Shown here: positions 1-43,356 of the stretch, piece after piece
Layout: every line of letters begins with the position of its first letter
How positions within the stretch are numbered: position 1 is the stretch's first letter
Source of the DNA: Candidatus Woesearchaeota archaeon
GTDB lineage: Archaea; Nanobdellota; Nanobdellia; Woesearchaeales; SKGA01
DNA length: 43,356 nt
Direction: 5' to 3'
Assembly (NCBI GenBank): GCA_016926395.1
Contig: JAFGOT010000017.1
Span: 1-43,356, forward strand
Notes under the pieces: generated by a model
Seen by the model: only the letters and a program-made list of their open reading frames with translations
Told to the model about the DNA's origin: nothing
Databases searched by the model: none
Translations under genes and position numbers: made by a program

Positions 1-92
1 AACATTAAAAAAAATATAAAATTAAAAAAAATATAAACTAAAAAGTGAATTCTCAATTAAAAAAAGAGAACCACTTCTTAAAAAAATGAAGA

Positions 93-1661
93 CTACAAAT
101 TTGAAATATATTCCTCAATCAATTTTAATACTTCAGGCATGGCAATTGGTAATGCTTTAACACTTCCAGCAACAGCATGTCCTCCTCCAGTCAAACGAGC
201 ATGAGGTAATTTTTCCTGAAGATAAGGAATTAATTTGTTAACATCAAACACTTCATTTTCTTGTTGTGCTCTAAATACAACAAATGCATCACTATAAACA
301 CAAGTAATAAGATTTTTTTCAATTTCAACAGCAGAATCATGAAGATTTATTGCCATCGCTCTTAATTGATAAAAATCACCTCTAAGAGTTGTTTTTTCAC
401 CATCTAAAAATTGAACTTTAAAATTACCTAGCTGTTTTGAAGTTGAATAATGCTTAACTAATCCTTTAATTTGAGCACGATCTTCTTCTAATAAAGGAAT
501 GTAAAGATTCCTTAATTCATCAAGTTTATCTCCTCTTAAAAAAGATAATAATGCAGATGTCGGTAAATTCATTTTAGTTTGATATATCTCATAGTCACCA
601 ACAAGACAAAGTTCTTCGTAATAGTCTCTAGTTGTATTAAGTTGAGATATTAATTGATTAACCTCAGGACCATCACATCTGTCAGAAACACCGCCAAGTA
701 AGGCAGGGTGTTTGTTTGGTTCTTTAAACTCATTAATCAAATTAGCAAGTTCGTATGAAAGTAAAGATGCTGAAATATTTTCTTTAACACCAACTAAATG
801 AGGATTTACATGACCGACAGTTACATTACAGACAGCACTTTTTCCATGTTCATCTAAAGGTCCTGGCTCATGATGATCAATTACAGCAACATCAGCACCA
901 AAAAGTTTTACTTTGTTGATTGCAACGATATCTTGAGTGGATGAACCATTATCAACTAACAAAACCAAAGGAGGTTTAGTGTCTGCCCGGTCCATATTCT
1001 GTAAGAATATAGATATATCCTTAGTAGCATCAATAATATCATAATAAGGAGTCCTTGAAGGATATCTTGTTAGAAAATTAGCCATAAACTTAACTAAAGG
1101 ATAGTGTTTTTTTATTAAAGGCTCAATTGCATCTTCCAAAATAAGACCAGAAGTAAAACCATCAATATCATTGTGATGACTTATAACTATTGGTCTGTGT
1201 TCAATCACGGCTTGCCTAATTAAAGTTGCAACGTGTTGCAATTTTTCTTTCATAGCATTAAAAGCAGGAGTATCAAACAATAATTTAGTATTAACAGGTT
1301 TAAATTGAGATAATTTTCTAATATTTAATCCTGCTTTGAATTTAGTTTCTTGATCGGATGAAATTTGTCTAATATCTTCTAATTTACCCTGAAGGTCACC
1401 TTCATAATGTTGCCTTTTAAAGCTAAACAAAGCAACAGAACCTTTGTTAATTTCAGGATGAGCTATTGAACCTGGAATAAATTTTACTAATTTAAAATCT
1501 TGTTCTCCATCATCTATTGTGAAAATGTTAAGACCTTGTTCAGTTCTAAAAACATCTTTAACGTAAGCTATGAGTTCATAAGTTAAACCATGAACATCTG
1601 AGTTTTTCATCTCTTCAATTGTTTCTACACGCAAAATTGCGTTTTCGTTATTTGTATTCAT
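93..1661 (-). CDS. DHH-family phosphoesterase, archaeal RecJ-like nuclease with N-terminal OB-fold-like region
   Basis: Motifs HHNDIDG, LVDNGS, IDHH and C-terminal DHHA1-type GGGHAVAGS. Confidence 0.85.
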   Translation of the reverse strand: MNTNNENAILRVETIEEMKNSDVHGLTYELIAYVKDVFRTEQGLNIFTIDDGEQDFKLVKFIPGSIAHPEINKGSVALFSFKRQHYEGDLQGKLEDIRQISSDQETKFKAGLNIRKLSQFKPVNTKLLFDTPAFNAMKEKLQHVATLIRQAVIEHRPIVISHHNDIDGFTSGLILEDAIEPLIKKHYPLVKFMANFLTRYPSRTPYYDIIDATKDISIFLQNMDRADTKPPLVLLVDNGSSTQDIVAINKVKLFGADVAVIDHHEPGPLDEHGKSAVCNVTVGHVNPHLVGVKENISASLLSYELANLINEFKEPNKHPALLGGVSDRCDGPEVNQLISQLNTTRDYYEELCLVGDYEIYQTKMNLPTSALLSFLRGDKLDELRNLYIPLLEEDRAQIKGLVKHYSTSKQLGNFKVQFLDGEKTTLRGDFYQLRAMAINLHDSAVEIEKNLITCVYSDAFVVFRAQQENEVFDVNKLIPYLQEKLPHARLTGGGHAVAGSVKALPIAMPEVLKLIEEYISNL

Positions 1662-1929
1662 TTTATACCTCTTAGTATAACATTTGCACTTTAAGACTAT
1701 TTATACATTACGAGTTTTTATTTAGAAAGAATTCGAGTTGTCTTATTTTGCAAATTTATCTCATATATTTTTTATTAATCTTAAATGTATAATCTGTTTT
1801 TTCTTTCTTTCAAAGGATATAAAGAATAAATGGTTTATAAATTTTACCTAAGATGATTTCAAAGCTAAGAAACGCCACAACAATAAAATTCAATAAATAC
1901 AACCCGTTAGAAAAATAATTGATAAAAAC

Positions 1930-2196
1930 CTAATAAACCCAAGCACTATGACCAACATGAATAAGCAAATCAACCTTTAATCTTTCGACTTCTAAAGGCA
2001 AATCACATGCACCAAAATTACTTCCAGACCAAATCAAAACCTTAATTTCTGGAAATTTAGAATTAATAGCATCAACAATATCTTTAGCATTTGGTTTTAG
2101 ACCATCAGGTAGTTGAATACAAACACGTTTAGGTCGAGATTCTTCAATCTTAGCAAGAATTCGGTCAATTTCCAAATTGTAAATATCTAATGCCAT
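1930..2196 (-). CDS. dph2: Diphthamide synthesis Dph2, N-terminal domain only (88 aa)
   Basis: RVCIQLPDGLK, FGACDLP (first Fe-S Cys) and DLLIHVGHS match the Dph1/Dph2 N-terminus. The ORF stops right after this domain. Confidence 0.85.
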   Translation of the reverse strand: MALDIYNLEIDRILAKIEESRPKRVCIQLPDGLKPNAKDIVDAINSKFPEIKVLIWSGSNFGACDLPLEVERLKVDLLIHVGHSAWVY

Positions 2197-2266
2197 ATTT
2201 GTTCAAAAATATCATTTGTTTAAAATAATTATGAAAAGAATAAAAAAAATAAAAATAAAAGAAGAT

Positions 2267-3211
2267 TTATTCTTCTTTTTTTGGTTCGTCATCAGATTCT
2301 TCGTCAGATTCTTCGTCATCAGCAACGCCAGACTCTTCTAAGTCTTCTTCTGCTTCTTCATCAAAGTCTTCAGAATTTTCATCTTCTTCTTCAGTTGCGT
2401 TTGGAAGTTCTTCAGATTCTTTATCATCAGCAACAGATTCAGATTCAGAAAAATCAGAATCATCAACATCTTCAGTTAATTCATCAACTGCTTTATCTTC
2501 TGCATCTTCTTGAGTAACATCAGCGTCAGTTTCGGATTTTTCATCTTCAACTGCATGAGCTACACCTTTGTCTTTCTTTCGAATAACAACTTTTTCAGAA
2601 ACAACTTCTTTGTCAGTTACGACAATGTCGGTATTTTCTAGAAGTTTAACTGCTTTTAGGTCTACACCTCGAATAGGGAAGATTTTACCACAAGCATCTT
2701 TGACAGTTTTTTGGATTTTACCATCACTAACTTCTTTAAAGATTTCTTCAACAGTTTTAGTAAAAGCGTATTCTCGAATTAATCTTCTTGCTTCAAGTCT
2801 TAGAGCAGACTGAACTGAATTAGTACCATGATTATTAGTAATAATAATCGGCTTGAATCGAAGAATTTTTTTATCACTAGTTTTAGCAAGGAAAGAATCT
2901 GAAACTTTATCTCGTCCTCGTCTTACCAAACGTTTAACAGCAGCATTAATCAAACTATAACCAACAGTTTCTGTTTGACCTTTACCTTCAACAACACTAG
3001 TAACTTTAAATTGAACGTTAACACTTTGTTTTCGCATACTTCTAGTTATAGTGGAAAGATTTGAAGTAATATACTTACCATTTAATTCTTCAGCTTCACT
3101 TACATAGGATTCACCAAGCATTACTTCACCAAATGATTTTGGAGCGTAAATAGGGAACCACTTTTTCTTCTTAACTTTTGCAACTACAGTTTTTCTTTTT
3201 TTTGGAGCCAT
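2267..3211 (-). CDS. rps3ae: 30S ribosomal protein S3Ae (eS1) with long acidic C-terminal tail
   Basis: KKKKWFPIYAP, VKRLVRRGRDKVSDSF and KIFPIR are eS1 motifs. The last ~100 aa are D/E/S-rich. Confidence 0.93.
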   Translation of the reverse strand: MAPKKRKTVVAKVKKKKWFPIYAPKSFGEVMLGESYVSEAEELNGKYITSNLSTITRSMRKQSVNVQFKVTSVVEGKGQTETVGYSLINAAVKRLVRRGRDKVSDSFLAKTSDKKILRFKPIIITNNHGTNSVQSALRLEARRLIREYAFTKTVEEIFKEVSDGKIQKTVKDACGKIFPIRGVDLKAVKLLENTDIVVTDKEVVSEKVVIRKKDKGVAHAVEDEKSETDADVTQEDAEDKAVDELTEDVDDSDFSESESVADDKESEELPNATEEEDENSEDFDEEAEEDLEESGVADDEESDEESDDEPKKEE

Positions 3212-3221
3212 ATTTATTCAC

Positions 3222-3323
3222 CTATCTTTGGTTTCGCTTACGCTTTTCCTTCTTCATACGTTTTCGTTGCCACTTCCAACGCATTTGACCTTTCTTTTTC
3301 CAACGTCGACTTGATCGTTTCAT
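3222..3323 (-). CDS. rpl41e: 50S ribosomal protein L41e (eL41), 33 aa, absent from the supplied ORF track
   Basis: Hand translation: MKRSSRRWKKKGQMRWKWQRKRMKKEKRKRNQR*, with the MRWKW..KR signature. It lies directly upstream of rps3ae. Confidence 0.9.
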   Translation of the reverse strand: MKRSSRRWKKKGQMRWKWQRKRMKKEKRKRNQR

Positions 3324-3364
3324 TTAATTTTCCTCGAAATTTCCTCGAAAATTTAATGGAACCT

Positions 3365-3383
3365 CAAAAAACATTGTTTTTTG
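3365..3383. repeat. Boundary palindrome, copy G (CAAAAAACA-T-TGTTTTTTG)
   Basis: Perfect 9-bp arms, followed by AG on the minus strand. Flanked by direct repeat GTTTCATTTA at 3317-3326 and 3387-3396. Confidence 0.8.
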
Positions 3384-3547
3384 TTGGTTTCATTTAGTTC
3401 GTCGGTAATTTGCCTTTTTATTCAAATTAGTATATCTGGAGAAATAAGAGTAGTAATTTGTGAAGCAAACCACAATTAATACGCTTCTGATCTCTTCCTT
3501 CGCACAATAAAAAATAACGCTTAAGGGGAATTTCCCCGAAAGCTGAA

Positions 3548-3622
3548 TGCTCCGGCCGGGATTTGAACCCGAGTCCTCGGATCGAAAATCCGAGATGATT
3601 GGCCGGACTACACCACCGGAGC
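3548..3622 (-). tRNA. tRNA-Glu(TTC)
   Basis: Cloverleaf: GCTCCGG/CCGGAGC acceptor stem, CTCGGA-TTTTCGA-TCCGAG anticodon arm, GGTTCAAATCC T arm. CCA not encoded. Confidence 0.95.
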
Positions 3623-3841
3623 AAATATGTGTGCAAAGTACTCCAGAAAGCAACTGCTTCTTGTATACTTTAACTGACAAACTACTTCATCAGCAGGTCT
3701 AGGAAATAATATTTCATTTAAAAAGGTATTGTTTTATCACAAAACCAGCTAGAAGGCCTAGAAAAGCAAAATATAAAAGGTAGAAACAAAATAAAATAGC
3801 AATAAAAAGAGACTTGAGTTATAAAATATAGGGACTAAAAC

Positions 3842-4423
3842 ATGCAATTTAAAACAGAAAGAGCAATTTCTAAAGATTATATACCTAACAAGATTCTAAC
3901 ATATATTGCTAGTGATGAAGGAAGACTTCTTGAAATAAAAGCAATAGGTGAAACAGAAATAGGCCTAAATCTTAAGACAATGTGGTATATACCATATAAT
4001 ATTTCAACAATAGTGAATTGTTACAATACAATAATCAGTGAGATTGACACATTTTCAAATATTAATTATGAAGTTGCAATTGGAAGTCAAGGAAAAAGGA
4101 AAAACAAACGAGAAGAAAGAAAAATACCCTTTTCCAGACTTGATAAAGTCATCCATCCTTTAATACTAGCGAGACCAAAAGATATTGCACTTGGAATAAA
4201 TTCCAATTATGGATCATTTTGGCTTGAAGGAGATAATATACAAGAAGGAGCAGATTTTATTGAAATTGTAAGTCCATTTAATCTAGCAAAACTCATTAGT
4301 CAATTACTTAGAAAAACAAATATCATAACAACTTCTCAAAGACAAGATATGGAAACAATCCTTGACTTATCATACGACTATTACCTAAATGAAGATAGAA
4401 ACAAAATGTTTTTAATGAAATAA
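3842..4423 (+). CDS. Hypothetical protein (193 aa)
   Basis: Long ATG-started ORF divergent from tRNA-Glu. No motif recognised. Confidence 0.7.
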   Translation: MQFKTERAISKDYIPNKILTYIASDEGRLLEIKAIGETEIGLNLKTMWYIPYNISTIVNCYNTIISEIDTFSNINYEVAIGSQGKRKNKREERKIPFSRLDKVIHPLILARPKDIALGINSNYGSFWLEGDNIQEGADFIEIVSPFNLAKLISQLLRKTNIITTSQRQDMETILDLSYDYYLNEDRNKMFLMK

Positions 4424-4430
4424 GAAATGG

Positions 4431-4504
4431 TGCACCGAGCGGGAAAGCAATAATCAAAGATTATTGGTCCCTGTCATCGCATTAAAAAATGCACCGAGCG
4501 GGAA
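4431..4504. repeat. 15-bp direct repeat of the tRNA-Gly 3' end enclosing palindrome copy A (4448-4466)
   Basis: TGCACCGAGCGGGAA at 4431-4445 and 4490-4504. CAATAATC-AAA-GATTATTG lies between them. Confidence 0.9.
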
Positions 4505-4560
4505 TCGAACCCGCGCCGAAGCCTTGGCAAGGCCCCATTGTACCATTCAACCATCGGTGC
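4490..4560 (-). tRNA. tRNA-Gly(GCC)
   Basis: GCACCGA/TCGGTGC acceptor stem, GGGCC-TTGCCAA-GGCTT anticodon arm, GGTTCGATTCC T arm. Confidence 0.95.
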
Positions 4561-4615
4561 GTATAAACGTAAGTATTTATTATTCCTTTTTAAAGCTTAC
4601 GCGAAAAAACAAAAT

Positions 4616-4746
4616 GTGAGCCTGCGGGGATTCAATTAGCTACAAATCTCAAACTTGTTTGTTAGAGTTGTCTAATTGTCCCAAAAATCTTTGATTTTTG
4701 AGGATGTGAAAATACCCGAAGGTGAATAGGTGAGCCTGCGGGGATT
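4616..4746. repeat. 17-bp direct repeat of the tRNA-Ile 3' end enclosing palindrome copy B (4682-4700)
   Basis: GTGAGCCTGCGGGGATT at 4616-4632 and 4730-4746. Between them are CAAAAATC-TTT-GATTTTTG and a second inverted repeat CAATTAG...CTAATTG (4633-4678). Confidence 0.9.
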
Positions 4747-4840
4747 TGAACCCCGGACCACCAGCTCTCTTCGAGCGAAGACTCTCATGCGAGTCAGCGT
4801 CATATAAGACTGGCGCTCCACCGGACTAAGCTACAGGCTC
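4731..4840 (-). tRNA. tRNA-Ile(TAT) with 36-nt intron at position 37/38 (intron 4767-4802)
   Basis: GAGCCTG/CAGGCTC acceptor stem, A73. Removing 4767-4802 gives the anticodon arm CCAGT-CT-TAT-AA-GCTGG and a 74-nt tRNA. The junction folds as a relaxed bulge-helix-bulge with one A.G mismatch. Confidence 0.85.
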
Positions 4841-4872
4841 GGTCAAAAGTTATTCTAGAGAGCCGCCATCGA

Positions 4873-4880
4873 TTTATAAA
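4873..4880 (-). promoter_or_regulatory. Putative TATA box for tRNA-Ile
   Basis: TTTATAAA 33 nt upstream of the mature tRNA 5' end. Confidence 0.5.
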
Positions 4881-4929
4881 GGCAACGGTTAGCTAAACTT
4901 TATAAATAAACTTTATTTAAAAACAATAT

Positions 4930-5805
4930 ATGAAAAGGGTTGAGCAAAGTTCTAGATTTAACGAAGTTGTTAAAGTATTCGAAAGATACGGTTTTGGACA
5001 TTTTTTTAATGGAAATAGAAAGATGTCTGAAAGTTTACAAGAAAATCCTGAAAAAAGATTGCAAAAAGCTCTTAAACATCTAGGAGGCGGATTCTTACTT
5101 GGAGGAATTTTTTTAGCACACAGAGTAGATTTGATTCCTAATAGTTATTGCAAAGAACTTAGCAGAATAAAAGACAATGGACCAGTCTATAAGTTCGAAT
5201 ATATTGAAAAAACAATAATAAAAGACTATAGTCGACCAGTAAATACTGTATTTGATAAGATGTGGGAAAAACCCGTTGAAAGCGACACATTAACTCAAAT
5301 TCACAAAGCAAAACTAACAAATGGAGAAATAGTTTTTGTTAAAGTAATAAAAGAAAAGGCGATCGAACAAGTAAAAGATGATATAATAATTGCAAAATAT
5401 TTGGCTGAAGAAAGTAATGACGATAGAATAAAAGAAGTGGTTAAAGAATTTTCTGAACATTTCAATAAAAAGAAAACACTTAGAGCAGAACAAACATTTT
5501 TAGAAAATAGTGCTCAAGCATATGGTAGCGATTATCTTCCAACACCAATAGAACACTTATGCACCGATAAAGTTTTGATGTTCACATTTCAAAAAAATAA
5601 AGTAAAAAGTAAAAATCAATACGCAAGCATACAAAAAGAAATTAAAACAATCAAAGGAGAAATTATCTTGCTAATAATAGGAATATTAACTACATTAATA
5701 ACCATCGGAATAAAAGGACACATAAAAAACATGGGAGGTTTAATTGGAATAACAATAATAATTGTTGCGCTAATGATAGGTATCCAATCTAAACTAAGAA
5801 AATGA
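4930..5805 (+). CDS. UbiB/AarF (ABC1)-like protein, degenerate, N-lobe only, with two C-terminal TM helices
   Basis: RLQKALKHLGGGFLLGGIFLAHRVDLIP, QIHKAKLTNGEIVFVKV and LCTDKVLM align with the UbiB N-terminal half. No catalytic loop or DFG-like motif. Confidence 0.7.
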   Translation: MKRVEQSSRFNEVVKVFERYGFGHFFNGNRKMSESLQENPEKRLQKALKHLGGGFLLGGIFLAHRVDLIPNSYCKELSRIKDNGPVYKFEYIEKTIIKDYSRPVNTVFDKMWEKPVESDTLTQIHKAKLTNGEIVFVKVIKEKAIEQVKDDIIIAKYLAEESNDDRIKEVVKEFSEHFNKKKTLRAEQTFLENSAQAYGSDYLPTPIEHLCTDKVLMFTFQKNKVKSKNQYASIQKEIKTIKGEIILLIIGILTTLITIGIKGHIKNMGGLIGITIIIVALMIGIQSKLRK

Positions 5806-6089
5806 TTTTAATATATTTCTGGATTGCAATAATAATTTTTTCGGGTTGGGCAATTGCAAGATTTGCATACAATGCAATTTTAAAATCAGAAAAGGAATTA
5901 AGCCCAGAGCACATACATGTTAATGTCTGTCCCATTTGTGGAAGTTTAGAAACCACAACAACCGCAGAGAACACAACCCTAGGACTTAATTACAAATGTA
6001 AAAAATGCCTTTATGTTGGTACAATGCTTGAGATGAATTTGGTACAAGCAAAAAAATACGAAGAAATGAGAATAAAAAAAGAAAAATAA
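5802..6089 (+). CDS. Small membrane-anchored Zn-ribbon protein
   Basis: N-terminal hydrophobic helix, CPIC and CKKC pairs. ATGA overlap with the upstream stop. Confidence 0.75.
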   Translation: MILIYFWIAIIIFSGWAIARFAYNAILKSEKELSPEHIHVNVCPICGSLETTTTAENTTLGLNYKCKKCLYVGTMLEMNLVQAKKYEEMRIKKEK

Positions 6090-6092
6090 AAA

Positions 6093-7013
6093 CTATCTAA
6101 ATTTTCTGTTTCTATCTTTTTTAACCTGACAACCACCACTTGGAAGATGTTTAATTATCTCATCAAGATCGACTTTAACAGATTCTTTTTCTTTTAAAAA
6201 ATATGCAATGTGTTTAGCAACAAGACTTGATTTTTCATTACCTTGTTCAATTTCAACAAAAGTCTTACAATGAGCTTTAACAGCATCTAACGGACCTGAT
6301 AAAACCAAGTAAGAGTCGTCAAGGTTTAAAATTCCTATTCCAAAATCCATAACTGGTTGAATATAATTTGTTTCTCCTCTAATCATAAAACTTCCTTTAG
6401 GCATAAACTCTCCAGAATTAGCTTCTTTTGAAACTTGATCAGGTTTGACAAAGAAAACATCGCTAGTTCCTAAACCTGCTTTCCAAGCCCTAGAATGAAC
6501 TGCAGTAAAAGCAGCTGCTTCGAATACTGTTTGAGTTGGAAAACCCCTTGTATCGACAGGATCGCCATCTTGAGAATCATCATCCTCTAACTCATTAACA
6601 GGTTTTGGAATTGGTTTGTAGTCATCGCCCAAAAGCCTCTTTACATCGTCTCGATTGGATTTTATTACAACAAAAGGCGAACCTGCCATGTCAGTGTGAA
6701 AAACTAAATCAGGATTATCAGTATGTTTCTTAATAATTATTTCATTAGTAGTTGCATCACGTCCAGCAATAACTAAATAACCATCGGAACTTATGAACCA
6801 TTTAAATTTTTCAAACCACTGTTTTTTAGAATTATCAATATGTTTAATTAAGGATTCGTGTTTGGAAACAACAACTTCATCTTTCTTCTTTTCAAAAGTT
6901 TCTAGAGTTTTTTTTACTCCAACTACTTTTCTCTTTGCCTTTTTGCCATCTTCAAAATAAAGAGCAGCATTTTCGTCAATTGATTTATTTAGATAAAGAG
7001 TTACTTCAACCAT
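6093..7013 (-). CDS. NFACT RNA-binding (DUF814) protein, C-terminal half of Rqc2/NEMF-type proteins
   Basis: WFEKFKWFISSDGYLVIAGRDATTNE, FHTDMAGSPF, SRAW, GEFMPKGSFMIRG. Start placed at the ATG at 7013 (MVEVTL); the track starts at 7037. Confidence 0.88.
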   Translation of the reverse strand: MVEVTLYLNKSIDENAALYFEDGKKAKRKVVGVKKTLETFEKKKDEVVVSKHESLIKHIDNSKKQWFEKFKWFISSDGYLVIAGRDATTNEIIIKKHTDNPDLVFHTDMAGSPFVVIKSNRDDVKRLLGDDYKPIPKPVNELEDDDSQDGDPVDTRGFPTQTVFEAAAFTAVHSRAWKAGLGTSDVFFVKPDQVSKEANSGEFMPKGSFMIRGETNYIQPVMDFGIGILNLDDSYLVLSGPLDAVKAHCKTFVEIEQGNEKSSLVAKHIAYFLKEKESVKVDLDEIIKHLPSGGCQVKKDRNRKFR

Positions 7014-7055
7014 AACAGCATAAGAAATCACAAGCATATAAAAAAGCTACTAATT

Positions 7056-7502
7056 TTAACAAGTTGCTAGAGAAGTCTGACTAAAACCTTCACATTCAAC
7101 CAAGTCACCATCATAATTAACTAAAGGTAAGAAATCTAACTCTATACCCCCTCCACTGTAAATAAAAGGAATACTTCTTTCAAGAGCTTCACCATTAATC
7201 ATAGAAGAATCTTTAACAGCTAATTCTAAATCACCAATCTCACTTGAAGATTTAATTCGAACCGCATTAATACGAGCTTTACCTACATTCTTAACGTTAA
7301 AAGTTAATTTGCCATCAGCATAACAAATGTTTCCATTATTTTGTATTTTAACAGAAGCACAAGCAGTAGCTAAATCTACAGAGTTGTCAACTACGGCATC
7401 CGCACTCCAATTCATAATCATAGCGCCTAAAGCTACAGCGAATGCAATTAGAAGAACTGTCGCAATTAAAGGAGACATTGCTTTTTTTGAGCTGAACAAC
7501 AT
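7056..7502 (-). CDS. Archaeal type IV pilin-like protein
   Basis: Class III signal peptide KKA|MSPLIATVLLIAFAVALG. Confidence 0.88.
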   Translation of the reverse strand: MLFSSKKAMSPLIATVLLIAFAVALGAMIMNWSADAVVDNSVDLATACASVKIQNNGNICYADGKLTFNVKNVGKARINAVRIKSSSEIGDLELAVKDSSMINGEALERSIPFIYSGGGIELDFLPLVNYDGDLVECEGFSQTSLATC

Positions 7503-7575
7503 ATAAGTAAGCTGGATAATCAGAGTATTTAAAGGTTTTGAATAAAATAGATATCATTTAACAGTAGCAAAACAC

Positions 7576-9495
7576 CTAATTCAAAGTCATTGAGCGATGT
7601 AAATTTGAATAAAAAATGTTTGATTCTTTTCTAGCTAGACGTTCAACAATAAGTTGAGGAGTGCTTCTTGCCAGACGACCAATAATAGGATTTCGATCAA
7701 CAACCAAATTCAAATCATTATCCAAACCTTTAGCTTCAATTCCATCAAAACGACAGTTAATAGATGGTGAAAGTTCATTACCCATGTGAGTTACTAAAAC
7801 CATCATAGTTCTTTGTTGAACAGAAAGATGATCTATTATCCCTTCAATAATCTTTGTTGCCACACTTGGTTCAGTAACTGATTCAATTTCATCTGCCAAA
7901 ACTAAACGAGGAGAATTATCATTATTTATTTCCGCAAATTGTTTCAACAAAGTTTCAAAAGCACCAGCATTAAGACTGCCTTTATTTTTAGAAAAATAAT
8001 ACAGCTCTTCAATTATTCCAACTCGTGCTTGCTTTGCAGGAACAAACAAACCCATTTGAGTCAATAATTGAACTTGAGCAAGAAGTTCGAGCAACGTGGT
8101 TTTTCCCCCACTATTAGCGCCGGTTAAAACAGTTATGTTGTCAGTATTGGAATTACCATGTGCAGTACCAATGTAATACTCAACAGGAACCGCATTTGTT
8201 ATATTTAAATTTCTCCCATAAACAAAAGAGAGTCCTTTTTCCGAAATAAAAGGTCGTTCTAAATCATAATCAAAAATAAAATTACCTATCGCTAAAAACA
8301 AATCCAGACCATAAACTTCTTCAACAACAAAAGGCAAATTTTCAATCAATTCCTTGGCAGAGAGGGCAGTTAATTGTTTATGTTTAGTAAAATTTTGTTC
8401 TTGCGAAATCAAAAATTGTTGTTTAATAAGATCTAATTGAGACTCATCAACGGACACATTTCCAATATAATCAACACTGAATAACTCAGAAGTTCCAGAA
8501 CCTAAAATATCAGAAGCAGATTTCATAATTTCTTGTTTCTTTGAACGTATAATTTCTTGAGAAGAAACATCAAGTAAATCAATTAAACTCTTCTTGTTTG
8601 AAATAACACCCATCAAAGTATTTCCAGAAAATGCTGCCTTTGAAATTTGCGATTGAATTAGTTTCTCCAATTCTTTTGCAAGAGAATATATTAAAGGTTC
8701 AATTTCAGAAAATTTTTGTTTTGTTAAAACTGTCGAACTTGGTTTATCAGGAAGAGATTTTAATTTAATTAAAGAATCAAGACTGTAAAGAGAATCAATA
8801 ACCAATTTATTTTCCTCAACTAAATCAGTTATGAATTCAGGAGCAACATCTTCTAGAGAGGGAGTTCCTAGAAGAGTTGTTGCCTGAGGAAGTTGCTCGA
8901 TAAGAGAATTAAAAGAATCATTTTTTCCAGGAATAAAACGTATTTGTTCATAATGATCAATCGACATTATGTCATGTTCAGACTCAATAAAAGTGATATA
9001 AAACTTTTTTGAAAGGATGTTTTTCATATCAGAATAAAGAGAGTCGTCTGCAAAAGCAATAACAACACCATTACGTCTTTTCAAAGAAGAATATTTAACA
9101 TTAGAAATATTTTTAATGAACGTCCTTACAAGTTCAATACTGTCCTTTACAGATTTATAATTGTTGCTTGCAATCTCGGAAATGTTTTGACGCTTTTTTA
9201 TTTCATCAATATTTGTGGTTGGAAAAAATTTTAAGATTAATTCCTTAGCATAATCGGTTGTGATATAACTCTTTATTTTATTAATTATTTGCATCTGTAA
9301 TTCTCTAGCTTTTCGTGTTCTAAAAATATTAACATAATTTTTTGAAAAAATAGTACGAATTATTTTAATTTTGGAATCGTCTTCAATATCTAAATTCAAC
9401 AATAAGTGATAATTTTCATTTTCGAGAATAGTTTTTATTTGAGTAAAATGTTGAGGATAAGATTCTTCAATTTTTTGAAGGAAGTTTTCAACCAT
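7576..9495 (-). CDS. MutS-family ATPase (archaeal MutS5-like, domain V)
   Basis: Walker A TGANSGGKTT, LAQVQLLTQMGLFVPA, Walker B LADEIESVTEP, VTH, GIEAKGL. Confidence 0.85.
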   Translation of the reverse strand: MVENFLQKIEESYPQHFTQIKTILENENYHLLLNLDIEDDSKIKIIRTIFSKNYVNIFRTRKARELQMQIINKIKSYITTDYAKELILKFFPTTNIDEIKKRQNISEIASNNYKSVKDSIELVRTFIKNISNVKYSSLKRRNGVVIAFADDSLYSDMKNILSKKFYITFIESEHDIMSIDHYEQIRFIPGKNDSFNSLIEQLPQATTLLGTPSLEDVAPEFITDLVEENKLVIDSLYSLDSLIKLKSLPDKPSSTVLTKQKFSEIEPLIYSLAKELEKLIQSQISKAAFSGNTLMGVISNKKSLIDLLDVSSQEIIRSKKQEIMKSASDILGSGTSELFSVDYIGNVSVDESQLDLIKQQFLISQEQNFTKHKQLTALSAKELIENLPFVVEEVYGLDLFLAIGNFIFDYDLERPFISEKGLSFVYGRNLNITNAVPVEYYIGTAHGNSNTDNITVLTGANSGGKTTLLELLAQVQLLTQMGLFVPAKQARVGIIEELYYFSKNKGSLNAGAFETLLKQFAEINNDNSPRLVLADEIESVTEPSVATKIIEGIIDHLSVQQRTMMVLVTHMGNELSPSINCRFDGIEAKGLDNDLNLVVDRNPIIGRLARSTPQLIVERLARKESNIFYSNLHRSMTLN

Positions 9496-9554
9496 AAAAA
9501 TTAAAATAATACCAGGAGTTTAAAAGAGCTATGTGTGTTTGTCCAGTGAAGGTG

Positions 9555-10934
9555 CTATTTTTCTAAACGACATAAAGTAACAGTATAACCACAAGAATCG
9601 GTGAAATTCTTAAAACAAGAGCCCTTATCCATAAGAGTTTGAGAATACAAATCATATTTAGAATACATGAAAAGCCAAGCATGAATCTTCTCGTAAATAA
9701 GAAGCTCATCAACATCATCAGTCCAAGGCGCTAGCACCCTAAAATTCCCATAATAACCAAACCAAGGCCAAGCATTAGAAATAATTAAATCACTAGGCAG
9801 AATATGTTCTTTGGCATAATCAATACTCTGTTGCAATGAGGAGTTTGTTTGACAATAAACAACACTTTTTTCATCTTTAAAAAAAACAACTCCATTACTG
9901 ACCAAAGTTAAAATTAAAAAAAGACCAAAAACAAAATATAGCAAATAAAGATAGTTTTTCTCATTAAATAATTTGAGAGAAGAAATATACTCCAAACCAA
10001 TACCAACTAAAAGTAATAGAATAGGAAATAAAGCAATAACGTAACGTTCTAATTTCAAACTTACGAAGAAAAAATAATAAGGAATTAAAACTAAAACAAA
10101 CAAAATTAAAGATTGATAATTTTTAGATGACCGCTCTTTAAACAACTTGATAAAAGAAAAAGGAATAAACAACAATGAAAGTCCAAAAGATACATAGATA
10201 AAAAGCAAGAGAACACTAAGTGGTTGCGTTGCATTATAAGTTGCAATAACCGAATACTGCGCAAAAAAATCCCACATTGGATTGCCATATAGAATAATAT
10301 TTCTAATAGACCAAGGAACTAAGATAGATATGACTCCAAGAGCAAAATATAACAGACGGTTCCATTCTTTGTAACATAATAGTATTACACCTAAGAAAAG
10401 ACACCCACCTGCAGGGAATCGTGTGTTAAAAGCGAATATTGCAGCCATTCCTGAGAAAAACAACAACCAATTGTTCCTTTGTTTATACTTCCAATGATAT
10501 AAAAATAAATACCAAGAAAGTAAAAAAAAGAATATTGAAGGAATATCAGTATAAACCCTAAACGACCAAAACAGAAATAACTTTGAAAAAGCTAAGAAGA
10601 CAAGTAATGAGAAACTGACCCGCCAACGTTTAATATAAAATTTTGAAACTAAATAAAATAAAAACAAAGTTCCTACAGAAAATAAAATTACAACTAGATG
10701 TGCTGAAAAGTCAGAAATACCAAATACAAACCACACAGGAACAATGTATAATTCTAGAAAAGGAAATCTAAAATCTTCATCATAATTAACAGGTTCAAAA
10801 TAACTTTTGGCATTAGCAAGGTAAGCATTTTCATCCCAAAGAAGAGCAGTATCTTTACTGGCTAAAAATACTTGCAAAACTAAAGAGATGAGTAAGACAA
10901 TGAGAACTAAAATTATTTTAGTTTTATTATTCAC
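9555..10934 (-). CDS. Polytopic GT-C glycosyltransferase (PMT/ArnT, GT39-like)
   Basis: LLWDENAY and FRFP motifs with many TM helices. Start placed at GTG 10934, which overlaps the upstream gene end and has a GGGTG SD; the track starts at 10976. Confidence 0.8.
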   Translation of the reverse strand: MNNKTKIILVLIVLLISLVLQVFLASKDTALLWDENAYLANAKSYFEPVNYDEDFRFPFLELYIVPVWFVFGISDFSAHLVVILFSVGTLFLFYLVSKFYIKRWRVSFSLLVFLAFSKLFLFWSFRVYTDIPSIFFFLLSWYLFLYHWKYKQRNNWLLFFSGMAAIFAFNTRFPAGGCLFLGVILLCYKEWNRLLYFALGVISILVPWSIRNIILYGNPMWDFFAQYSVIATYNATQPLSVLLLFIYVSFGLSLLFIPFSFIKLFKERSSKNYQSLILFVLVLIPYYFFFVSLKLERYVIALFPILLLLVGIGLEYISSLKLFNEKNYLYLLYFVFGLFLILTLVSNGVVFFKDEKSVVYCQTNSSLQQSIDYAKEHILPSDLIISNAWPWFGYYGNFRVLAPWTDDVDELLIYEKIHAWLFMYSKYDLYSQTLMDKGSCFKNFTDSCGYTVTLCRLEK

Positions 10935-11994
10935 TTTTGAACACCCATCTAGAGTTAAATAAAAAGTTAATAACAAAACCTAACAAAATACCAACTGCTT
11001 GAGCAATTAAATACCACATGGAAGTGTAAGTAGTAAATAGCCACACTACAACGAGAGTTATTAATAAAGAGATTAAGGAGATAAAATTAAACCTTAAAAA
11101 ACGAGAGAACAAAGATGAAGAAATACTTCTTTTTGTAAAAGTCCAGAAATTATTTAATAAAAAATTATGAATAATAGAAACCTCAACAGCAATTGCTGAG
11201 GATAAAAGAACAGGTAAATGAACAATATCAACCGATAAAAACATAACAAGCAGATTTACAATAGTCCCTAAAAAACCAACAATAGCAAATGTTAATAATT
11301 CTTTGTTTGAAGATATAAAAAATTTCATTAACATCAAAATATATTCAAATATAACTTTAAAACCGAGCTTACTCTCACCAGCAGTTCGAGTTCTAAAAAC
11401 ATAAGGCACTTCTTTAATTTTTAACTTTCTTTTGGAGGCAAGAATTATGGCAAGCAGAATCTTATAACCTTTAACATCCAAATTTAGTTTGTTAAATAAA
11501 GATTTTTTTAATCCAAAGAAACCCGCCATAGGGTCATTTATTTTATTTTTTCCCATAAAAGGGTAAGCCAAGTAAGAAGCGCAACGACTAACAAAAATTC
11601 TTGTTTTCGACCAAGAACCAACACCTCCCCCAGAAACATATCTACTACCCACAACCAAATCATTCTTTTTTAGTTCCAAAAACATTTTTGGAATAATAGA
11701 AGGATCATGCTGACCATCAGCATCCAAAACAAATAAATAATCACCTTTAGCCTTGGAAAAACCTTCAATTACTGCTTGAGATAAACCTTTCTCACTCATA
11801 CGACGAATAACACGAACATTCTTTTCTGAGGAATAAGTATCCTTAATTAATTTCCAAGTTTCATCAGGAGAATTATCATCACACACAATAATTTCAAAAG
11901 ACAATTTAGCTTTATTAAGAACAAAAATTATTTCATCAATAGTCCTACAGATAGACTCACGCTCATTATATGATGGAAGGATTATTGATAACAC
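10927..11994 (-). CDS. GT2 polyprenol-phosphate glycosyltransferase (DPM synthase-like) fused to a GtrA-like domain
   Basis: IILPSYNE, DDNSPD, LDADGQHDP, GSRY, DPMAGFF. C-terminal four-TM GtrA signature (NFLLNNFWTF, NFLFNSRWVF). Confidence 0.88.
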   Translation of the reverse strand: MLSIILPSYNERESICRTIDEIIFVLNKAKLSFEIIVCDDNSPDETWKLIKDTYSSEKNVRVIRRMSEKGLSQAVIEGFSKAKGDYLFVLDADGQHDPSIIPKMFLELKKNDLVVGSRYVSGGGVGSWSKTRIFVSRCASYLAYPFMGKNKINDPMAGFFGLKKSLFNKLNLDVKGYKILLAIILASKRKLKIKEVPYVFRTRTAGESKLGFKVIFEYILMLMKFFISSNKELLTFAIVGFLGTIVNLLVMFLSVDIVHLPVLLSSAIAVEVSIIHNFLLNNFWTFTKRSISSSLFSRFLRFNFISLISLLITLVVVWLFTTYTSMWYLIAQAVGILLGFVINFLFNSRWVFKSE

Positions 11995-12080
11995 AAAGAT
12001 ATATATTTGAAAATATATTTATAAATATTTGCATACAACATATGAAAAAAATTAAGAATACAAAAAAACAAAATAAAAAT

Positions 12081-12785
12081 CTAATTTGAACAAATATTCA
12101 AATCAGAGTTGTTTTCACAAACAGAAGTCATTATTTCTTCACGACTTTGGATACCACAAACAGGATTTTTATCATTTATAACCAAACAAGGATAATTTGA
12201 TAAGTTATAGTATTTAGCCAAAATATCAATAGACTTAACATCCAAATCAGTGTCTAAAGAGAATACAGCCAATTCACGGTCTTCATTTAATTTATCATCA
12301 TCCAAAGTGATATCTCTTAAAATAAATGATTGATCATCACACTTAGAACAATTATCTCTATCAGCATAGAAATAAAGGATTCTTTGTTTTGATAAATCGC
12401 AAGTCTCAACAACATTGCTTAGAACCAAATAGTATAAAACTTCATTTTCATTAAAATGTATTTTTTGTTCTTGATAATAATCACTTTTTTTGAATTCTTC
12501 AGAAGCAGAACTAAATTTTTCCAAATCAGAACCAAGGTCCCAAAGATTACCATCTAAATCTTTAAGTTTTTCTTTAAATGCAAGACATGCTAAATCCTTA
12601 TCATGAGAATCAGCGAGTAAAGAAATTGTTTGCATTTCACTAAAATCTCTATTGATTTGCGAGAATGTTCCTTCTACAGAAACTTCACGTTCTTGATTCA
12701 AAACAGAACCAAGAAGAAAAATTGCTGCAAAAAGTGTTAGTGTAATAGCCAACGAAGCCACAAGTAATCGATATTTTATCTCCAT
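12081..12785 (-). CDS. Membrane-anchored Cys-rich protein with thioredoxin-like C-terminal domain
   Basis: N-terminal TM helix, YFY...CSKC (CxxC), NYPCLVIN. Confidence 0.65.
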   Translation of the reverse strand: MEIKYRLLVASLAITLTLFAAIFLLGSVLNQEREVSVEGTFSQINRDFSEMQTISLLADSHDKDLACLAFKEKLKDLDGNLWDLGSDLEKFSSASEEFKKSDYYQEQKIHFNENEVLYYLVLSNVVETCDLSKQRILYFYADRDNCSKCDDQSFILRDITLDDDKLNEDRELAVFSLDTDLDVKSIDILAKYYNLSNYPCLVINDKNPVCGIQSREEIMTSVCENNSDLNICSN

Positions 12786-14029
12786 GATATCTTCCCTTTT
12801 TTAATTATAGTTGATATTACAGCTCCCCACCAGTAAATCTGGTAGAAGATGTAAAAGAAAGGAAACAACATTATTCCAATTGGGTTATCGCTAAGTTTCC
12901 TCTTTGAATTTAATAGACCTAATAAAATAAATAAAATAACCATCACAAACATAGTCATTCCAAGAAAATTTACTCTACCAAAAAATAGCGGATTAAACTC
13001 AAAAGTCCAATGTTCAAAAAAGTTAAAACCAGTTTGACTAAAGAAAATTATATTCTTAATTATTTTATGTAACAGCAGACCTGCAGATAAAACAAACATA
13101 CCCATAGATAAGAAAATTATGAACATGTTAAAAGGAATAAAAAAACTAAACAAACCATGCTCTTTTTTTAATAACATTTTTCTGTGCTGAAACATAGTTA
13201 AAATAGAACCAGAATACCAACGTCGCCTTTGATAATAAGAACCTTTGAAAGTGTCAGGCATTGTCGCAAAAACCCTAGCATGCATGGTGTTCTTAATATA
13301 ATAACCCTCTTTGTATATTCTAAATGCAATCTCATGATCTTCAGTAATATTATTTGGATCAAACCCTCCAATCTTTTTCATCAGGTCAGCTCTATAAATA
13401 GAGAAAGGACCAGGAGTTACCCAAACAACTTTTGCAAATGAAAATATTTTAAGAAGTAAAGAAAGACCTAAATTAAATTCTACTGCAATAACTTTGTTAA
13501 GCCAAGTTTTTTTATTAGCAACTTCAACAGCAACAGTTATAGCACCAGCTTCAGGATCTTGAAATTCAGGAATAACTTTTTCAAAAATTCCAGGTTCTAC
13601 TTCAGTATCGGCATCCATGCAAGCAATAAATTCTCCCTTACATGCTTCGATACCTTGATTAAGTCTTGCAGCCTTACCTTTATTATCTTTGTTATCAATA
13701 AATCTAAAACGATTATCACCTTTTTCTTTAATCTTCTTTAGATACTTAGTAATTATTTTAGAAGTTTTATCAGTGCTACCATCATTGATGAAAATAAACT
13801 CAACATTTTGATATGTTACTTTATGTAAAGACTTAATTGTATCAGCAACAGTATCTTGTTCGTTCCAAGCAGGAATAATAAGTGAGCAAAAAGGATTATA
13901 ATTAGGATCTTTTTCTGGTTTTTCAAATAGGCTATGTTTGAATACTACGATTGAAAGCACGATGTAAATCATGTAAAACGTTACTATGAACCACATAAAA
14001 TACATAAACGCATTGTACGCCACTATCAT
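12776..14029 (-). CDS. Membrane GT2 glycosyltransferase with QxxRW motif (processive synthase-like)
   Basis: IIPAWNE, INDGSTD, NKGKA, MDADT, TED and QRRRW motifs, flanked by TM helices. Confidence 0.88.
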   Translation of the reverse strand: MIVAYNAFMYFMWFIVTFYMIYIVLSIVVFKHSLFEKPEKDPNYNPFCSLIIPAWNEQDTVADTIKSLHKVTYQNVEFIFINDGSTDKTSKIITKYLKKIKEKGDNRFRFIDNKDNKGKAARLNQGIEACKGEFIACMDADTEVEPGIFEKVIPEFQDPEAGAITVAVEVANKKTWLNKVIAVEFNLGLSLLLKIFSFAKVVWVTPGPFSIYRADLMKKIGGFDPNNITEDHEIAFRIYKEGYYIKNTMHARVFATMPDTFKGSYYQRRRWYSGSILTMFQHRKMLLKKEHGLFSFFIPFNMFIIFLSMGMFVLSAGLLLHKIIKNIIFFSQTGFNFFEHWTFEFNPLFFGRVNFLGMTMFVMVILFILLGLLNSKRKLSDNPIGIMLFPFFYIFYQIYWWGAVISTIIKKGKISWR

Positions 14030-14133
14030 TTGTCTAACCCTAAGGGAAGAAAAGAGTAAATTGGGCTTTAAATAGGTATCTAAAGATAATTTGTTTTATT
14101 TAAAAAGGATACAAAAATTGACAAAAATTGCAA

Positions 14134-14958
14134 TTATTTCCACATAGAAAGAGATTCTTCTTCAATATGATGCAAAGTCCCAGGAATAATAATACTATGA
14201 AGAGGAGCTCCGAAATCCACGTTCAATAATTCTTCAATAGGGGCTGCAACGATTTTAAAATCATCATGACCTAAACGAGCAACACCAATAGCAAAATCAT
14301 CTTTTAAAATAACACCTTCTTTCTTTTCATCTTCAATATGAATTAATACTTCAAGACCTTGTTTTACAGTCATATATCTTGGTGGCATGGTTTTTGGAAC
14401 GTAATTTGGATCTCGAGCAGATTTAAGAAGTTCTTCCTTACTAGGTTCTGCAACTTTAATATCAAGTAAGCAAAGAGTGTGAAGGCCTAAAGATTTGTTT
14501 TGTTTAATCACATCATAAGGAGTGCTTGGGTACCAATCATCATCTGGAAAAACAATACTAGTAGTTTTACCATATTTGTAAAGCTCTAAACCAACAATAC
14601 CAACAGCATTTAATACGGAGACATTAAAAATTGGAACTACTTTGACGTCTTCTTCTTTAGCTCTCAACATAAGATCGCTGTGCGTGGTAGCACCAAAAAT
14701 ATCACCAACAACAAGTAAAGCAACATTTTTTTCTTTAGCAGGATTGATAAGTTTCTCTTCAGCCTCTTTTTCAACTAAATCACGAGAAGCGACAATAACT
14801 TCTTTACCATAAAGAGATTCAAGTTTATTTTTGTCCACGCCCAAAATTGAAGTATAATGTTCTAAATAAATGTAATCACAAGACTTAACAGCTTCTAAAC
14901 CTTTAAGAGTGATATCTTTCTCGTCAGCAAGCCCAATTCCAATTAAGTAAAGAGTCAT
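14134..14958 (-). CDS. dph5: Diphthine synthase
   Basis: LYLIGIGL, EHYTS, GDIFGATTHSDL, GLELYKYGKTTS, GLHTLCLLDIK, PLHSIIIPG. Confidence 0.96.
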   Translation of the reverse strand: MTLYLIGIGLADEKDITLKGLEAVKSCDYIYLEHYTSILGVDKNKLESLYGKEVIVASRDLVEKEAEEKLINPAKEKNVALLVVGDIFGATTHSDLMLRAKEEDVKVVPIFNVSVLNAVGIVGLELYKYGKTTSIVFPDDDWYPSTPYDVIKQNKSLGLHTLCLLDIKVAEPSKEELLKSARDPNYVPKTMPPRYMTVKQGLEVLIHIEDEKKEGVILKDDFAIGVARLGHDDFKIVAAPIEELLNVDFGAPLHSIIIPGTLHHIEEESLSMWK

Positions 14959-15056
14959 GTAATAACAAAAAGGAGGATTTGTTTATAAAAGTTAAGAAAT
15001 AATTAGTTAATCAAACTTCATAATAAGAATTAAAAAAATAAAAAGAAGGTAAAAAT

Positions 15057-15147
15057 CTATTTACCTAAACTTTTTTGGAACAACAATAATCAAAGATTAT
15101 TGAGCTTCAAAAGATCACTTTCCAAGTGACTTTTGAAATATAAGTAA
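15057..15147. repeat. Synonymously recoded duplicate of a CDS 3' end enclosing palindrome copy C (15084-15102)
   Basis: In-gene TTT CAA AAG TCA CTT GGA AAG TGA and downstream TTC CAA AAA AGT TTA GGT AAA TAG both read FQKSLGK*. CAATAATCAAAGATTATTG is identical to copy A. Confidence 0.9.
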
Positions 15148-16008
15148 GTCTTCGGTGGTAAGTTTTTTACCAGTTTTAACTTTCTCATTAACTTCTTTAG
15201 CTTTTTCTTTAAGGTTGATTTGTTCTTGACGTTTTTTATCTTCGTCAATTTTAACATCAGCTTCTTGAAGAACGCCTCTAAGTTCATCAGTTTCTTTTAG
15301 AAGTTCTTTTAATTTGTTATTTTTTTCAGTAAACAAATCCTTGTATTCTTTGAACTTTTCAAAGTAACCTTGTTCTTCTTCTTTTAAGGCATCAATTTCT
15401 TTAGATTGTTCAATAACATTTTCATGTTTAGTTTGAGAATTTGCTGCTTTTCGTTGAATTTGTCTATGAGCAGTGTTTGATTTTCTTCGAAGTTTGTTAA
15501 CTTCTTTAGTTAGAACACTAATTTTTTCCCAATCACCAACAACAGAACTCATTTCATCTAGTTTTTTTCGAAGGGATTTGATTTCCTTCATCATTTTTTG
15601 TTCTTTATCAAAACTCATTGGTTGAGTTTGCATAACATAATCTAGACGTTCAAGTTGTTTTTTTATAAGAGCTGGATTGTCTTCTTTTGAAGTTTTGGAG
15701 GATCCAACTTTAGAATCGTAATTATCTTTTAGAGCTTTTAATTCCGCAGCTTTTTCGTTAATCTCTTTGTTAAGCTCGTCTCTTTGCTCTTTTAGTTCTT
15801 TGACTTTTCCACTAAGTTCGTTTCGTTCGTCTTTAGAACCTTTAACACCACCAATTAAATCAGTGATTTTTTTGTTGACTTCAGAGCGCTTTGAATACCA
15901 AGATTCTTTTTCTCTGTTTAACTTGTTTAACTCTTTCTTTAAAGCACTAACTTGTACTCGTAAATCCTTAAGTCGCTGAACTTGTTCTTTAACTTCTGCG
16001 TTCTCCAT
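15115..16008 (-). CDS. Archaeal coiled-coil protein (COG1340-like)
   Basis: Continuous heptad-rich K/E sequence, QTQPMSFDKEQ, terminal GKKLTTEDLLIFQ. Confidence 0.8.
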   Translation of the reverse strand: MENAEVKEQVQRLKDLRVQVSALKKELNKLNREKESWYSKRSEVNKKITDLIGGVKGSKDERNELSGKVKELKEQRDELNKEINEKAAELKALKDNYDSKVGSSKTSKEDNPALIKKQLERLDYVMQTQPMSFDKEQKMMKEIKSLRKKLDEMSSVVGDWEKISVLTKEVNKLRRKSNTAHRQIQRKAANSQTKHENVIEQSKEIDALKEEEQGYFEKFKEYKDLFTEKNNKLKELLKETDELRGVLQEADVKIDEDKKRQEQINLKEKAKEVNEKVKTGKKLTTEDLLIFQKSLGK

Positions 16009-16088
16009 TATTGATCTAACCTACATTATTTTTCGTTTAATTTAAGATTTCTCTTAATCATCATTATAAAAGTAAAGATAAAAATAAA

Positions 16089-16101
16089 AGCCCAAAGGGC
16101 T
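16089..16101 (-). terminator. Putative terminator of the rpl1-rplP0-rpl12 operon
   Basis: AGCCC-TTT-GGGCT hairpin followed by a T-rich tract on the minus strand, just after the rpl12 stop. Confidence 0.55.
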
Positions 16102-16113
16102 AGTTTGAGTTAT

Positions 16114-16410
16114 CTATCCGAAAAGAGCGCCAAGACCAGCTGCTGCTGCTCCATCATCTTTCTTTTCTTCTTTTTTCTCTTCTGCTGCTGGAGCTGCTGC
16201 TGGAGCTGCTGCTGGAGCTGCTGCTGGAGCTGCTACTGCTGCTTTAGAGATAGCTTCTTCAATATCAACACCATCAAGTGCTGCTACTAAAGCTTTAACT
16301 CTGTTATCATCAACTTTAACGCCTGCTGCTTCTAAAACTTTTTTAACAGCTGCGTCTTCAACTTTTTGTCCTGCTTTGTGCAGGAGCATTGCTGCATAAA
16401 TGTATTCCAT
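16114..16410 (-). CDS. rpl12: 50S ribosomal protein L12 (aP1)
   Basis: [11 protein letters not shown], Ala/Pro hinge, terminal GLGALFG. Confidence 0.97.
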
Positions 16411-16472
16411 TTTTTTAACCTCAATATAGAGTTTTTATTGTAATTTTTTATTTAAGTTAAACTTAGGTTTAA

Positions 16473-17468
16473 CTATCCAAAGAGTGCACCAAGTCCTGCA
16501 GCTGCATCAGCTTTAGGTTCTTCTGGTTCGTCTTTTTTATCGTTGTCAGCCGGTGCGGATGCAGCCGGGGTTGCTGCAGCAGAAGCTGCTGCGGATGCTG
16601 CGCCTTTTAATTCCTCAGAAAGAGCTTCTTCTGGAAGTAAAGATGCAACAGCCATCATTTGACCATATACTTTTGCAAGTGTATCGCCAACAGTAATATC
16701 AGTTAGGATATCTTCATTGATTGCTAAATTTCGACTTTCACCAAATGCTTTTTGAAGAAGAGCTTCAATAGATTGTGCGTTTGGAATTGCCGCATTAACA
16801 GCCAAGTTAAATGCCCATGAAGCTGCAGTTCCAATGTCGTTGATGTAAGCATCTTCGTCAATGTCAAGAACAGCTTTTGTTAATATTTCACCATTTTCAT
16901 AAACAGCAGTTAGATCAAGACCAATTTCCATTGGTTCGATTCCAAGTCTAGTTAAAAGAGCTGCTAATTTAGCATTAACAACGTCACCTTCTTTAGCAAC
17001 AACTGCATCAGCTTTAATTGCAACTTTTCCACCATCAATACCCGCTCGAATACCAACAGAACCAAGTTCACCAATAACTGGACCTGGAGCAAAACCAGTA
17101 GGACCAGCAGGAACAACAATGTCGTTAGGAGCAACTTGACCGCCTTTAATAGCTGCAGTGGATTTATTTTTCTTTAAAGTTTTGAAAAGAGTAAACGGAC
17201 TTTCATTAGTAAATAATAAAGCAGGCATACCTTTTAGGTGTGGAATAAGTTTGTCAACACCCTCTTTCTTGGAATTTTTTAGAGCAACTGTAATAAGTCT
17301 TCGTTTAGTCATTCTAATTAAAACAGAATCTCGAAGTTTAGTTCTCATACCATAAAGAGTTTTTGCAGGTAGGTTTTCCATATTTACTGCGCCAACATAA
17401 TCATACTTATCAATCAGTTCTACAAATTCAGAAACTGTGTCTTTTTTTTGTTGTGAAACGTGAGCCAT
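16473..17468 (-). CDS. rplP0: 50S ribosomal protein L10 (aP0)
   Basis: N-terminal KKDTV, PAGPTGFAPGP, LGIEPMEIGL, terminal GLGALFG. Confidence 0.96.
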   Translation of the reverse strand: MAHVSQQKKDTVSEFVELIDKYDYVGAVNMENLPAKTLYGMRTKLRDSVLIRMTKRRLITVALKNSKKEGVDKLIPHLKGMPALLFTNESPFTLFKTLKKNKSTAAIKGGQVAPNDIVVPAGPTGFAPGPVIGELGSVGIRAGIDGGKVAIKADAVVAKEGDVVNAKLAALLTRLGIEPMEIGLDLTAVYENGEILTKAVLDIDEDAYINDIGTAASWAFNLAVNAAIPNAQSIEALLQKAFGESRNLAINEDILTDITVGDTLAKVYGQMMAVASLLPEEALSEELKGAASAAASAAATPAASAPADNDKKDEPEEPKADAAAGLGALFG

Positions 17469-17478
17469 TTTTATTTAC

Positions 17479-18129
17479 CTACATTAATTTAACAGGATTA
17501 CTCATTGTTAATTTTACAAGAGCATCTTTAATATTGTGTCTTTCTTTAGGAAGATGATGTTCAATTTGATCATAAAAATACAATATATTTTCTGCTAATT
17601 TTTCATCATCCATATCCATCTTACCAACTGTTAATTGCATTACAGGAAATTTCTTTGCGCTAAATTTAACAGTTTTTTGTAATCGTTCATAAAGAGGAGC
17701 TAAAGCACCTTTTGGTGGAACAACACAACCAGCTTTAGGGTTAGGCATTTTTCCTCTTGGACCAAATACTCGACCAAAAGTTCCAGCTACAAGACCCATG
17801 ATGTTTGCTTGTGCAATAAAGAAATCATACTCATCAGCAAGTTTTTTAGAAGCAACCTTATCATTTTTATATTTTTCAAGGTCAGATTGAGTTAAAGCAA
17901 AATCACAAACTCTTTTTGCGTCTTCAGCTAACTCTCCACCAACAATTGCACAAACTTTAATTTTTTTGAAAGAGTTTGGAATAGTTGCGAAGAACTCAAC
18001 TTGCTCATCAGGATTTTTAAGATTCAAATCTTTTAAGTTTACAATTAATTCTACACTTTGGTTGAATTTTCTTTCTTTAGCTTCAGATCGAAGCTTTTTA
18101 AGTGCAGTCAATACTTCTTGTTTATTCAT
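17479..18129 (-). CDS. rpl1: 50S ribosomal protein L1
   Basis: RKFNQSVELIVNLKDLNLK, GRVFGPRGKMP, LTMS. Confidence 0.96.
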   Translation of the reverse strand: MNKQEVLTALKKLRSEAKERKFNQSVELIVNLKDLNLKNPDEQVEFFATIPNSFKKIKVCAIVGGELAEDAKRVCDFALTQSDLEKYKNDKVASKKLADEYDFFIAQANIMGLVAGTFGRVFGPRGKMPNPKAGCVVPPKGALAPLYERLQKTVKFSAKKFPVMQLTVGKMDMDDEKLAENILYFYDQIEHHLPKERHNIKDALVKLTMSNPVKLM

Positions 18130-18351
18130 CTTGAGTTTCCTCCGAATCTTCTACGTGGAAACGTAGTATGATGTGTTTTCTAAGCCCAATAACAATACAG
18201 AAAGAGTGGTAAACCAAACATTTCTGCGCTCATATTAAGCTTATTGCCGCGAAAAACCCGCCAACAACAGCGACCAACATTCTGGACACAGTTATTCGGT
18301 AGTCCGCAAGTGCGCATCTAACGATTCTAGAAAACAGGAAACACGATTTTG

Positions 18352-18359
18352 TTTATAAA
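18352..18359 (-). promoter_or_regulatory. Putative TATA box for the rpl1 operon, implying a ~200-nt leader
   Basis: TTTATAAA immediately after the double-ParB stop. SD GGAGG sits just upstream of the rpl1 ATG. Confidence 0.45.
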
Positions 18360-18361
18360 GC

Positions 18362-20575
18362 TTATCGTTTATATTCAATTCGACTATACTTGGCAGACAA
18401 ATCGACACTAAGGCCTCCATTTAGAGGTTTAATCTCTTTAATTAAGGTAGCCATAGTCATATAGACAGCTTTTCCCAAACCATTATCTAAAGGAGATTTA
18501 ATCCGAGAACGTTTTGAAGAATTATTAACAGAGTATTTAGAAGCATAAGAAACAAATGCATTAAATAAACCCAACAAATGGTTCTCAAATTGAGCTAAAG
18601 AAGTAGAATAAGAGTTTTTAGAATCATCAAACATAGACATCTGACTAATTCCTTTTTTAGCTAATTCTTGATTAGATATTTTTGTTTTTATAGATTTTTT
18701 AATTTTTTGAGGACTTTGCTGACCAACTAAAGAATTATACAAAACAGAAAATTGATCGTCAGGAGATAATTTGCTTGCTAGAAGAGCATTTGCTTTACTA
18801 AGAAGTTTTTTATCAACGCAGTATTGAAGTTCGTGTGGAAGACTAAGAAGAGCAAAAGCTTCACGCATTGTTTTTGGAGACTGAAGTGAACGATGAGTTT
18901 TAATAAAATCTTCTTGGCTATAATCCTCGCCTTGAATTTCTTTTTGGGATTTTATTAATTCATAATGAGAGTATAATTTTTTTGCACGCTCTAAAGGAGA
19001 ATCTTTTTCAGATAAATCCTCAATAGACTGAAGCAAACCAATATCGACTGCATCCAAATCATCTCGAATGTAAGCACTATAAGTTTTTAACTTGGCCATG
19101 TTGGCTGCTTTGAATCGACGATGACCATAGATAACTTCATAATCATAATTAGGATCATCATAAACTGGTTTTAATAGTCCTGGTTTTACTTGCCCAATTA
19201 AAGCCATCTCTTCTGCTAAATTTTCTAAAGATTCTGAATCATAAGTTGTTCTTACTTGACTGTCAGCCAAACGAATCCTATTTATTGGAACTTGAACTTC
19301 CTCGTCACCAATTGCTCTTAGAACTAAATCCCCATTTTGTTTACTGCCTTTCCGTTTAGACTTAATATAATCAAGATACGTTTTAGTGTCAGATTCATCT
19401 TCTTTAGTTAAGAAAGTATAAACAGCATTTTGTAATTTTTCAGGAGCATCACTTAAAGCAGACGAATACATGTCATAAAGTTGTTTTATAAAATCATTTT
19501 TAGATAAACCGCTGAATTTATTATCGGAAAAATCTTGAGTGAAATCACTTGAAATATCAAGAAGTTTTTTAAAGTTAGAAATATATTTTTTTATTTCATT
19601 TATTTTTTTAATAAAACGTGTGGAGTCATTAGATGTTGATTTTGTTTCTTTGAGTTGTTTCATATAAACAATAGAGTTACCAGATTCATCAGTATACCTA
19701 TCAGGATTGTTTTTTTCCTCAGCAAAGTTAATTAGATAAGAATTGAATTTGGTTCTTGACATTGGTTGCAATTGAGCAACATCATCAACACTAATATGAA
19801 AATCTTCTTTTTTGGATTTAATGTCAGAAAGGGCTTTTTTATTTTCTTCATCTTTTGCCAACTGTTTTTTTAGAAAATCAAAGAATTCAATTTGAGCATC
19901 AGGTTCAATAATTTTCTTAGATATTGCAACACCCTTTGAGAATAATCTTTGCTTAGGATGAGTTTTAATAAATTCTTTAATTAAATCAGGAAGTGCATTA
20001 AAAGTTCTATAATTGGAAACAGTATCAGGGGATCTTGATAATATTTGACCTATCGCTTTATTTGTTAAAGGAATTGGAGAATCTAAATGAAGAACATTAT
20101 AATTTCTAATATACCCTTCAAGTTCATTTGTCCAGGCTGCTAAATCAGGAGCAGAAATTTCTTCTTTTAATGCATTTAAGGAAACAACCAAACGCTCTTT
20201 AACTGCTAAAGGAAGATTATAAAATATTTTCACAGGAACATAATCCACGCCAAGAATATATGAAGCCCCAGTTCTTCTTCGACCATCAATCATCTCCCAT
20301 TTATCATTATCAGAATCATAATGTAAAGTTATTGGTTCTAAAAGACCGTATTCTTCTAATGACTTTGCTAAATCCTGCAACCCAGAAAGAGATCTTTTTA
20401 CATAGTTGGTTAAATCAAATTCATCAACAATCTTAGATAATGGATATGCTGAAACAGTTCGAGAAAGATGTTTAGCACCAGAAATGTTTTCGGGAAGAGA
20501 AGTGACTTCATTCATTATTGCTTCTAGGTCCCTCTTTTTTGTATGCACGCCCCCGTCTGCAATGTTTGTCTCCAT
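18362..20575 (-). CDS. Tandem double ParB protein (two ParB nucleotide-binding plus HTH modules)
   Basis: Module 1: GLLEPI, IDGRRR, then HTH IGQILSRSPDTVSNY..FNALP. Module 2: GQVKPG, IYGHRRFKA, IEDLSEKDSPLERA, then HTH with LLSLPHELQ..V.KKLLS. Confidence 0.85.
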   Translation of the reverse strand: METNIADGGVHTKKRDLEAIMNEVTSLPENISGAKHLSRTVSAYPLSKIVDEFDLTNYVKRSLSGLQDLAKSLEEYGLLEPITLHYDSDNDKWEMIDGRRRTGASYILGVDYVPVKIFYNLPLAVKERLVVSLNALKEEISAPDLAAWTNELEGYIRNYNVLHLDSPIPLTNKAIGQILSRSPDTVSNYRTFNALPDLIKEFIKTHPKQRLFSKGVAISKKIIEPDAQIEFFDFLKKQLAKDEENKKALSDIKSKKEDFHISVDDVAQLQPMSRTKFNSYLINFAEEKNNPDRYTDESGNSIVYMKQLKETKSTSNDSTRFIKKINEIKKYISNFKKLLDISSDFTQDFSDNKFSGLSKNDFIKQLYDMYSSALSDAPEKLQNAVYTFLTKEDESDTKTYLDYIKSKRKGSKQNGDLVLRAIGDEEVQVPINRIRLADSQVRTTYDSESLENLAEEMALIGQVKPGLLKPVYDDPNYDYEVIYGHRRFKAANMAKLKTYSAYIRDDLDAVDIGLLQSIEDLSEKDSPLERAKKLYSHYELIKSQKEIQGEDYSQEDFIKTHRSLQSPKTMREAFALLSLPHELQYCVDKKLLSKANALLASKLSPDDQFSVLYNSLVGQQSPQKIKKSIKTKISNQELAKKGISQMSMFDDSKNSYSTSLAQFENHLLGLFNAFVSYASKYSVNNSSKRSRIKSPLDNGLGKAVYMTMATLIKEIKPLNGGLSVDLSAKYSRIEYKR

Positions 20576-20716
20576 ACCCTTGTTTGGAGTTAAAAGAGAG
20601 CTTTCTTTTAAGTTTAACGAATAGAATTGGTGTTTTGTTATTACTTTTCAGTAGTGTAAAAACGAAAAGTATATAAATAGAACCAGCTGACAACACAGTA
20701 TAAGGGGGTAGCTTAA

Positions 20717-21040
20717 ATGATTAGAAAAATTACTGAGTACGATGGTCAAAAAGCAGACATCGATAATAGACTATACACAAGAGTTGATTTTGAAGATAAA
20801 ACATTTCTTGTTAACGTAGCACTAGAAAGAGTATACAAATTAATGGGCAAAAACTCTGTAAATTCAGGCAATCAAGGTTATAATGTGGCATTAGTGAATA
20901 ATCCTGGAACAATACAAAAAGCAATGGTTCATGCTAGAATTGAAGATTGCAAAACAACAAATCTTAACACCACAAAAGATGACTCGTTTGGGGAAGAAAC
21001 TATCGAAAGCCTTTTAGAGTATAACACATTAACGTATTAA
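20717..21040 (+). CDS. Hypothetical protein (107 aa)
   Basis: ATG ORF divergent from the ParB gene with GGGGT upstream. No motif recognised. Confidence 0.65.
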   Translation: MIRKITEYDGQKADIDNRLYTRVDFEDKTFLVNVALERVYKLMGKNSVNSGNQGYNVALVNNPGTIQKAMVHARIEDCKTTNLNTTKDDSFGEETIESLLEYNTLTY

Positions 21041-21042
21041 CG

Positions 21043-21729
21043 ATGATGGAAGAAAATAATGAAATTCAATACACATATCAAGATTTTCTAGATGCATTAA
21101 GCGCAAGAGATTTTAAACTAGCTGAAAAAATCAGTTTAGAAATAGGTCAAGAAATACCCATAGAATATCTTGATGATTTAGTTCATGAATTAAACACAGA
21201 TATTGCAGATGAAATCACATTAACACAAACAACAGAAAAAACAGCTGAACCAACATACGATAAAATATATATAACAAATCAAACGACTCAAGAAGAACTA
21301 TTAAAATACATTTCTAACAACGCAAAAAACAAACAATATAGTGTAGTAATATTCACAGAAACACCAAAATTCAAAAACTATGTTCTAGCAAGAGAAGATG
21401 CATTTTCATATTATAATTTTAAGGATCCTAAGGAAGCAGAAGGAGTTAAAGATTTATACAACTCAATAAGCTACATAGCAAGAGGTGCATTTAATAATAG
21501 ATTTGCTGCAGTAATGCAAGAGACCACAAAAACAATAAAATACCACCTTCTAAAAAGCGTAAAAGATAAGGATGACTGCATAAGACCTGAACTTCCACGT
21601 TTAGAAGAGAAAGATGTTTCTATAGATGAAAAATTAGAACTAATAATAGAAGAAGGAAACTTTGAAAAACCAGGATTGCTTTTACCAGAAAAAAATTATG
21701 ACTGGAAATTAGCAATCACAAAAAAATAA
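21043..21729 (+). CDS. Hypothetical protein (228 aa)
   Basis: Starts 2 nt after the previous stop. Acidic, no motif recognised. Confidence 0.7.
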   Translation: MMEENNEIQYTYQDFLDALSARDFKLAEKISLEIGQEIPIEYLDDLVHELNTDIADEITLTQTTEKTAEPTYDKIYITNQTTQEELLKYISNNAKNKQYSVVIFTETPKFKNYVLAREDAFSYYNFKDPKEAEGVKDLYNSISYIARGAFNNRFAAVMQETTKTIKYHLLKSVKDKDDCIRPELPRLEEKDVSIDEKLELIIEEGNFEKPGLLLPEKNYDWKLAITKK

Positions 21730-21735
21730 AAAAAA

Positions 21736-23355
21736 TTAATATTTCTTTGCAGCACCAACAAGACCTACAAATAAAGGAGCAGGTTTTTGTAGACTACTTT
21801 TTAATTCAGGGTGAGCTTGAGTTGCCATAAAAAATTTATGAGTTGGCAATTCAATAAATTCTGCTAAACGACCATCAGGAGACAGACCGGAAATTTTCAA
21901 ACCTGCCTCAATTAATTCTTTGTGATATTTAGGATTAACTTCATATCGATGACGGTGACGTTCAGAAACAGTCAAAAGAGAATTACGAACTCCAAGACCA
22001 GCAGAATCATAAATCTTCTCAGCCAAAGAACCACCACTCAAAATTGCAGGATATGCACCTAATCTTAAAGTACCTCCAAGATCAGTAACATTTTTTTGAT
22101 CAGGCAAAATATCCACAATAGGAGTTGTTGTATCAGGATTAACTTCAGTGGTGTGAGCATCAGGATGACCACAAACATTTCGCATCAATTCAATAACAGC
22201 TAACTGCAATCCATAACACAATCCAAGATAAGGAATATTATTTTCTCTACAATAACGAACCGCATTAATCTTGCCTTCAATCCCTCGAGAACCAAAACCA
22301 CCAGGCACGATGACTGCATCAATATCAGAGAGCAGGGATTTGGCCGACTGCACATCAACAACGTTTTCAGTATCAACAAATTTTATTTCAACAGAAGTAT
22401 CATGATATGCCCCTGCATGATGCAGTGCTTCAACAACACTAGCATAACTATCTTCTAAAGCAGTATATTTTCCACAAATAGCAACAGTGGTTTTTTTAGT
22501 TGGAAATAAAATAGAATTAACTCGTTTTGTCCAATCAGTTAAATCAGGTTTTGCATCAAGACCCAAAGTGTTTTTTATTACAGTCAAAATATCTTGTTCA
22601 TAAAATCCCTTAGGAATAGAATATACAGAAGTTACATCAGGAGCCCCAATTACAGCGTTTTGAGGAACATTACAAAACATAGAAATTTTTCTTTTTATAC
22701 TATCAGAAACTTGTTCTCGCGATCTACATAAAATAGCGTCAGGACTAATACCTCGTTGCATAAGTAACGATACAGACTGCTGAGTGGGTTTGGATTTTTG
22801 CTCATTAACACCACCAGGAATAGGAATATAAGTTAAATGAACAAACATGACATTTTCTTTACCTAATTCCGAGCGTAAAGACCTTGCCGCTTCAAGATAT
22901 AACTCATTCTCCATATCACCAACAGTCCCGCCAATTTCAACTAAAGCCACGTCAGCATCTTGAGATTTGGCGACTTCTTTCCACCAATCAACAATATGGC
23001 CTGAAGCATGAGGAACAAGTTGAACTGTTTTTCCAAGAAACTCCCCTTTACGCTCTTTTTCGTAAAGTTCGTGAAAAACTTTACCCATTGTAAGATTCTG
23101 ACGACCATTACAAGTAGTATTAAGAAAACGTTCATAATGACCAAAATCCATATCTACCTCAGTACCATCATCAAGAACAAAAACTTCTCCGTGTTCAATA
23201 GGATTCATAGTCCCAGGATCAACATTTAGATATCCATCGCATTTGATTGGAACTACCTTATAATCATAAGATAATAAATGACCTATAGAAGCCGCAGCTA
23301 CACCCTTACCTAATCCAGAAAGAACTCCACCCGTTACCACAATGTACTTAACCAT
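21736..23355 (-). CDS. pyrG: CTP synthase
   Basis: VTGGVLSGLGKG, DGYLNVDPGTM, GGTVGD, KSKPTQ, GLCYGLQ, RHRHRYEVN, QAHPE. Confidence 0.98.
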   Translation of the reverse strand: MVKYIVVTGGVLSGLGKGVAAASIGHLLSYDYKVVPIKCDGYLNVDPGTMNPIEHGEVFVLDDGTEVDMDFGHYERFLNTTCNGRQNLTMGKVFHELYEKERKGEFLGKTVQLVPHASGHIVDWWKEVAKSQDADVALVEIGGTVGDMENELYLEAARSLRSELGKENVMFVHLTYIPIPGGVNEQKSKPTQQSVSLLMQRGISPDAILCRSREQVSDSIKRKISMFCNVPQNAVIGAPDVTSVYSIPKGFYEQDILTVIKNTLGLDAKPDLTDWTKRVNSILFPTKKTTVAICGKYTALEDSYASVVEALHHAGAYHDTSVEIKFVDTENVVDVQSAKSLLSDIDAVIVPGGFGSRGIEGKINAVRYCRENNIPYLGLCYGLQLAVIELMRNVCGHPDAHTTEVNPDTTTPIVDILPDQKNVTDLGGTLRLGAYPAILSGGSLAEKIYDSAGLGVRNSLLTVSERHRHRYEVNPKYHKELIEAGLKISGLSPDGRLAEFIELPTHKFFMATQAHPELKSSLQKPAPLFVGLVGAAKKY

Positions 23356-23449
23356 TATGGGATTATAATTCGGGAGGGGAAGTATATAAGTATTGTTCTT
23401 TTCTAGAATATAGGTAAGTTTTTATTTAAAAGAGAAATTAGAAATCAAC

Positions 23450-24907
23450 ATGGAGTACAAAGAATTAATTAAAAAATTGTCAAGTAGCGAAGGTGAAGAA
23501 GCTTCAAAGATAATGAAAGAACTAGGGCAATTTCTAACAAAATGCACTCCAGGACAAAGAACAACATTTTCTGCTGAATGCATAAGTGCAATTCCTAAAG
23601 CAAATGAAAAAAGAAAAGGTTCACTAGGATTCTTAATAGCATTAGCGAACATAAATAGAGAATTGATAACAGACTTACTACGCTCTGAGTCACCAATAAT
23701 TAGAGAACAAACAATTAAAGGTTTACTTCACCAAGGAGAAGAATACATTTTAGAATTAGAAACTAGGCTGAAAGAAGAGAAACTATATCGAATAAAAAAA
23801 TGGATTTTATTAACTCTTGGAAATGTTGGGACAAAAAAAGCAATTAAAATAATTGAAGAAGCCAAAATAGAGCCTCAAATATTCTCTACAAAAGAAAAAA
23901 TATTATCACAATTCAAACAAGAAAAAAAACACAATCAAAAAATTACAGGAAAAGGAGGGCTAATGTTAGTTCAGACAGTGATGGGCGCAGAAGAAAGTTT
24001 TTTAGAACATTATGATTTAAGAGGAGTAAGATTTGGAGGGGGAATTATTCAATTAGATGGAGAATTTGAATTTGATGATTTTGCAAAAAATAGAAGCATA
24101 TTTCACTACGGAGTATTTCTTGGAAGATTAAACGAAATAGAAAATGTAGTCAAAAAAAGATTTGGAGAAAAAGAACAATATTGTGTTGAATACACAAATG
24201 AAATCCATGGTGAAAAAGAAAGACTTAGTGAATTTCAAGCAGAACTATCAAAACAAGGCTTCGAATATAATTCTAAAGCACCACTAATATTAAGACTGTT
24301 GAATGAAGATGAAGGAATGCTTCTAATTAAACCACTAATCAAAGAAAATTTAGAATATTTACCTGCAAGCATAAATCGTGTTGTTGCAAGTGTTGTTAAT
24401 TTAGTCTCTGAGAATGAACACGGCAAAGCAAACATAATTCTAGACCCTTGTTGTGGAAGCGCCACATTATTATGTGAGCACCACGCAATGAGCGAACAGA
24501 GAACAGCGACAAAAAATAAATCTAGAGACGAACATGTAAAAAAGTATGTTGGAATAGATAAAGATAAAGAAGCAATAGAAAAAGCTAAGAAAAATTCAGA
24601 AGAATATAAATTAAAAATTGAACTTCACAATAAGAAATTTCAAGAAGTTTTACCAACACGAGCAGCAGATTTAGTTTTTTGTAACCCTCCATTTGACATT
24701 AGAATTAAAGAATACTTTGATTATAATGAACTAGTTAAATTTATTTCTAGAAACACAACAAAAAACATGACAGCAATTATTTATACAGTTAAAAAACAAG
24801 ATTTAAGAGACGCTTGCGAAAACAATAATTTAGAAATAATCAAAGAGATAAAATTAAAACTTAAAAAAATAAGTCCAAGTATTTTTATTATTAAAAAATT
24901 AAATTAG
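23450..24907 (+). CDS. Class I SAM-dependent methyltransferase (Trm11/Trm14/RlmL-like) with N-terminal HEAT-like repeats
   Basis: ILDPCCGSATL, GIDKD and CNPPF motifs. The N-terminus has helical repeats (PIIREQTIKGL, WILLTLGNVG). Confidence 0.75.
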   Translation: MEYKELIKKLSSSEGEEASKIMKELGQFLTKCTPGQRTTFSAECISAIPKANEKRKGSLGFLIALANINRELITDLLRSESPIIREQTIKGLLHQGEEYILELETRLKEEKLYRIKKWILLTLGNVGTKKAIKIIEEAKIEPQIFSTKEKILSQFKQEKKHNQKITGKGGLMLVQTVMGAEESFLEHYDLRGVRFGGGIIQLDGEFEFDDFAKNRSIFHYGVFLGRLNEIENVVKKRFGEKEQYCVEYTNEIHGEKERLSEFQAELSKQGFEYNSKAPLILRLLNEDEGMLLIKPLIKENLEYLPASINRVVASVVNLVSENEHGKANIILDPCCGSATLLCEHHAMSEQRTATKNKSRDEHVKKYVGIDKDKEAIEKAKKNSEEYKLKIELHNKKFQEVLPTRAADLVFCNPPFDIRIKEYFDYNELVKFISRNTTKNMTAIIYTVKKQDLRDACENNNLEIIKEIKLKLKKISPSIFIIKKLN

Positions 24908-25814
24908 CAGAAACACCAAGTGAATCTCCTGCTTTAATGGATGTTTCTAAACCAAGTTTAGTATTGTTAATTAAATCAATATCGAAAATAACTTTATTTT
25001 TTTCGAAAAATAATAAAATGGTAGATCCACCAAATTGGAAGTAACCTTTTTCTTCACCTTTACTAAATCGTCTTCCAAAAAATGTTTGAACAATAGAACC
25101 AACCATCGTTGCCCCAACTTCACAATAAGCAACATCCCCAAACACATCAGAATGAAGAATAGAATATGAACGCTTATTCTCACAAAATATTCTGGCACGC
25201 TTCCTTAACGCGATTGGAGAAACAGAATAATAAGACCCAGAAATATGATGGGAAGAAATTAAATTTCCTGAAAACGGAAAATGAAAACGATGATAATTAC
25301 TTGGCGCTAGACAAATAATACAAAAAGAACCACTCAAAAATCGTTCAGCCAATTTTTTATTTTTAAAAAAACTAGCCAAAGAAAATCTTTGACCTTTAAC
25401 ATAAAAAGAATTAAAATTGTAAGTTTTATCAAAAGCCAAAATTTTACCATCACAAGGAGAAACAAGTAAGTTCTCAGAAGAGGAAAAATCACGAGCATCT
25501 TGATTTAGCTTTCTAGTAAAAAAATCATTAAAAGAATTAAACAACTTATATGATAAAAAAGAATCAGACATATCAACATCATATGAATCAATAAAAGGTT
25601 TAATCTTTTTTCTTGAAGAGTATTTATCCATTAAATTTCCATAGAAAGAAGAAAGAAACTTTCTTTTAACTAAAACAAACAAACTTAGTCGTCCAAAGGG
25701 TTTATAGTAAAGCCATTTCAAATAACTAAAAGAAGGAGAATATTCCTCTTCTAGAAGACCAGATTGCCTATTAATGTAAGAAATAAAATTCTTTTTTGAA
25801 CTAACCTTGACCAC
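24891..25814 (-). CDS. psd: Phosphatidylserine decarboxylase proenzyme (long bacterial/Psd2-type)
   Basis: FNDFFTRKL, SPCDG, LAP.NYHRFH, VGATMVGSI and the self-cleavage motif FQFGGST. GTG start. Confidence 0.92.
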   Translation of the reverse strand: MVKVSSKKNFISYINRQSGLLEEEYSPSFSYLKWLYYKPFGRLSLFVLVKRKFLSSFYGNLMDKYSSRKKIKPFIDSYDVDMSDSFLSYKLFNSFNDFFTRKLNQDARDFSSSENLLVSPCDGKILAFDKTYNFNSFYVKGQRFSLASFFKNKKLAERFLSGSFCIICLAPSNYHRFHFPFSGNLISSHHISGSYYSVSPIALRKRARIFCENKRSYSILHSDVFGDVAYCEVGATMVGSIVQTFFGRRFSKGEEKGYFQFGGSTILLFFEKNKVIFDIDLINNTKLGLETSIKAGDSLGVSANLIF

Positions 25815-25879
25815 AAATACAACGGAAGAGAAGATTGTTTAAAATAGTTTGTGTAAAAAGAAAAATTATTTTTTAGCAA

Positions 25880-26617
25880 CTAATGTCTGGAATTCTCAAA
25901 ACGCTCAAAAGCAGAAAAAAGTTCTTTTCTAGTCGGCTTAATCAAAGATATTTTTTCAAAACGAAGACGTTTAGCATTTTTTAGAATAGAATAATCGTTT
26001 AACTCAACTGGACGTCGATACTCTCTTGTTTTATAACGATCTAGATTAATATTTTGTGATTTGTAGACCATACTAAGAATTTTTCTTTTTAATGCTTTTT
26101 CTTCAGCAGTAGGTTTTACAACTTTGAAATCAGCAACAGAAGGAATTTCATATTTTCTTTTACGAACAAGATTATTGGAATATTCGATTAACTCAGCACC
26201 AACAGCTTTAGCAACAAACCACGCACAAAAACGAACAACATCATGATCAGGATGATTACCCTCATAACAAAGAGTGTGAATTGTTTTTATCTTGTGTTCA
26301 TGAGCATACATTATCAAAGAATCAACGATAAAAGGAATGTGATTTTGTGTTTCTTGATCATTAACACCTAAAAACTTTATATCAGATTCATCAACTCCCA
26401 GAACAATTCCTGAAATTTTTGTTTCTGCTTCTCGAATCTTCATATAATGTTCTCTTGAAACATAACCCTTGTTTAAAAAGAACTCCTCACCATAACGAGG
26501 ACCGCCATTTGTAATAACAACTAAATGTGAATCAGATGCATTTCGCATAACACTAATCCCCATACTAATTATTTCATCATCCATATGAGGTACTAAGTAA
26601 AGGTGTTTATTCGCCAT
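25880..26617 (-). CDS. PIG-L/LmbE family deacetylase
   Basis: VPHMDDE, R..E, NHPDH metal motifs. Confidence 0.88.
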   Translation of the reverse strand: MANKHLYLVPHMDDEIISMGISVMRNASDSHLVVITNGGPRYGEEFFLNKGYVSREHYMKIREAETKISGIVLGVDESDIKFLGVNDQETQNHIPFIVDSLIMYAHEHKIKTIHTLCYEGNHPDHDVVRFCAWFVAKAVGAELIEYSNNLVRKRKYEIPSVADFKVVKPTAEEKALKRKILSMVYKSQNINLDRYKTREYRRPVELNDYSILKNAKRLRFEKISLIKPTRKELFSAFERFENSRH

Positions 26618-27782
26618 CTAAATTCAACTCTTTTTTAAAACGCTTGAAAAAAGGATGATTAATATCTTTAAACTGTGAATTAAAAACATTTCGGTCTCGA
26701 GAATCAAAATAAGCGAATGCACATATATTTTTGTATGAATTAAACAATTCCGCTTCTGAAACAGTTCCTTCAACAACATGCTTCCAATCTCTTCCTTCAT
26801 CTACCCATTGAACACCATATTTAGCCTTAGGTAACATAGATAATTGACCATTTTTACTTTGGTGAAATAATAAAGGAACATTGGAACCCGCAGCTCTAGA
26901 AACATCAACATTTCCACTAATTCTATAATTAGCTTCAATAAAATAATAATCGCCGTTGATTGAACTTCTTTTGAAATCTATATCAACCGGACCATTCAAA
27001 CTTAGTTCTTTTAAAAATGCATTTGAGAGACGTTCAAGTTCAGGGTTATAAACAGTCTCTAAAAAAGTTCCACTTCCAACCAACATATCAGGATGTTGTC
27101 TTATTTTCTGAATAACTACAGGCGTATAAGGAGTTCCATCTGAAAGAACAAAACCTTGAGTCTCGAATAAATCAGTGACTAAACCAGGAACATACTCAGC
27201 AATAAGAAGATGAGAACAATACTTTATTTTTTCATTAATCAATTTTTTTAATTCATCTTTATTATCTGCAATACCCATCATATCTTTATAGCCTTCAAGG
27301 CTATTCTCAGGTTTTACAAAAGCAGGAAAAACAGCATTTTCAATTATCTTATCTGTAGAATCTCCTTTGACTAAAATAGCATTTTGAGGAACTTTAAGAC
27401 CTGCTTTCTCTGCAACAAGACCCATCTCTTTTTTAGACATTATCTTTTCTAAATCATACTTATCAGAATCAGGAACATGATAGTAGGGTTTCAATTCATT
27501 TCCAAACTTAGCGATGAATTCAACCATAGGATCTGAAGCAACAAAAATAGTAGCAGGAGATTCAAGATGTTTAGCATTCTCTAAAAGAAATTCCAAAGTC
27601 ATTTCATAAGAATCATTAATTGAAATTATAGAATTATTAACAAAAGAAGAATTTTGCGCTATTGGAGAATACTTAGTAGTATGAATTCCTAAAATATCAA
27701 TATCATTTCCACTCAGACATTTTGCTGTAGCATACCCTGTTGAACTCAAATCTAAAATTACTGCAGATCCTTCTTTTTTCAT
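26607..27782 (-). CDS. ATP-grasp carboxylate-amine ligase (D-aspartate ligase-like)
   Basis: SKKEM, FPAFVKP, AEYVPG, KIRQHP, IDFK, YYFIEANYR. Confidence 0.85.
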   Translation of the reverse strand: MKKEGSAVILDLSSTGYATAKCLSGNDIDILGIHTTKYSPIAQNSSFVNNSIISINDSYEMTLEFLLENAKHLESPATIFVASDPMVEFIAKFGNELKPYYHVPDSDKYDLEKIMSKKEMGLVAEKAGLKVPQNAILVKGDSTDKIIENAVFPAFVKPENSLEGYKDMMGIADNKDELKKLINEKIKYCSHLLIAEYVPGLVTDLFETQGFVLSDGTPYTPVVIQKIRQHPDMLVGSGTFLETVYNPELERLSNAFLKELSLNGPVDIDFKRSSINGDYYFIEANYRISGNVDVSRAAGSNVPLLFHQSKNGQLSMLPKAKYGVQWVDEGRDWKHVVEGTVSEAELFNSYKNICAFAYFDSRDRNVFNSQFKDINHPFFKRFKKELNLDGE

Positions 27783-27784
27783 AA

Positions 27785-29101
27785 TTACACCTTTTTAATA
27801 TAAGATTTAACCATATTTGTTAAATTAATTTCTTGAATTGATCTATTAATCTCATTTTCCGCAATTGACAAAATATTACAAATTGGCTCTTCTGCGGGAA
27901 TAATAGTTCCTTTTTCATGAACTCCAAAAATACCACCCTCCAAATCATTGAAAGAATCTTTTTTAGATTTTACAGGAAAATCACCAACTATTTTAACAGC
28001 ATGAGGAAGTTTATACACTTGCTTTTTCCAAACAAAATCATCAGAATCAACCAAATAATTAGTATCTATTTGATTTCCTAAAAGAGCTTGTGCTTCAACA
28101 TCCATGAATTTTTTTCTTTCAGGATTTAACTTATCCATATGAAGAGCAACTTCTAAACTAGTTCCACCAGAACGAGGATTAATTTCAATAAAATAAATTG
28201 AATTATTTTTTAAGAAATCAGTTCCCCACATACCCAAATAAGGCAATTTGTTATTTTTCAACTCACCACCAATAATATCTAAATACGTCTTGAAATCTTC
28301 TGAAAAACTTTGTTTCTGATTATTATAACCAGTTCCGCACCAAGAAGTTTGGTTTCTTAAAACCATCTCTGAAATAGGACCGCTAAGAACATTCCCAAAA
28401 ATATCAACTATACTGTATGTTGAAAGTGAACTAGCATCATCCAACCAAGTTTCAACAATGTAAGGAACATCCCCTTTTTCTTTAATCCAATTTTTTAGTT
28501 GGTTTTGATTTTGGATTCGTTTAATTCCTGTACCACCACCGCCTAACTCAACAGCAACGGCAACACCTGCTCCTTTATCAAGTCGTTTTACAACATCAGA
28601 TAATTCATCTTTAGAAGTGATGACAGGATTATTAAGAGGAACTTTTCCATTCAATAATTTTTTATTTTCTAATTTATTATCAAAATAGTTAACAGATTCA
28701 AAACTTGGAGCTAAAGTTATAATTCTAGGATTTTCAAATTGCATTCCTTGATTCATAGTTAAAGGTTTCATATACACAACAGAATCATTTAGTAAAACAG
28801 TATCAATAATTTTTTTCAGACCCTCATCTTCAGAAGCTAATTTACTAATTAAGTAAGGTTGTTCAAAATTATTTTGAACAATAAATCTTTTTGATATATC
28901 TTTTTTTAAATCAGGATTTATTACAATAGTATTTGGAGGTAAACTTTTTTGAAAAAAAGAAGTTATTACACCAATTTCAAAATCTGAATAAAGCTCATTA
29001 AAATTCTCAACAGAATAAGGAGATGCTGCAATCACAAACATTTTTGGTTTGTTGGTTTTAAAATTAACACTATTATATACAATATTATTCAAATTGATCA
29101 C
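27785..29101 (-). CDS. Second ATP-grasp ligase
   Basis: GGGGTGI loop, YIVETWL, GMWGTDF, IYFIEINPRSGG. Confidence 0.8.
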   Translation of the reverse strand: MINLNNIVYNSVNFKTNKPKMFVIAASPYSVENFNELYSDFEIGVITSFFQKSLPPNTIVINPDLKKDISKRFIVQNNFEQPYLISKLASEDEGLKKIIDTVLLNDSVVYMKPLTMNQGMQFENPRIITLAPSFESVNYFDNKLENKKLLNGKVPLNNPVITSKDELSDVVKRLDKGAGVAVAVELGGGGTGIKRIQNQNQLKNWIKEKGDVPYIVETWLDDASSLSTYSIVDIFGNVLSGPISEMVLRNQTSWCGTGYNNQKQSFSEDFKTYLDIIGGELKNNKLPYLGMWGTDFLKNNSIYFIEINPRSGGTSLEVALHMDKLNPERKKFMDVEAQALLGNQIDTNYLVDSDDFVWKKQVYKLPHAVKIVGDFPVKSKKDSFNDLEGGIFGVHEKGTIIPAEEPICNILSIAENEINRSIQEINLTNMVKSYIKKV

Positions 29102-29855
29102 CTATAAAATTCATAAAATTAATTCGAACATCTTCTGGTTTAGACTCTCTAATCCAAGGACTAAGATAAGGAACTTTTTGCAAAAGCACATCTAAAATAA
29201 AATCTCGTTGACCAAATTCTTCAACAGACAATAAGTGATTTTTTAGAATACCTTCTTGTGAGGAATATATTTTTAGCAAATCTTTTTTTTTAGATAATTC
29301 ATCTTCATTTAAAGTCCTTTTGTAAAAACTCAAATAAGTAGAAGTGGGTGGAAATTCAGTTATACAAACACCTTCATCAAATTTATAATTTGGAAACTCC
29401 CAAACAGGAATACTATTATTTTTAGCAACCATGTGACTTGCAAACCAAGCAACTTCATGATCAGGGTGTGTTTGAGGAAAACCATGAGTTACAATTTGTT
29501 CTATTTTCCAATCAACTACAAAAGAGTCTAACTTTTCTATTACCTTAGAAACATTATTAATTAAGTCTTGATCGCTAAATTTAAAATTAAAAAAATTAGC
29601 GACACCTAAAGATTCAAAAGCTTTAGAATCTTCTTCCAATCTCTTTTTTGCATATTCTTTTGGATTTTTGTAGGAAACACCATCGTCACCCACCACAGGA
29701 TAATCTATTTCAAATAAAGGAGCACCATCAGTTAAAGTAAGAACATAAGAATTTTCAGGACAATCCAAAATAGTTATACCTGCAAAAATAGGAATATCAT
29801 CAGGATGAGCACCTACAAATAAAGTTTTTTTATTAAGTGAAAATAATTTGTTCAT
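29085..29855 (-). CDS. PIG-L/LmbE family deacetylase
   Basis: GAHPDD, LTDGAP, R.EE, THPDHE. Confidence 0.88.
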   Translation of the reverse strand: MNKLFSLNKKTLFVGAHPDDIPIFAGITILDCPENSYVLTLTDGAPLFEIDYPVVGDDGVSYKNPKEYAKKRLEEDSKAFESLGVANFFNFKFSDQDLINNVSKVIEKLDSFVVDWKIEQIVTHGFPQTHPDHEVAWFASHMVAKNNSIPVWEFPNYKFDEGVCITEFPPTSTYLSFYKRTLNEDELSKKKDLLKIYSSQEGILKNHLLSVEEFGQRDFILDVLLQKVPYLSPWIRESKPEDVRINFMNFIGDQFE

Positions 29856-29884
29856 TTAAACCCCCTTTAAAAAAATAAAAAAAA

Positions 29885-31150
29885 CTAAAAAGAAATTGAT
29901 GACTCAACAGAAGGCTTAACAAAAGATTCATTTTCTTTGAAAGAATCAAGCAAAATATTAACTCGTTCTACAGTAAAGTCATTGGCCATAGAGTGGATTA
30001 AAAACTTGTTCTCGGAATAATATGAATTAGCGTTCAGTTCTGGTAAGATAAGAGTTTTGTTTAATATTGACGTATCAACTAACCTCTCCTCTATTAAATC
30101 ACCATATAATCTAACTTGCTCAACGTCATCAACATGAACACTGTTTAGTGAAGCAACTTTTGTAAAGTTAAGTTTGAAAATTCTAGGATTTTTTACTATT
30201 TGAGAGAATGTTTCAGGAAAATCTTCTTTTAGCGCTCTAAAGTAAGCACCAATTATATTTTTTCCAATCATTTTTTTACCTTCTAATTCAGTAGAAGTTT
30301 GATCGACAATTCCAAGGTTTACATCAATTGCTAATGCGGCTTCATCCAATAAGTTGCTTATTTGCATAAGTGAATAAACTTCAATACCATACCTTGTTGG
30401 AATTCGCATATTTTTCCAAATGTCAGCAGAAGCACCATAACCACCAGAAATAGGCCCTTCAAATTCATTCACCCCAGGATGAGTGCCAATATCATTAAGA
30501 AGCTGCATAAGTGGTCTTGCTAAATTTCGACTCACACAACTATTTAATAAAGTATCACAAGTAGGAATAACTCTACCTTCTTCATTGCAAAAATCAATAA
30601 CCGTTTGCCATTCATCTTCTAGTTCGAAAGTAGCCTTCACTAATTGAGCATCTTCTTTTTCAATAGGACCTATTAACCCATTCAAAAATCTTGGATGAAT
30701 ATTGAAAAAATCACTATCTAAAAATATAAAATGGTCGCCAGTAGCAACTGCCATTCCAACATACATTGTTCGACCTTTACCAGGTGCTTTTCCTGGTTCT
30801 ACGGTTTTTTTACCAAATAATTTTTCAAATCGAGGATCAAAAACACTAACAGCTTTAACAGGCAAAGGTAAACCTTTTTCTTTTGCTAATGCAATCATAG
30901 AAGCAAAAGGTTCTGTTTTGATTGCAGATGAAAGAAATTCATTAATAGTTCTACCATCGTCTGAACTATCAGCTAAAATAATTTCATGAATAAAACCAGC
31001 TTCCATCAATTCTGCAAATTCAGGAAGATATCTTCCAATTGTTTGATGCTCATTTCGTGCTGGAAGAATCACACTAATTTTTTTAGTGCCGGAGGGTGTT
31101 GTTTTTGCCAAATCGTCATATTCTCTGTGGTGTTTTCGTAGTATTTTCAT
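29885..31150 (-). CDS. GT-A glycosyltransferase, glucosyl-3-phosphoglycerate synthase (GpgS)-like
   Basis: ILPARNE, DSSDD, GKG, FLDSD, PISGGY and YGIEV match the GpgS/MpgS layout. Confidence 0.75.
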   Translation of the reverse strand: MKILRKHHREYDDLAKTTPSGTKKISVILPARNEHQTIGRYLPEFAELMEAGFIHEIILADSSDDGRTINEFLSSAIKTEPFASMIALAKEKGLPLPVKAVSVFDPRFEKLFGKKTVEPGKAPGKGRTMYVGMAVATGDHFIFLDSDFFNIHPRFLNGLIGPIEKEDAQLVKATFELEDEWQTVIDFCNEEGRVIPTCDTLLNSCVSRNLARPLMQLLNDIGTHPGVNEFEGPISGGYGASADIWKNMRIPTRYGIEVYSLMQISNLLDEAALAIDVNLGIVDQTSTELEGKKMIGKNIIGAYFRALKEDFPETFSQIVKNPRIFKLNFTKVASLNSVHVDDVEQVRLYGDLIEERLVDTSILNKTLILPELNANSYYSENKFLIHSMANDFTVERVNILLDSFKENESFVKPSVESSISF

Positions 31151-31404
31151 AAAAAATCACGTCTTTAAAAGCGGGAATGTTAATTCAAATATAAATATAA
31201 CGTTTTTTTAACAATTCACTTAGCATAAATATATGTAAAATGGCTAAATAACGCCAAAATAAACTTCTTTTCGCAAAAAAAGGTTAAAAAACCATGTAGA
31301 AAGGCCAAAAAAGAGAATTTCTATAAAAGAACAAACCCACACCAATATACAATATAGTATACTAAAACACAATATTTATATACTAGTATGTCAATGTCAG
31401 ATGT

Positions 31405-31812
31405 ATGGTTATGTTGTTCAATCAATTTAACCTTCCCGAAGATGTGTATGAAATCATCTTCGCAACTACACAACAAGTGGAAGTTGCTCGACTCCTAATC
31501 GATGAGATGAAGGTCAAGGGAGGAGAGATTGGAAAAACAGAAATGAGTCTCTTTGCTACCGCTCTACATGACGGTATAACAACAGAAACTATGACCAACG
31601 GTCCTTTCCGGCAGAAAAAGAAGGTGAGTATATCATACAATAAACGGCAATTTTACGACCGTATATTGACCCCAATGAAAACAATGGGCTTAATCGATTA
31701 TGATTTGTACAAAAAAACGTACAAAATCAGCGAGAAGTTCAATAAGAACATGATGAGAATCGGTCTTATGTGGCTTCAAGAACTTCGAAAAAGTCCGCTT
31801 GAATTACGATAA
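31405..31812 (+). CDS. Hypothetical protein, probable winged-helix
   Basis: ISYNKRQFYDRILTPMKTMGLIDYDLYKKTYKIS resembles a recognition helix plus wing. Confidence 0.7.
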   Translation: MVMLFNQFNLPEDVYEIIFATTQQVEVARLLIDEMKVKGGEIGKTEMSLFATALHDGITTETMTNGPFRQKKKVSISYNKRQFYDRILTPMKTMGLIDYDLYKKTYKISEKFNKNMMRIGLMWLQELRKSPLELR

Positions 31813-31859
31813 AACAACCAAAGCAACAACAAACTTTATCGTTTTCAAATAACCCCCTA

Positions 31860-32016
31860 AAAGCACATCATGTGCTTTCACGATTAATAGAAGTTGGATG
31901 GCAACATCCTTCTCCTTTGTAAACCCCCCAAGAAAAGAAGGTGTCTTCCGCGAGAGTTTCTTCTTGTAAACCACCCCTCCCCTAAACCCCTAACTTACGT
32001 GGAAGATCCTTCTTTT
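31860..32016 (+). ncRNA. Candidate structured non-coding RNA or 3' UTR
   Basis: Three predicted stems: AAAGCACA-TCA-TGTGCTTT, GGATG-GCAA-CATCC, and a long stem 31933-31952 / 31998-32016. Confidence 0.4.
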
Positions 32017-32118
32017 ATTTTTTCTAAAATCAAAATATAACCAAAAATACACATCCCACAAGATTTATAAATAATAATTCTAGAAATAAGTACATCCTGC
32101 TTATTATTGAATAAGCAA

Positions 32119-32192
32119 AAGAGGTAAAAAAAATGCAAACAAAAATGAATTTTCATTTTTGAGTATTTTTTTAACAAGAGGTAAAAAAAATG
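32119..32192. repeat. 17-bp direct repeat of SD plus start codon enclosing palindrome copy E (32140-32161)
   Basis: AAGAGGTAAAAAAAATG at 32119-32135 and 32176-32192. CAAAAATGAA-TT-TTCATTTTTG-AG lies between them. Confidence 0.9.
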
Positions 32193-32495
32193 AGTTGCAA
32201 AGTTCTACGTGAAAGAATCATGCGTGAATCTAATATCGAAATTAGAAAAAGACAAGAAAGCATAATGCGAAGAAATCACACAATATTACTAATACTATTC
32301 TTAGGTGGCGGATATTTGGTATTTAGAAGCCTACTAACATACGCACAAGGAATTTTTGTTGCAGCTATTTTCCTAGCATGGTATGGATATTTAGAAAACT
32401 ATCTTCACAGATATGAAGAACATACTAACGCTCTAATCAAAGGCGTTAAAGGAGTAGAAGCAGCAACAAAAGTTGCAAAATCTAAAAAGAAATAA
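32190..32495 (+). CDS. Small two-TM membrane protein
   Basis: GAGGT SD and two hydrophobic helices. Confidence 0.75.
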   Translation: MSCKVLRERIMRESNIEIRKRQESIMRRNHTILLILFLGGGYLVFRSLLTYAQGIFVAAIFLAWYGYLENYLHRYEEHTNALIKGVKGVEAATKVAKSKKK

Positions 32496-32514
32496 TTGAA
32501 GCAATGCTTCAATT
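32494..32514. terminator. Perfect inverted repeat between convergent genes (possible bidirectional terminator)
   Basis: AATTGAAGCA-A-TGCTTCAATT followed by a T tract. Confidence 0.5.
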
Positions 32515-32553
32515 TTTATTTTAACAAAATAATAAATCAAATTTAGTAAATTT

Positions 32554-32901
32554 CTACCACTTTTTAACTTCAGAAAGAACTGCATTATACCACTCAGATA
32601 CAACTTCAGTTATTCTTTTACGCAAATACTCTTTGTCTTTAATTTTATAAACAAAAATATAACCTCCTTGATCAAGGTTAACTTGATGTTTATGAACTAA
32701 ATCCATGTCAAGCAAGTGCTTGATTGCTTTTTGTATAGTGGTTCTATCTTTGCTAACCATTTCACCAATAGAAGAAGCGCAAAGAGATTCAGTTTGCTTC
32801 ATTAAAAAGAGCAAAAGATTATACTCTGTTTTGTTAAGATTAAAACTACACATCAAAATATCTTTCAAATCAATTTGTTTACAAGCAAACGAAACCACCA
32901 C
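32554..32901 (-). CDS. Winged-helix transcriptional regulator (TrmB-like HTH)
   Basis: CSFNLNKTEY, DRTTIQKAIKHL, GGYIFVY. Start placed at GTG 32901 after GGAGGA; the track uses TTG 32907. Confidence 0.85.
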   Translation of the reverse strand: MVVSFACKQIDLKDILMCSFNLNKTEYNLLLFLMKQTESLCASSIGEMVSKDRTTIQKAIKHLLDMDLVHKHQVNLDQGGYIFVYKIKDKEYLRKRITEVVSEWYNAVLSEVKKW

Positions 32902-32903
32902 AA

Positions 32904-33845
32904 TCAATCCTCCAAACTTTCTTTATGTTCGATAAATCTTTGTGCATCAAGAGCAGCTTTACAACCACTACCAGCAGCTGTAATAGCTTGACGATAAGTA
33001 GGATCAGCCACATCACCTGCAGCAAACAAACCTTCAACATTAGTTTTTGAAGTACCAGGAATAACTTTCAAGTAACCACGTTCATCAATTTGAGCAATAT
33101 CTTTTACCAAATCAACATTAGGTTGATGACCAATAGCAAGGAAAACACCATCACAAGAAAGTTCAGATAATTCCCCAGTAATAGTATTTTTTAGAACAAG
33201 GCCTTCAACTTTATTTTCACCAAGAACTTCATCAACACCACTATTAAGAACTAATTCTATTTTCGGATTTGCTTTAACTCTATCAACCATAATAGGACTA
33301 GCTTTGAATTCATCACGTCTGTGAACCAAATAAACTTTAGATGCAAATTTAGTTAAGAAATTTGCTTCCTCCATAGCAGAGTCTCCACCACCAATAACAG
33401 CAACAACTTTATCTTTAAAGAAGAAACCATCACAAGTAGCACAAGCACTAACACCTTTTCCTTTAAGTCTATCTTCACTTTCTAAACCTAAATATCTAGC
33501 ACTAGCACCTGTAGCAAGAATAACAGATTTAGCAGAATAAATAGTTTCACCGCTTTTTACTTTGTAAGGATAAGAAGACATATCAACAGAATCAACAGAT
33601 TCGAATTTATCAACAGCACCAAAACGAATAGCTTGCTCTCTCATTTGACTAACAAGTTCGTTGCCATCAATACCTTTTGGAAAACCAGGAAAATTTTCAA
33701 CTTCAGTAGTAGTTGTTAGTTGGCCTCCAGGCAAAGTTCCTTCAAGAATTAAAGTAGAATGATTAGCACGAGCGCCATAAATACCTGCAGTAAATCCAGC
33801 AGGACCGCCGCCTATAATAATAATATCATAATTTGTTTCTTCCAT
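32904..33845 (-). CDS. trxB: Thioredoxin reductase
   Basis: GGGPAG, GGQL, CATCDG, GGGDSA, HRR, FAAGDV, RQAITAAGSG. Confidence 0.97.
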   Translation of the reverse strand: MEETNYDIIIIGGGPAGFTAGIYGARANHSTLILEGTLPGGQLTTTTEVENFPGFPKGIDGNELVSQMREQAIRFGAVDKFESVDSVDMSSYPYKVKSGETIYSAKSVILATGASARYLGLESEDRLKGKGVSACATCDGFFFKDKVVAVIGGGDSAMEEANFLTKFASKVYLVHRRDEFKASPIMVDRVKANPKIELVLNSGVDEVLGENKVEGLVLKNTITGELSELSCDGVFLAIGHQPNVDLVKDIAQIDERGYLKVIPGTSKTNVEGLFAAGDVADPTYRQAITAAGSGCKAALDAQRFIEHKESLED

Positions 33846-33897
33846 TTCTATACACCTAGGATTTTCAAAAAAGAAAAAATAAAGAAAAAATCAACGC

Positions 33898-34215
33898 TTA
33901 AAGCATCGAATCAATTCTCTGTTTTAGAAGATCTTTTGGCAAGAATCCAACTAATCGATTAACTTCTTTACCATCTTTAGCAAGAACTAAAGTAGGAATA
34001 CCTTGAATTCCAAAAGGGCCTGCAAGTTCAGGATAATCCTCTGTATTAATTTTAACAAAATTAATTTTACCCTCATAAACTGTAGAAAGTTCTTCAAATA
34101 CAGGACCCATCATTTTACAAGGACCACACCAAGGAGCCCAAAAATCAATTAGGACTGGAAGGTCGGATTTTACTATTTTCTCTTCAAAATTTTCTGGAGT
34201 TATATGTTCTACCAT
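33898..34215 (-). CDS. trxA: Thioredoxin
   Basis: DFWAPWCGPCK and GIPT. ATG at 34215 has a GGTGAT SD; the track starts at TTG 34230. Confidence 0.97.
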   Translation of the reverse strand: MVEHITPENFEEKIVKSDLPVLIDFWAPWCGPCKMMGPVFEELSTVYEGKINFVKINTEDYPELAGPFGIQGIPTLVLAKDGKEVNRLVGFLPKDLLKQRIDSML

Positions 34216-34284
34216 TTGTATATCACCCAACGTTTGTTAGTTTATGCGTACTTTACGCACTAGTGATTAGAATATTCGCACTCA

Positions 34285-34292
34285 TTTATAAA
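34285..34292 (-). promoter_or_regulatory. Putative TATA box for trxA-trxB-HTH
   Basis: TTTATAAA upstream of trxA. The leader contains the hairpin TGCGTA-CTT-TACGCA (34245-34259). Confidence 0.45.
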
Positions 34293-34355
34293 CATGATGA
34301 AGCTGTGCTAAAGAAGAGAAAAAATAATCACAACCGAAGAAAGAAAAAGAAAAAA

Positions 34356-35840
34356 CTAATCTACCTTATCTAAAGGTTTCATAGTTGGAAAGAAAATAAT
34401 ATCTCGAATTGATTCTTGACCAAGAAGGATCATAATCATTCTATCAATACCAATGCCAATACCACCTGCAATAGGCATGCCTGTTTCCATAGCATCTAAG
34501 AATTGTTCATCAATAGGATTAGCCTCATCATCACCTGCATCAAGTTGTCTTTGTTGATCTTCTAAAAGAGTTCTTTGAAGAACAGGATCATTTAATTCAG
34601 AATAAGCATTACCTAGTTCCATACCCATACAAAATGGTTCGAATCGCTCAATAAGACGAGCATCACCAGATCTCAGACCCTTACATAAAGGAGTAGATTC
34701 ACGAGGATGGTCTATTATGAAAGTAGGGTTAATATATTTATCTTCACAAAAATGTTCAAAAATTGCACCAACTAAATTACCCCAATTAACTTCTTTTTCA
34801 AAATCAATTAGATTTTCTTCAACAAAATCTTGAAGCTGAGTTGCATCCATATTTAGAACATCAATGCCCGCATGTTCTTTTATAGAATCAGCCATCGTAA
34901 TTCTTGGCCAAGGCTTTTTAACATCAATTTTTTGACCTTTAAATTCAACAATAGTAGTTCCTAAAACTTTGTTTGCAACAAAATCATACATTGATTCCAT
35001 CAAGTCCATCATATCATGGTAATCAGCATAAGCTTGATATGCTTCAAGTAAAGTAAACTCAGGATTATGTGTTGTATCAATACCTTCATTTCGAAAATTT
35101 TTATTAATCTCAAAAACTTTTTCAAAACCACCAACTAATAATTGTTTTAAAAATAATTCAGGACTAATTCTAAGATACATATCCATATCAAGTTCATTAT
35201 GATGAGTTACAAAAGGCTTAGCAGAAGCACCACCATATTGTGTTTGTAAAATAGGCGTTTCAACTTCTAAGAAACCACGCTGAATCATAAATTCACGAAT
35301 AGCTTGAAGAATTCGTAGTCTTTTTTCAAAAATATCTTTACTACCTTTGTTCATAATCAAATCCAAATGTCGTCTTCGATATTTTATCTCAGTATCTTTA
35401 ACGCCGTGAAATTTTTCAGGAAGAGTTTTAATAGCCTTACAAAGAATAACATACTCTTTAGCATGAACAGTAACTTCACCCATTCTGGTTTTAAAAATAG
35501 AACCTTTAACACCAATAATGTCTCCAATATCTAATTTTTTTAGAAGTTTGTAAGTGTCGGAACCAACATCATCACTTCTAAGATAAACTTGAAGAGAACC
35601 TTCACCATCTTGTATTGTAACAAATGAAGCTTTACCCATATTACGCATAAGCATAATACGACCAGCAACTGAAACGACATCATCAACATGATCCTCAGGT
35701 TCTAATGAAGAATAATCACTCTTAATAACAGAAGACTTCTTAGTAACATCAAACTTGTGAGGGTACGGGTTTATACCTAGCTCTTTAAGCTCGTTAAGTT
35801 TTCTGACTCGTTCTTGTATTAAACGGTTTTCTTCTGCCAT
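34356..35840 (-). CDS. lysS: Lysine-tRNA ligase, class II
   Basis: OB-fold AGRIM..R.MGK, LEVETPIL, LRISPEL, FRNEGIDTTHNPEF, GNAYSELND, GIGIDR. Confidence 0.97.
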   Translation of the reverse strand: MAEENRLIQERVRKLNELKELGINPYPHKFDVTKKSSVIKSDYSSLEPEDHVDDVVSVAGRIMLMRNMGKASFVTIQDGEGSLQVYLRSDDVGSDTYKLLKKLDIGDIIGVKGSIFKTRMGEVTVHAKEYVILCKAIKTLPEKFHGVKDTEIKYRRRHLDLIMNKGSKDIFEKRLRILQAIREFMIQRGFLEVETPILQTQYGGASAKPFVTHHNELDMDMYLRISPELFLKQLLVGGFEKVFEINKNFRNEGIDTTHNPEFTLLEAYQAYADYHDMMDLMESMYDFVANKVLGTTIVEFKGQKIDVKKPWPRITMADSIKEHAGIDVLNMDATQLQDFVEENLIDFEKEVNWGNLVGAIFEHFCEDKYINPTFIIDHPRESTPLCKGLRSGDARLIERFEPFCMGMELGNAYSELNDPVLQRTLLEDQQRQLDAGDDEANPIDEQFLDAMETGMPIAGGIGIGIDRMIMILLGQESIRDIIFFPTMKPLDKVD

Positions 35841-35865
35841 AGTACAGCTTAAAAAATAGGCTTTG

Positions 35866-35873
35866 TTTATAAA
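35866..35873 (-). promoter_or_regulatory. Putative TATA box for lysS (near-leaderless transcript)
   Basis: TTTATAAA 26 nt upstream of the ATG. Confidence 0.5.
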
Positions 35874-35899
35874 ATTAGCGAGAAAGAAAGAAAATAAAA

Positions 35900-35963
35900 C
35901 TAAAATGAAGCGTTTATAGTCCTCAAAAATGAAATTTTTGGGACATTAAAAAGAAGCTTTTAT
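35900..35963. repeat. Diverged duplicate of the DHH gene 3' end enclosing palindrome copy D (35924-35940)
   Basis: In-gene ATA AAA GCT TCT TTT TAA versus downstream ATA AAC GCT TCA TTT TAG. The minus strand between them reads GTCC-CAAAAAT-TTC-ATTTTTG-AGGAC. Confidence 0.8.
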
Positions 35964-37325
35964 TGATTCTATGAATTCTTCTTTCTTGTCTTTGTTAATG
36001 ACAGCACCGGCTGCATTATCATGACCGCCACTAGTTCCACCAACTTTGGAAACTGCATCACTTAAGACTTCTTGAAGTTTAAAATCTTTCGCAGATAAAC
36101 TTACCCTAAGAGAAACTTTAATTTCATCAGTAGATGTTTCACCAAGAGTACAAACTACAACACCTTCACGATAAATTTTATTTCTTGCAAGAATTGAAGC
36201 AACAATACCAACAATACTTGAAGGAATTTTATTTTCAAAATCAATTAAAACTAATTTATCATTTTCTATTAAAGTACCTTGTGCTCTTTTATCATCAACA
36301 ATTTGAAGTGCATCCCTGATTGCAGATTTGTAAACACGAAGATTCATACTTGCAATTTGTGCGGCATCTCTATCTCCTTTTAATGTATTAACACCAACCC
36401 TATATTGTTCGAGTCTTCCGCTTGCGTTAATTATTGTTGCACACTCACGTATATCAATCATTTCACGTCTAGGTGCATTTGGAAGAGAATAAGCATAAAC
36501 CAATAGTTTAGAATCATCCTCTTGAGCTCCTTTTAATTCAAGAATCTTTTCAGTAATAGCAGCTTGTTCAAAAGGTCTTAAATTAAACCATTTTTTTAAT
36601 CGGCCATTCCATTCCCACATAATACCAAGATCATCTAAAAAATCTTTAACACCTTTAGGATCATTTGTTACGCCCGGAATGTCAACATCACTACTGTATT
36701 CTAGAACTTTAAGTAAAGGACGAGAATTAATACCATAAAGTTTTATTTGTTTAGATAACACAACAGTCTTTTGAATAACAGCATGTTGTAATATTCTATT
36801 ATTTAAATCTTGAAAACCATTATCTTCTTGAGAATCACCAATCGCGCCTATTACAGCTAAGTGAGCAAGTGTACGATTATCTTTGTTCATACCCATAGCA
36901 AAGAAATAACAAACACCACTACCGCTGATACTGTTTTTTTCAGTAACACCACTAACCAAAGGATTAATATGAACTAAATGTAAATTATCATTAGTGGAAG
37001 GTTCGTGATGGTCAAGAACAAAAACTAGTTTATCATTTGCAAACTCAGATATTTTTTCAAGAACAGTAGCACCAATGTCTGCAAAAACATAAACATCAGA
37101 GTCAGTCTTAAAAACAGAATCTAAAAAAATCTCATCAAGAGATTGGGCGTGCATAGTAACATACGAAATATTCTCTCTATCAAAAGCAAGTTCTAAAAGA
37201 GCAGCAGAACTTAAACCATCAGTATCAAAATGAGTAACAAGAGCAACATGTTTACCTTTTGCTACTTCAACAAATTCTTTTCCCGCCTTAGTTGCGGCAT
37301 CTACAAAATCATCATGTAAAGACAT
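35946..37325 (-). CDS. DHH-family RecJ/GAN (Cdc45-like) nuclease
   Basis: THFDTDG, FADIG, LDHH, GAIGD, NASGR, GGHDNAAG. Adjacent to rps15, as in many archaea. Confidence 0.88.
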   Translation of the reverse strand: MSLHDDFVDAATKAGKEFVEVAKGKHVALVTHFDTDGLSSAALLELAFDRENISYVTMHAQSLDEIFLDSVFKTDSDVYVFADIGATVLEKISEFANDKLVFVLDHHEPSTNDNLHLVHINPLVSGVTEKNSISGSGVCYFFAMGMNKDNRTLAHLAVIGAIGDSQEDNGFQDLNNRILQHAVIQKTVVLSKQIKLYGINSRPLLKVLEYSSDVDIPGVTNDPKGVKDFLDDLGIMWEWNGRLKKWFNLRPFEQAAITEKILELKGAQEDDSKLLVYAYSLPNAPRREMIDIRECATIINASGRLEQYRVGVNTLKGDRDAAQIASMNLRVYKSAIRDALQIVDDKRAQGTLIENDKLVLIDFENKIPSSIVGIVASILARNKIYREGVVVCTLGETSTDEIKVSLRVSLSAKDFKLQEVLSDAVSKVGGTSGGHDNAAGAVINKDKKEEFIESIKASF

Positions 37326-37428
37326 AAAATATCCCCTTTTAATAGTTAAACTGCAAACGGTAAGCTAAAAAAAACTTTCGCGAACAGCAATAAGAAAAAA
37401 GAAAAAAAATGAAAGTAAACAACTAAGT

Positions 37429-37884
37429 TTACTCGATATTCATTTTGATTTGTTTTGGATTGTAGTTCCAATCTTTAGAAACTCGACCGGTTTTTTTGTA
37501 ATACTTAACTAATCGAAGAATTTTAGATTCAGTTAAAGTCAAACCTCTAACAGCAGGTTGATCTTTATGATTTGCCTCTAAGTGTTCTTGAATTGACAAA
37601 ACTTTTTTTAGAAGAGCAGTTAAGTCATCTGGAAGTTTTTTAGTCATTTCTTTTTCGCCAAGTATTGCAGAAATAGTTTTACCAGTCATAACTTTAACAC
37701 TAGGAATACCATATTCATCTCTTAAGAAAAGACCAATTTGACTTGCAGTTTTTCCTTCTTTAGCATATTTAACAACTAGAAGTTCAATTTCCTTAGCGGA
37801 ATATTTTACCCAAGACGGAGCTTGAGGAGCGGAAGGTTTAGTACTTCCTGAATTACCTTTTTTTCGACTATACATTCGTGCCAT
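37429..37884 (-). CDS. rps15: 30S ribosomal protein S15 (uS15/S13e)
   Basis: MARMYSRKKG.SGS.KP, SQIG..LRDEYGIP, LTESKI.RLVKYYK. Confidence 0.97.
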   Translation of the reverse strand: MARMYSRKKGNSGSTKPSAPQAPSWVKYSAKEIELLVVKYAKEGKTASQIGLFLRDEYGIPSVKVMTGKTISAILGEKEMTKKLPDDLTALLKKVLSIQEHLEANHKDQPAVRGLTLTESKILRLVKYYKKTGRVSKDWNYNPKQIKMNIE

Positions 37885-38035
37885 TTTATTTACCTTGTGT
37901 CATATAGCTACGCGGAAATCAGCGAACTGAAAACAACCACCATAAGACCATTTCAGCGACCAAACAGCGAAACAAAAATCAGAGAACTGAAATCTGCAAC
38001 CGTTGTGGTGCGTAGGATTAAAGAATCATCTTCCT

Positions 38036-38043
38036 TTTATAAA
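38036..38043 (-). promoter_or_regulatory. Putative TATA box for rps15, implying a ~125-nt leader
   Basis: TTTATAAA 152 nt upstream of the rps15 ATG. Confidence 0.45.
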
Positions 38044-38097
38044 TATTATAGTAAATCAACCAAAACTTTATAAATAAATTAAGTCATTTTTAAATAC

Positions 38098-38517
38098 ATG
38101 AGACTTCTCCAATCAAGAAAAGGAATGATTGCAGGCATGGAAATGCCAAGAGCAGTAAACTTGATTCTAGCAATAATTACAGCAGCAATTGGCGTGATTG
38201 GAATATTTGGTTCAGTAATTGGTTTTAATCTACCAACAATCCCAGGAATAATAATATATGGATTGCTTGCAATTGCAGGCTTGGTGATAATTCTTGACGG
38301 AATGCTTGGCGTTGGAATGGGAATGGTTCAAATGATGCCAAGAGCAGTAAATTTTATGGTTGGACTCTTAGTATTACTTGCAGGGGCAACACTTTTAGTT
38401 GGACAATTTGGAATAATACCGCTACCAGCAATACCAACAATTGTTGAGCACATAATCTTACTATTAGCAGGCGGAGTTATGCTTTTAGATGGAATCTTGG
38501 GCGCTAGAAACATGTAA
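38098..38517 (+). CDS. Hydrophobic membrane protein made of two internal repeats
   Basis: Two ~64-aa units, MPRAVN...LP.IP.I....LL..AG....LDG.LG. ATGCCAAGAGCAGTAAA is repeated at 38143 and 38335. Confidence 0.8.
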   Translation: MRLLQSRKGMIAGMEMPRAVNLILAIITAAIGVIGIFGSVIGFNLPTIPGIIIYGLLAIAGLVIILDGMLGVGMGMVQMMPRAVNFMVGLLVLLAGATLLVGQFGIIPLPAIPTIVEHIILLLAGGVMLLDGILGARNM

Positions 38518-38579
38518 GAGTCGCTCTAAGAAAGTTAAAAGATAGCTTTATAAACAAACATCGATTTCTCGATACTACT

Positions 38580-38834
38580 ATGAATGGCACAATTGTTAAT
38601 TACAAAGGCGGAAAGCATACGCAAGTAACTAACCAAATGATCATTACTGTCGAAAATATTACTACTAAAGAAGAAGCTGCAAAACTAGTAGGTAAAAAAG
38701 TTACTTACAACACTGGTAAAAAAGACATTACTGGTGAAGTACGGTCAGCTCATGGTAATAGCGGAGCTATTCGAGTATTATTTGAAACAGGAATGCCAGG
38801 TCAAGCAATTGGCAAACCGGTTAAAATTGCGTAA
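38580..38834 (+). CDS. rpl35ae: 50S ribosomal protein L35Ae (eL33)
   Basis: IVNYKGG.HTQ, A.KLVGKKV, HGNSGAIR..F..GMPGQAIG. Confidence 0.95.
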   Translation: MNGTIVNYKGGKHTQVTNQMIITVENITTKEEAAKLVGKKVTYNTGKKDITGEVRSAHGNSGAIRVLFETGMPGQAIGKPVKIA

Positions 38835-38861
38835 ATAAGTAAAGTTAAATATCCATGCAAA

Positions 38862-38883
38862 CAAAAATCTTGCCAGGTTTTTG
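38862..38883. repeat. Boundary palindrome, copy F
   Basis: ATGCAAA-CAAAAATCT-TGCC-AGGTTTTTG-AGCATTTTTT shares both flanks with copy E. Confidence 0.75.
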
Positions 38884-38904
38884 AGCATTTTTTAAGGTGA
38901 AAAA

Positions 38905-39093
38905 ATGAAGAAAAAAGTTTGTCGAACATGCAAAATATTCGTTGAAGGCGAATTATGCCCAGTATGTAAAAAAGCAGCATTTTCCGAAAGCTGGCAAGGA
39001 CAAGTTACGATCATGGACCCTACAAATAGTCAAATTGCTAAACAAATGGGATTTGTTGTAGAAGGCGACTATTGTATCAAAGTTAAACGGTGA
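38905..39093 (+). CDS. spt4: Transcription elongation factor Spt4 (RpoE2)
   Basis: CRTC, CPVC, SESWQG, S.IAK.MG, G.Y.IKV. Confidence 0.95.
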   Translation: MKKKVCRTCKIFVEGELCPVCKKAAFSESWQGQVTIMDPTNSQIAKQMGFVVEGDYCIKVKR

Positions 39094-39100
39094 AATTATA

Positions 39101-39406
39101 ATGGATCTTACAATCAAAAACCAAAAAGAAAATCCACTTCTAAGTCGAAAAGAAATAGTAGCAAAAATCAACTTCGAAGGCAATACTCCGAACAGAAAGG
39201 ATGTTCAAGTAGAGCTAGCTAAAAAAGCTAAAATCGATGAAAAACTTCTAATCATAAAAAAAATAGACACTCTATTTGGTGAAACAAGTGCAAACATAAC
39301 TGCTTACGCTTACGAAAATGAAGAAGTTATGAAAAGAAACGAAAGAAAAAACCTTGTTGAAAAACACAAAGGTCACGAACCAAAAGTAGAGGAAGAGGCA
39401 CAATAA
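39101..39406 (+). CDS. rps24e: 30S ribosomal protein S24e
   Basis: [26 protein letters not shown]. Confidence 0.95.
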
Positions 39407-39407
39407 A

Positions 39408-39602
39408 ATGGCAGCAGCTAAAAAACCAGCAGCATCCGCAGCAGCAGCTAAAGAAAAAAAACCAGCATACTCAATCAGCAAATCTTATGAGAATGGCAAA
39501 AGTAAAAACAAATCTTGTCCAAAATGTGGACCTGGAGTTTTTATGGCAAGTCATAAAAATAGAAACGCATGTGGTAAATGCGGTTACACAGAAAAAAAGT
39601 AA
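39408..39602 (+). CDS. rps27ae: 30S ribosomal protein S27ae (eS31)
   Basis: [26 protein letters not shown]. Confidence 0.96.
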
Positions 39603-39700
39603 ACTTTTTTCTGAACCGGTGAACTGGAAACAGTGAACTGGCAATTTATTTTTTCAAATTCTACAATAATTTTTTATACTAAATCTATTAATTTAGTTAC

Positions 39701-40180
39701 ATGTTAAATAGTGTTGTTACAATTTTAGTTACTTTAATCATTGGACCATTCATGTTCTATATTCTAAGCAGACATTATGGAAAAGAAAAACATCTTAAAA
39801 AATATCCAGTTGGATTGATTGATGGATGGGGAGATATTATTTTTCTACCATTATTTAATGCAGTTGCAATAGCCACAATAGAAATTTTCAAACCATTCAT
39901 TGCATCAATTGCATGTTTATTAGGATTAATATTAACAACATCTTTTATTATTTGGAGAAAAAATTATGCACACCACAATGATTGGTCTAGACCTAAAAAA
40001 TATGTTTTTAACAATGGTGGGTGGTATCATGCAAGCTACATGTTTATTCAAGCAAGTTTTGTGTTTTATACATTAATTCTTCACTACAATAAATTCATAT
40101 CTTGGATTCCACTATCAGGATATCTAATACTTGTAGTAATAAGATTTGTTCAGGTTCATGAGAAAATAGACGAGGTCTAA
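39701..40180 (+). CDS. Hypothetical polytopic membrane protein
   Basis: About five hydrophobic segments, with WGD and WYH motifs. Confidence 0.7.
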   Translation: MLNSVVTILVTLIIGPFMFYILSRHYGKEKHLKKYPVGLIDGWGDIIFLPLFNAVAIATIEIFKPFIASIACLLGLILTTSFIIWRKNYAHHNDWSRPKKYVFNNGGWYHASYMFIQASFVFYTLILHYNKFISWIPLSGYLILVVIRFVQVHEKIDEV

Positions 40181-41004
40181 TTTTTCTTGAAAATAGAAGG
40201 ATCGTGACCTAAAATAAATTTCATCCTTTGAATAAAAATTTCTGCTCGAACATAATACTTATCAAAATCAACGCCTGAAATGTGAGTTTTTTTATTATGC
40301 CCAATATCTTTTGCAAGACGATAAAATAATCTTAACGTATCAGAATATTTTTTTTCTAAAAAATGATGTTTAACAAAATGTTTTTCAAGAAGTTCCGCAA
40401 CCTCATGAGGAGCGCCAGGAACGATACCAATGTGCATAAGTGCAGCATGAGCTGCATCAATAACGCCCCAGTACAAATCAACAGTCGCTTTTAGAGTGTG
40501 TGACTTTGCTTGTTTTAACGTTTGCGGAGCACGATTATAATAAGTCCAAACTGCCTCTTTAGTAGGTCTTATCTTTCCTTCGTCAAGAAGAGTTTGCATC
40601 GGAGTAAAAAAACCTTCATCATAAACAACTTTACCTTCTCGCAAAATATTAACAATAACAGGATCAGCATTTTTTGCATAATCCCAAAAATCACTTAAAT
40701 GCATAGGCGTAATATGAAAGCTTTCAGAAATATCACTTGCAGTATTTTGTATTATTACACGAAGAGAAGTAATAACCTCTTCAGAAAATACAACACTCAA
40801 ATCATTAATTAAAAGGAGAACGTCAATATCAGATTTTTCAGTTGAGGAGCCACGAACAGCACTGCCAAAAAGAATCACGCCCTTTAGTAAATCTCCAAGT
40901 TCAGAGTTTAGTTTGTCAGCTAATTGTTTAGTTAAATTAAAATCATCTTCGTGATAATGATAAGAAACGGGTCGCTTCTTAAATTCAAAAGAAATTTGTA
41001 CCAT
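40177..41004 (-). CDS. Minimal nucleotidyltransferase (MNT) fused to a HEPN-like domain
   Basis: GS-x10-DID (GSAVRGSSTEKSDID). The C-terminal helical domain has DAAHAAL and RLAKDIGH (R-x6-H). Confidence 0.8.
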   Translation of the reverse strand: MVQISFEFKKRPVSYHYHEDDFNLTKQLADKLNSELGDLLKGVILFGSAVRGSSTEKSDIDVLLLINDLSVVFSEEVITSLRVIIQNTASDISESFHITPMHLSDFWDYAKNADPVIVNILREGKVVYDEGFFTPMQTLLDEGKIRPTKEAVWTYYNRAPQTLKQAKSHTLKATVDLYWGVIDAAHAALMHIGIVPGAPHEVAELLEKHFVKHHFLEKKYSDTLRLFYRLAKDIGHNKKTHISGVDFDKYYVRAEIFIQRMKFILGHDPSIFKKN

Positions 41005-41075
41005 CTATATTCAACCCTCAATCAGTACGGTGACTGAACCCTCTAGCAATATACTAGAACTAATCATTTATAAAT

Positions 41076-43217
41076 CTATTCCAAAGGAGTACCTGACCAT
41101 AATTGCCAGTCATTAGATGGATTGTATGCACCAATTATGTAATTTGGTGGAGCTCTATAACCGGCAGCACCCCTGCCAGAATAAACATTACCAAAAGGAT
41201 TCCCTCCTTTAAAAGTTGAAAAATGACCTCCTCTAGAACCAATACTACCACCAAATTCATTCCATAAAGAGAATTGAGTAGAACCAGGATCAGTATCTTC
41301 ATACATATGACCTTCTGAAATTATAGGACCATTAAAACCTTTTTTTTGTAATCGTTTAACAGCTTCAACAGTTGGAAAAATACCTTCCCCAATTGGAAGA
41401 TGTTGGTGATCTCCAGTAGCACTATCTACAATTTGAACACTACCAATAACATTAGCGTCAGCAAGTTTATCCATTTGTTTTAGATACCAACCATTAAAAC
41501 GTTTAAGACGTTCTTCCTCGGACTCGTTACCTTGACGCGGAAAATGATTATACCACATAGACAAGTGCGAAGTGTCAAGAACACCCTGTATATGTTTTTT
41601 TGCAAGATCTTGCATTTCAGAATCTTTATATCTGGATCTTAAGTGAGGATCTTTTTTCATTTGATTAACCATTTCTTTTCTTGAATTTTGAATGATTTCA
41701 ATGAACTCATCAGTGTGACCACCGTATCCTTCAGGCCAGCCAAGTTCAGGACCAACATAAATAGGATTTGCAACATTATGTGCTTGTGTTTGTTTTAATG
41801 CTTCAATACCAAGTTCACCATAGGACTGAAATGCTTTTTGTTTACCATAATCCTCCATTTTTTTGATATGATTAACATTCTCCCAAGCAAGTTTAGCCTG
41901 TGCATCCGCACGACCAGAAGTTTCTTGAGTGTGTTGAATACCAAGTTGCAAACGAGGAATAGAATCTATAAGCTCAAGTTGATTACTTACCGTCTTTAGT
42001 TCGGAAGATAACTGCTCTCGAGCATTAGATAAATATGAAAATTCTTGACGTTCCTGTTCACTTAGATCTTCTCCAGATTGAGATTTCTTTTGAATTTCAC
42101 TAAGACGAGACATTATTTGAGAACCAGTTGATTGTAACTCATTAAATTGAGATTCTATTTGAGATTTATTTCGTTTTAATTCTTGAGCGTGTTTTAATTG
42201 CTCCAACTCCTGCTCATAACGTTGTTCGTGGTAGATAGCATTTGCTCTAAGTTGTGCAAATTGTTGTTCCATCTGAATCCGTCCAACCCACTCTTCAGGC
42301 GTTAAATTAAGATTTAGGTCCTTGTTTAAATTTTGAGAATACTCTTTAAACTCATTCCAATCCATTTGTTTAGACTCAAATTCTTGTTTTTCAGAGTTCC
42401 ATTTTGGAGCTCTATTCATAATAAAGTTTGGATCATTAGGATTTGCAGAGAGTTTGTTACCTGTTGCATCAATATAATCGCCTTTCTGAACTAAAACACC
42501 ATTTGAATCAGTATAATTTTCTTTTGAACGACCCCATACAGGAACAGAAATCTTAGCCATTCCTTGACCACCAAGTTGGCCAGTTTGAAACTGATGAATC
42601 GCACGACCAGTTCGGTCGTCAACAAGAGTATAAACAGCATCTTTGTTAGGATCAGCCCCTTCAAAATCCACAAAACCATCAAAATTACCACTAATAGAAC
42701 GAGTAAATTCTCTAGACCAAAGGTCAACACCACCACCCGCACCTATTTCTGCAGCAAAACGAATAGCTTCTCGAATATTTCGTTTGTCAGTTTCTCTCCT
42801 TTGATCATTAAATTGGCCAGATCTAAAATCAAAACCAGACAAACCAGCAACACCACCCTCTTGATTTGGAGCAAACTCTAAACCTTCCCAAGTAACCTCG
42901 CTGGCTTTTAGAGCCTCTCTAATTGCTTCTCGTTTGGATTTACCAGTTGCAGATAAATCATGAGTTGTAAAACCAGCTAATTGAAGAGTTGATGAACCTT
43001 TTCGAATATTACTAATAACACCTTTTAGAACATCTTGACCAAAAGCAGTCCTTTCAGCAACAAAAGTAGTTCCTAATTTTTTAATAGAAGTGATAGGTTT
43101 AGATAAATTTGGAGCACCATCTTCTCCGACGGTTTTTCCAGAAAGGAATCGATTTTCTTCTTGAGGCGCTAAATATTTATCAAGTCCTCTAAAATAATCT
43201 AAATTTATTCCAGCCAT
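41076..43217 (-). CDS. Xylose isomerase-like / AP endonuclease 2 TIM-barrel protein with large coiled-coil insertion
   Basis: PELG, LDTSH, DSATGDHQHLPIGEG and ISEGH metal-ligand pattern. Central Q/E-rich helical insert. Confidence 0.7.
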   Translation of the reverse strand: MAGINLDYFRGLDKYLAPQEENRFLSGKTVGEDGAPNLSKPITSIKKLGTTFVAERTAFGQDVLKGVISNIRKGSSTLQLAGFTTHDLSATGKSKREAIREALKASEVTWEGLEFAPNQEGGVAGLSGFDFRSGQFNDQRRETDKRNIREAIRFAAEIGAGGGVDLWSREFTRSISGNFDGFVDFEGADPNKDAVYTLVDDRTGRAIHQFQTGQLGGQGMAKISVPVWGRSKENYTDSNGVLVQKGDYIDATGNKLSANPNDPNFIMNRAPKWNSEKQEFESKQMDWNEFKEYSQNLNKDLNLNLTPEEWVGRIQMEQQFAQLRANAIYHEQRYEQELEQLKHAQELKRNKSQIESQFNELQSTGSQIMSRLSEIQKKSQSGEDLSEQERQEFSYLSNAREQLSSELKTVSNQLELIDSIPRLQLGIQHTQETSGRADAQAKLAWENVNHIKKMEDYGKQKAFQSYGELGIEALKQTQAHNVANPIYVGPELGWPEGYGGHTDEFIEIIQNSRKEMVNQMKKDPHLRSRYKDSEMQDLAKKHIQGVLDTSHLSMWYNHFPRQGNESEEERLKRFNGWYLKQMDKLADANVIGSVQIVDSATGDHQHLPIGEGIFPTVEAVKRLQKKGFNGPIISEGHMYEDTDPGSTQFSLWNEFGGSIGSRGGHFSTFKGGNPFGNVYSGRGAAGYRAPPNYIIGAYNPSNDWQLWSGTPLE

Positions 43218-43356
43218 AGTACACTAACTCTCTCTTTATAAGTCTAATAAGGAATTGTTAATTTATAAACATATTGTAAGAAGTTGAAAAAAAGTTGCCT
43301 TCACCAGTTCTATTCGTTGGGGGGTAAAAACAATAGTGAAGGCAAGAAAGCCACCC

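Follow-up and report, generated by a model that had tools for sequence, protein, structure and literature searches.

What are the seven short palindromes that lie at gene boundaries in a 43,356-nt stretch of DNA from Candidatus Woesearchaeota archaeon (GCA_016926395.1, contig JAFGOT010000017.1, positions 1 to 43,356 of the forward strand; hereafter the window), and how did they get there? DPANN archaea have tiny, tightly packed genomes and are thought to be poor in mobile elements. A sequence-only reading of the window had proposed a dispersed, miniature, non-coding and non-autonomous element at gene termini that leaves the genes intact, and our analysis supports this: the palindromes are copies of a tiny gene-less mobile module whose insertion points coincide precisely with gene and tRNA ends. 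The coordinates and sequences of all seven inverted repeats proved correct, none (0/7) lies within a called open reading frame, copies A and C share an identical 19-mer, and TTGAG is present on one strand at six of the seven. That reading had seen only part of the structure. A larger, strand-specific motif of two helices surrounds the palindrome, which forms its core, and the family is order-wide: the module occurs commonly within a single order of very small archaea (DPANN, Woesearchaeota-type).

Copies A and B stand behind tRNA genes. Copy A (4431–4504, plus strand) adjoins tRNA-Gly(GCC) (4490–4560, minus strand), whose own 3' end is the proximal repeat (4490–4504); the distal repeat (4431–4445) is followed by a CCA complement and then by the core hairpin (4448–4466) with an outer helix GGGA/TCCC. 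The duplication is 15 bp and exact, the insert is 44 nt, and the period is 59. Copy B (4616–4746, plus strand) lies behind the intron-containing tRNA-Ile(UAU) (4729–4840, minus strand). Its insert of 97 nt has two hairpins (second hairpin 4650–4661; core hairpin 4682–4700, flanked by an outer helix TCC/GGA) between exact 17-bp repeats (distal 4616–4632, proximal 4730–4746; period 114), and a homologue of this two-hairpin insert is found behind a tRNA-Met on another contig (C19).

Copies E, G and F are at start codons. Copy E (32119–32192, plus strand), at the start of the gene 32190–32495 (plus strand), has a distal repeat (32119–32135) that includes a ribosome-binding site and an ATG, a 40-nt insert (32136–32175) with the core hairpin at 32140–32161, and a proximal repeat (32176–32192); the 17-bp duplication is exact and the period is 57. 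Copy G (3311–3396, minus strand) is at the start of the small L41e gene (3222–3323, minus strand), with its core hairpin (3365–3383) between L41e and tRNA-Glu. The proximal repeat (3311–3326) and the decayed distal repeat (3381–3396), which holds a pseudo-start codon (3391–3393), match over 16 bp with 3 mismatches (9 bp exact; period 70), and the insert contains an 11-nt tandem repeat (cgaggaaattt). Copy F (38855–38907, plus strand) lies between an L35Ae-like gene (38580–38834) and spt4 (38905–39093). It consists of an old start codon (38855–38857), a core hairpin (38862–38883) that pairs only with one T·G wobble, an outer helix ATGC/GCAT, a T-run, a new ribosome-binding site and the start codon (38905–38907); a search of copy F for a clear direct repeat gave nothing beyond the ATG.

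Copies C and D stand behind stop codons. In copy C (15057–15140, plus strand), the live end (15115–15140) of the gene 15115–16008 (minus strand) is followed by the core hairpin (15084–15102) and by a decayed distal copy of the gene's last ~24 nt (15057–15083). This is its only repeat (by eye; period ~58–59), and its 12-nt tail includes an 8-mer (TTCAAAAG) that matches part of the gene end exactly in inverted orientation (by eye). Copy D (35901–35963, minus strand), behind the gene 35946–37325 (minus strand), has a proximal repeat that ends within the stop codon (35947–35963), a core hairpin (35924–35940) flanked by an outer helix GTCC/GGAC, and a decayed distal repeat (35901–35917), the repeats being 17 bp long with 3 mismatches (period 46). 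The direct repeats that had been noticed around six of the seven hairpins are thus present, exact at A, B and E, with mismatches at D and G, and decayed at C.

The palindromes are insertions. At the copy E locus, a metagenome contig (L056) whose flanking genes are ~84% identical carries the 17-mer once (1 mismatch), so this copy fits the descriptive class of an insertion with long target duplication, having no mobility gene and a target that is single-copy in the empty allele. The tRNA-Gly(GCC) site of copy A is empty in four relatives (G010, G011, G001 and G003) and holds other inserts in four more (G007, G006, G009 and G008). The copy B site is empty in G003 and contains inserts of other families in G013, G004 and G010. 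The L41e leader is uninterrupted in sister species (L021, L025 and L029), leaving the copy G site empty, and in ten sister species only 15–45 nt, with no hairpin, separate the two genes around copy F. Across genera we saw the opposite of conserved locus occupancy.

This variation bears on the idea that the hairpins are host regulatory structures (terminators, attenuators or translational switches) that arose in place and are immobile. Many copies do have a T-run after the hairpin, the start-codon copies have a sense/antisense/sense layout that could sequester the start codon, and E, F and G contain upstream reading frames of 9 codons. However, presence varies at orthologous sites of sister species, the duplication is exact, unrelated loci carry the same 19-mer, orientation at 3' ends is mixed, and dead copies decay without compensation in the hairpin (copy C). 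We consider this the most improbable explanation of all those weighed.

To gauge the family beyond the window, we scanned the whole host genome for hairpins of the pattern CAAWAAN with a stem of at least 7 bp and a loop of 1–9 nt, using 60 third-order Markov simulations as the null. There were 28 intergenic hairpins, compared to 1.5 ± 1.3 expected (maximum 6 in the simulations), and no excess within genes (9 observed, 7 expected). Flanking repeats with a score of at least 12 occur at 11 of the 28 hairpins and at 7 of 300 random intergenic positions.

The duplications are sharp-edged and variable in length. In 13 young copies they span 12–33 bp, most commonly 14–17, and identity in the 12 nt beyond the repeats falls to background level (3.6 vs 3.2 of 12). 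Gene termini anchor the insertion point: a gene or tRNA terminus falls within 24 of 26 duplications, whereas 35% would be expected for tolerated random placements. Among the detected tRNA genes, 10 of 28 have such a duplicate, and the tRNA duplications begin in the T-loop (positions 56–60). The gene survives because its end is duplicated at insertion. All eight start-codon copies (8/8) are in sense orientation with the junction 0–4 nt past the ATG, whereas 3'-end copies are mixed relative to the gene (6 vs 4); there is no replication-strand bias (9/13). Inserts are 40–46 nt in seven simple copies and 34–127 nt overall, with no gene content. The insert ends CAAA... and ...TTTTTAAC are common to copy E and the C2:22596 copy, two insertions at unrelated targets. 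The sum of insert and duplication is 56–60 nt in most simple copies, which is steadier than either part.

Repeats around an insert at a tRNA end could also be attL/attR scars, left where tyrosine-recombinase elements, each supplying a surrogate end, integrated at tRNA or gene ends before nearly all of their DNA disappeared. The host genome has five tyrosine-recombinase genes, tRNA 3' ends are the classic att sites, and some distal copies resemble diverged alleles (for example at tRNA-Gly in G006). But no recombinase gene is near any hairpin, and the integrase flanked by the same hairpin that had been anticipated was not found among the five. No gene lies between the repeats (inserts 34–127 nt), the inserts are uniform in size and not ragged deletion remnants, the same ~40-nt module occurs at unrelated targets including the L41e, spt4 and S13 start codons, each with its own repeat, and the empty site of copy E points to a simple target duplication. 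We regard att scars as very improbable.

The motif is strand-asymmetric and its helices covary. It consists of a conserved A/T core helix (CAAWAAT...ATTWTTG), one unpaired base on the 3' side, and an outer helix whose sequence differs from locus to locus. In 20 of 31 cases an A is the base left unpaired, which accounts for the TTGAG signature. Outer helices of at least 3 bp occur 16 times with gaps (0,1), compared to 2.5 expected, and 10 times with gaps (2,1), compared to 1.7 expected, whereas contiguous extension of the core helix was never seen (5.4 expected). Outer helices of at least 4 bp are enriched, not universal (11 of 28, vs 18% in controls). Their arms vary between copies while complementarity is kept; in copies B and D both arms are inside the insert. 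In the young copies E and C15 complementarity between outer arm and target is incomplete, so the arm looks inherited and not copied on arrival.

The A-T/T-A swap between hairpins, which had been described as compensatory, is true covariation, since all sites listed in 41 relatives are matched pairs and, among the sites listed from a 401-genome phylum sample, only two have mixed pairs at that position. A reversed-pattern control was found in 0 of 41 and 2 of 401 genomes. The exact 19-mer is present in 96 of the 401 genomes, 88 of them in the window's order. Rfam 15 covariance models matched only the three tRNAs, and the hairpins gave nothing at E ≤ 1.

Because the tRNA duplications start in the T-loop, we considered whether the inserts are relatives or precursors of bulge-helix-bulge introns, with the insert and one repeat spliced from read-through transcripts, and loss of the proximal repeat giving a T-loop intron. 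One relative, G002, has a genuine intron family at position 59/60 with a bulge/4-bp helix/bulge fold (its tRNA-Glu intron folded accordingly as our positive control), and one tRNA of this genome bears both an intron and a repeat-flanked insert. But copies A–G fold as a core helix, a 1-nt bulge and an outer helix, without the 3-nt bulge/4-bp helix/3-nt bulge; splicing is unnecessary, given a complete proximal tRNA copy with a T-run behind it; protein genes host most copies; and the intron and hairpin families have no common sequence. Such a kinship is very unlikely.

Common transposase families were not found, in a survey of about ten transposase and recombinase families whose negatives are to be read against a host genome completeness of 82.5%. 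The host genome had no match to Y1-HUH/RAYT (PF01797), RVT_1, Cas1 (PF01867), DDE_Tnp_1, rve, DDE_3, the DEDD IS110 family, TnpB or serine recombinase. Y1-HUH is also absent from the 18 searched genomes of the host's family (0/18) and present in 5 of 41 relatives; RVT_1 is present in 9 of 41. The complete, hairpin-bearing genome G033 has no reverse transcriptase (RVT_1), IS4-type DDE, Y1 or IS91 genes. The host does have one IS91-type HUH gene, on a contig (C18) that lacks any CAAWAAT hairpin, also at the ends of the gene, and that is not repeated elsewhere in the genome; genes of this type occur in 9 of 401 genomes, are absent from those with many hairpin copies, and do not co-occur with the hairpin. 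The suggested HUH or RAYT mover is not supported.

Nor is the analogy to REP, MITE or PATE elements. All share with the module a short, non-coding, hairpin-forming, dispersed, intergenic and non-autonomous character. A MITE would have inverted repeats at both termini and a short duplication of fixed length; here the sole inverted repeat is internal (2–4 nt from one end and 14–23 nt from the other), so there are no terminal ones, the insert ends (CAAA.../...TTTTTAAC) are not complementary, the duplications are long and variable with sharp edges, and no autonomous partner IS with matching ends was found in the 82.5% complete genome. REP/REPIN-RAYT and PATE (IS200/IS605) elements require a Y1 transposase and make no target duplication. 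IS91/ISCR is rejected since its gene neither tracks the hairpin nor has matching ends. Integron attC sites have the core RYYYAAC...GTTRRRY, which differs from the arms CAAWAAT/ATTWTTG, and do not fit the presence of duplications; the host recombinases score under every curated integron-integrase cut-off. Casposon or CRISPR-type integration finds no Cas1 family match.

To our knowledge, the only well-known routes to long variable target duplications are IS4 elements of the IS1634/IS1549 type and SINEs, which use target-primed reverse transcription. These need a DDE_Tnp_1 transposase or a reverse transcriptase, neither of which was found in the host genome or G033. Retroposition of small RNAs by target-primed reverse transcription would give SINE-like variable duplications like those seen. 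Other points in its favor are the strand specificity of the motif, tails that in some copies (A and C37) end in an A-run, and tolerance of G·U-type wobbles in F, E and C32. The absence of RVT_1 here and in G033, its presence in so few relatives, and the mixed orientation relative to transcription at 3' ends make this a highly improbable source. Our literature search found no published description of the hairpin element, in agreement with the earlier remark that it is not a described family, and no described mobile element or enzyme accounts for it.

The reading that we tentatively prefer, at a little short of an even chance, is a non-autonomous element that is recognized as a single strand and copied into gene ends by a candidate route with homology-guided targeting. 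Each palindrome is the core of a 34–46-nt non-coding module, with longer versions being two stacked modules or having an added second hairpin. A new copy would be templated on an existing one, by copying rather than excision, and would be joined to the chromosome across a staggered break 12–33 bp wide that brackets the gene's last bases (start-codon region, stop codon, or tRNA T-loop to 3' end). Fill-in of the stagger would duplicate the gene end, leaving the gene intact, with a dead copy beyond the insert. The module may be read as a single-stranded intermediate (core helix, unpaired base, outer helix); the 5' arm of its outer helix is often identical to the bases that end the target. Brief stretches of pairing or homology with the target end may guide the incoming strand to A-run plus ATG sequences, stop codons, and the T-arm/acceptor ends of tRNAs. 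Such homology guidance is suggested by three tRNA pairs: related inserts lie behind tRNAs with unusually similar 3' ends (ranks 2, 21 and 40 of 378 pairs). A dedicated protein is only a candidate for the central step: the survey tied none to the element.

Several observations sit awkwardly with this preferred reading. At a tRNA-Leu (C32) there is a 10-of-11-nt inverted copy of the target; both this and the exact inverted 8-mer in copy C give the impression of having been written from the target during insertion, for which a simple inherited guide would be insufficient. Also, a plain staggered cut does not predict the constant sum of insert and duplication. The outer helix that is not universal, its two arms within the insert in B and D, the mixed 3'-end orientation and the missing replication-strand bias count against it too.

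It may instead be that no dedicated enzyme is involved and that host replication and repair spread the module, by template switching or by short-patch gene conversion between gene ends. A nascent or broken strand ending in a shared motif (ATG plus A-run, a stop codon, a tRNA T-loop or CCA end) would anneal to an existing copy, copy the module, and return to its own locus a few bases upstream, duplicating the intervening stretch; the hairpin's role would be fork stalling. The missing transposase families, including those missing from hairpin-bearing G033, are consistent with this, as are the variable duplication length, the related inserts at similar tRNA ends, and junctions that both fall on the only short sequences common to unrelated genes. 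In G002, tRNA-Ile and tRNA-Glu carry a T-loop intron with 100% identity, and the T-stem that accompanies it is foreign to tRNA-Ile, which indicates co-conversion and so recombinational spread, and bacterial insertions with long target duplication likewise have no enzyme (PMC2853133). Against this, copy E and the C2:22596 copy have the same module ends and length at dissimilar targets, the uniform module length is unexplained, and no donor–recipient pair with junction microhomology has been demonstrated. The core and bulged-A architecture is kept across an order, which favors a specific reader. We judge the enzyme-free route fairly unlikely.

Among the closest known systems are bacterial insertions with long (and variable) target duplication (Nobusato et al. 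2000, cited in Furuta et al. 2010, PMC2853133). Those insertions, like the module, lack a mobility gene of their own, have direct target duplications longer and more variable than any transposase's, often overlap a gene 3' end or a tRNA, and have no assigned mechanism (PMC2853133). They differ in carrying kilobases of restriction-modification genes with duplications of 30–400+ bp, compared to a ~40-nt multi-copy hairpin with 12–33 bp here. No archaeal case passed the screen in PMC2853133, whose criterion was a duplication of at least 30 bp, longer than those of the hairpin module. Yeast mitochondrial GC42 palindromic GC clusters (PMC4478555) resemble the module in being ~40 nt long and gene-less, proliferating in compact A+T-rich genomes with fast turnover, keeping their stems by compensatory change, and having no identified transposase; flanking co-conversion is reported for them. 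They differ in having a 2-nt (AG) target duplication and a G+C-rich sequence that is not terminus-anchored, whereas the module is A+T-rich. Mobile archaeal tRNA introns (Thermoproteales-type intron transposition), whose route of arrival has been called open (bioRxiv 10.64898/2026.10.13.758758), are also short structured inserts that hop from one tRNA gene to another within a genome without an enzyme of their own. Unlike them, the module leaves the gene uninterrupted, has no bulge-helix-bulge, has a target duplication, and is also found at protein-gene starts and stops. Fungal double-hairpin elements, too, resemble the module: they are tiny (~40 nt), gene-less and palindromic, multiply and turn over fast in compact A+T-rich genomes, keep their stems through compensatory change, and are not known to have a transposase.

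It is possible, though on balance doubtful, that prokaryotes have here a new kind of mobile element, in which a ~40-nt hairpin is copied as a single strand, its 3' arm base-pairs with the last bases of a gene to choose the target, and target-primed synthesis gives the long duplication, by an undescribed enzyme or by host replication proteins only, the same route bringing non-canonical tRNA introns into archaea. Should the mechanism prove new, prokaryotes would gain a further class of transposition (pairing-guided single-strand target-primed, or enzyme-free copy-choice). It would also explain the origin of spacers, new ribosome-binding sites and terminators in streamlined genomes, and would offer a testable route by which archaeal tRNA introns arrive. 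As bait for a reader protein, the motif is sufficiently short and conserved. Small inserts, each paired with a spare duplicate of the gene end, sit at the extreme end of more than one-third of the tRNA genes detected and of several ribosomal and transcription genes; such duplicates mislead tRNA and gene callers and are mistakable for att sites. Other hairpin families in the host genome produce the same kind of duplication.

All seven inverted repeats described in the sequence-only reading are present in the window (G, 3365-3383; A, 4448-4466; B, 4682-4700; C, 15084-15102; E, 32140-32161; D, 35924-35940; F, 38862-38883), and we confirm that they belong to a dispersed hairpin family. The window is contig C22 of a 1.02-Mb assembly (32% G+C, 40 contigs, 82.5% complete) and has three archaeal marks: an L41e gene, TATA-like boxes and an intron-bearing tRNA-Ile(UAU). 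The canonical 36-nt intron of this tRNA gene (4729-4840, minus strand) is conserved, like the gene itself, across the genus. An Rfam scan of the window matched tRNAs only. Counting genome-wide every hairpin that starts with CAAWAA and has a perfect stem of at least 7 bp around a loop of 1-9 nt, we found 28 in intergenic DNA, which makes up 9% of the genome, compared to 1.5 +/- 1.3 expected from third-order Markov sequence; within genes there were 9, compared to 7 expected. The window holds 6 of the 28 (copy F, which has a wobble pair, was left out of the count) and is therefore a hot spot for the hairpin. Direct repeats scoring at least 12 flank 11 of the 28 hairpins, compared to 7 of 300 random intergenic positions.

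The compensatory swap between copies is real by pattern searches and pair counts: in 41 relatives, all the sites listed have either CAAAAATC/GATTTTTG or CAATAATC/GATTATTG, and only two mixed-pair sites are among those listed from 401 genomes. Sister species also have variants in which stem changes compensate each other, such as CAAAAAGC/GCTTTTTG. We found the exact 19-mer pattern in 19 of the 41 relatives and in 96 of the 401 genomes, an even sample of the phylum. The window's order, represented by roughly 280 genomes, accounts for 88 of these 96, at up to 16 copies per genome; other orders, with about 120 genomes in all, account for only 8. Four unpublished genomes (G258, G406, G370 and G335) are part of these tallies, and no specific claim depends on them.

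The hairpin copies are insertions. Mobility, as proposed in the sequence-only reading, can be checked by looking for empty sites in relatives, and we found one for copy E: in the window the 17-mer AAGAGGTAATAAAATG is present twice, bracketing a 40-nt insert, and in a metagenome contig (L056) whose flanking genes are about 84% identical there is a single AAGAGGTAATAAAATG before the orthologous gene. The sites of copies A, B, F and G are also empty or differently filled in sister species. The 3' flank of tRNA-Gly/tRNA-Ile (A and B) is empty or has another insert with its own duplication, the L41e leader (G) is uninterrupted, and in ten sister species only 15-45 nt, with no hairpin, lie between the L35Ae-like gene and spt4 (F). 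The inserts therefore turn over fast, and the same sites serve more than one insert family, several in all. For copy D, comparison of synteny with relatives found the neighboring contigs rearranged. The idea that the ribosome-binding site came in with copy F itself is weakened because the old leader resembles that of G002, another genome of the genus; for the same reason copy F may be an old insertion whose repeat copies have both since diverged.

From an unbiased list of short-range direct repeats we identified at least 26 inserts in the genome with repeats of 12-82 bp on either side. Of these 26 duplications, 24 take in a start codon, stop codon or tRNA 3' end, compared to 35% expected for insertions placed at random wherever no gene would be broken (binomial P ~1e-9), which supports the reading of a mobile miniature element at gene termini. 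Reading the gene-side junctions by eye, we placed 7 of 9 at gene starts 0-4 nt past the ATG, about 8 of 12 at gene ends no more than 3 nt from the stop codon, and most of those at tRNAs at position 73-75. Several gene-end junctions fall within the stop codon, and the missing base or bases then come from the insert. Among the 28 tRNA genes detected, ten are followed by an insert and then a second copy of their 3' end, and the hairpin is present at seven of these ten; in three tRNA genes an encoded CCA is kept in the distal copy and the live, gene-side copy is followed by a T-run. The tRNA-Leu(UAG) gene on contig C32 (10123-10260) has its 3' end in three copies, with two different inserts stacked behind it. 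At tRNA-Val(CAC) (contig C2, 20285-20420) nearly all the changes that set the dead distal 3' end apart from the live one are C-to-T (CCTTTCCCCGCACCA vs CCTTTCTCTGTACTT). Two further insert families have no CAAWAAT hairpin and lie between duplicates, 22-82 bp long, of gene 3' ends. The first carries ...cgctcgcctat(t)gcaagaatggc... (C33:3784-3900 and C38:7514-7641) and also occupies the tRNA-Ile site of another genome, G013; the second carries ...ggtgcagcttttgtgtgaaaaggtgc... (C29:9514-9682, C38:2965-3186 and C17:39127-39320).

Identity falls to background level immediately beyond the repeats, so the duplications are sharp-edged, and we rejected on this ground the longer, decayed duplications proposed by a tolerant local aligner. 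Duplication lengths are 12, 14, 14, 14, 15, 17, 17, 17, 20, 21, 25, 32 and 33 bp, and simple inserts are 40-46 nt long. The sum of insert and duplication is steadier than either part, at 56-60 nt in most simple copies; copy G comes down from 70 to 59 when an internal 11-nt tandem repeat is removed, and the 114 of copy B is two units. We dismissed as numerology a match of the 57-59-nt period to multiples of archaeal histone wrapping.

On one strand, the usual order of the module is first repeat, 0-4 nt, core hairpin, one unpaired base, outer arm, an often T-rich tail, and second repeat, where the outer 3' arm is short and complements the end of the first repeat. We counted 45 copies, drawn from this genome together with 18 relatives: an outer helix of 3 bp or more lies (0,1) unpaired bases from the core in 16 cases (2.5 expected) and (2,1) unpaired bases from it in 10 (1.7 expected); contiguous extension of the core is never seen (5.4 expected). 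On the 3' side, the unpaired base was an A 20 times out of 31. This bulged-A, two-helix layout explains the TTGAG to which the sequence-only reading drew attention: the core ends there, and the bulged A and the outer helix's first G follow. The outer arms vary among copies and keep their complementarity (ATGC/GCAT, GTCC/GGAC, ACGC/GCGT, ATGACC/GGTCAT, GGGA/TCCC and GAAGCA(C)AGGA/TCCTTGCTTC). From the strand polarity of the motif we infer that it is read as a single strand, of DNA or RNA; the motif strand has no bias toward a replication strand (9 of 13) or the coding strand (8 of 13). One full motif (C29:2821-2843; TGC, a 23-nt hairpin, A, GCA) lies in a low-complexity linker inside a 328-aa membrane-protein ORF, possibly as an in-frame intragenic copy. 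In copies E (32133-32162), F (38855-38884) and G (3364-3393, minus strand), a frame of nine codons runs from the displaced old start codon to the TGA inside TTTTTGAG, the same layout as in a leader-peptide attenuator. This length is not kept in other start-codon copies, and its sharing by the three may be chance.

Related inserts sit behind tRNAs whose sequences from T-loop to 3' end are unusually similar: among 378 pairs, Val(CAC)/Leu(UAA) ranks 2, Gly(GCC)/Gly(UCC) 21 and Ile(UAU)/Met 40. Start-codon copies are all in the sense orientation (8 of 8), and ATG...CAT outer arms are common to all of them. In the young copies, E and C15, the 3' arm has only a partial match to the target, and one arm, GCTTCAT, is shared by C33:24747 and locus L004, two copies whose genes differ and whose genomes belong to different families of the order. 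Together these suggest that the outer arm is inherited and that the target is picked by partial pairing or homology. In two other copies the arm looks written from the target: the inner insert at tRNA-Leu(UAG) has a 10/11-nt inverted copy of the tRNA end adjoining its hairpin, and copy C has an exact 8-mer that matches the live gene and not the decayed copy. Both processes may be at work.

No enzyme could be tied to the hairpin; about ten enzyme families and IS91 were excluded. In the 82.5%-complete genome we did not find RVT_1, Y1_Tnp, Cas1, DDE_Tnp_1, rve, IS110, serine recombinase or DDE_3, and the TnpB zinc ribbon gave one sub-threshold match only. Among the 41 relatives, RT is present in 9, DDE_Tnp_1 in 12 and Y1 in 5, with no Y1 match within the window's family; the complete, single-contig genome G033 has four hairpins and yet lacks RT, DDE_Tnp_1 and Y1. 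The genome's five tyrosine recombinases all score below the curated XerA and integron-integrase cut-offs, and none has a hairpin nearby. On the 2.6-kb contig C18 an IS91-family (Y2-HUH) transposase gene (L105, 290-2300; 408 bits, cut-off 125) overlaps a gene for a tyrosine recombinase. This may be a genuine archaeal IS91, or a bacterial fragment binned here by mistake. The transposase-recombinase pair is found in three of the six richest of the 41 genomes, a link that disappears in the 401: nine genomes have the IS91-type gene (this one and eight others), four of these nine have the hairpin, and the genomes richest in hairpins lack the gene. There is no sequence link either, as C18 contains no hairpin and no repeat found elsewhere in the genome. 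The proposal of an HUH enzyme is accordingly not supported. We also rejected a 193-aa ORFan (3842-4423, plus strand) as a candidate. It lies between copies G and A in a tRNA-Glu/tRNA-Gly/tRNA-Ile cluster that is compact in sister species, has no Pfam match, and has a single homolog in 5.8 billion proteins, which cannot account for an order-wide family.

The reading of a mobile miniature element at gene termini is supported and its assignment to a known family is not: we tested the defining features of MITE, REP/RAYT, PATE, IS91, integron attC, integrase att site, SINE, casposon and bulge-helix-bulge intron, and the module lacks those of each. For the last, the hairpins fold without a bulge-helix-bulge arrangement. 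In the literature searched we found no published description of a hairpin module with gene-end duplication. Among the nearest systems, the bacterial "insertion with long target duplication" (PMC2853133) has kilobase-sized cargo and longer repeats, and mitochondrial GC clusters (PMC4478555) have a duplication of 2 nt. New here are the empty site of copy E, the bulged-A two-helix definition with its counts, the order-wide census, the terminus statistics, the exclusion of enzyme families and IS91, the likeness of tRNA ends bearing related inserts, and a co-converted intron family.

That intron family bears on the main rival explanation, in which the hairpin has no enzyme of its own and spreads by recombination. 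In G002, one family of ~45-nt introns occupies T-loop position 59/60 in four tRNA genes (L095, G002:C33, 263-420 and 753-876; L100, G002:C13, about 8250-8700), and the intron of tRNA-Glu has a good bulge / 4-bp helix / bulge fold. The copies in tRNA-Ile and tRNA-Glu share a 61-nt stretch at 100% identity, including a T-stem (CCGGG/CCCGG) that is absent from the tRNA-Ile of every other species compared. The flanks have thus been co-converted, and the introns have spread by recombination. Such a route exists in the genus, which keeps the enzyme-free explanation alive and ties the phenomenon to the arrival of archaeal tRNA introns, itself an open question (bioRxiv 10.64898/2026.10.13.758758). ARAGORN misses or mis-ends the intron-bearing tRNA genes of G002, and the tRNA-Ile of this genome also has an insert apart from the intron, with a ~30-bp duplicate of the gene's 3' end at its flank.

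What the first reader, a model, noticed from the sequence alone, without database searches (positions are those of the whole stretch)
15057..15147. C-terminal coding sequence duplicated with near-complete synonymous recoding (FQKSLGK* twice)
The coiled-coil gene ends TTT CAA AAG TCA CTT GGA AAG TGA. Downstream, 58 bp on and beyond palindrome C, is TTC CAA AAA AGT TTA GGT AAA TAG. Eleven of 24 nt differ with no amino-acid change, including Ser TCA vs AGT and stop TGA vs TAG. The match extends to LLIF vs LLLF. Neutral decay of a target-site duplication would not stay synonymous, so both copies appear to have been under coding selection. Known precedent: lambdoid elements e14 and phage 21 integrate into E. 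coli icd and supply a synonymously diverged replacement 3' end. Here the whole insert is under 60 bp. Inference: the element brings a replacement gene end, or 3' ends are swapped by recombination.
Basis: partly seen in the sequence, partly recalled or inferred. Interest (0 to 1): 0.85.

Follow-up and report, generated by a model that had tools for sequence, protein, structure and literature searches.

The report
Spare recoded gene end behind hairpin insert
Just after the stop codon of a conserved coiled-coil gene in a tiny DPANN archaeon, a 58-base non-coding hairpin insert carries a second, differently spelled copy of the gene's last seven codons and stop, and it is one of about 20 such gene-end inserts in this 1 Mb genome, a class for which I found no published description.

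Summary
The minus-strand DUF7121 gene (15115..16008) ends FQKSLGK*. The same peptide plus a stop is re-encoded 58 nt downstream, with 11 of 24 nt different and every change silent.

This is not chance. 11 ORFs in this genome show such an echo against 0.2 expected, and neutral decay gave an all-silent pattern in 0 of 400,000 simulations.

It belongs to a genome-wide class of about 20 loci. 9 of 25 tRNA genes and at least 9 protein genes carry a short hairpin module flanked by two copies of the gene terminus. Sister species show recoded echoes at their own DUF7121 ends.

A 95%-identical relative lacks exactly the 58 nt made of hairpin H2 plus the recoded copy, and its working end is spelled like the proximal copy here. 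The distal copy is therefore an imported, formerly coding spare end. It did not arise by duplication in place, and nothing suggests it is translated.

The best reading (0.5) is a tiny gene-less cassette, inserted by recombination, whose attachment region is a copy of the target gene end. No recombinase link was shown, and read-level evidence could not be obtained.

The scan has noted the same class on other DPANN and CPR genomes. I found no published description.

The parts
15115..16008 (-). DUF7121 coiled-coil gene (297 aa), downstream of the ribosomal stalk genes P1/P0/L1
   Evidence: ORF; Pfam PF23435 E=2.4e-15, above cut-off; orthologs in 40 of 41 relatives
15115..15138 (-). Proximal (working) gene end FQKSLGK* with TGA stop; native type
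   Evidence: The last 15 nt are identical to the single end of the 95% relative L076.
15106..15137 (-). Hairpin H1: the tail codons pair with AAGTGA plus the sequence just after the stop; the stop lies in the stem
   Evidence: (I17). Compensatory change against L076: CAGAA/TTCTG there, CAAAAG/CTTTTG here.
15048..15105 (-). 58-nt insert absent from the 95% relative: GCT + H2 + TTG + recoded tail + ATTTTTACC
   Evidence: Alignment of the window with L076; coordinates checked
15084..15102 (-). Hairpin H2, family-C palindrome core CAATAATCTTTGATTATTG
   Evidence: 12 copies in the genome against 0.8 expected. Found in 9 of 18 genomes of the taxonomic family, with zero hits for the reversed control. 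No Rfam match.
15057..15080 (-). Distal spare copy FQKSLGK* with TAG stop; recoded, with ordinary codon usage
   Evidence: Distances 11/24 to the proximal copy and 10/24 to L076. Preceded in frame by TGA, with no consistent start codon.
15040..15075 (-). Hairpin H3 enclosing the spare tail and its stop, followed by a U-rich tract (about 15027-15047) shared with L076
   Evidence: RNA fold z = -3.9 for H1+H2+H3; shared T-rich flank
14134..14958 (-). Downstream gene, diphthine synthase-like (TP_methylase)
   Evidence: Relatives carry an extra Peptidase_S51 or GH15 gene between it and DUF7121.
4431..4504 (-). Same class: tRNA (4490-4560) 3' end TTCCCGCTCGGTGCA duplicated at 4431-4445 around H2-type hairpin 4448-4466; only the distal copy has CCA
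4616..4746 (-). Same class: tRNA (4731-4840) 3' end AATCCCCGCAGGCTCAC duplicated at 4616-4632 around a 97-nt insert with hairpin 4682-4700
35900..35963 (-). Same class: gene 35946..37325 ends IKASF* (35946-35963); hairpin 35919-35944; echo INASF* (35900-35917)
32119..32192 (+). Related hairpin between two copies of a 17-nt RBS+ATG segment at a gene start

Best explanation
The second FQKSLGK* is an untranslated spare copy of the DUF7121 gene end. It arrived as part of a 58-nt non-coding insert placed directly behind the gene's native stop-codon hairpin H1. The insert consists of the family-C hairpin H2 plus the spare end folded in its own hairpin H3. Its differences from the working end are all silent because it was a working gene end in another lineage before it was brought here. 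Both copies are not being read in this cell. The insert is one member of a class of tiny, gene-less hairpin cassettes that sit at tRNA and protein gene termini in this genome and its relatives, always between two copies of the terminus. Inferred mechanism: recombinational integration, of the tyrosine-recombinase type or homology-assisted and supplied in trans, of a cassette whose attachment region is a copy of the target gene end. Shown: the anatomy, the non-randomness, the class, the presence/absence polymorphism, and the foreign spelling of the distal copy. Inferred: the import, the enzyme, and the direction of the event.
For: Non-random and coding-shaped. Class of about 20 loci with 3-4 insert families. 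Copy number is lineage-specific (12 family-C cores in G000 against 1-3 in relatives; family A only in G000). Relatives show the same architecture at tRNA genes and at their own DUF7121 ends, each echoing its species-specific tail. The 95% relative L076 lacks exactly the 58 nt; its end is 3/33 from the proximal copy and 14/33 from the distal copy, with flank divergence of only about 10%. The Ser codon is TCN in W-proximal, L076, L077, L078 and L004 but AGT in the distal copy. The distal copy uses ordinary codon usage, sharing 4/8 codons with real ends of distant lineages, which equals the background rate. tRNA repeats mostly start in the T-loop and run to the discriminator, and protein-gene repeats end at the stop, as expected if the carried copy only needs to cover the functional end. 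The DUF7121-dph5 gap holds different cargo genes in close relatives. Tyrosine recombinases are the only recombinase class found, at 4-5 genes. Precedents for imported, silently diverged C-termini: PMC3630166 and PMC6379469. For tRNA genes: PMC4383910.
Against: No recombinase gene lies in or next to any insert. The integrase-bearing contigs have no attP-like match to any gene end and no hairpin module. At 34-100 nt the inserts are far smaller than any known integrative element. No donor lineage spelling its real end like the distal copy was found. With only 13/24 nt shared, it is unclear how an imported cassette would find this gene. The direction of the event (gain here or loss in L076) rests on one sister contig. 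Most other loci have DNA-identical repeats, which a target-site duplication explains equally well. No read-level data could be obtained.
Confidence: 0.5

Rival explanations
1. Classical push-down replacement, as in e14/icd or fungal mORFs. The proximal end plus H2 was brought by the element in the common ancestor of this genome and L076. The distal copy is the displaced native end, and L076 later lost H2 plus the displaced end.
For: The distal copy is followed by ATTTTTA, the heptamer that follows the native stop of the 83% relative L077; only 4 of 1185 stops have it. The distal copy has the U-tract terminator. In L003 the distal copy carries the flank orthologous to L002 and the ancestral K*. 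In three tRNA cases only the distal copy keeps CCA.
Against: It needs an extra, exact 58-nt loss in L076. H1 shows compensatory change between W and L076, so it looks native. The distal copy shares only 1/8 codons with L077, where orthologs average 0.66. Its Ser AGT is not the clade state.
Confidence: 0.2
2. Duplication of the target in place by a transposon-like insertion of the hairpin (a long target-site duplication), followed by divergence of the copies.
For: Most other loci have DNA-identical repeats flanking the insert. The hairpin is an inverted repeat with many copies.
Against: At this locus the copies differ at 15/33 nt while the sister lacking the insert differs at 3/33. An all-silent pattern is incompatible with neutral decay. 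The Ser family switch argues against it. Repeat lengths of 13-82 nt are not fixed. No transposase of the HUH or IS110 class, no serine recombinase and no Cas1 was found, and the only Cas12f/TnpB-type match was below the family cut-off.
Confidence: 0.08
3. Both copies are used. The insert is removed at the RNA level (a BHB-type intron), skipped by the ribosome, or excised from DNA in part of the population, so selection acts on both spellings.
For: Peptide identity is kept in several species. The tRNA 5' acceptor strand can pair with the distal CCA-bearing copy. The splicing endonuclease is present.
Against: No bulge-helix-bulge motif appears in the folds. Stop-to-stop offsets fall in all three frames across species. 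There is a stop immediately upstream in frame and no consistent start codon. The Gly codons differ (GGA/GGT), which argues against hopping. The 95% sister does without the insert.
Confidence: 0.07
4. A by-product of RNA or DNA structure. The downstream copy exists only because stacked hairpins need arms complementary to the same middle segment.
For: CTTTTGAA after the stop can pair both with the proximal TTCAAAAG and with the distal TTCCAAAA (I3 and I17). The same inner-stem and outer-stem design is seen in another genome.
Against: This explains at most the F-Q-K codons. It does not explain S-L-G-K-stop spelled with unrelated bases, nor the same phenomenon with other tails in other species.
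Confidence: 0.05
5. An assembly chimera of two strains, or a chance match.
Against: The same spacing occurs in an independent Logan assembly. The architecture recurs in many assemblies of other species. Permutation expectation is 0.2 against 11 observed.
Confidence: 0.02

Closest known systems
Integrative elements that target the 3' end of a protein gene and carry a replacement end (e14 and phage 21 in E. coli icd; PMC6379469)
   Same: Two copies of the gene's 3' end flank inserted DNA. The gene stays intact. The copies can differ mainly at silent sites because each was under coding selection.
   Different: The insert here is 58 nt with no gene, no integrase and no identical core. By the sister test the unused distal copy is the foreign one. 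About 20 different targets occur in one 1 Mb genome.
Genomic islands in tRNA/tmRNA genes made by tyrosine integrases (Islander, PMC4383910; T-loop sublocation from my own knowledge of Williams 2002)
   Same: The tRNA 3' part is duplicated. The repeat runs from the T-loop to the end of the tRNA, giving a regenerated gene plus a displaced fragment.
   Different: The inserts are 44-100 nt, non-coding and built around a conserved hairpin. No integrase is adjacent.
Mobile endonuclease ORFs (mORFs) carrying a foreign C-terminus in fungal mitochondria (Allomyces atp6; Glomus atp6, atp9, cox2, nad3; PMC3630166)
   Same: The C-terminus is duplicated, with low DNA identity but conserved protein. The test of native end against sister species is applicable.
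   Different: Those elements encode the endonuclease that moves them, and the foreign copy is the one in frame. Here there is no ORF and the native copy is in frame.
REP/BIME, REPIN and MITE-type small palindromic repeats (PMC3184786, PMC3733652)
   Same: Short extragenic palindromes in many copies, just after stop codons.
   Different: Those repeats do not carry copies of the neighbouring gene end. No RAYT/HUH transposase was found. There is no fixed short target duplication.

Membership tests
Pfam DUF7121 (the host gene) | Match to PF23435 above the gathering score | tested here: met
   57.2 bits against a cut-off of 29, E=2.4e-15
Tyrosine-integrase integrative element with a replacement gene end (e14 type) | The element encodes or adjoins an integrase | tested here: not met
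   The 58-nt insert has no ORF. The integrase genes lie on other contigs with no hairpin module or att-like match.
Tyrosine-integrase integrative element with a replacement gene end (e14 type) | Direct repeats (attL/attR) sharing an identical core | tested here: inconclusive
   At this locus only CAAAA is shared, with 13/24 identity. At other loci of the class there are identical repeats of 13-82 nt.
Tyrosine-integrase integrative element with a replacement gene end (e14 type) | The in-frame proximal end is element-borne and the distal end is native | tested here: not met
   The proximal end is 3/33 from the 95% sister and the distal end is 14/33. The caveat is that this rests on one sister.
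Tyrosine-integrase integrative element with a replacement gene end (e14 type) | For tRNA targets, the repeat runs from the anticodon loop or T-loop to the 3' end | tested here: met
   7 of 9 tRNA repeats start in or at the edge of the T-loop
MITE / transposon with target-site duplication | Fixed-length short target duplication and a cognate transposase | tested here: not met
   Repeats are 13-82 nt. No Y1/HUH, IS110, serine recombinase or Cas1 was found, and the only Cas12f/TnpB-type match was below the family cut-off, in a genome that is 82.5% complete.
REP/REPIN | RAYT (Y1 transposase) in the genome | tested here: not met
   PF01797 has no match
Archaeal BHB intron | Bulge-helix-bulge motif at both boundaries | tested here: not met
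   The folds show plain hairpins and a symmetric 3x3 internal loop, with no staggered 3-nt bulges. The endonuclease is present.
Diversity-generating retroelement (VR/TR pair) | Reverse transcriptase and adenine-specific differences | tested here: not met
   No RVT_1 match. The differences are silent and not A-specific.
Known RNA families (Rfam 15) | Covariance-model match of the inserts | tested here: not met
   Only the neighbouring tRNAs score

The most novel reading that the evidence does not exclude
DPANN archaea harbour an undescribed kind of gene-less mini-cassette: a conserved hairpin plus a copy of a gene terminus. It is moved in trans and between species, enters directly at tRNA and protein gene ends without breaking them, and stacks spare ends there. 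This would amount to a general system for inserting DNA and exchanging gene ends and terminators in very small genomes.
Probability: 0.3. Interest if true: 0.85.

Novelty: new variant of a known kind. Interest (0 to 1): 0.7.

Why it matters
If the reading holds, very small symbiotic archaea carry a prolific, enzyme-less form of site-directed insertion. It marks 9 of 25 tRNA genes found and many protein genes in this genome, and it moves coding-derived sequence between lineages. Such a system would be a new source of genome plasticity in DPANN genomes. It would also explain why tRNA finders fail on them, and it would provide natural markers of integration hotspots. It could point to a recombinase with unusual target recognition, such as hairpins or gene termini. 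For annotation, the practical point is that such echoes are neither pseudogenes nor assembly errors.

Tried and rejected
There is therefore no read-level test for a chimera, an excised allele or a spliced RNA.
- No listed run that holds the stretch is on record as RNA; the one RNA run listed, from the same study, holds next to none of its words.
- Viral contigs have no exact match to H2 or to the distal copy.
- A DNA search of 400 genomes of the order gave hits to the distal-copy part, but they were chance AT-rich matches and not DUF7121 ends. Hits in unpublished genomes (G222, G147 and others) were not used for any claim.
- I first thought end spellings formed types that cut across the protein tree. 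I rejected this because identical-codon rates at conserved residues are 0.54-0.60 even for distant pairs.
- Residual homology beyond the exact repeats is only modest, 34% against 27% with z about 2.7, and does not settle between a target duplication and recombination.
- Generic hairpins are hardly enriched, 307 against 210 in shuffles; only specific families are.
- The family-A element reads in frame into the spare copy at 3 of 4 loci. That is not significant (P about 0.1), and family C shows no such ORF.
- Guide-RNA-like readings (TnpB, IscB, CRISPR) were considered and dropped: no TnpB-type match reached the family cut-off and no Cas1 was found.

Full report
**Observation.** The window comes from a 1.02 Mb, 32% GC, 40-contig genome of a Candidatus Woesearchaeota (DPANN) archaeon. 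The coiled-coil gene is on the minus strand (15115..16008) and belongs to Pfam DUF7121. It ends with FQKSLGK and a TGA stop at 15138..15115. Fifty-eight nt further on, in the +1 frame, the same seven residues and a TAG stop are encoded at 15080..15057. 11 of 24 nt differ and none changes an amino acid. The 19-nt palindrome CAATAATCTTTGATTATTG (15084-15102) lies between the copies.

Of 1636 stop-to-stop ORFs of at least 80 aa, 7 re-encode their last 7 residues exactly within 150 nt downstream, against 0.05 expected by permutation. A stop-anchored scan gives 11 ORFs with a run of at least 4 residues plus a stop, against 0.2 expected. Random substitution at the observed number of sites never kept the peptide in 400,000 trials for this locus. 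An independent Logan assembly carries the identical protein with the same 156-nt gap to the next gene.

**What it belongs to.**
- The other echoes are mostly DNA-identical direct repeats of 13-82 nt of a gene's 3' end, flanking inserts of 35-100 nt. The inserts fall into families.
- Family C, built on the palindrome above, has 12 copies in the genome against 0.8 expected.
- 9 of 25 tRNA genes have a second copy of their 3' end 44-130 nt downstream. One has two extra copies. In three cases only the distal copy keeps CCA.
- Two of these tRNA cases, one further protein-gene case (IKASF*/INASF*, 35900-35963) and a duplicated RBS+ATG (32119-32192) lie in this window.
- The inserts match no Rfam family.
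- The family-C core occurs in 9 of 18 genomes of the taxonomic family, with zero hits for the reversed control. There are 12 copies here and 1-3 elsewhere. Family A is confined to this genome.
- In relatives the hairpin again sits beside tRNA 3' ends between repeats. Published genomes of other families in the order carry close matches to the hairpin with its flanks. Hits in unpublished genomes were not used.

**The same gene in other species.** DUF7121 orthologs of the genus are only 55-62% identical to this one, yet several carry downstream echoes of their own species-specific tail:
- FQRSMSK* in L007, with 10/24 differences including AGA/CGC, AGC/TCT and TCA/AGT.
- FQKANK* in L008.
- FQKSS* twice in L005.
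- VMKK* in L006.
- A near-identical copy behind a family-B insert in L003.
- Decayed copies also occur (L010, and the third unit of L007).

For the five listed pairs other than L003 (L005-L008), the all-silent pattern has a probability of 10^-3 to below 10^-5 under neutral decay.

**The decisive comparison.** A protein search found a 95% relative (L076) and an 83% relative (L077, the same lineage as L021). Both have the tail FQKSLGK and only one gene end.
- L076's last five codons are identical to the proximal copy here.
- Hairpin H1, which pairs the tail codons with the sequence just after the stop, shows a compensatory change between the two genomes. H1 is therefore native in both.
- The shared T-rich flank follows the distal copy here. 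This genome thus has exactly 58 extra nt (15048-15105): GCT, H2, TTG, the recoded tail, and ATTTTTACC.
- Flanking DNA differs by about 10%, while the two copies differ at 15 of 33 nt. The proximal copy and L076 differ at 3 of 33.
- The Ser codon is TCN in the proximal copy, L076, L077, L078 and L004, but AGT in the distal copy.

Duplication in place after the split from L076 is therefore excluded. The proximal spelling cannot derive from the distal one by silent steps. By the test used for fungal mORF elements (native end resembles the sister; PMC3630166), the working end is native and the distal, unused copy is foreign.

**A correction to my own lead.** The distal copy is only 4-5 of 24 nt from the real ends of distant lineages with the same tail (L080, L078). 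However, identical-codon rates at conserved residues are 0.54-0.60 even between distant pairs. That similarity only shows that the distal copy is spelled like an ordinary coding end. The proximal end uses rarer codons (TCA CTT ... AAG TGA), and these make H1 a perfect stem.

**Mechanism.** What is shown:
- A spare, coding-derived gene end sits in a small insert with a repeated hairpin module.
- The insert is polymorphic between close relatives.
- The DUF7121-dph5 gap is a hotspot, holding a Peptidase_S51 gene in L076 and a GH15 gene in L077.

What is inferred is recombinational integration of a gene-less cassette whose attachment region is a copy of the target end. In favour:
- tRNA repeats begin in the T-loop and run to the discriminator.
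- Protein-gene repeats end at the stop.
- Differences between near-identical copies cluster at the last codon or the stop.
- At one locus an identical 35-nt repeat continues into diverged homologous sequence.
- Tyrosine recombinases are the only recombinase class found.

Against:
- No recombinase is adjacent to any insert, and no attP-like match or att repeats occur on the integrase contigs.
- No donor was found.
- The size is far below that of known integrative elements.

The e14-like orientation (proximal imported, distal native, later loss in L076) remains possible. The heptamer ATTTTTA follows both the distal copy and L077's stop, and it follows only 4 of 1185 stops in this genome. Splicing or ribosomal bypass has no support: no BHB motif was seen, offsets fall in all three frames, and a stop lies just upstream in frame.

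**Known or new.** The logic is that of replacement or displaced gene ends at integration sites (PMC6379469, PMC4383910, PMC3630166). A 58-nt non-coding carrier, with dozens of targets in one genome and the spare copy unused, is not what those systems look like. My literature searches found no description. Earlier notes of this scan report the same class at tRNA, secY, mutL, dnaB, aIF5A, gyrA and nrdJ ends in other DPANN and CPR genomes. I used them as leads only.

**Limits.** No read-level evidence could be obtained. The direction of the event rests on a single sister contig. The genome is 82.5% complete.

Noticed in passing
window 14959-15114 compared with L076:2892-3604 and L077:2892-4345: The gap between DUF7121 and the diphthine synthase gene holds a Peptidase_S51 gene in the 95% relative and a GH15 gene on the opposite strand in the 83% relative, but no gene here. 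The window keeps a possible remnant of the peptidase gene end (…TTTGATTAA).
   Followed up: partly
window 32119-32192 (+): A 17-nt RBS+ATG segment is present twice around a CAAAAATG…CATTTTTG hairpin. The first copy opens a 9-codon mini-ORF and the second starts the real gene. A similar hairpin lies at 38862-38883.
   Followed up: partly
G000 C38:3051-3104, C29:9553-9614, C17:39190-39257 (-), C19:24262-24366 (-): Family-A inserts have two hairpins and are specific to this genome. One frame reads ILVQLLxEKV and runs in frame into the spare gene end at 3 of 4 loci, giving possible 38-46 aa ORFs. This is not significant on its own.
   Followed up: partly
G000 C19:24150-24470 (-): An identical 35-nt repeat is followed by diverged homologous ends. 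The working gene ends RNTFN*, while the distal copy reads RNAFAPKDD*, so the working protein is 4 residues shorter.
   Followed up: partly
window 4420-4565 (-): In the minimum-energy fold of the tRNA plus its trailer, the 5' acceptor strand pairs with the distal CCA-bearing copy and the insert forms two extra hairpins. A longer alternative precursor is therefore thermodynamically possible.
   Followed up: no
whole genome G000: ARAGORN finds 16 tRNA genes while the Rfam model finds 25, and ARAGORN finds none on contig C22. The duplicated ends and inserts may confuse tRNA finders.
   Followed up: no
G000 C32:10050-10360 (-): tRNA-Leu has two extra copies of its 3' end, 47 and 109 nt downstream, which looks like two stacked inserts.
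   Followed up: no
G000 C30:441-6427, C18, C6:19883-20986: There are four to five tyrosine recombinase genes in a 1 Mb genome. Three are clustered at the start of contig C30 and one is on a 2.6-kb contig.
   Followed up: partly
G000 C33:11354-11876 and C17:1-170: Long tandem repeats (period 270 nt, with blocks of up to 85 nt identical; period 86 nt at a contig start), unrelated to the gene-end class.
   Followed up: no
L003 (G001) downstream of its DUF7121 stop: A family-B module (…ACGCTCGCCTATGCACGAATGGC…) is 22/23 identical to the family-B modules of G000, although the two species are only 62% identical in DUF7121. This suggests strong constraint or recent transfer.
   Followed up: partly
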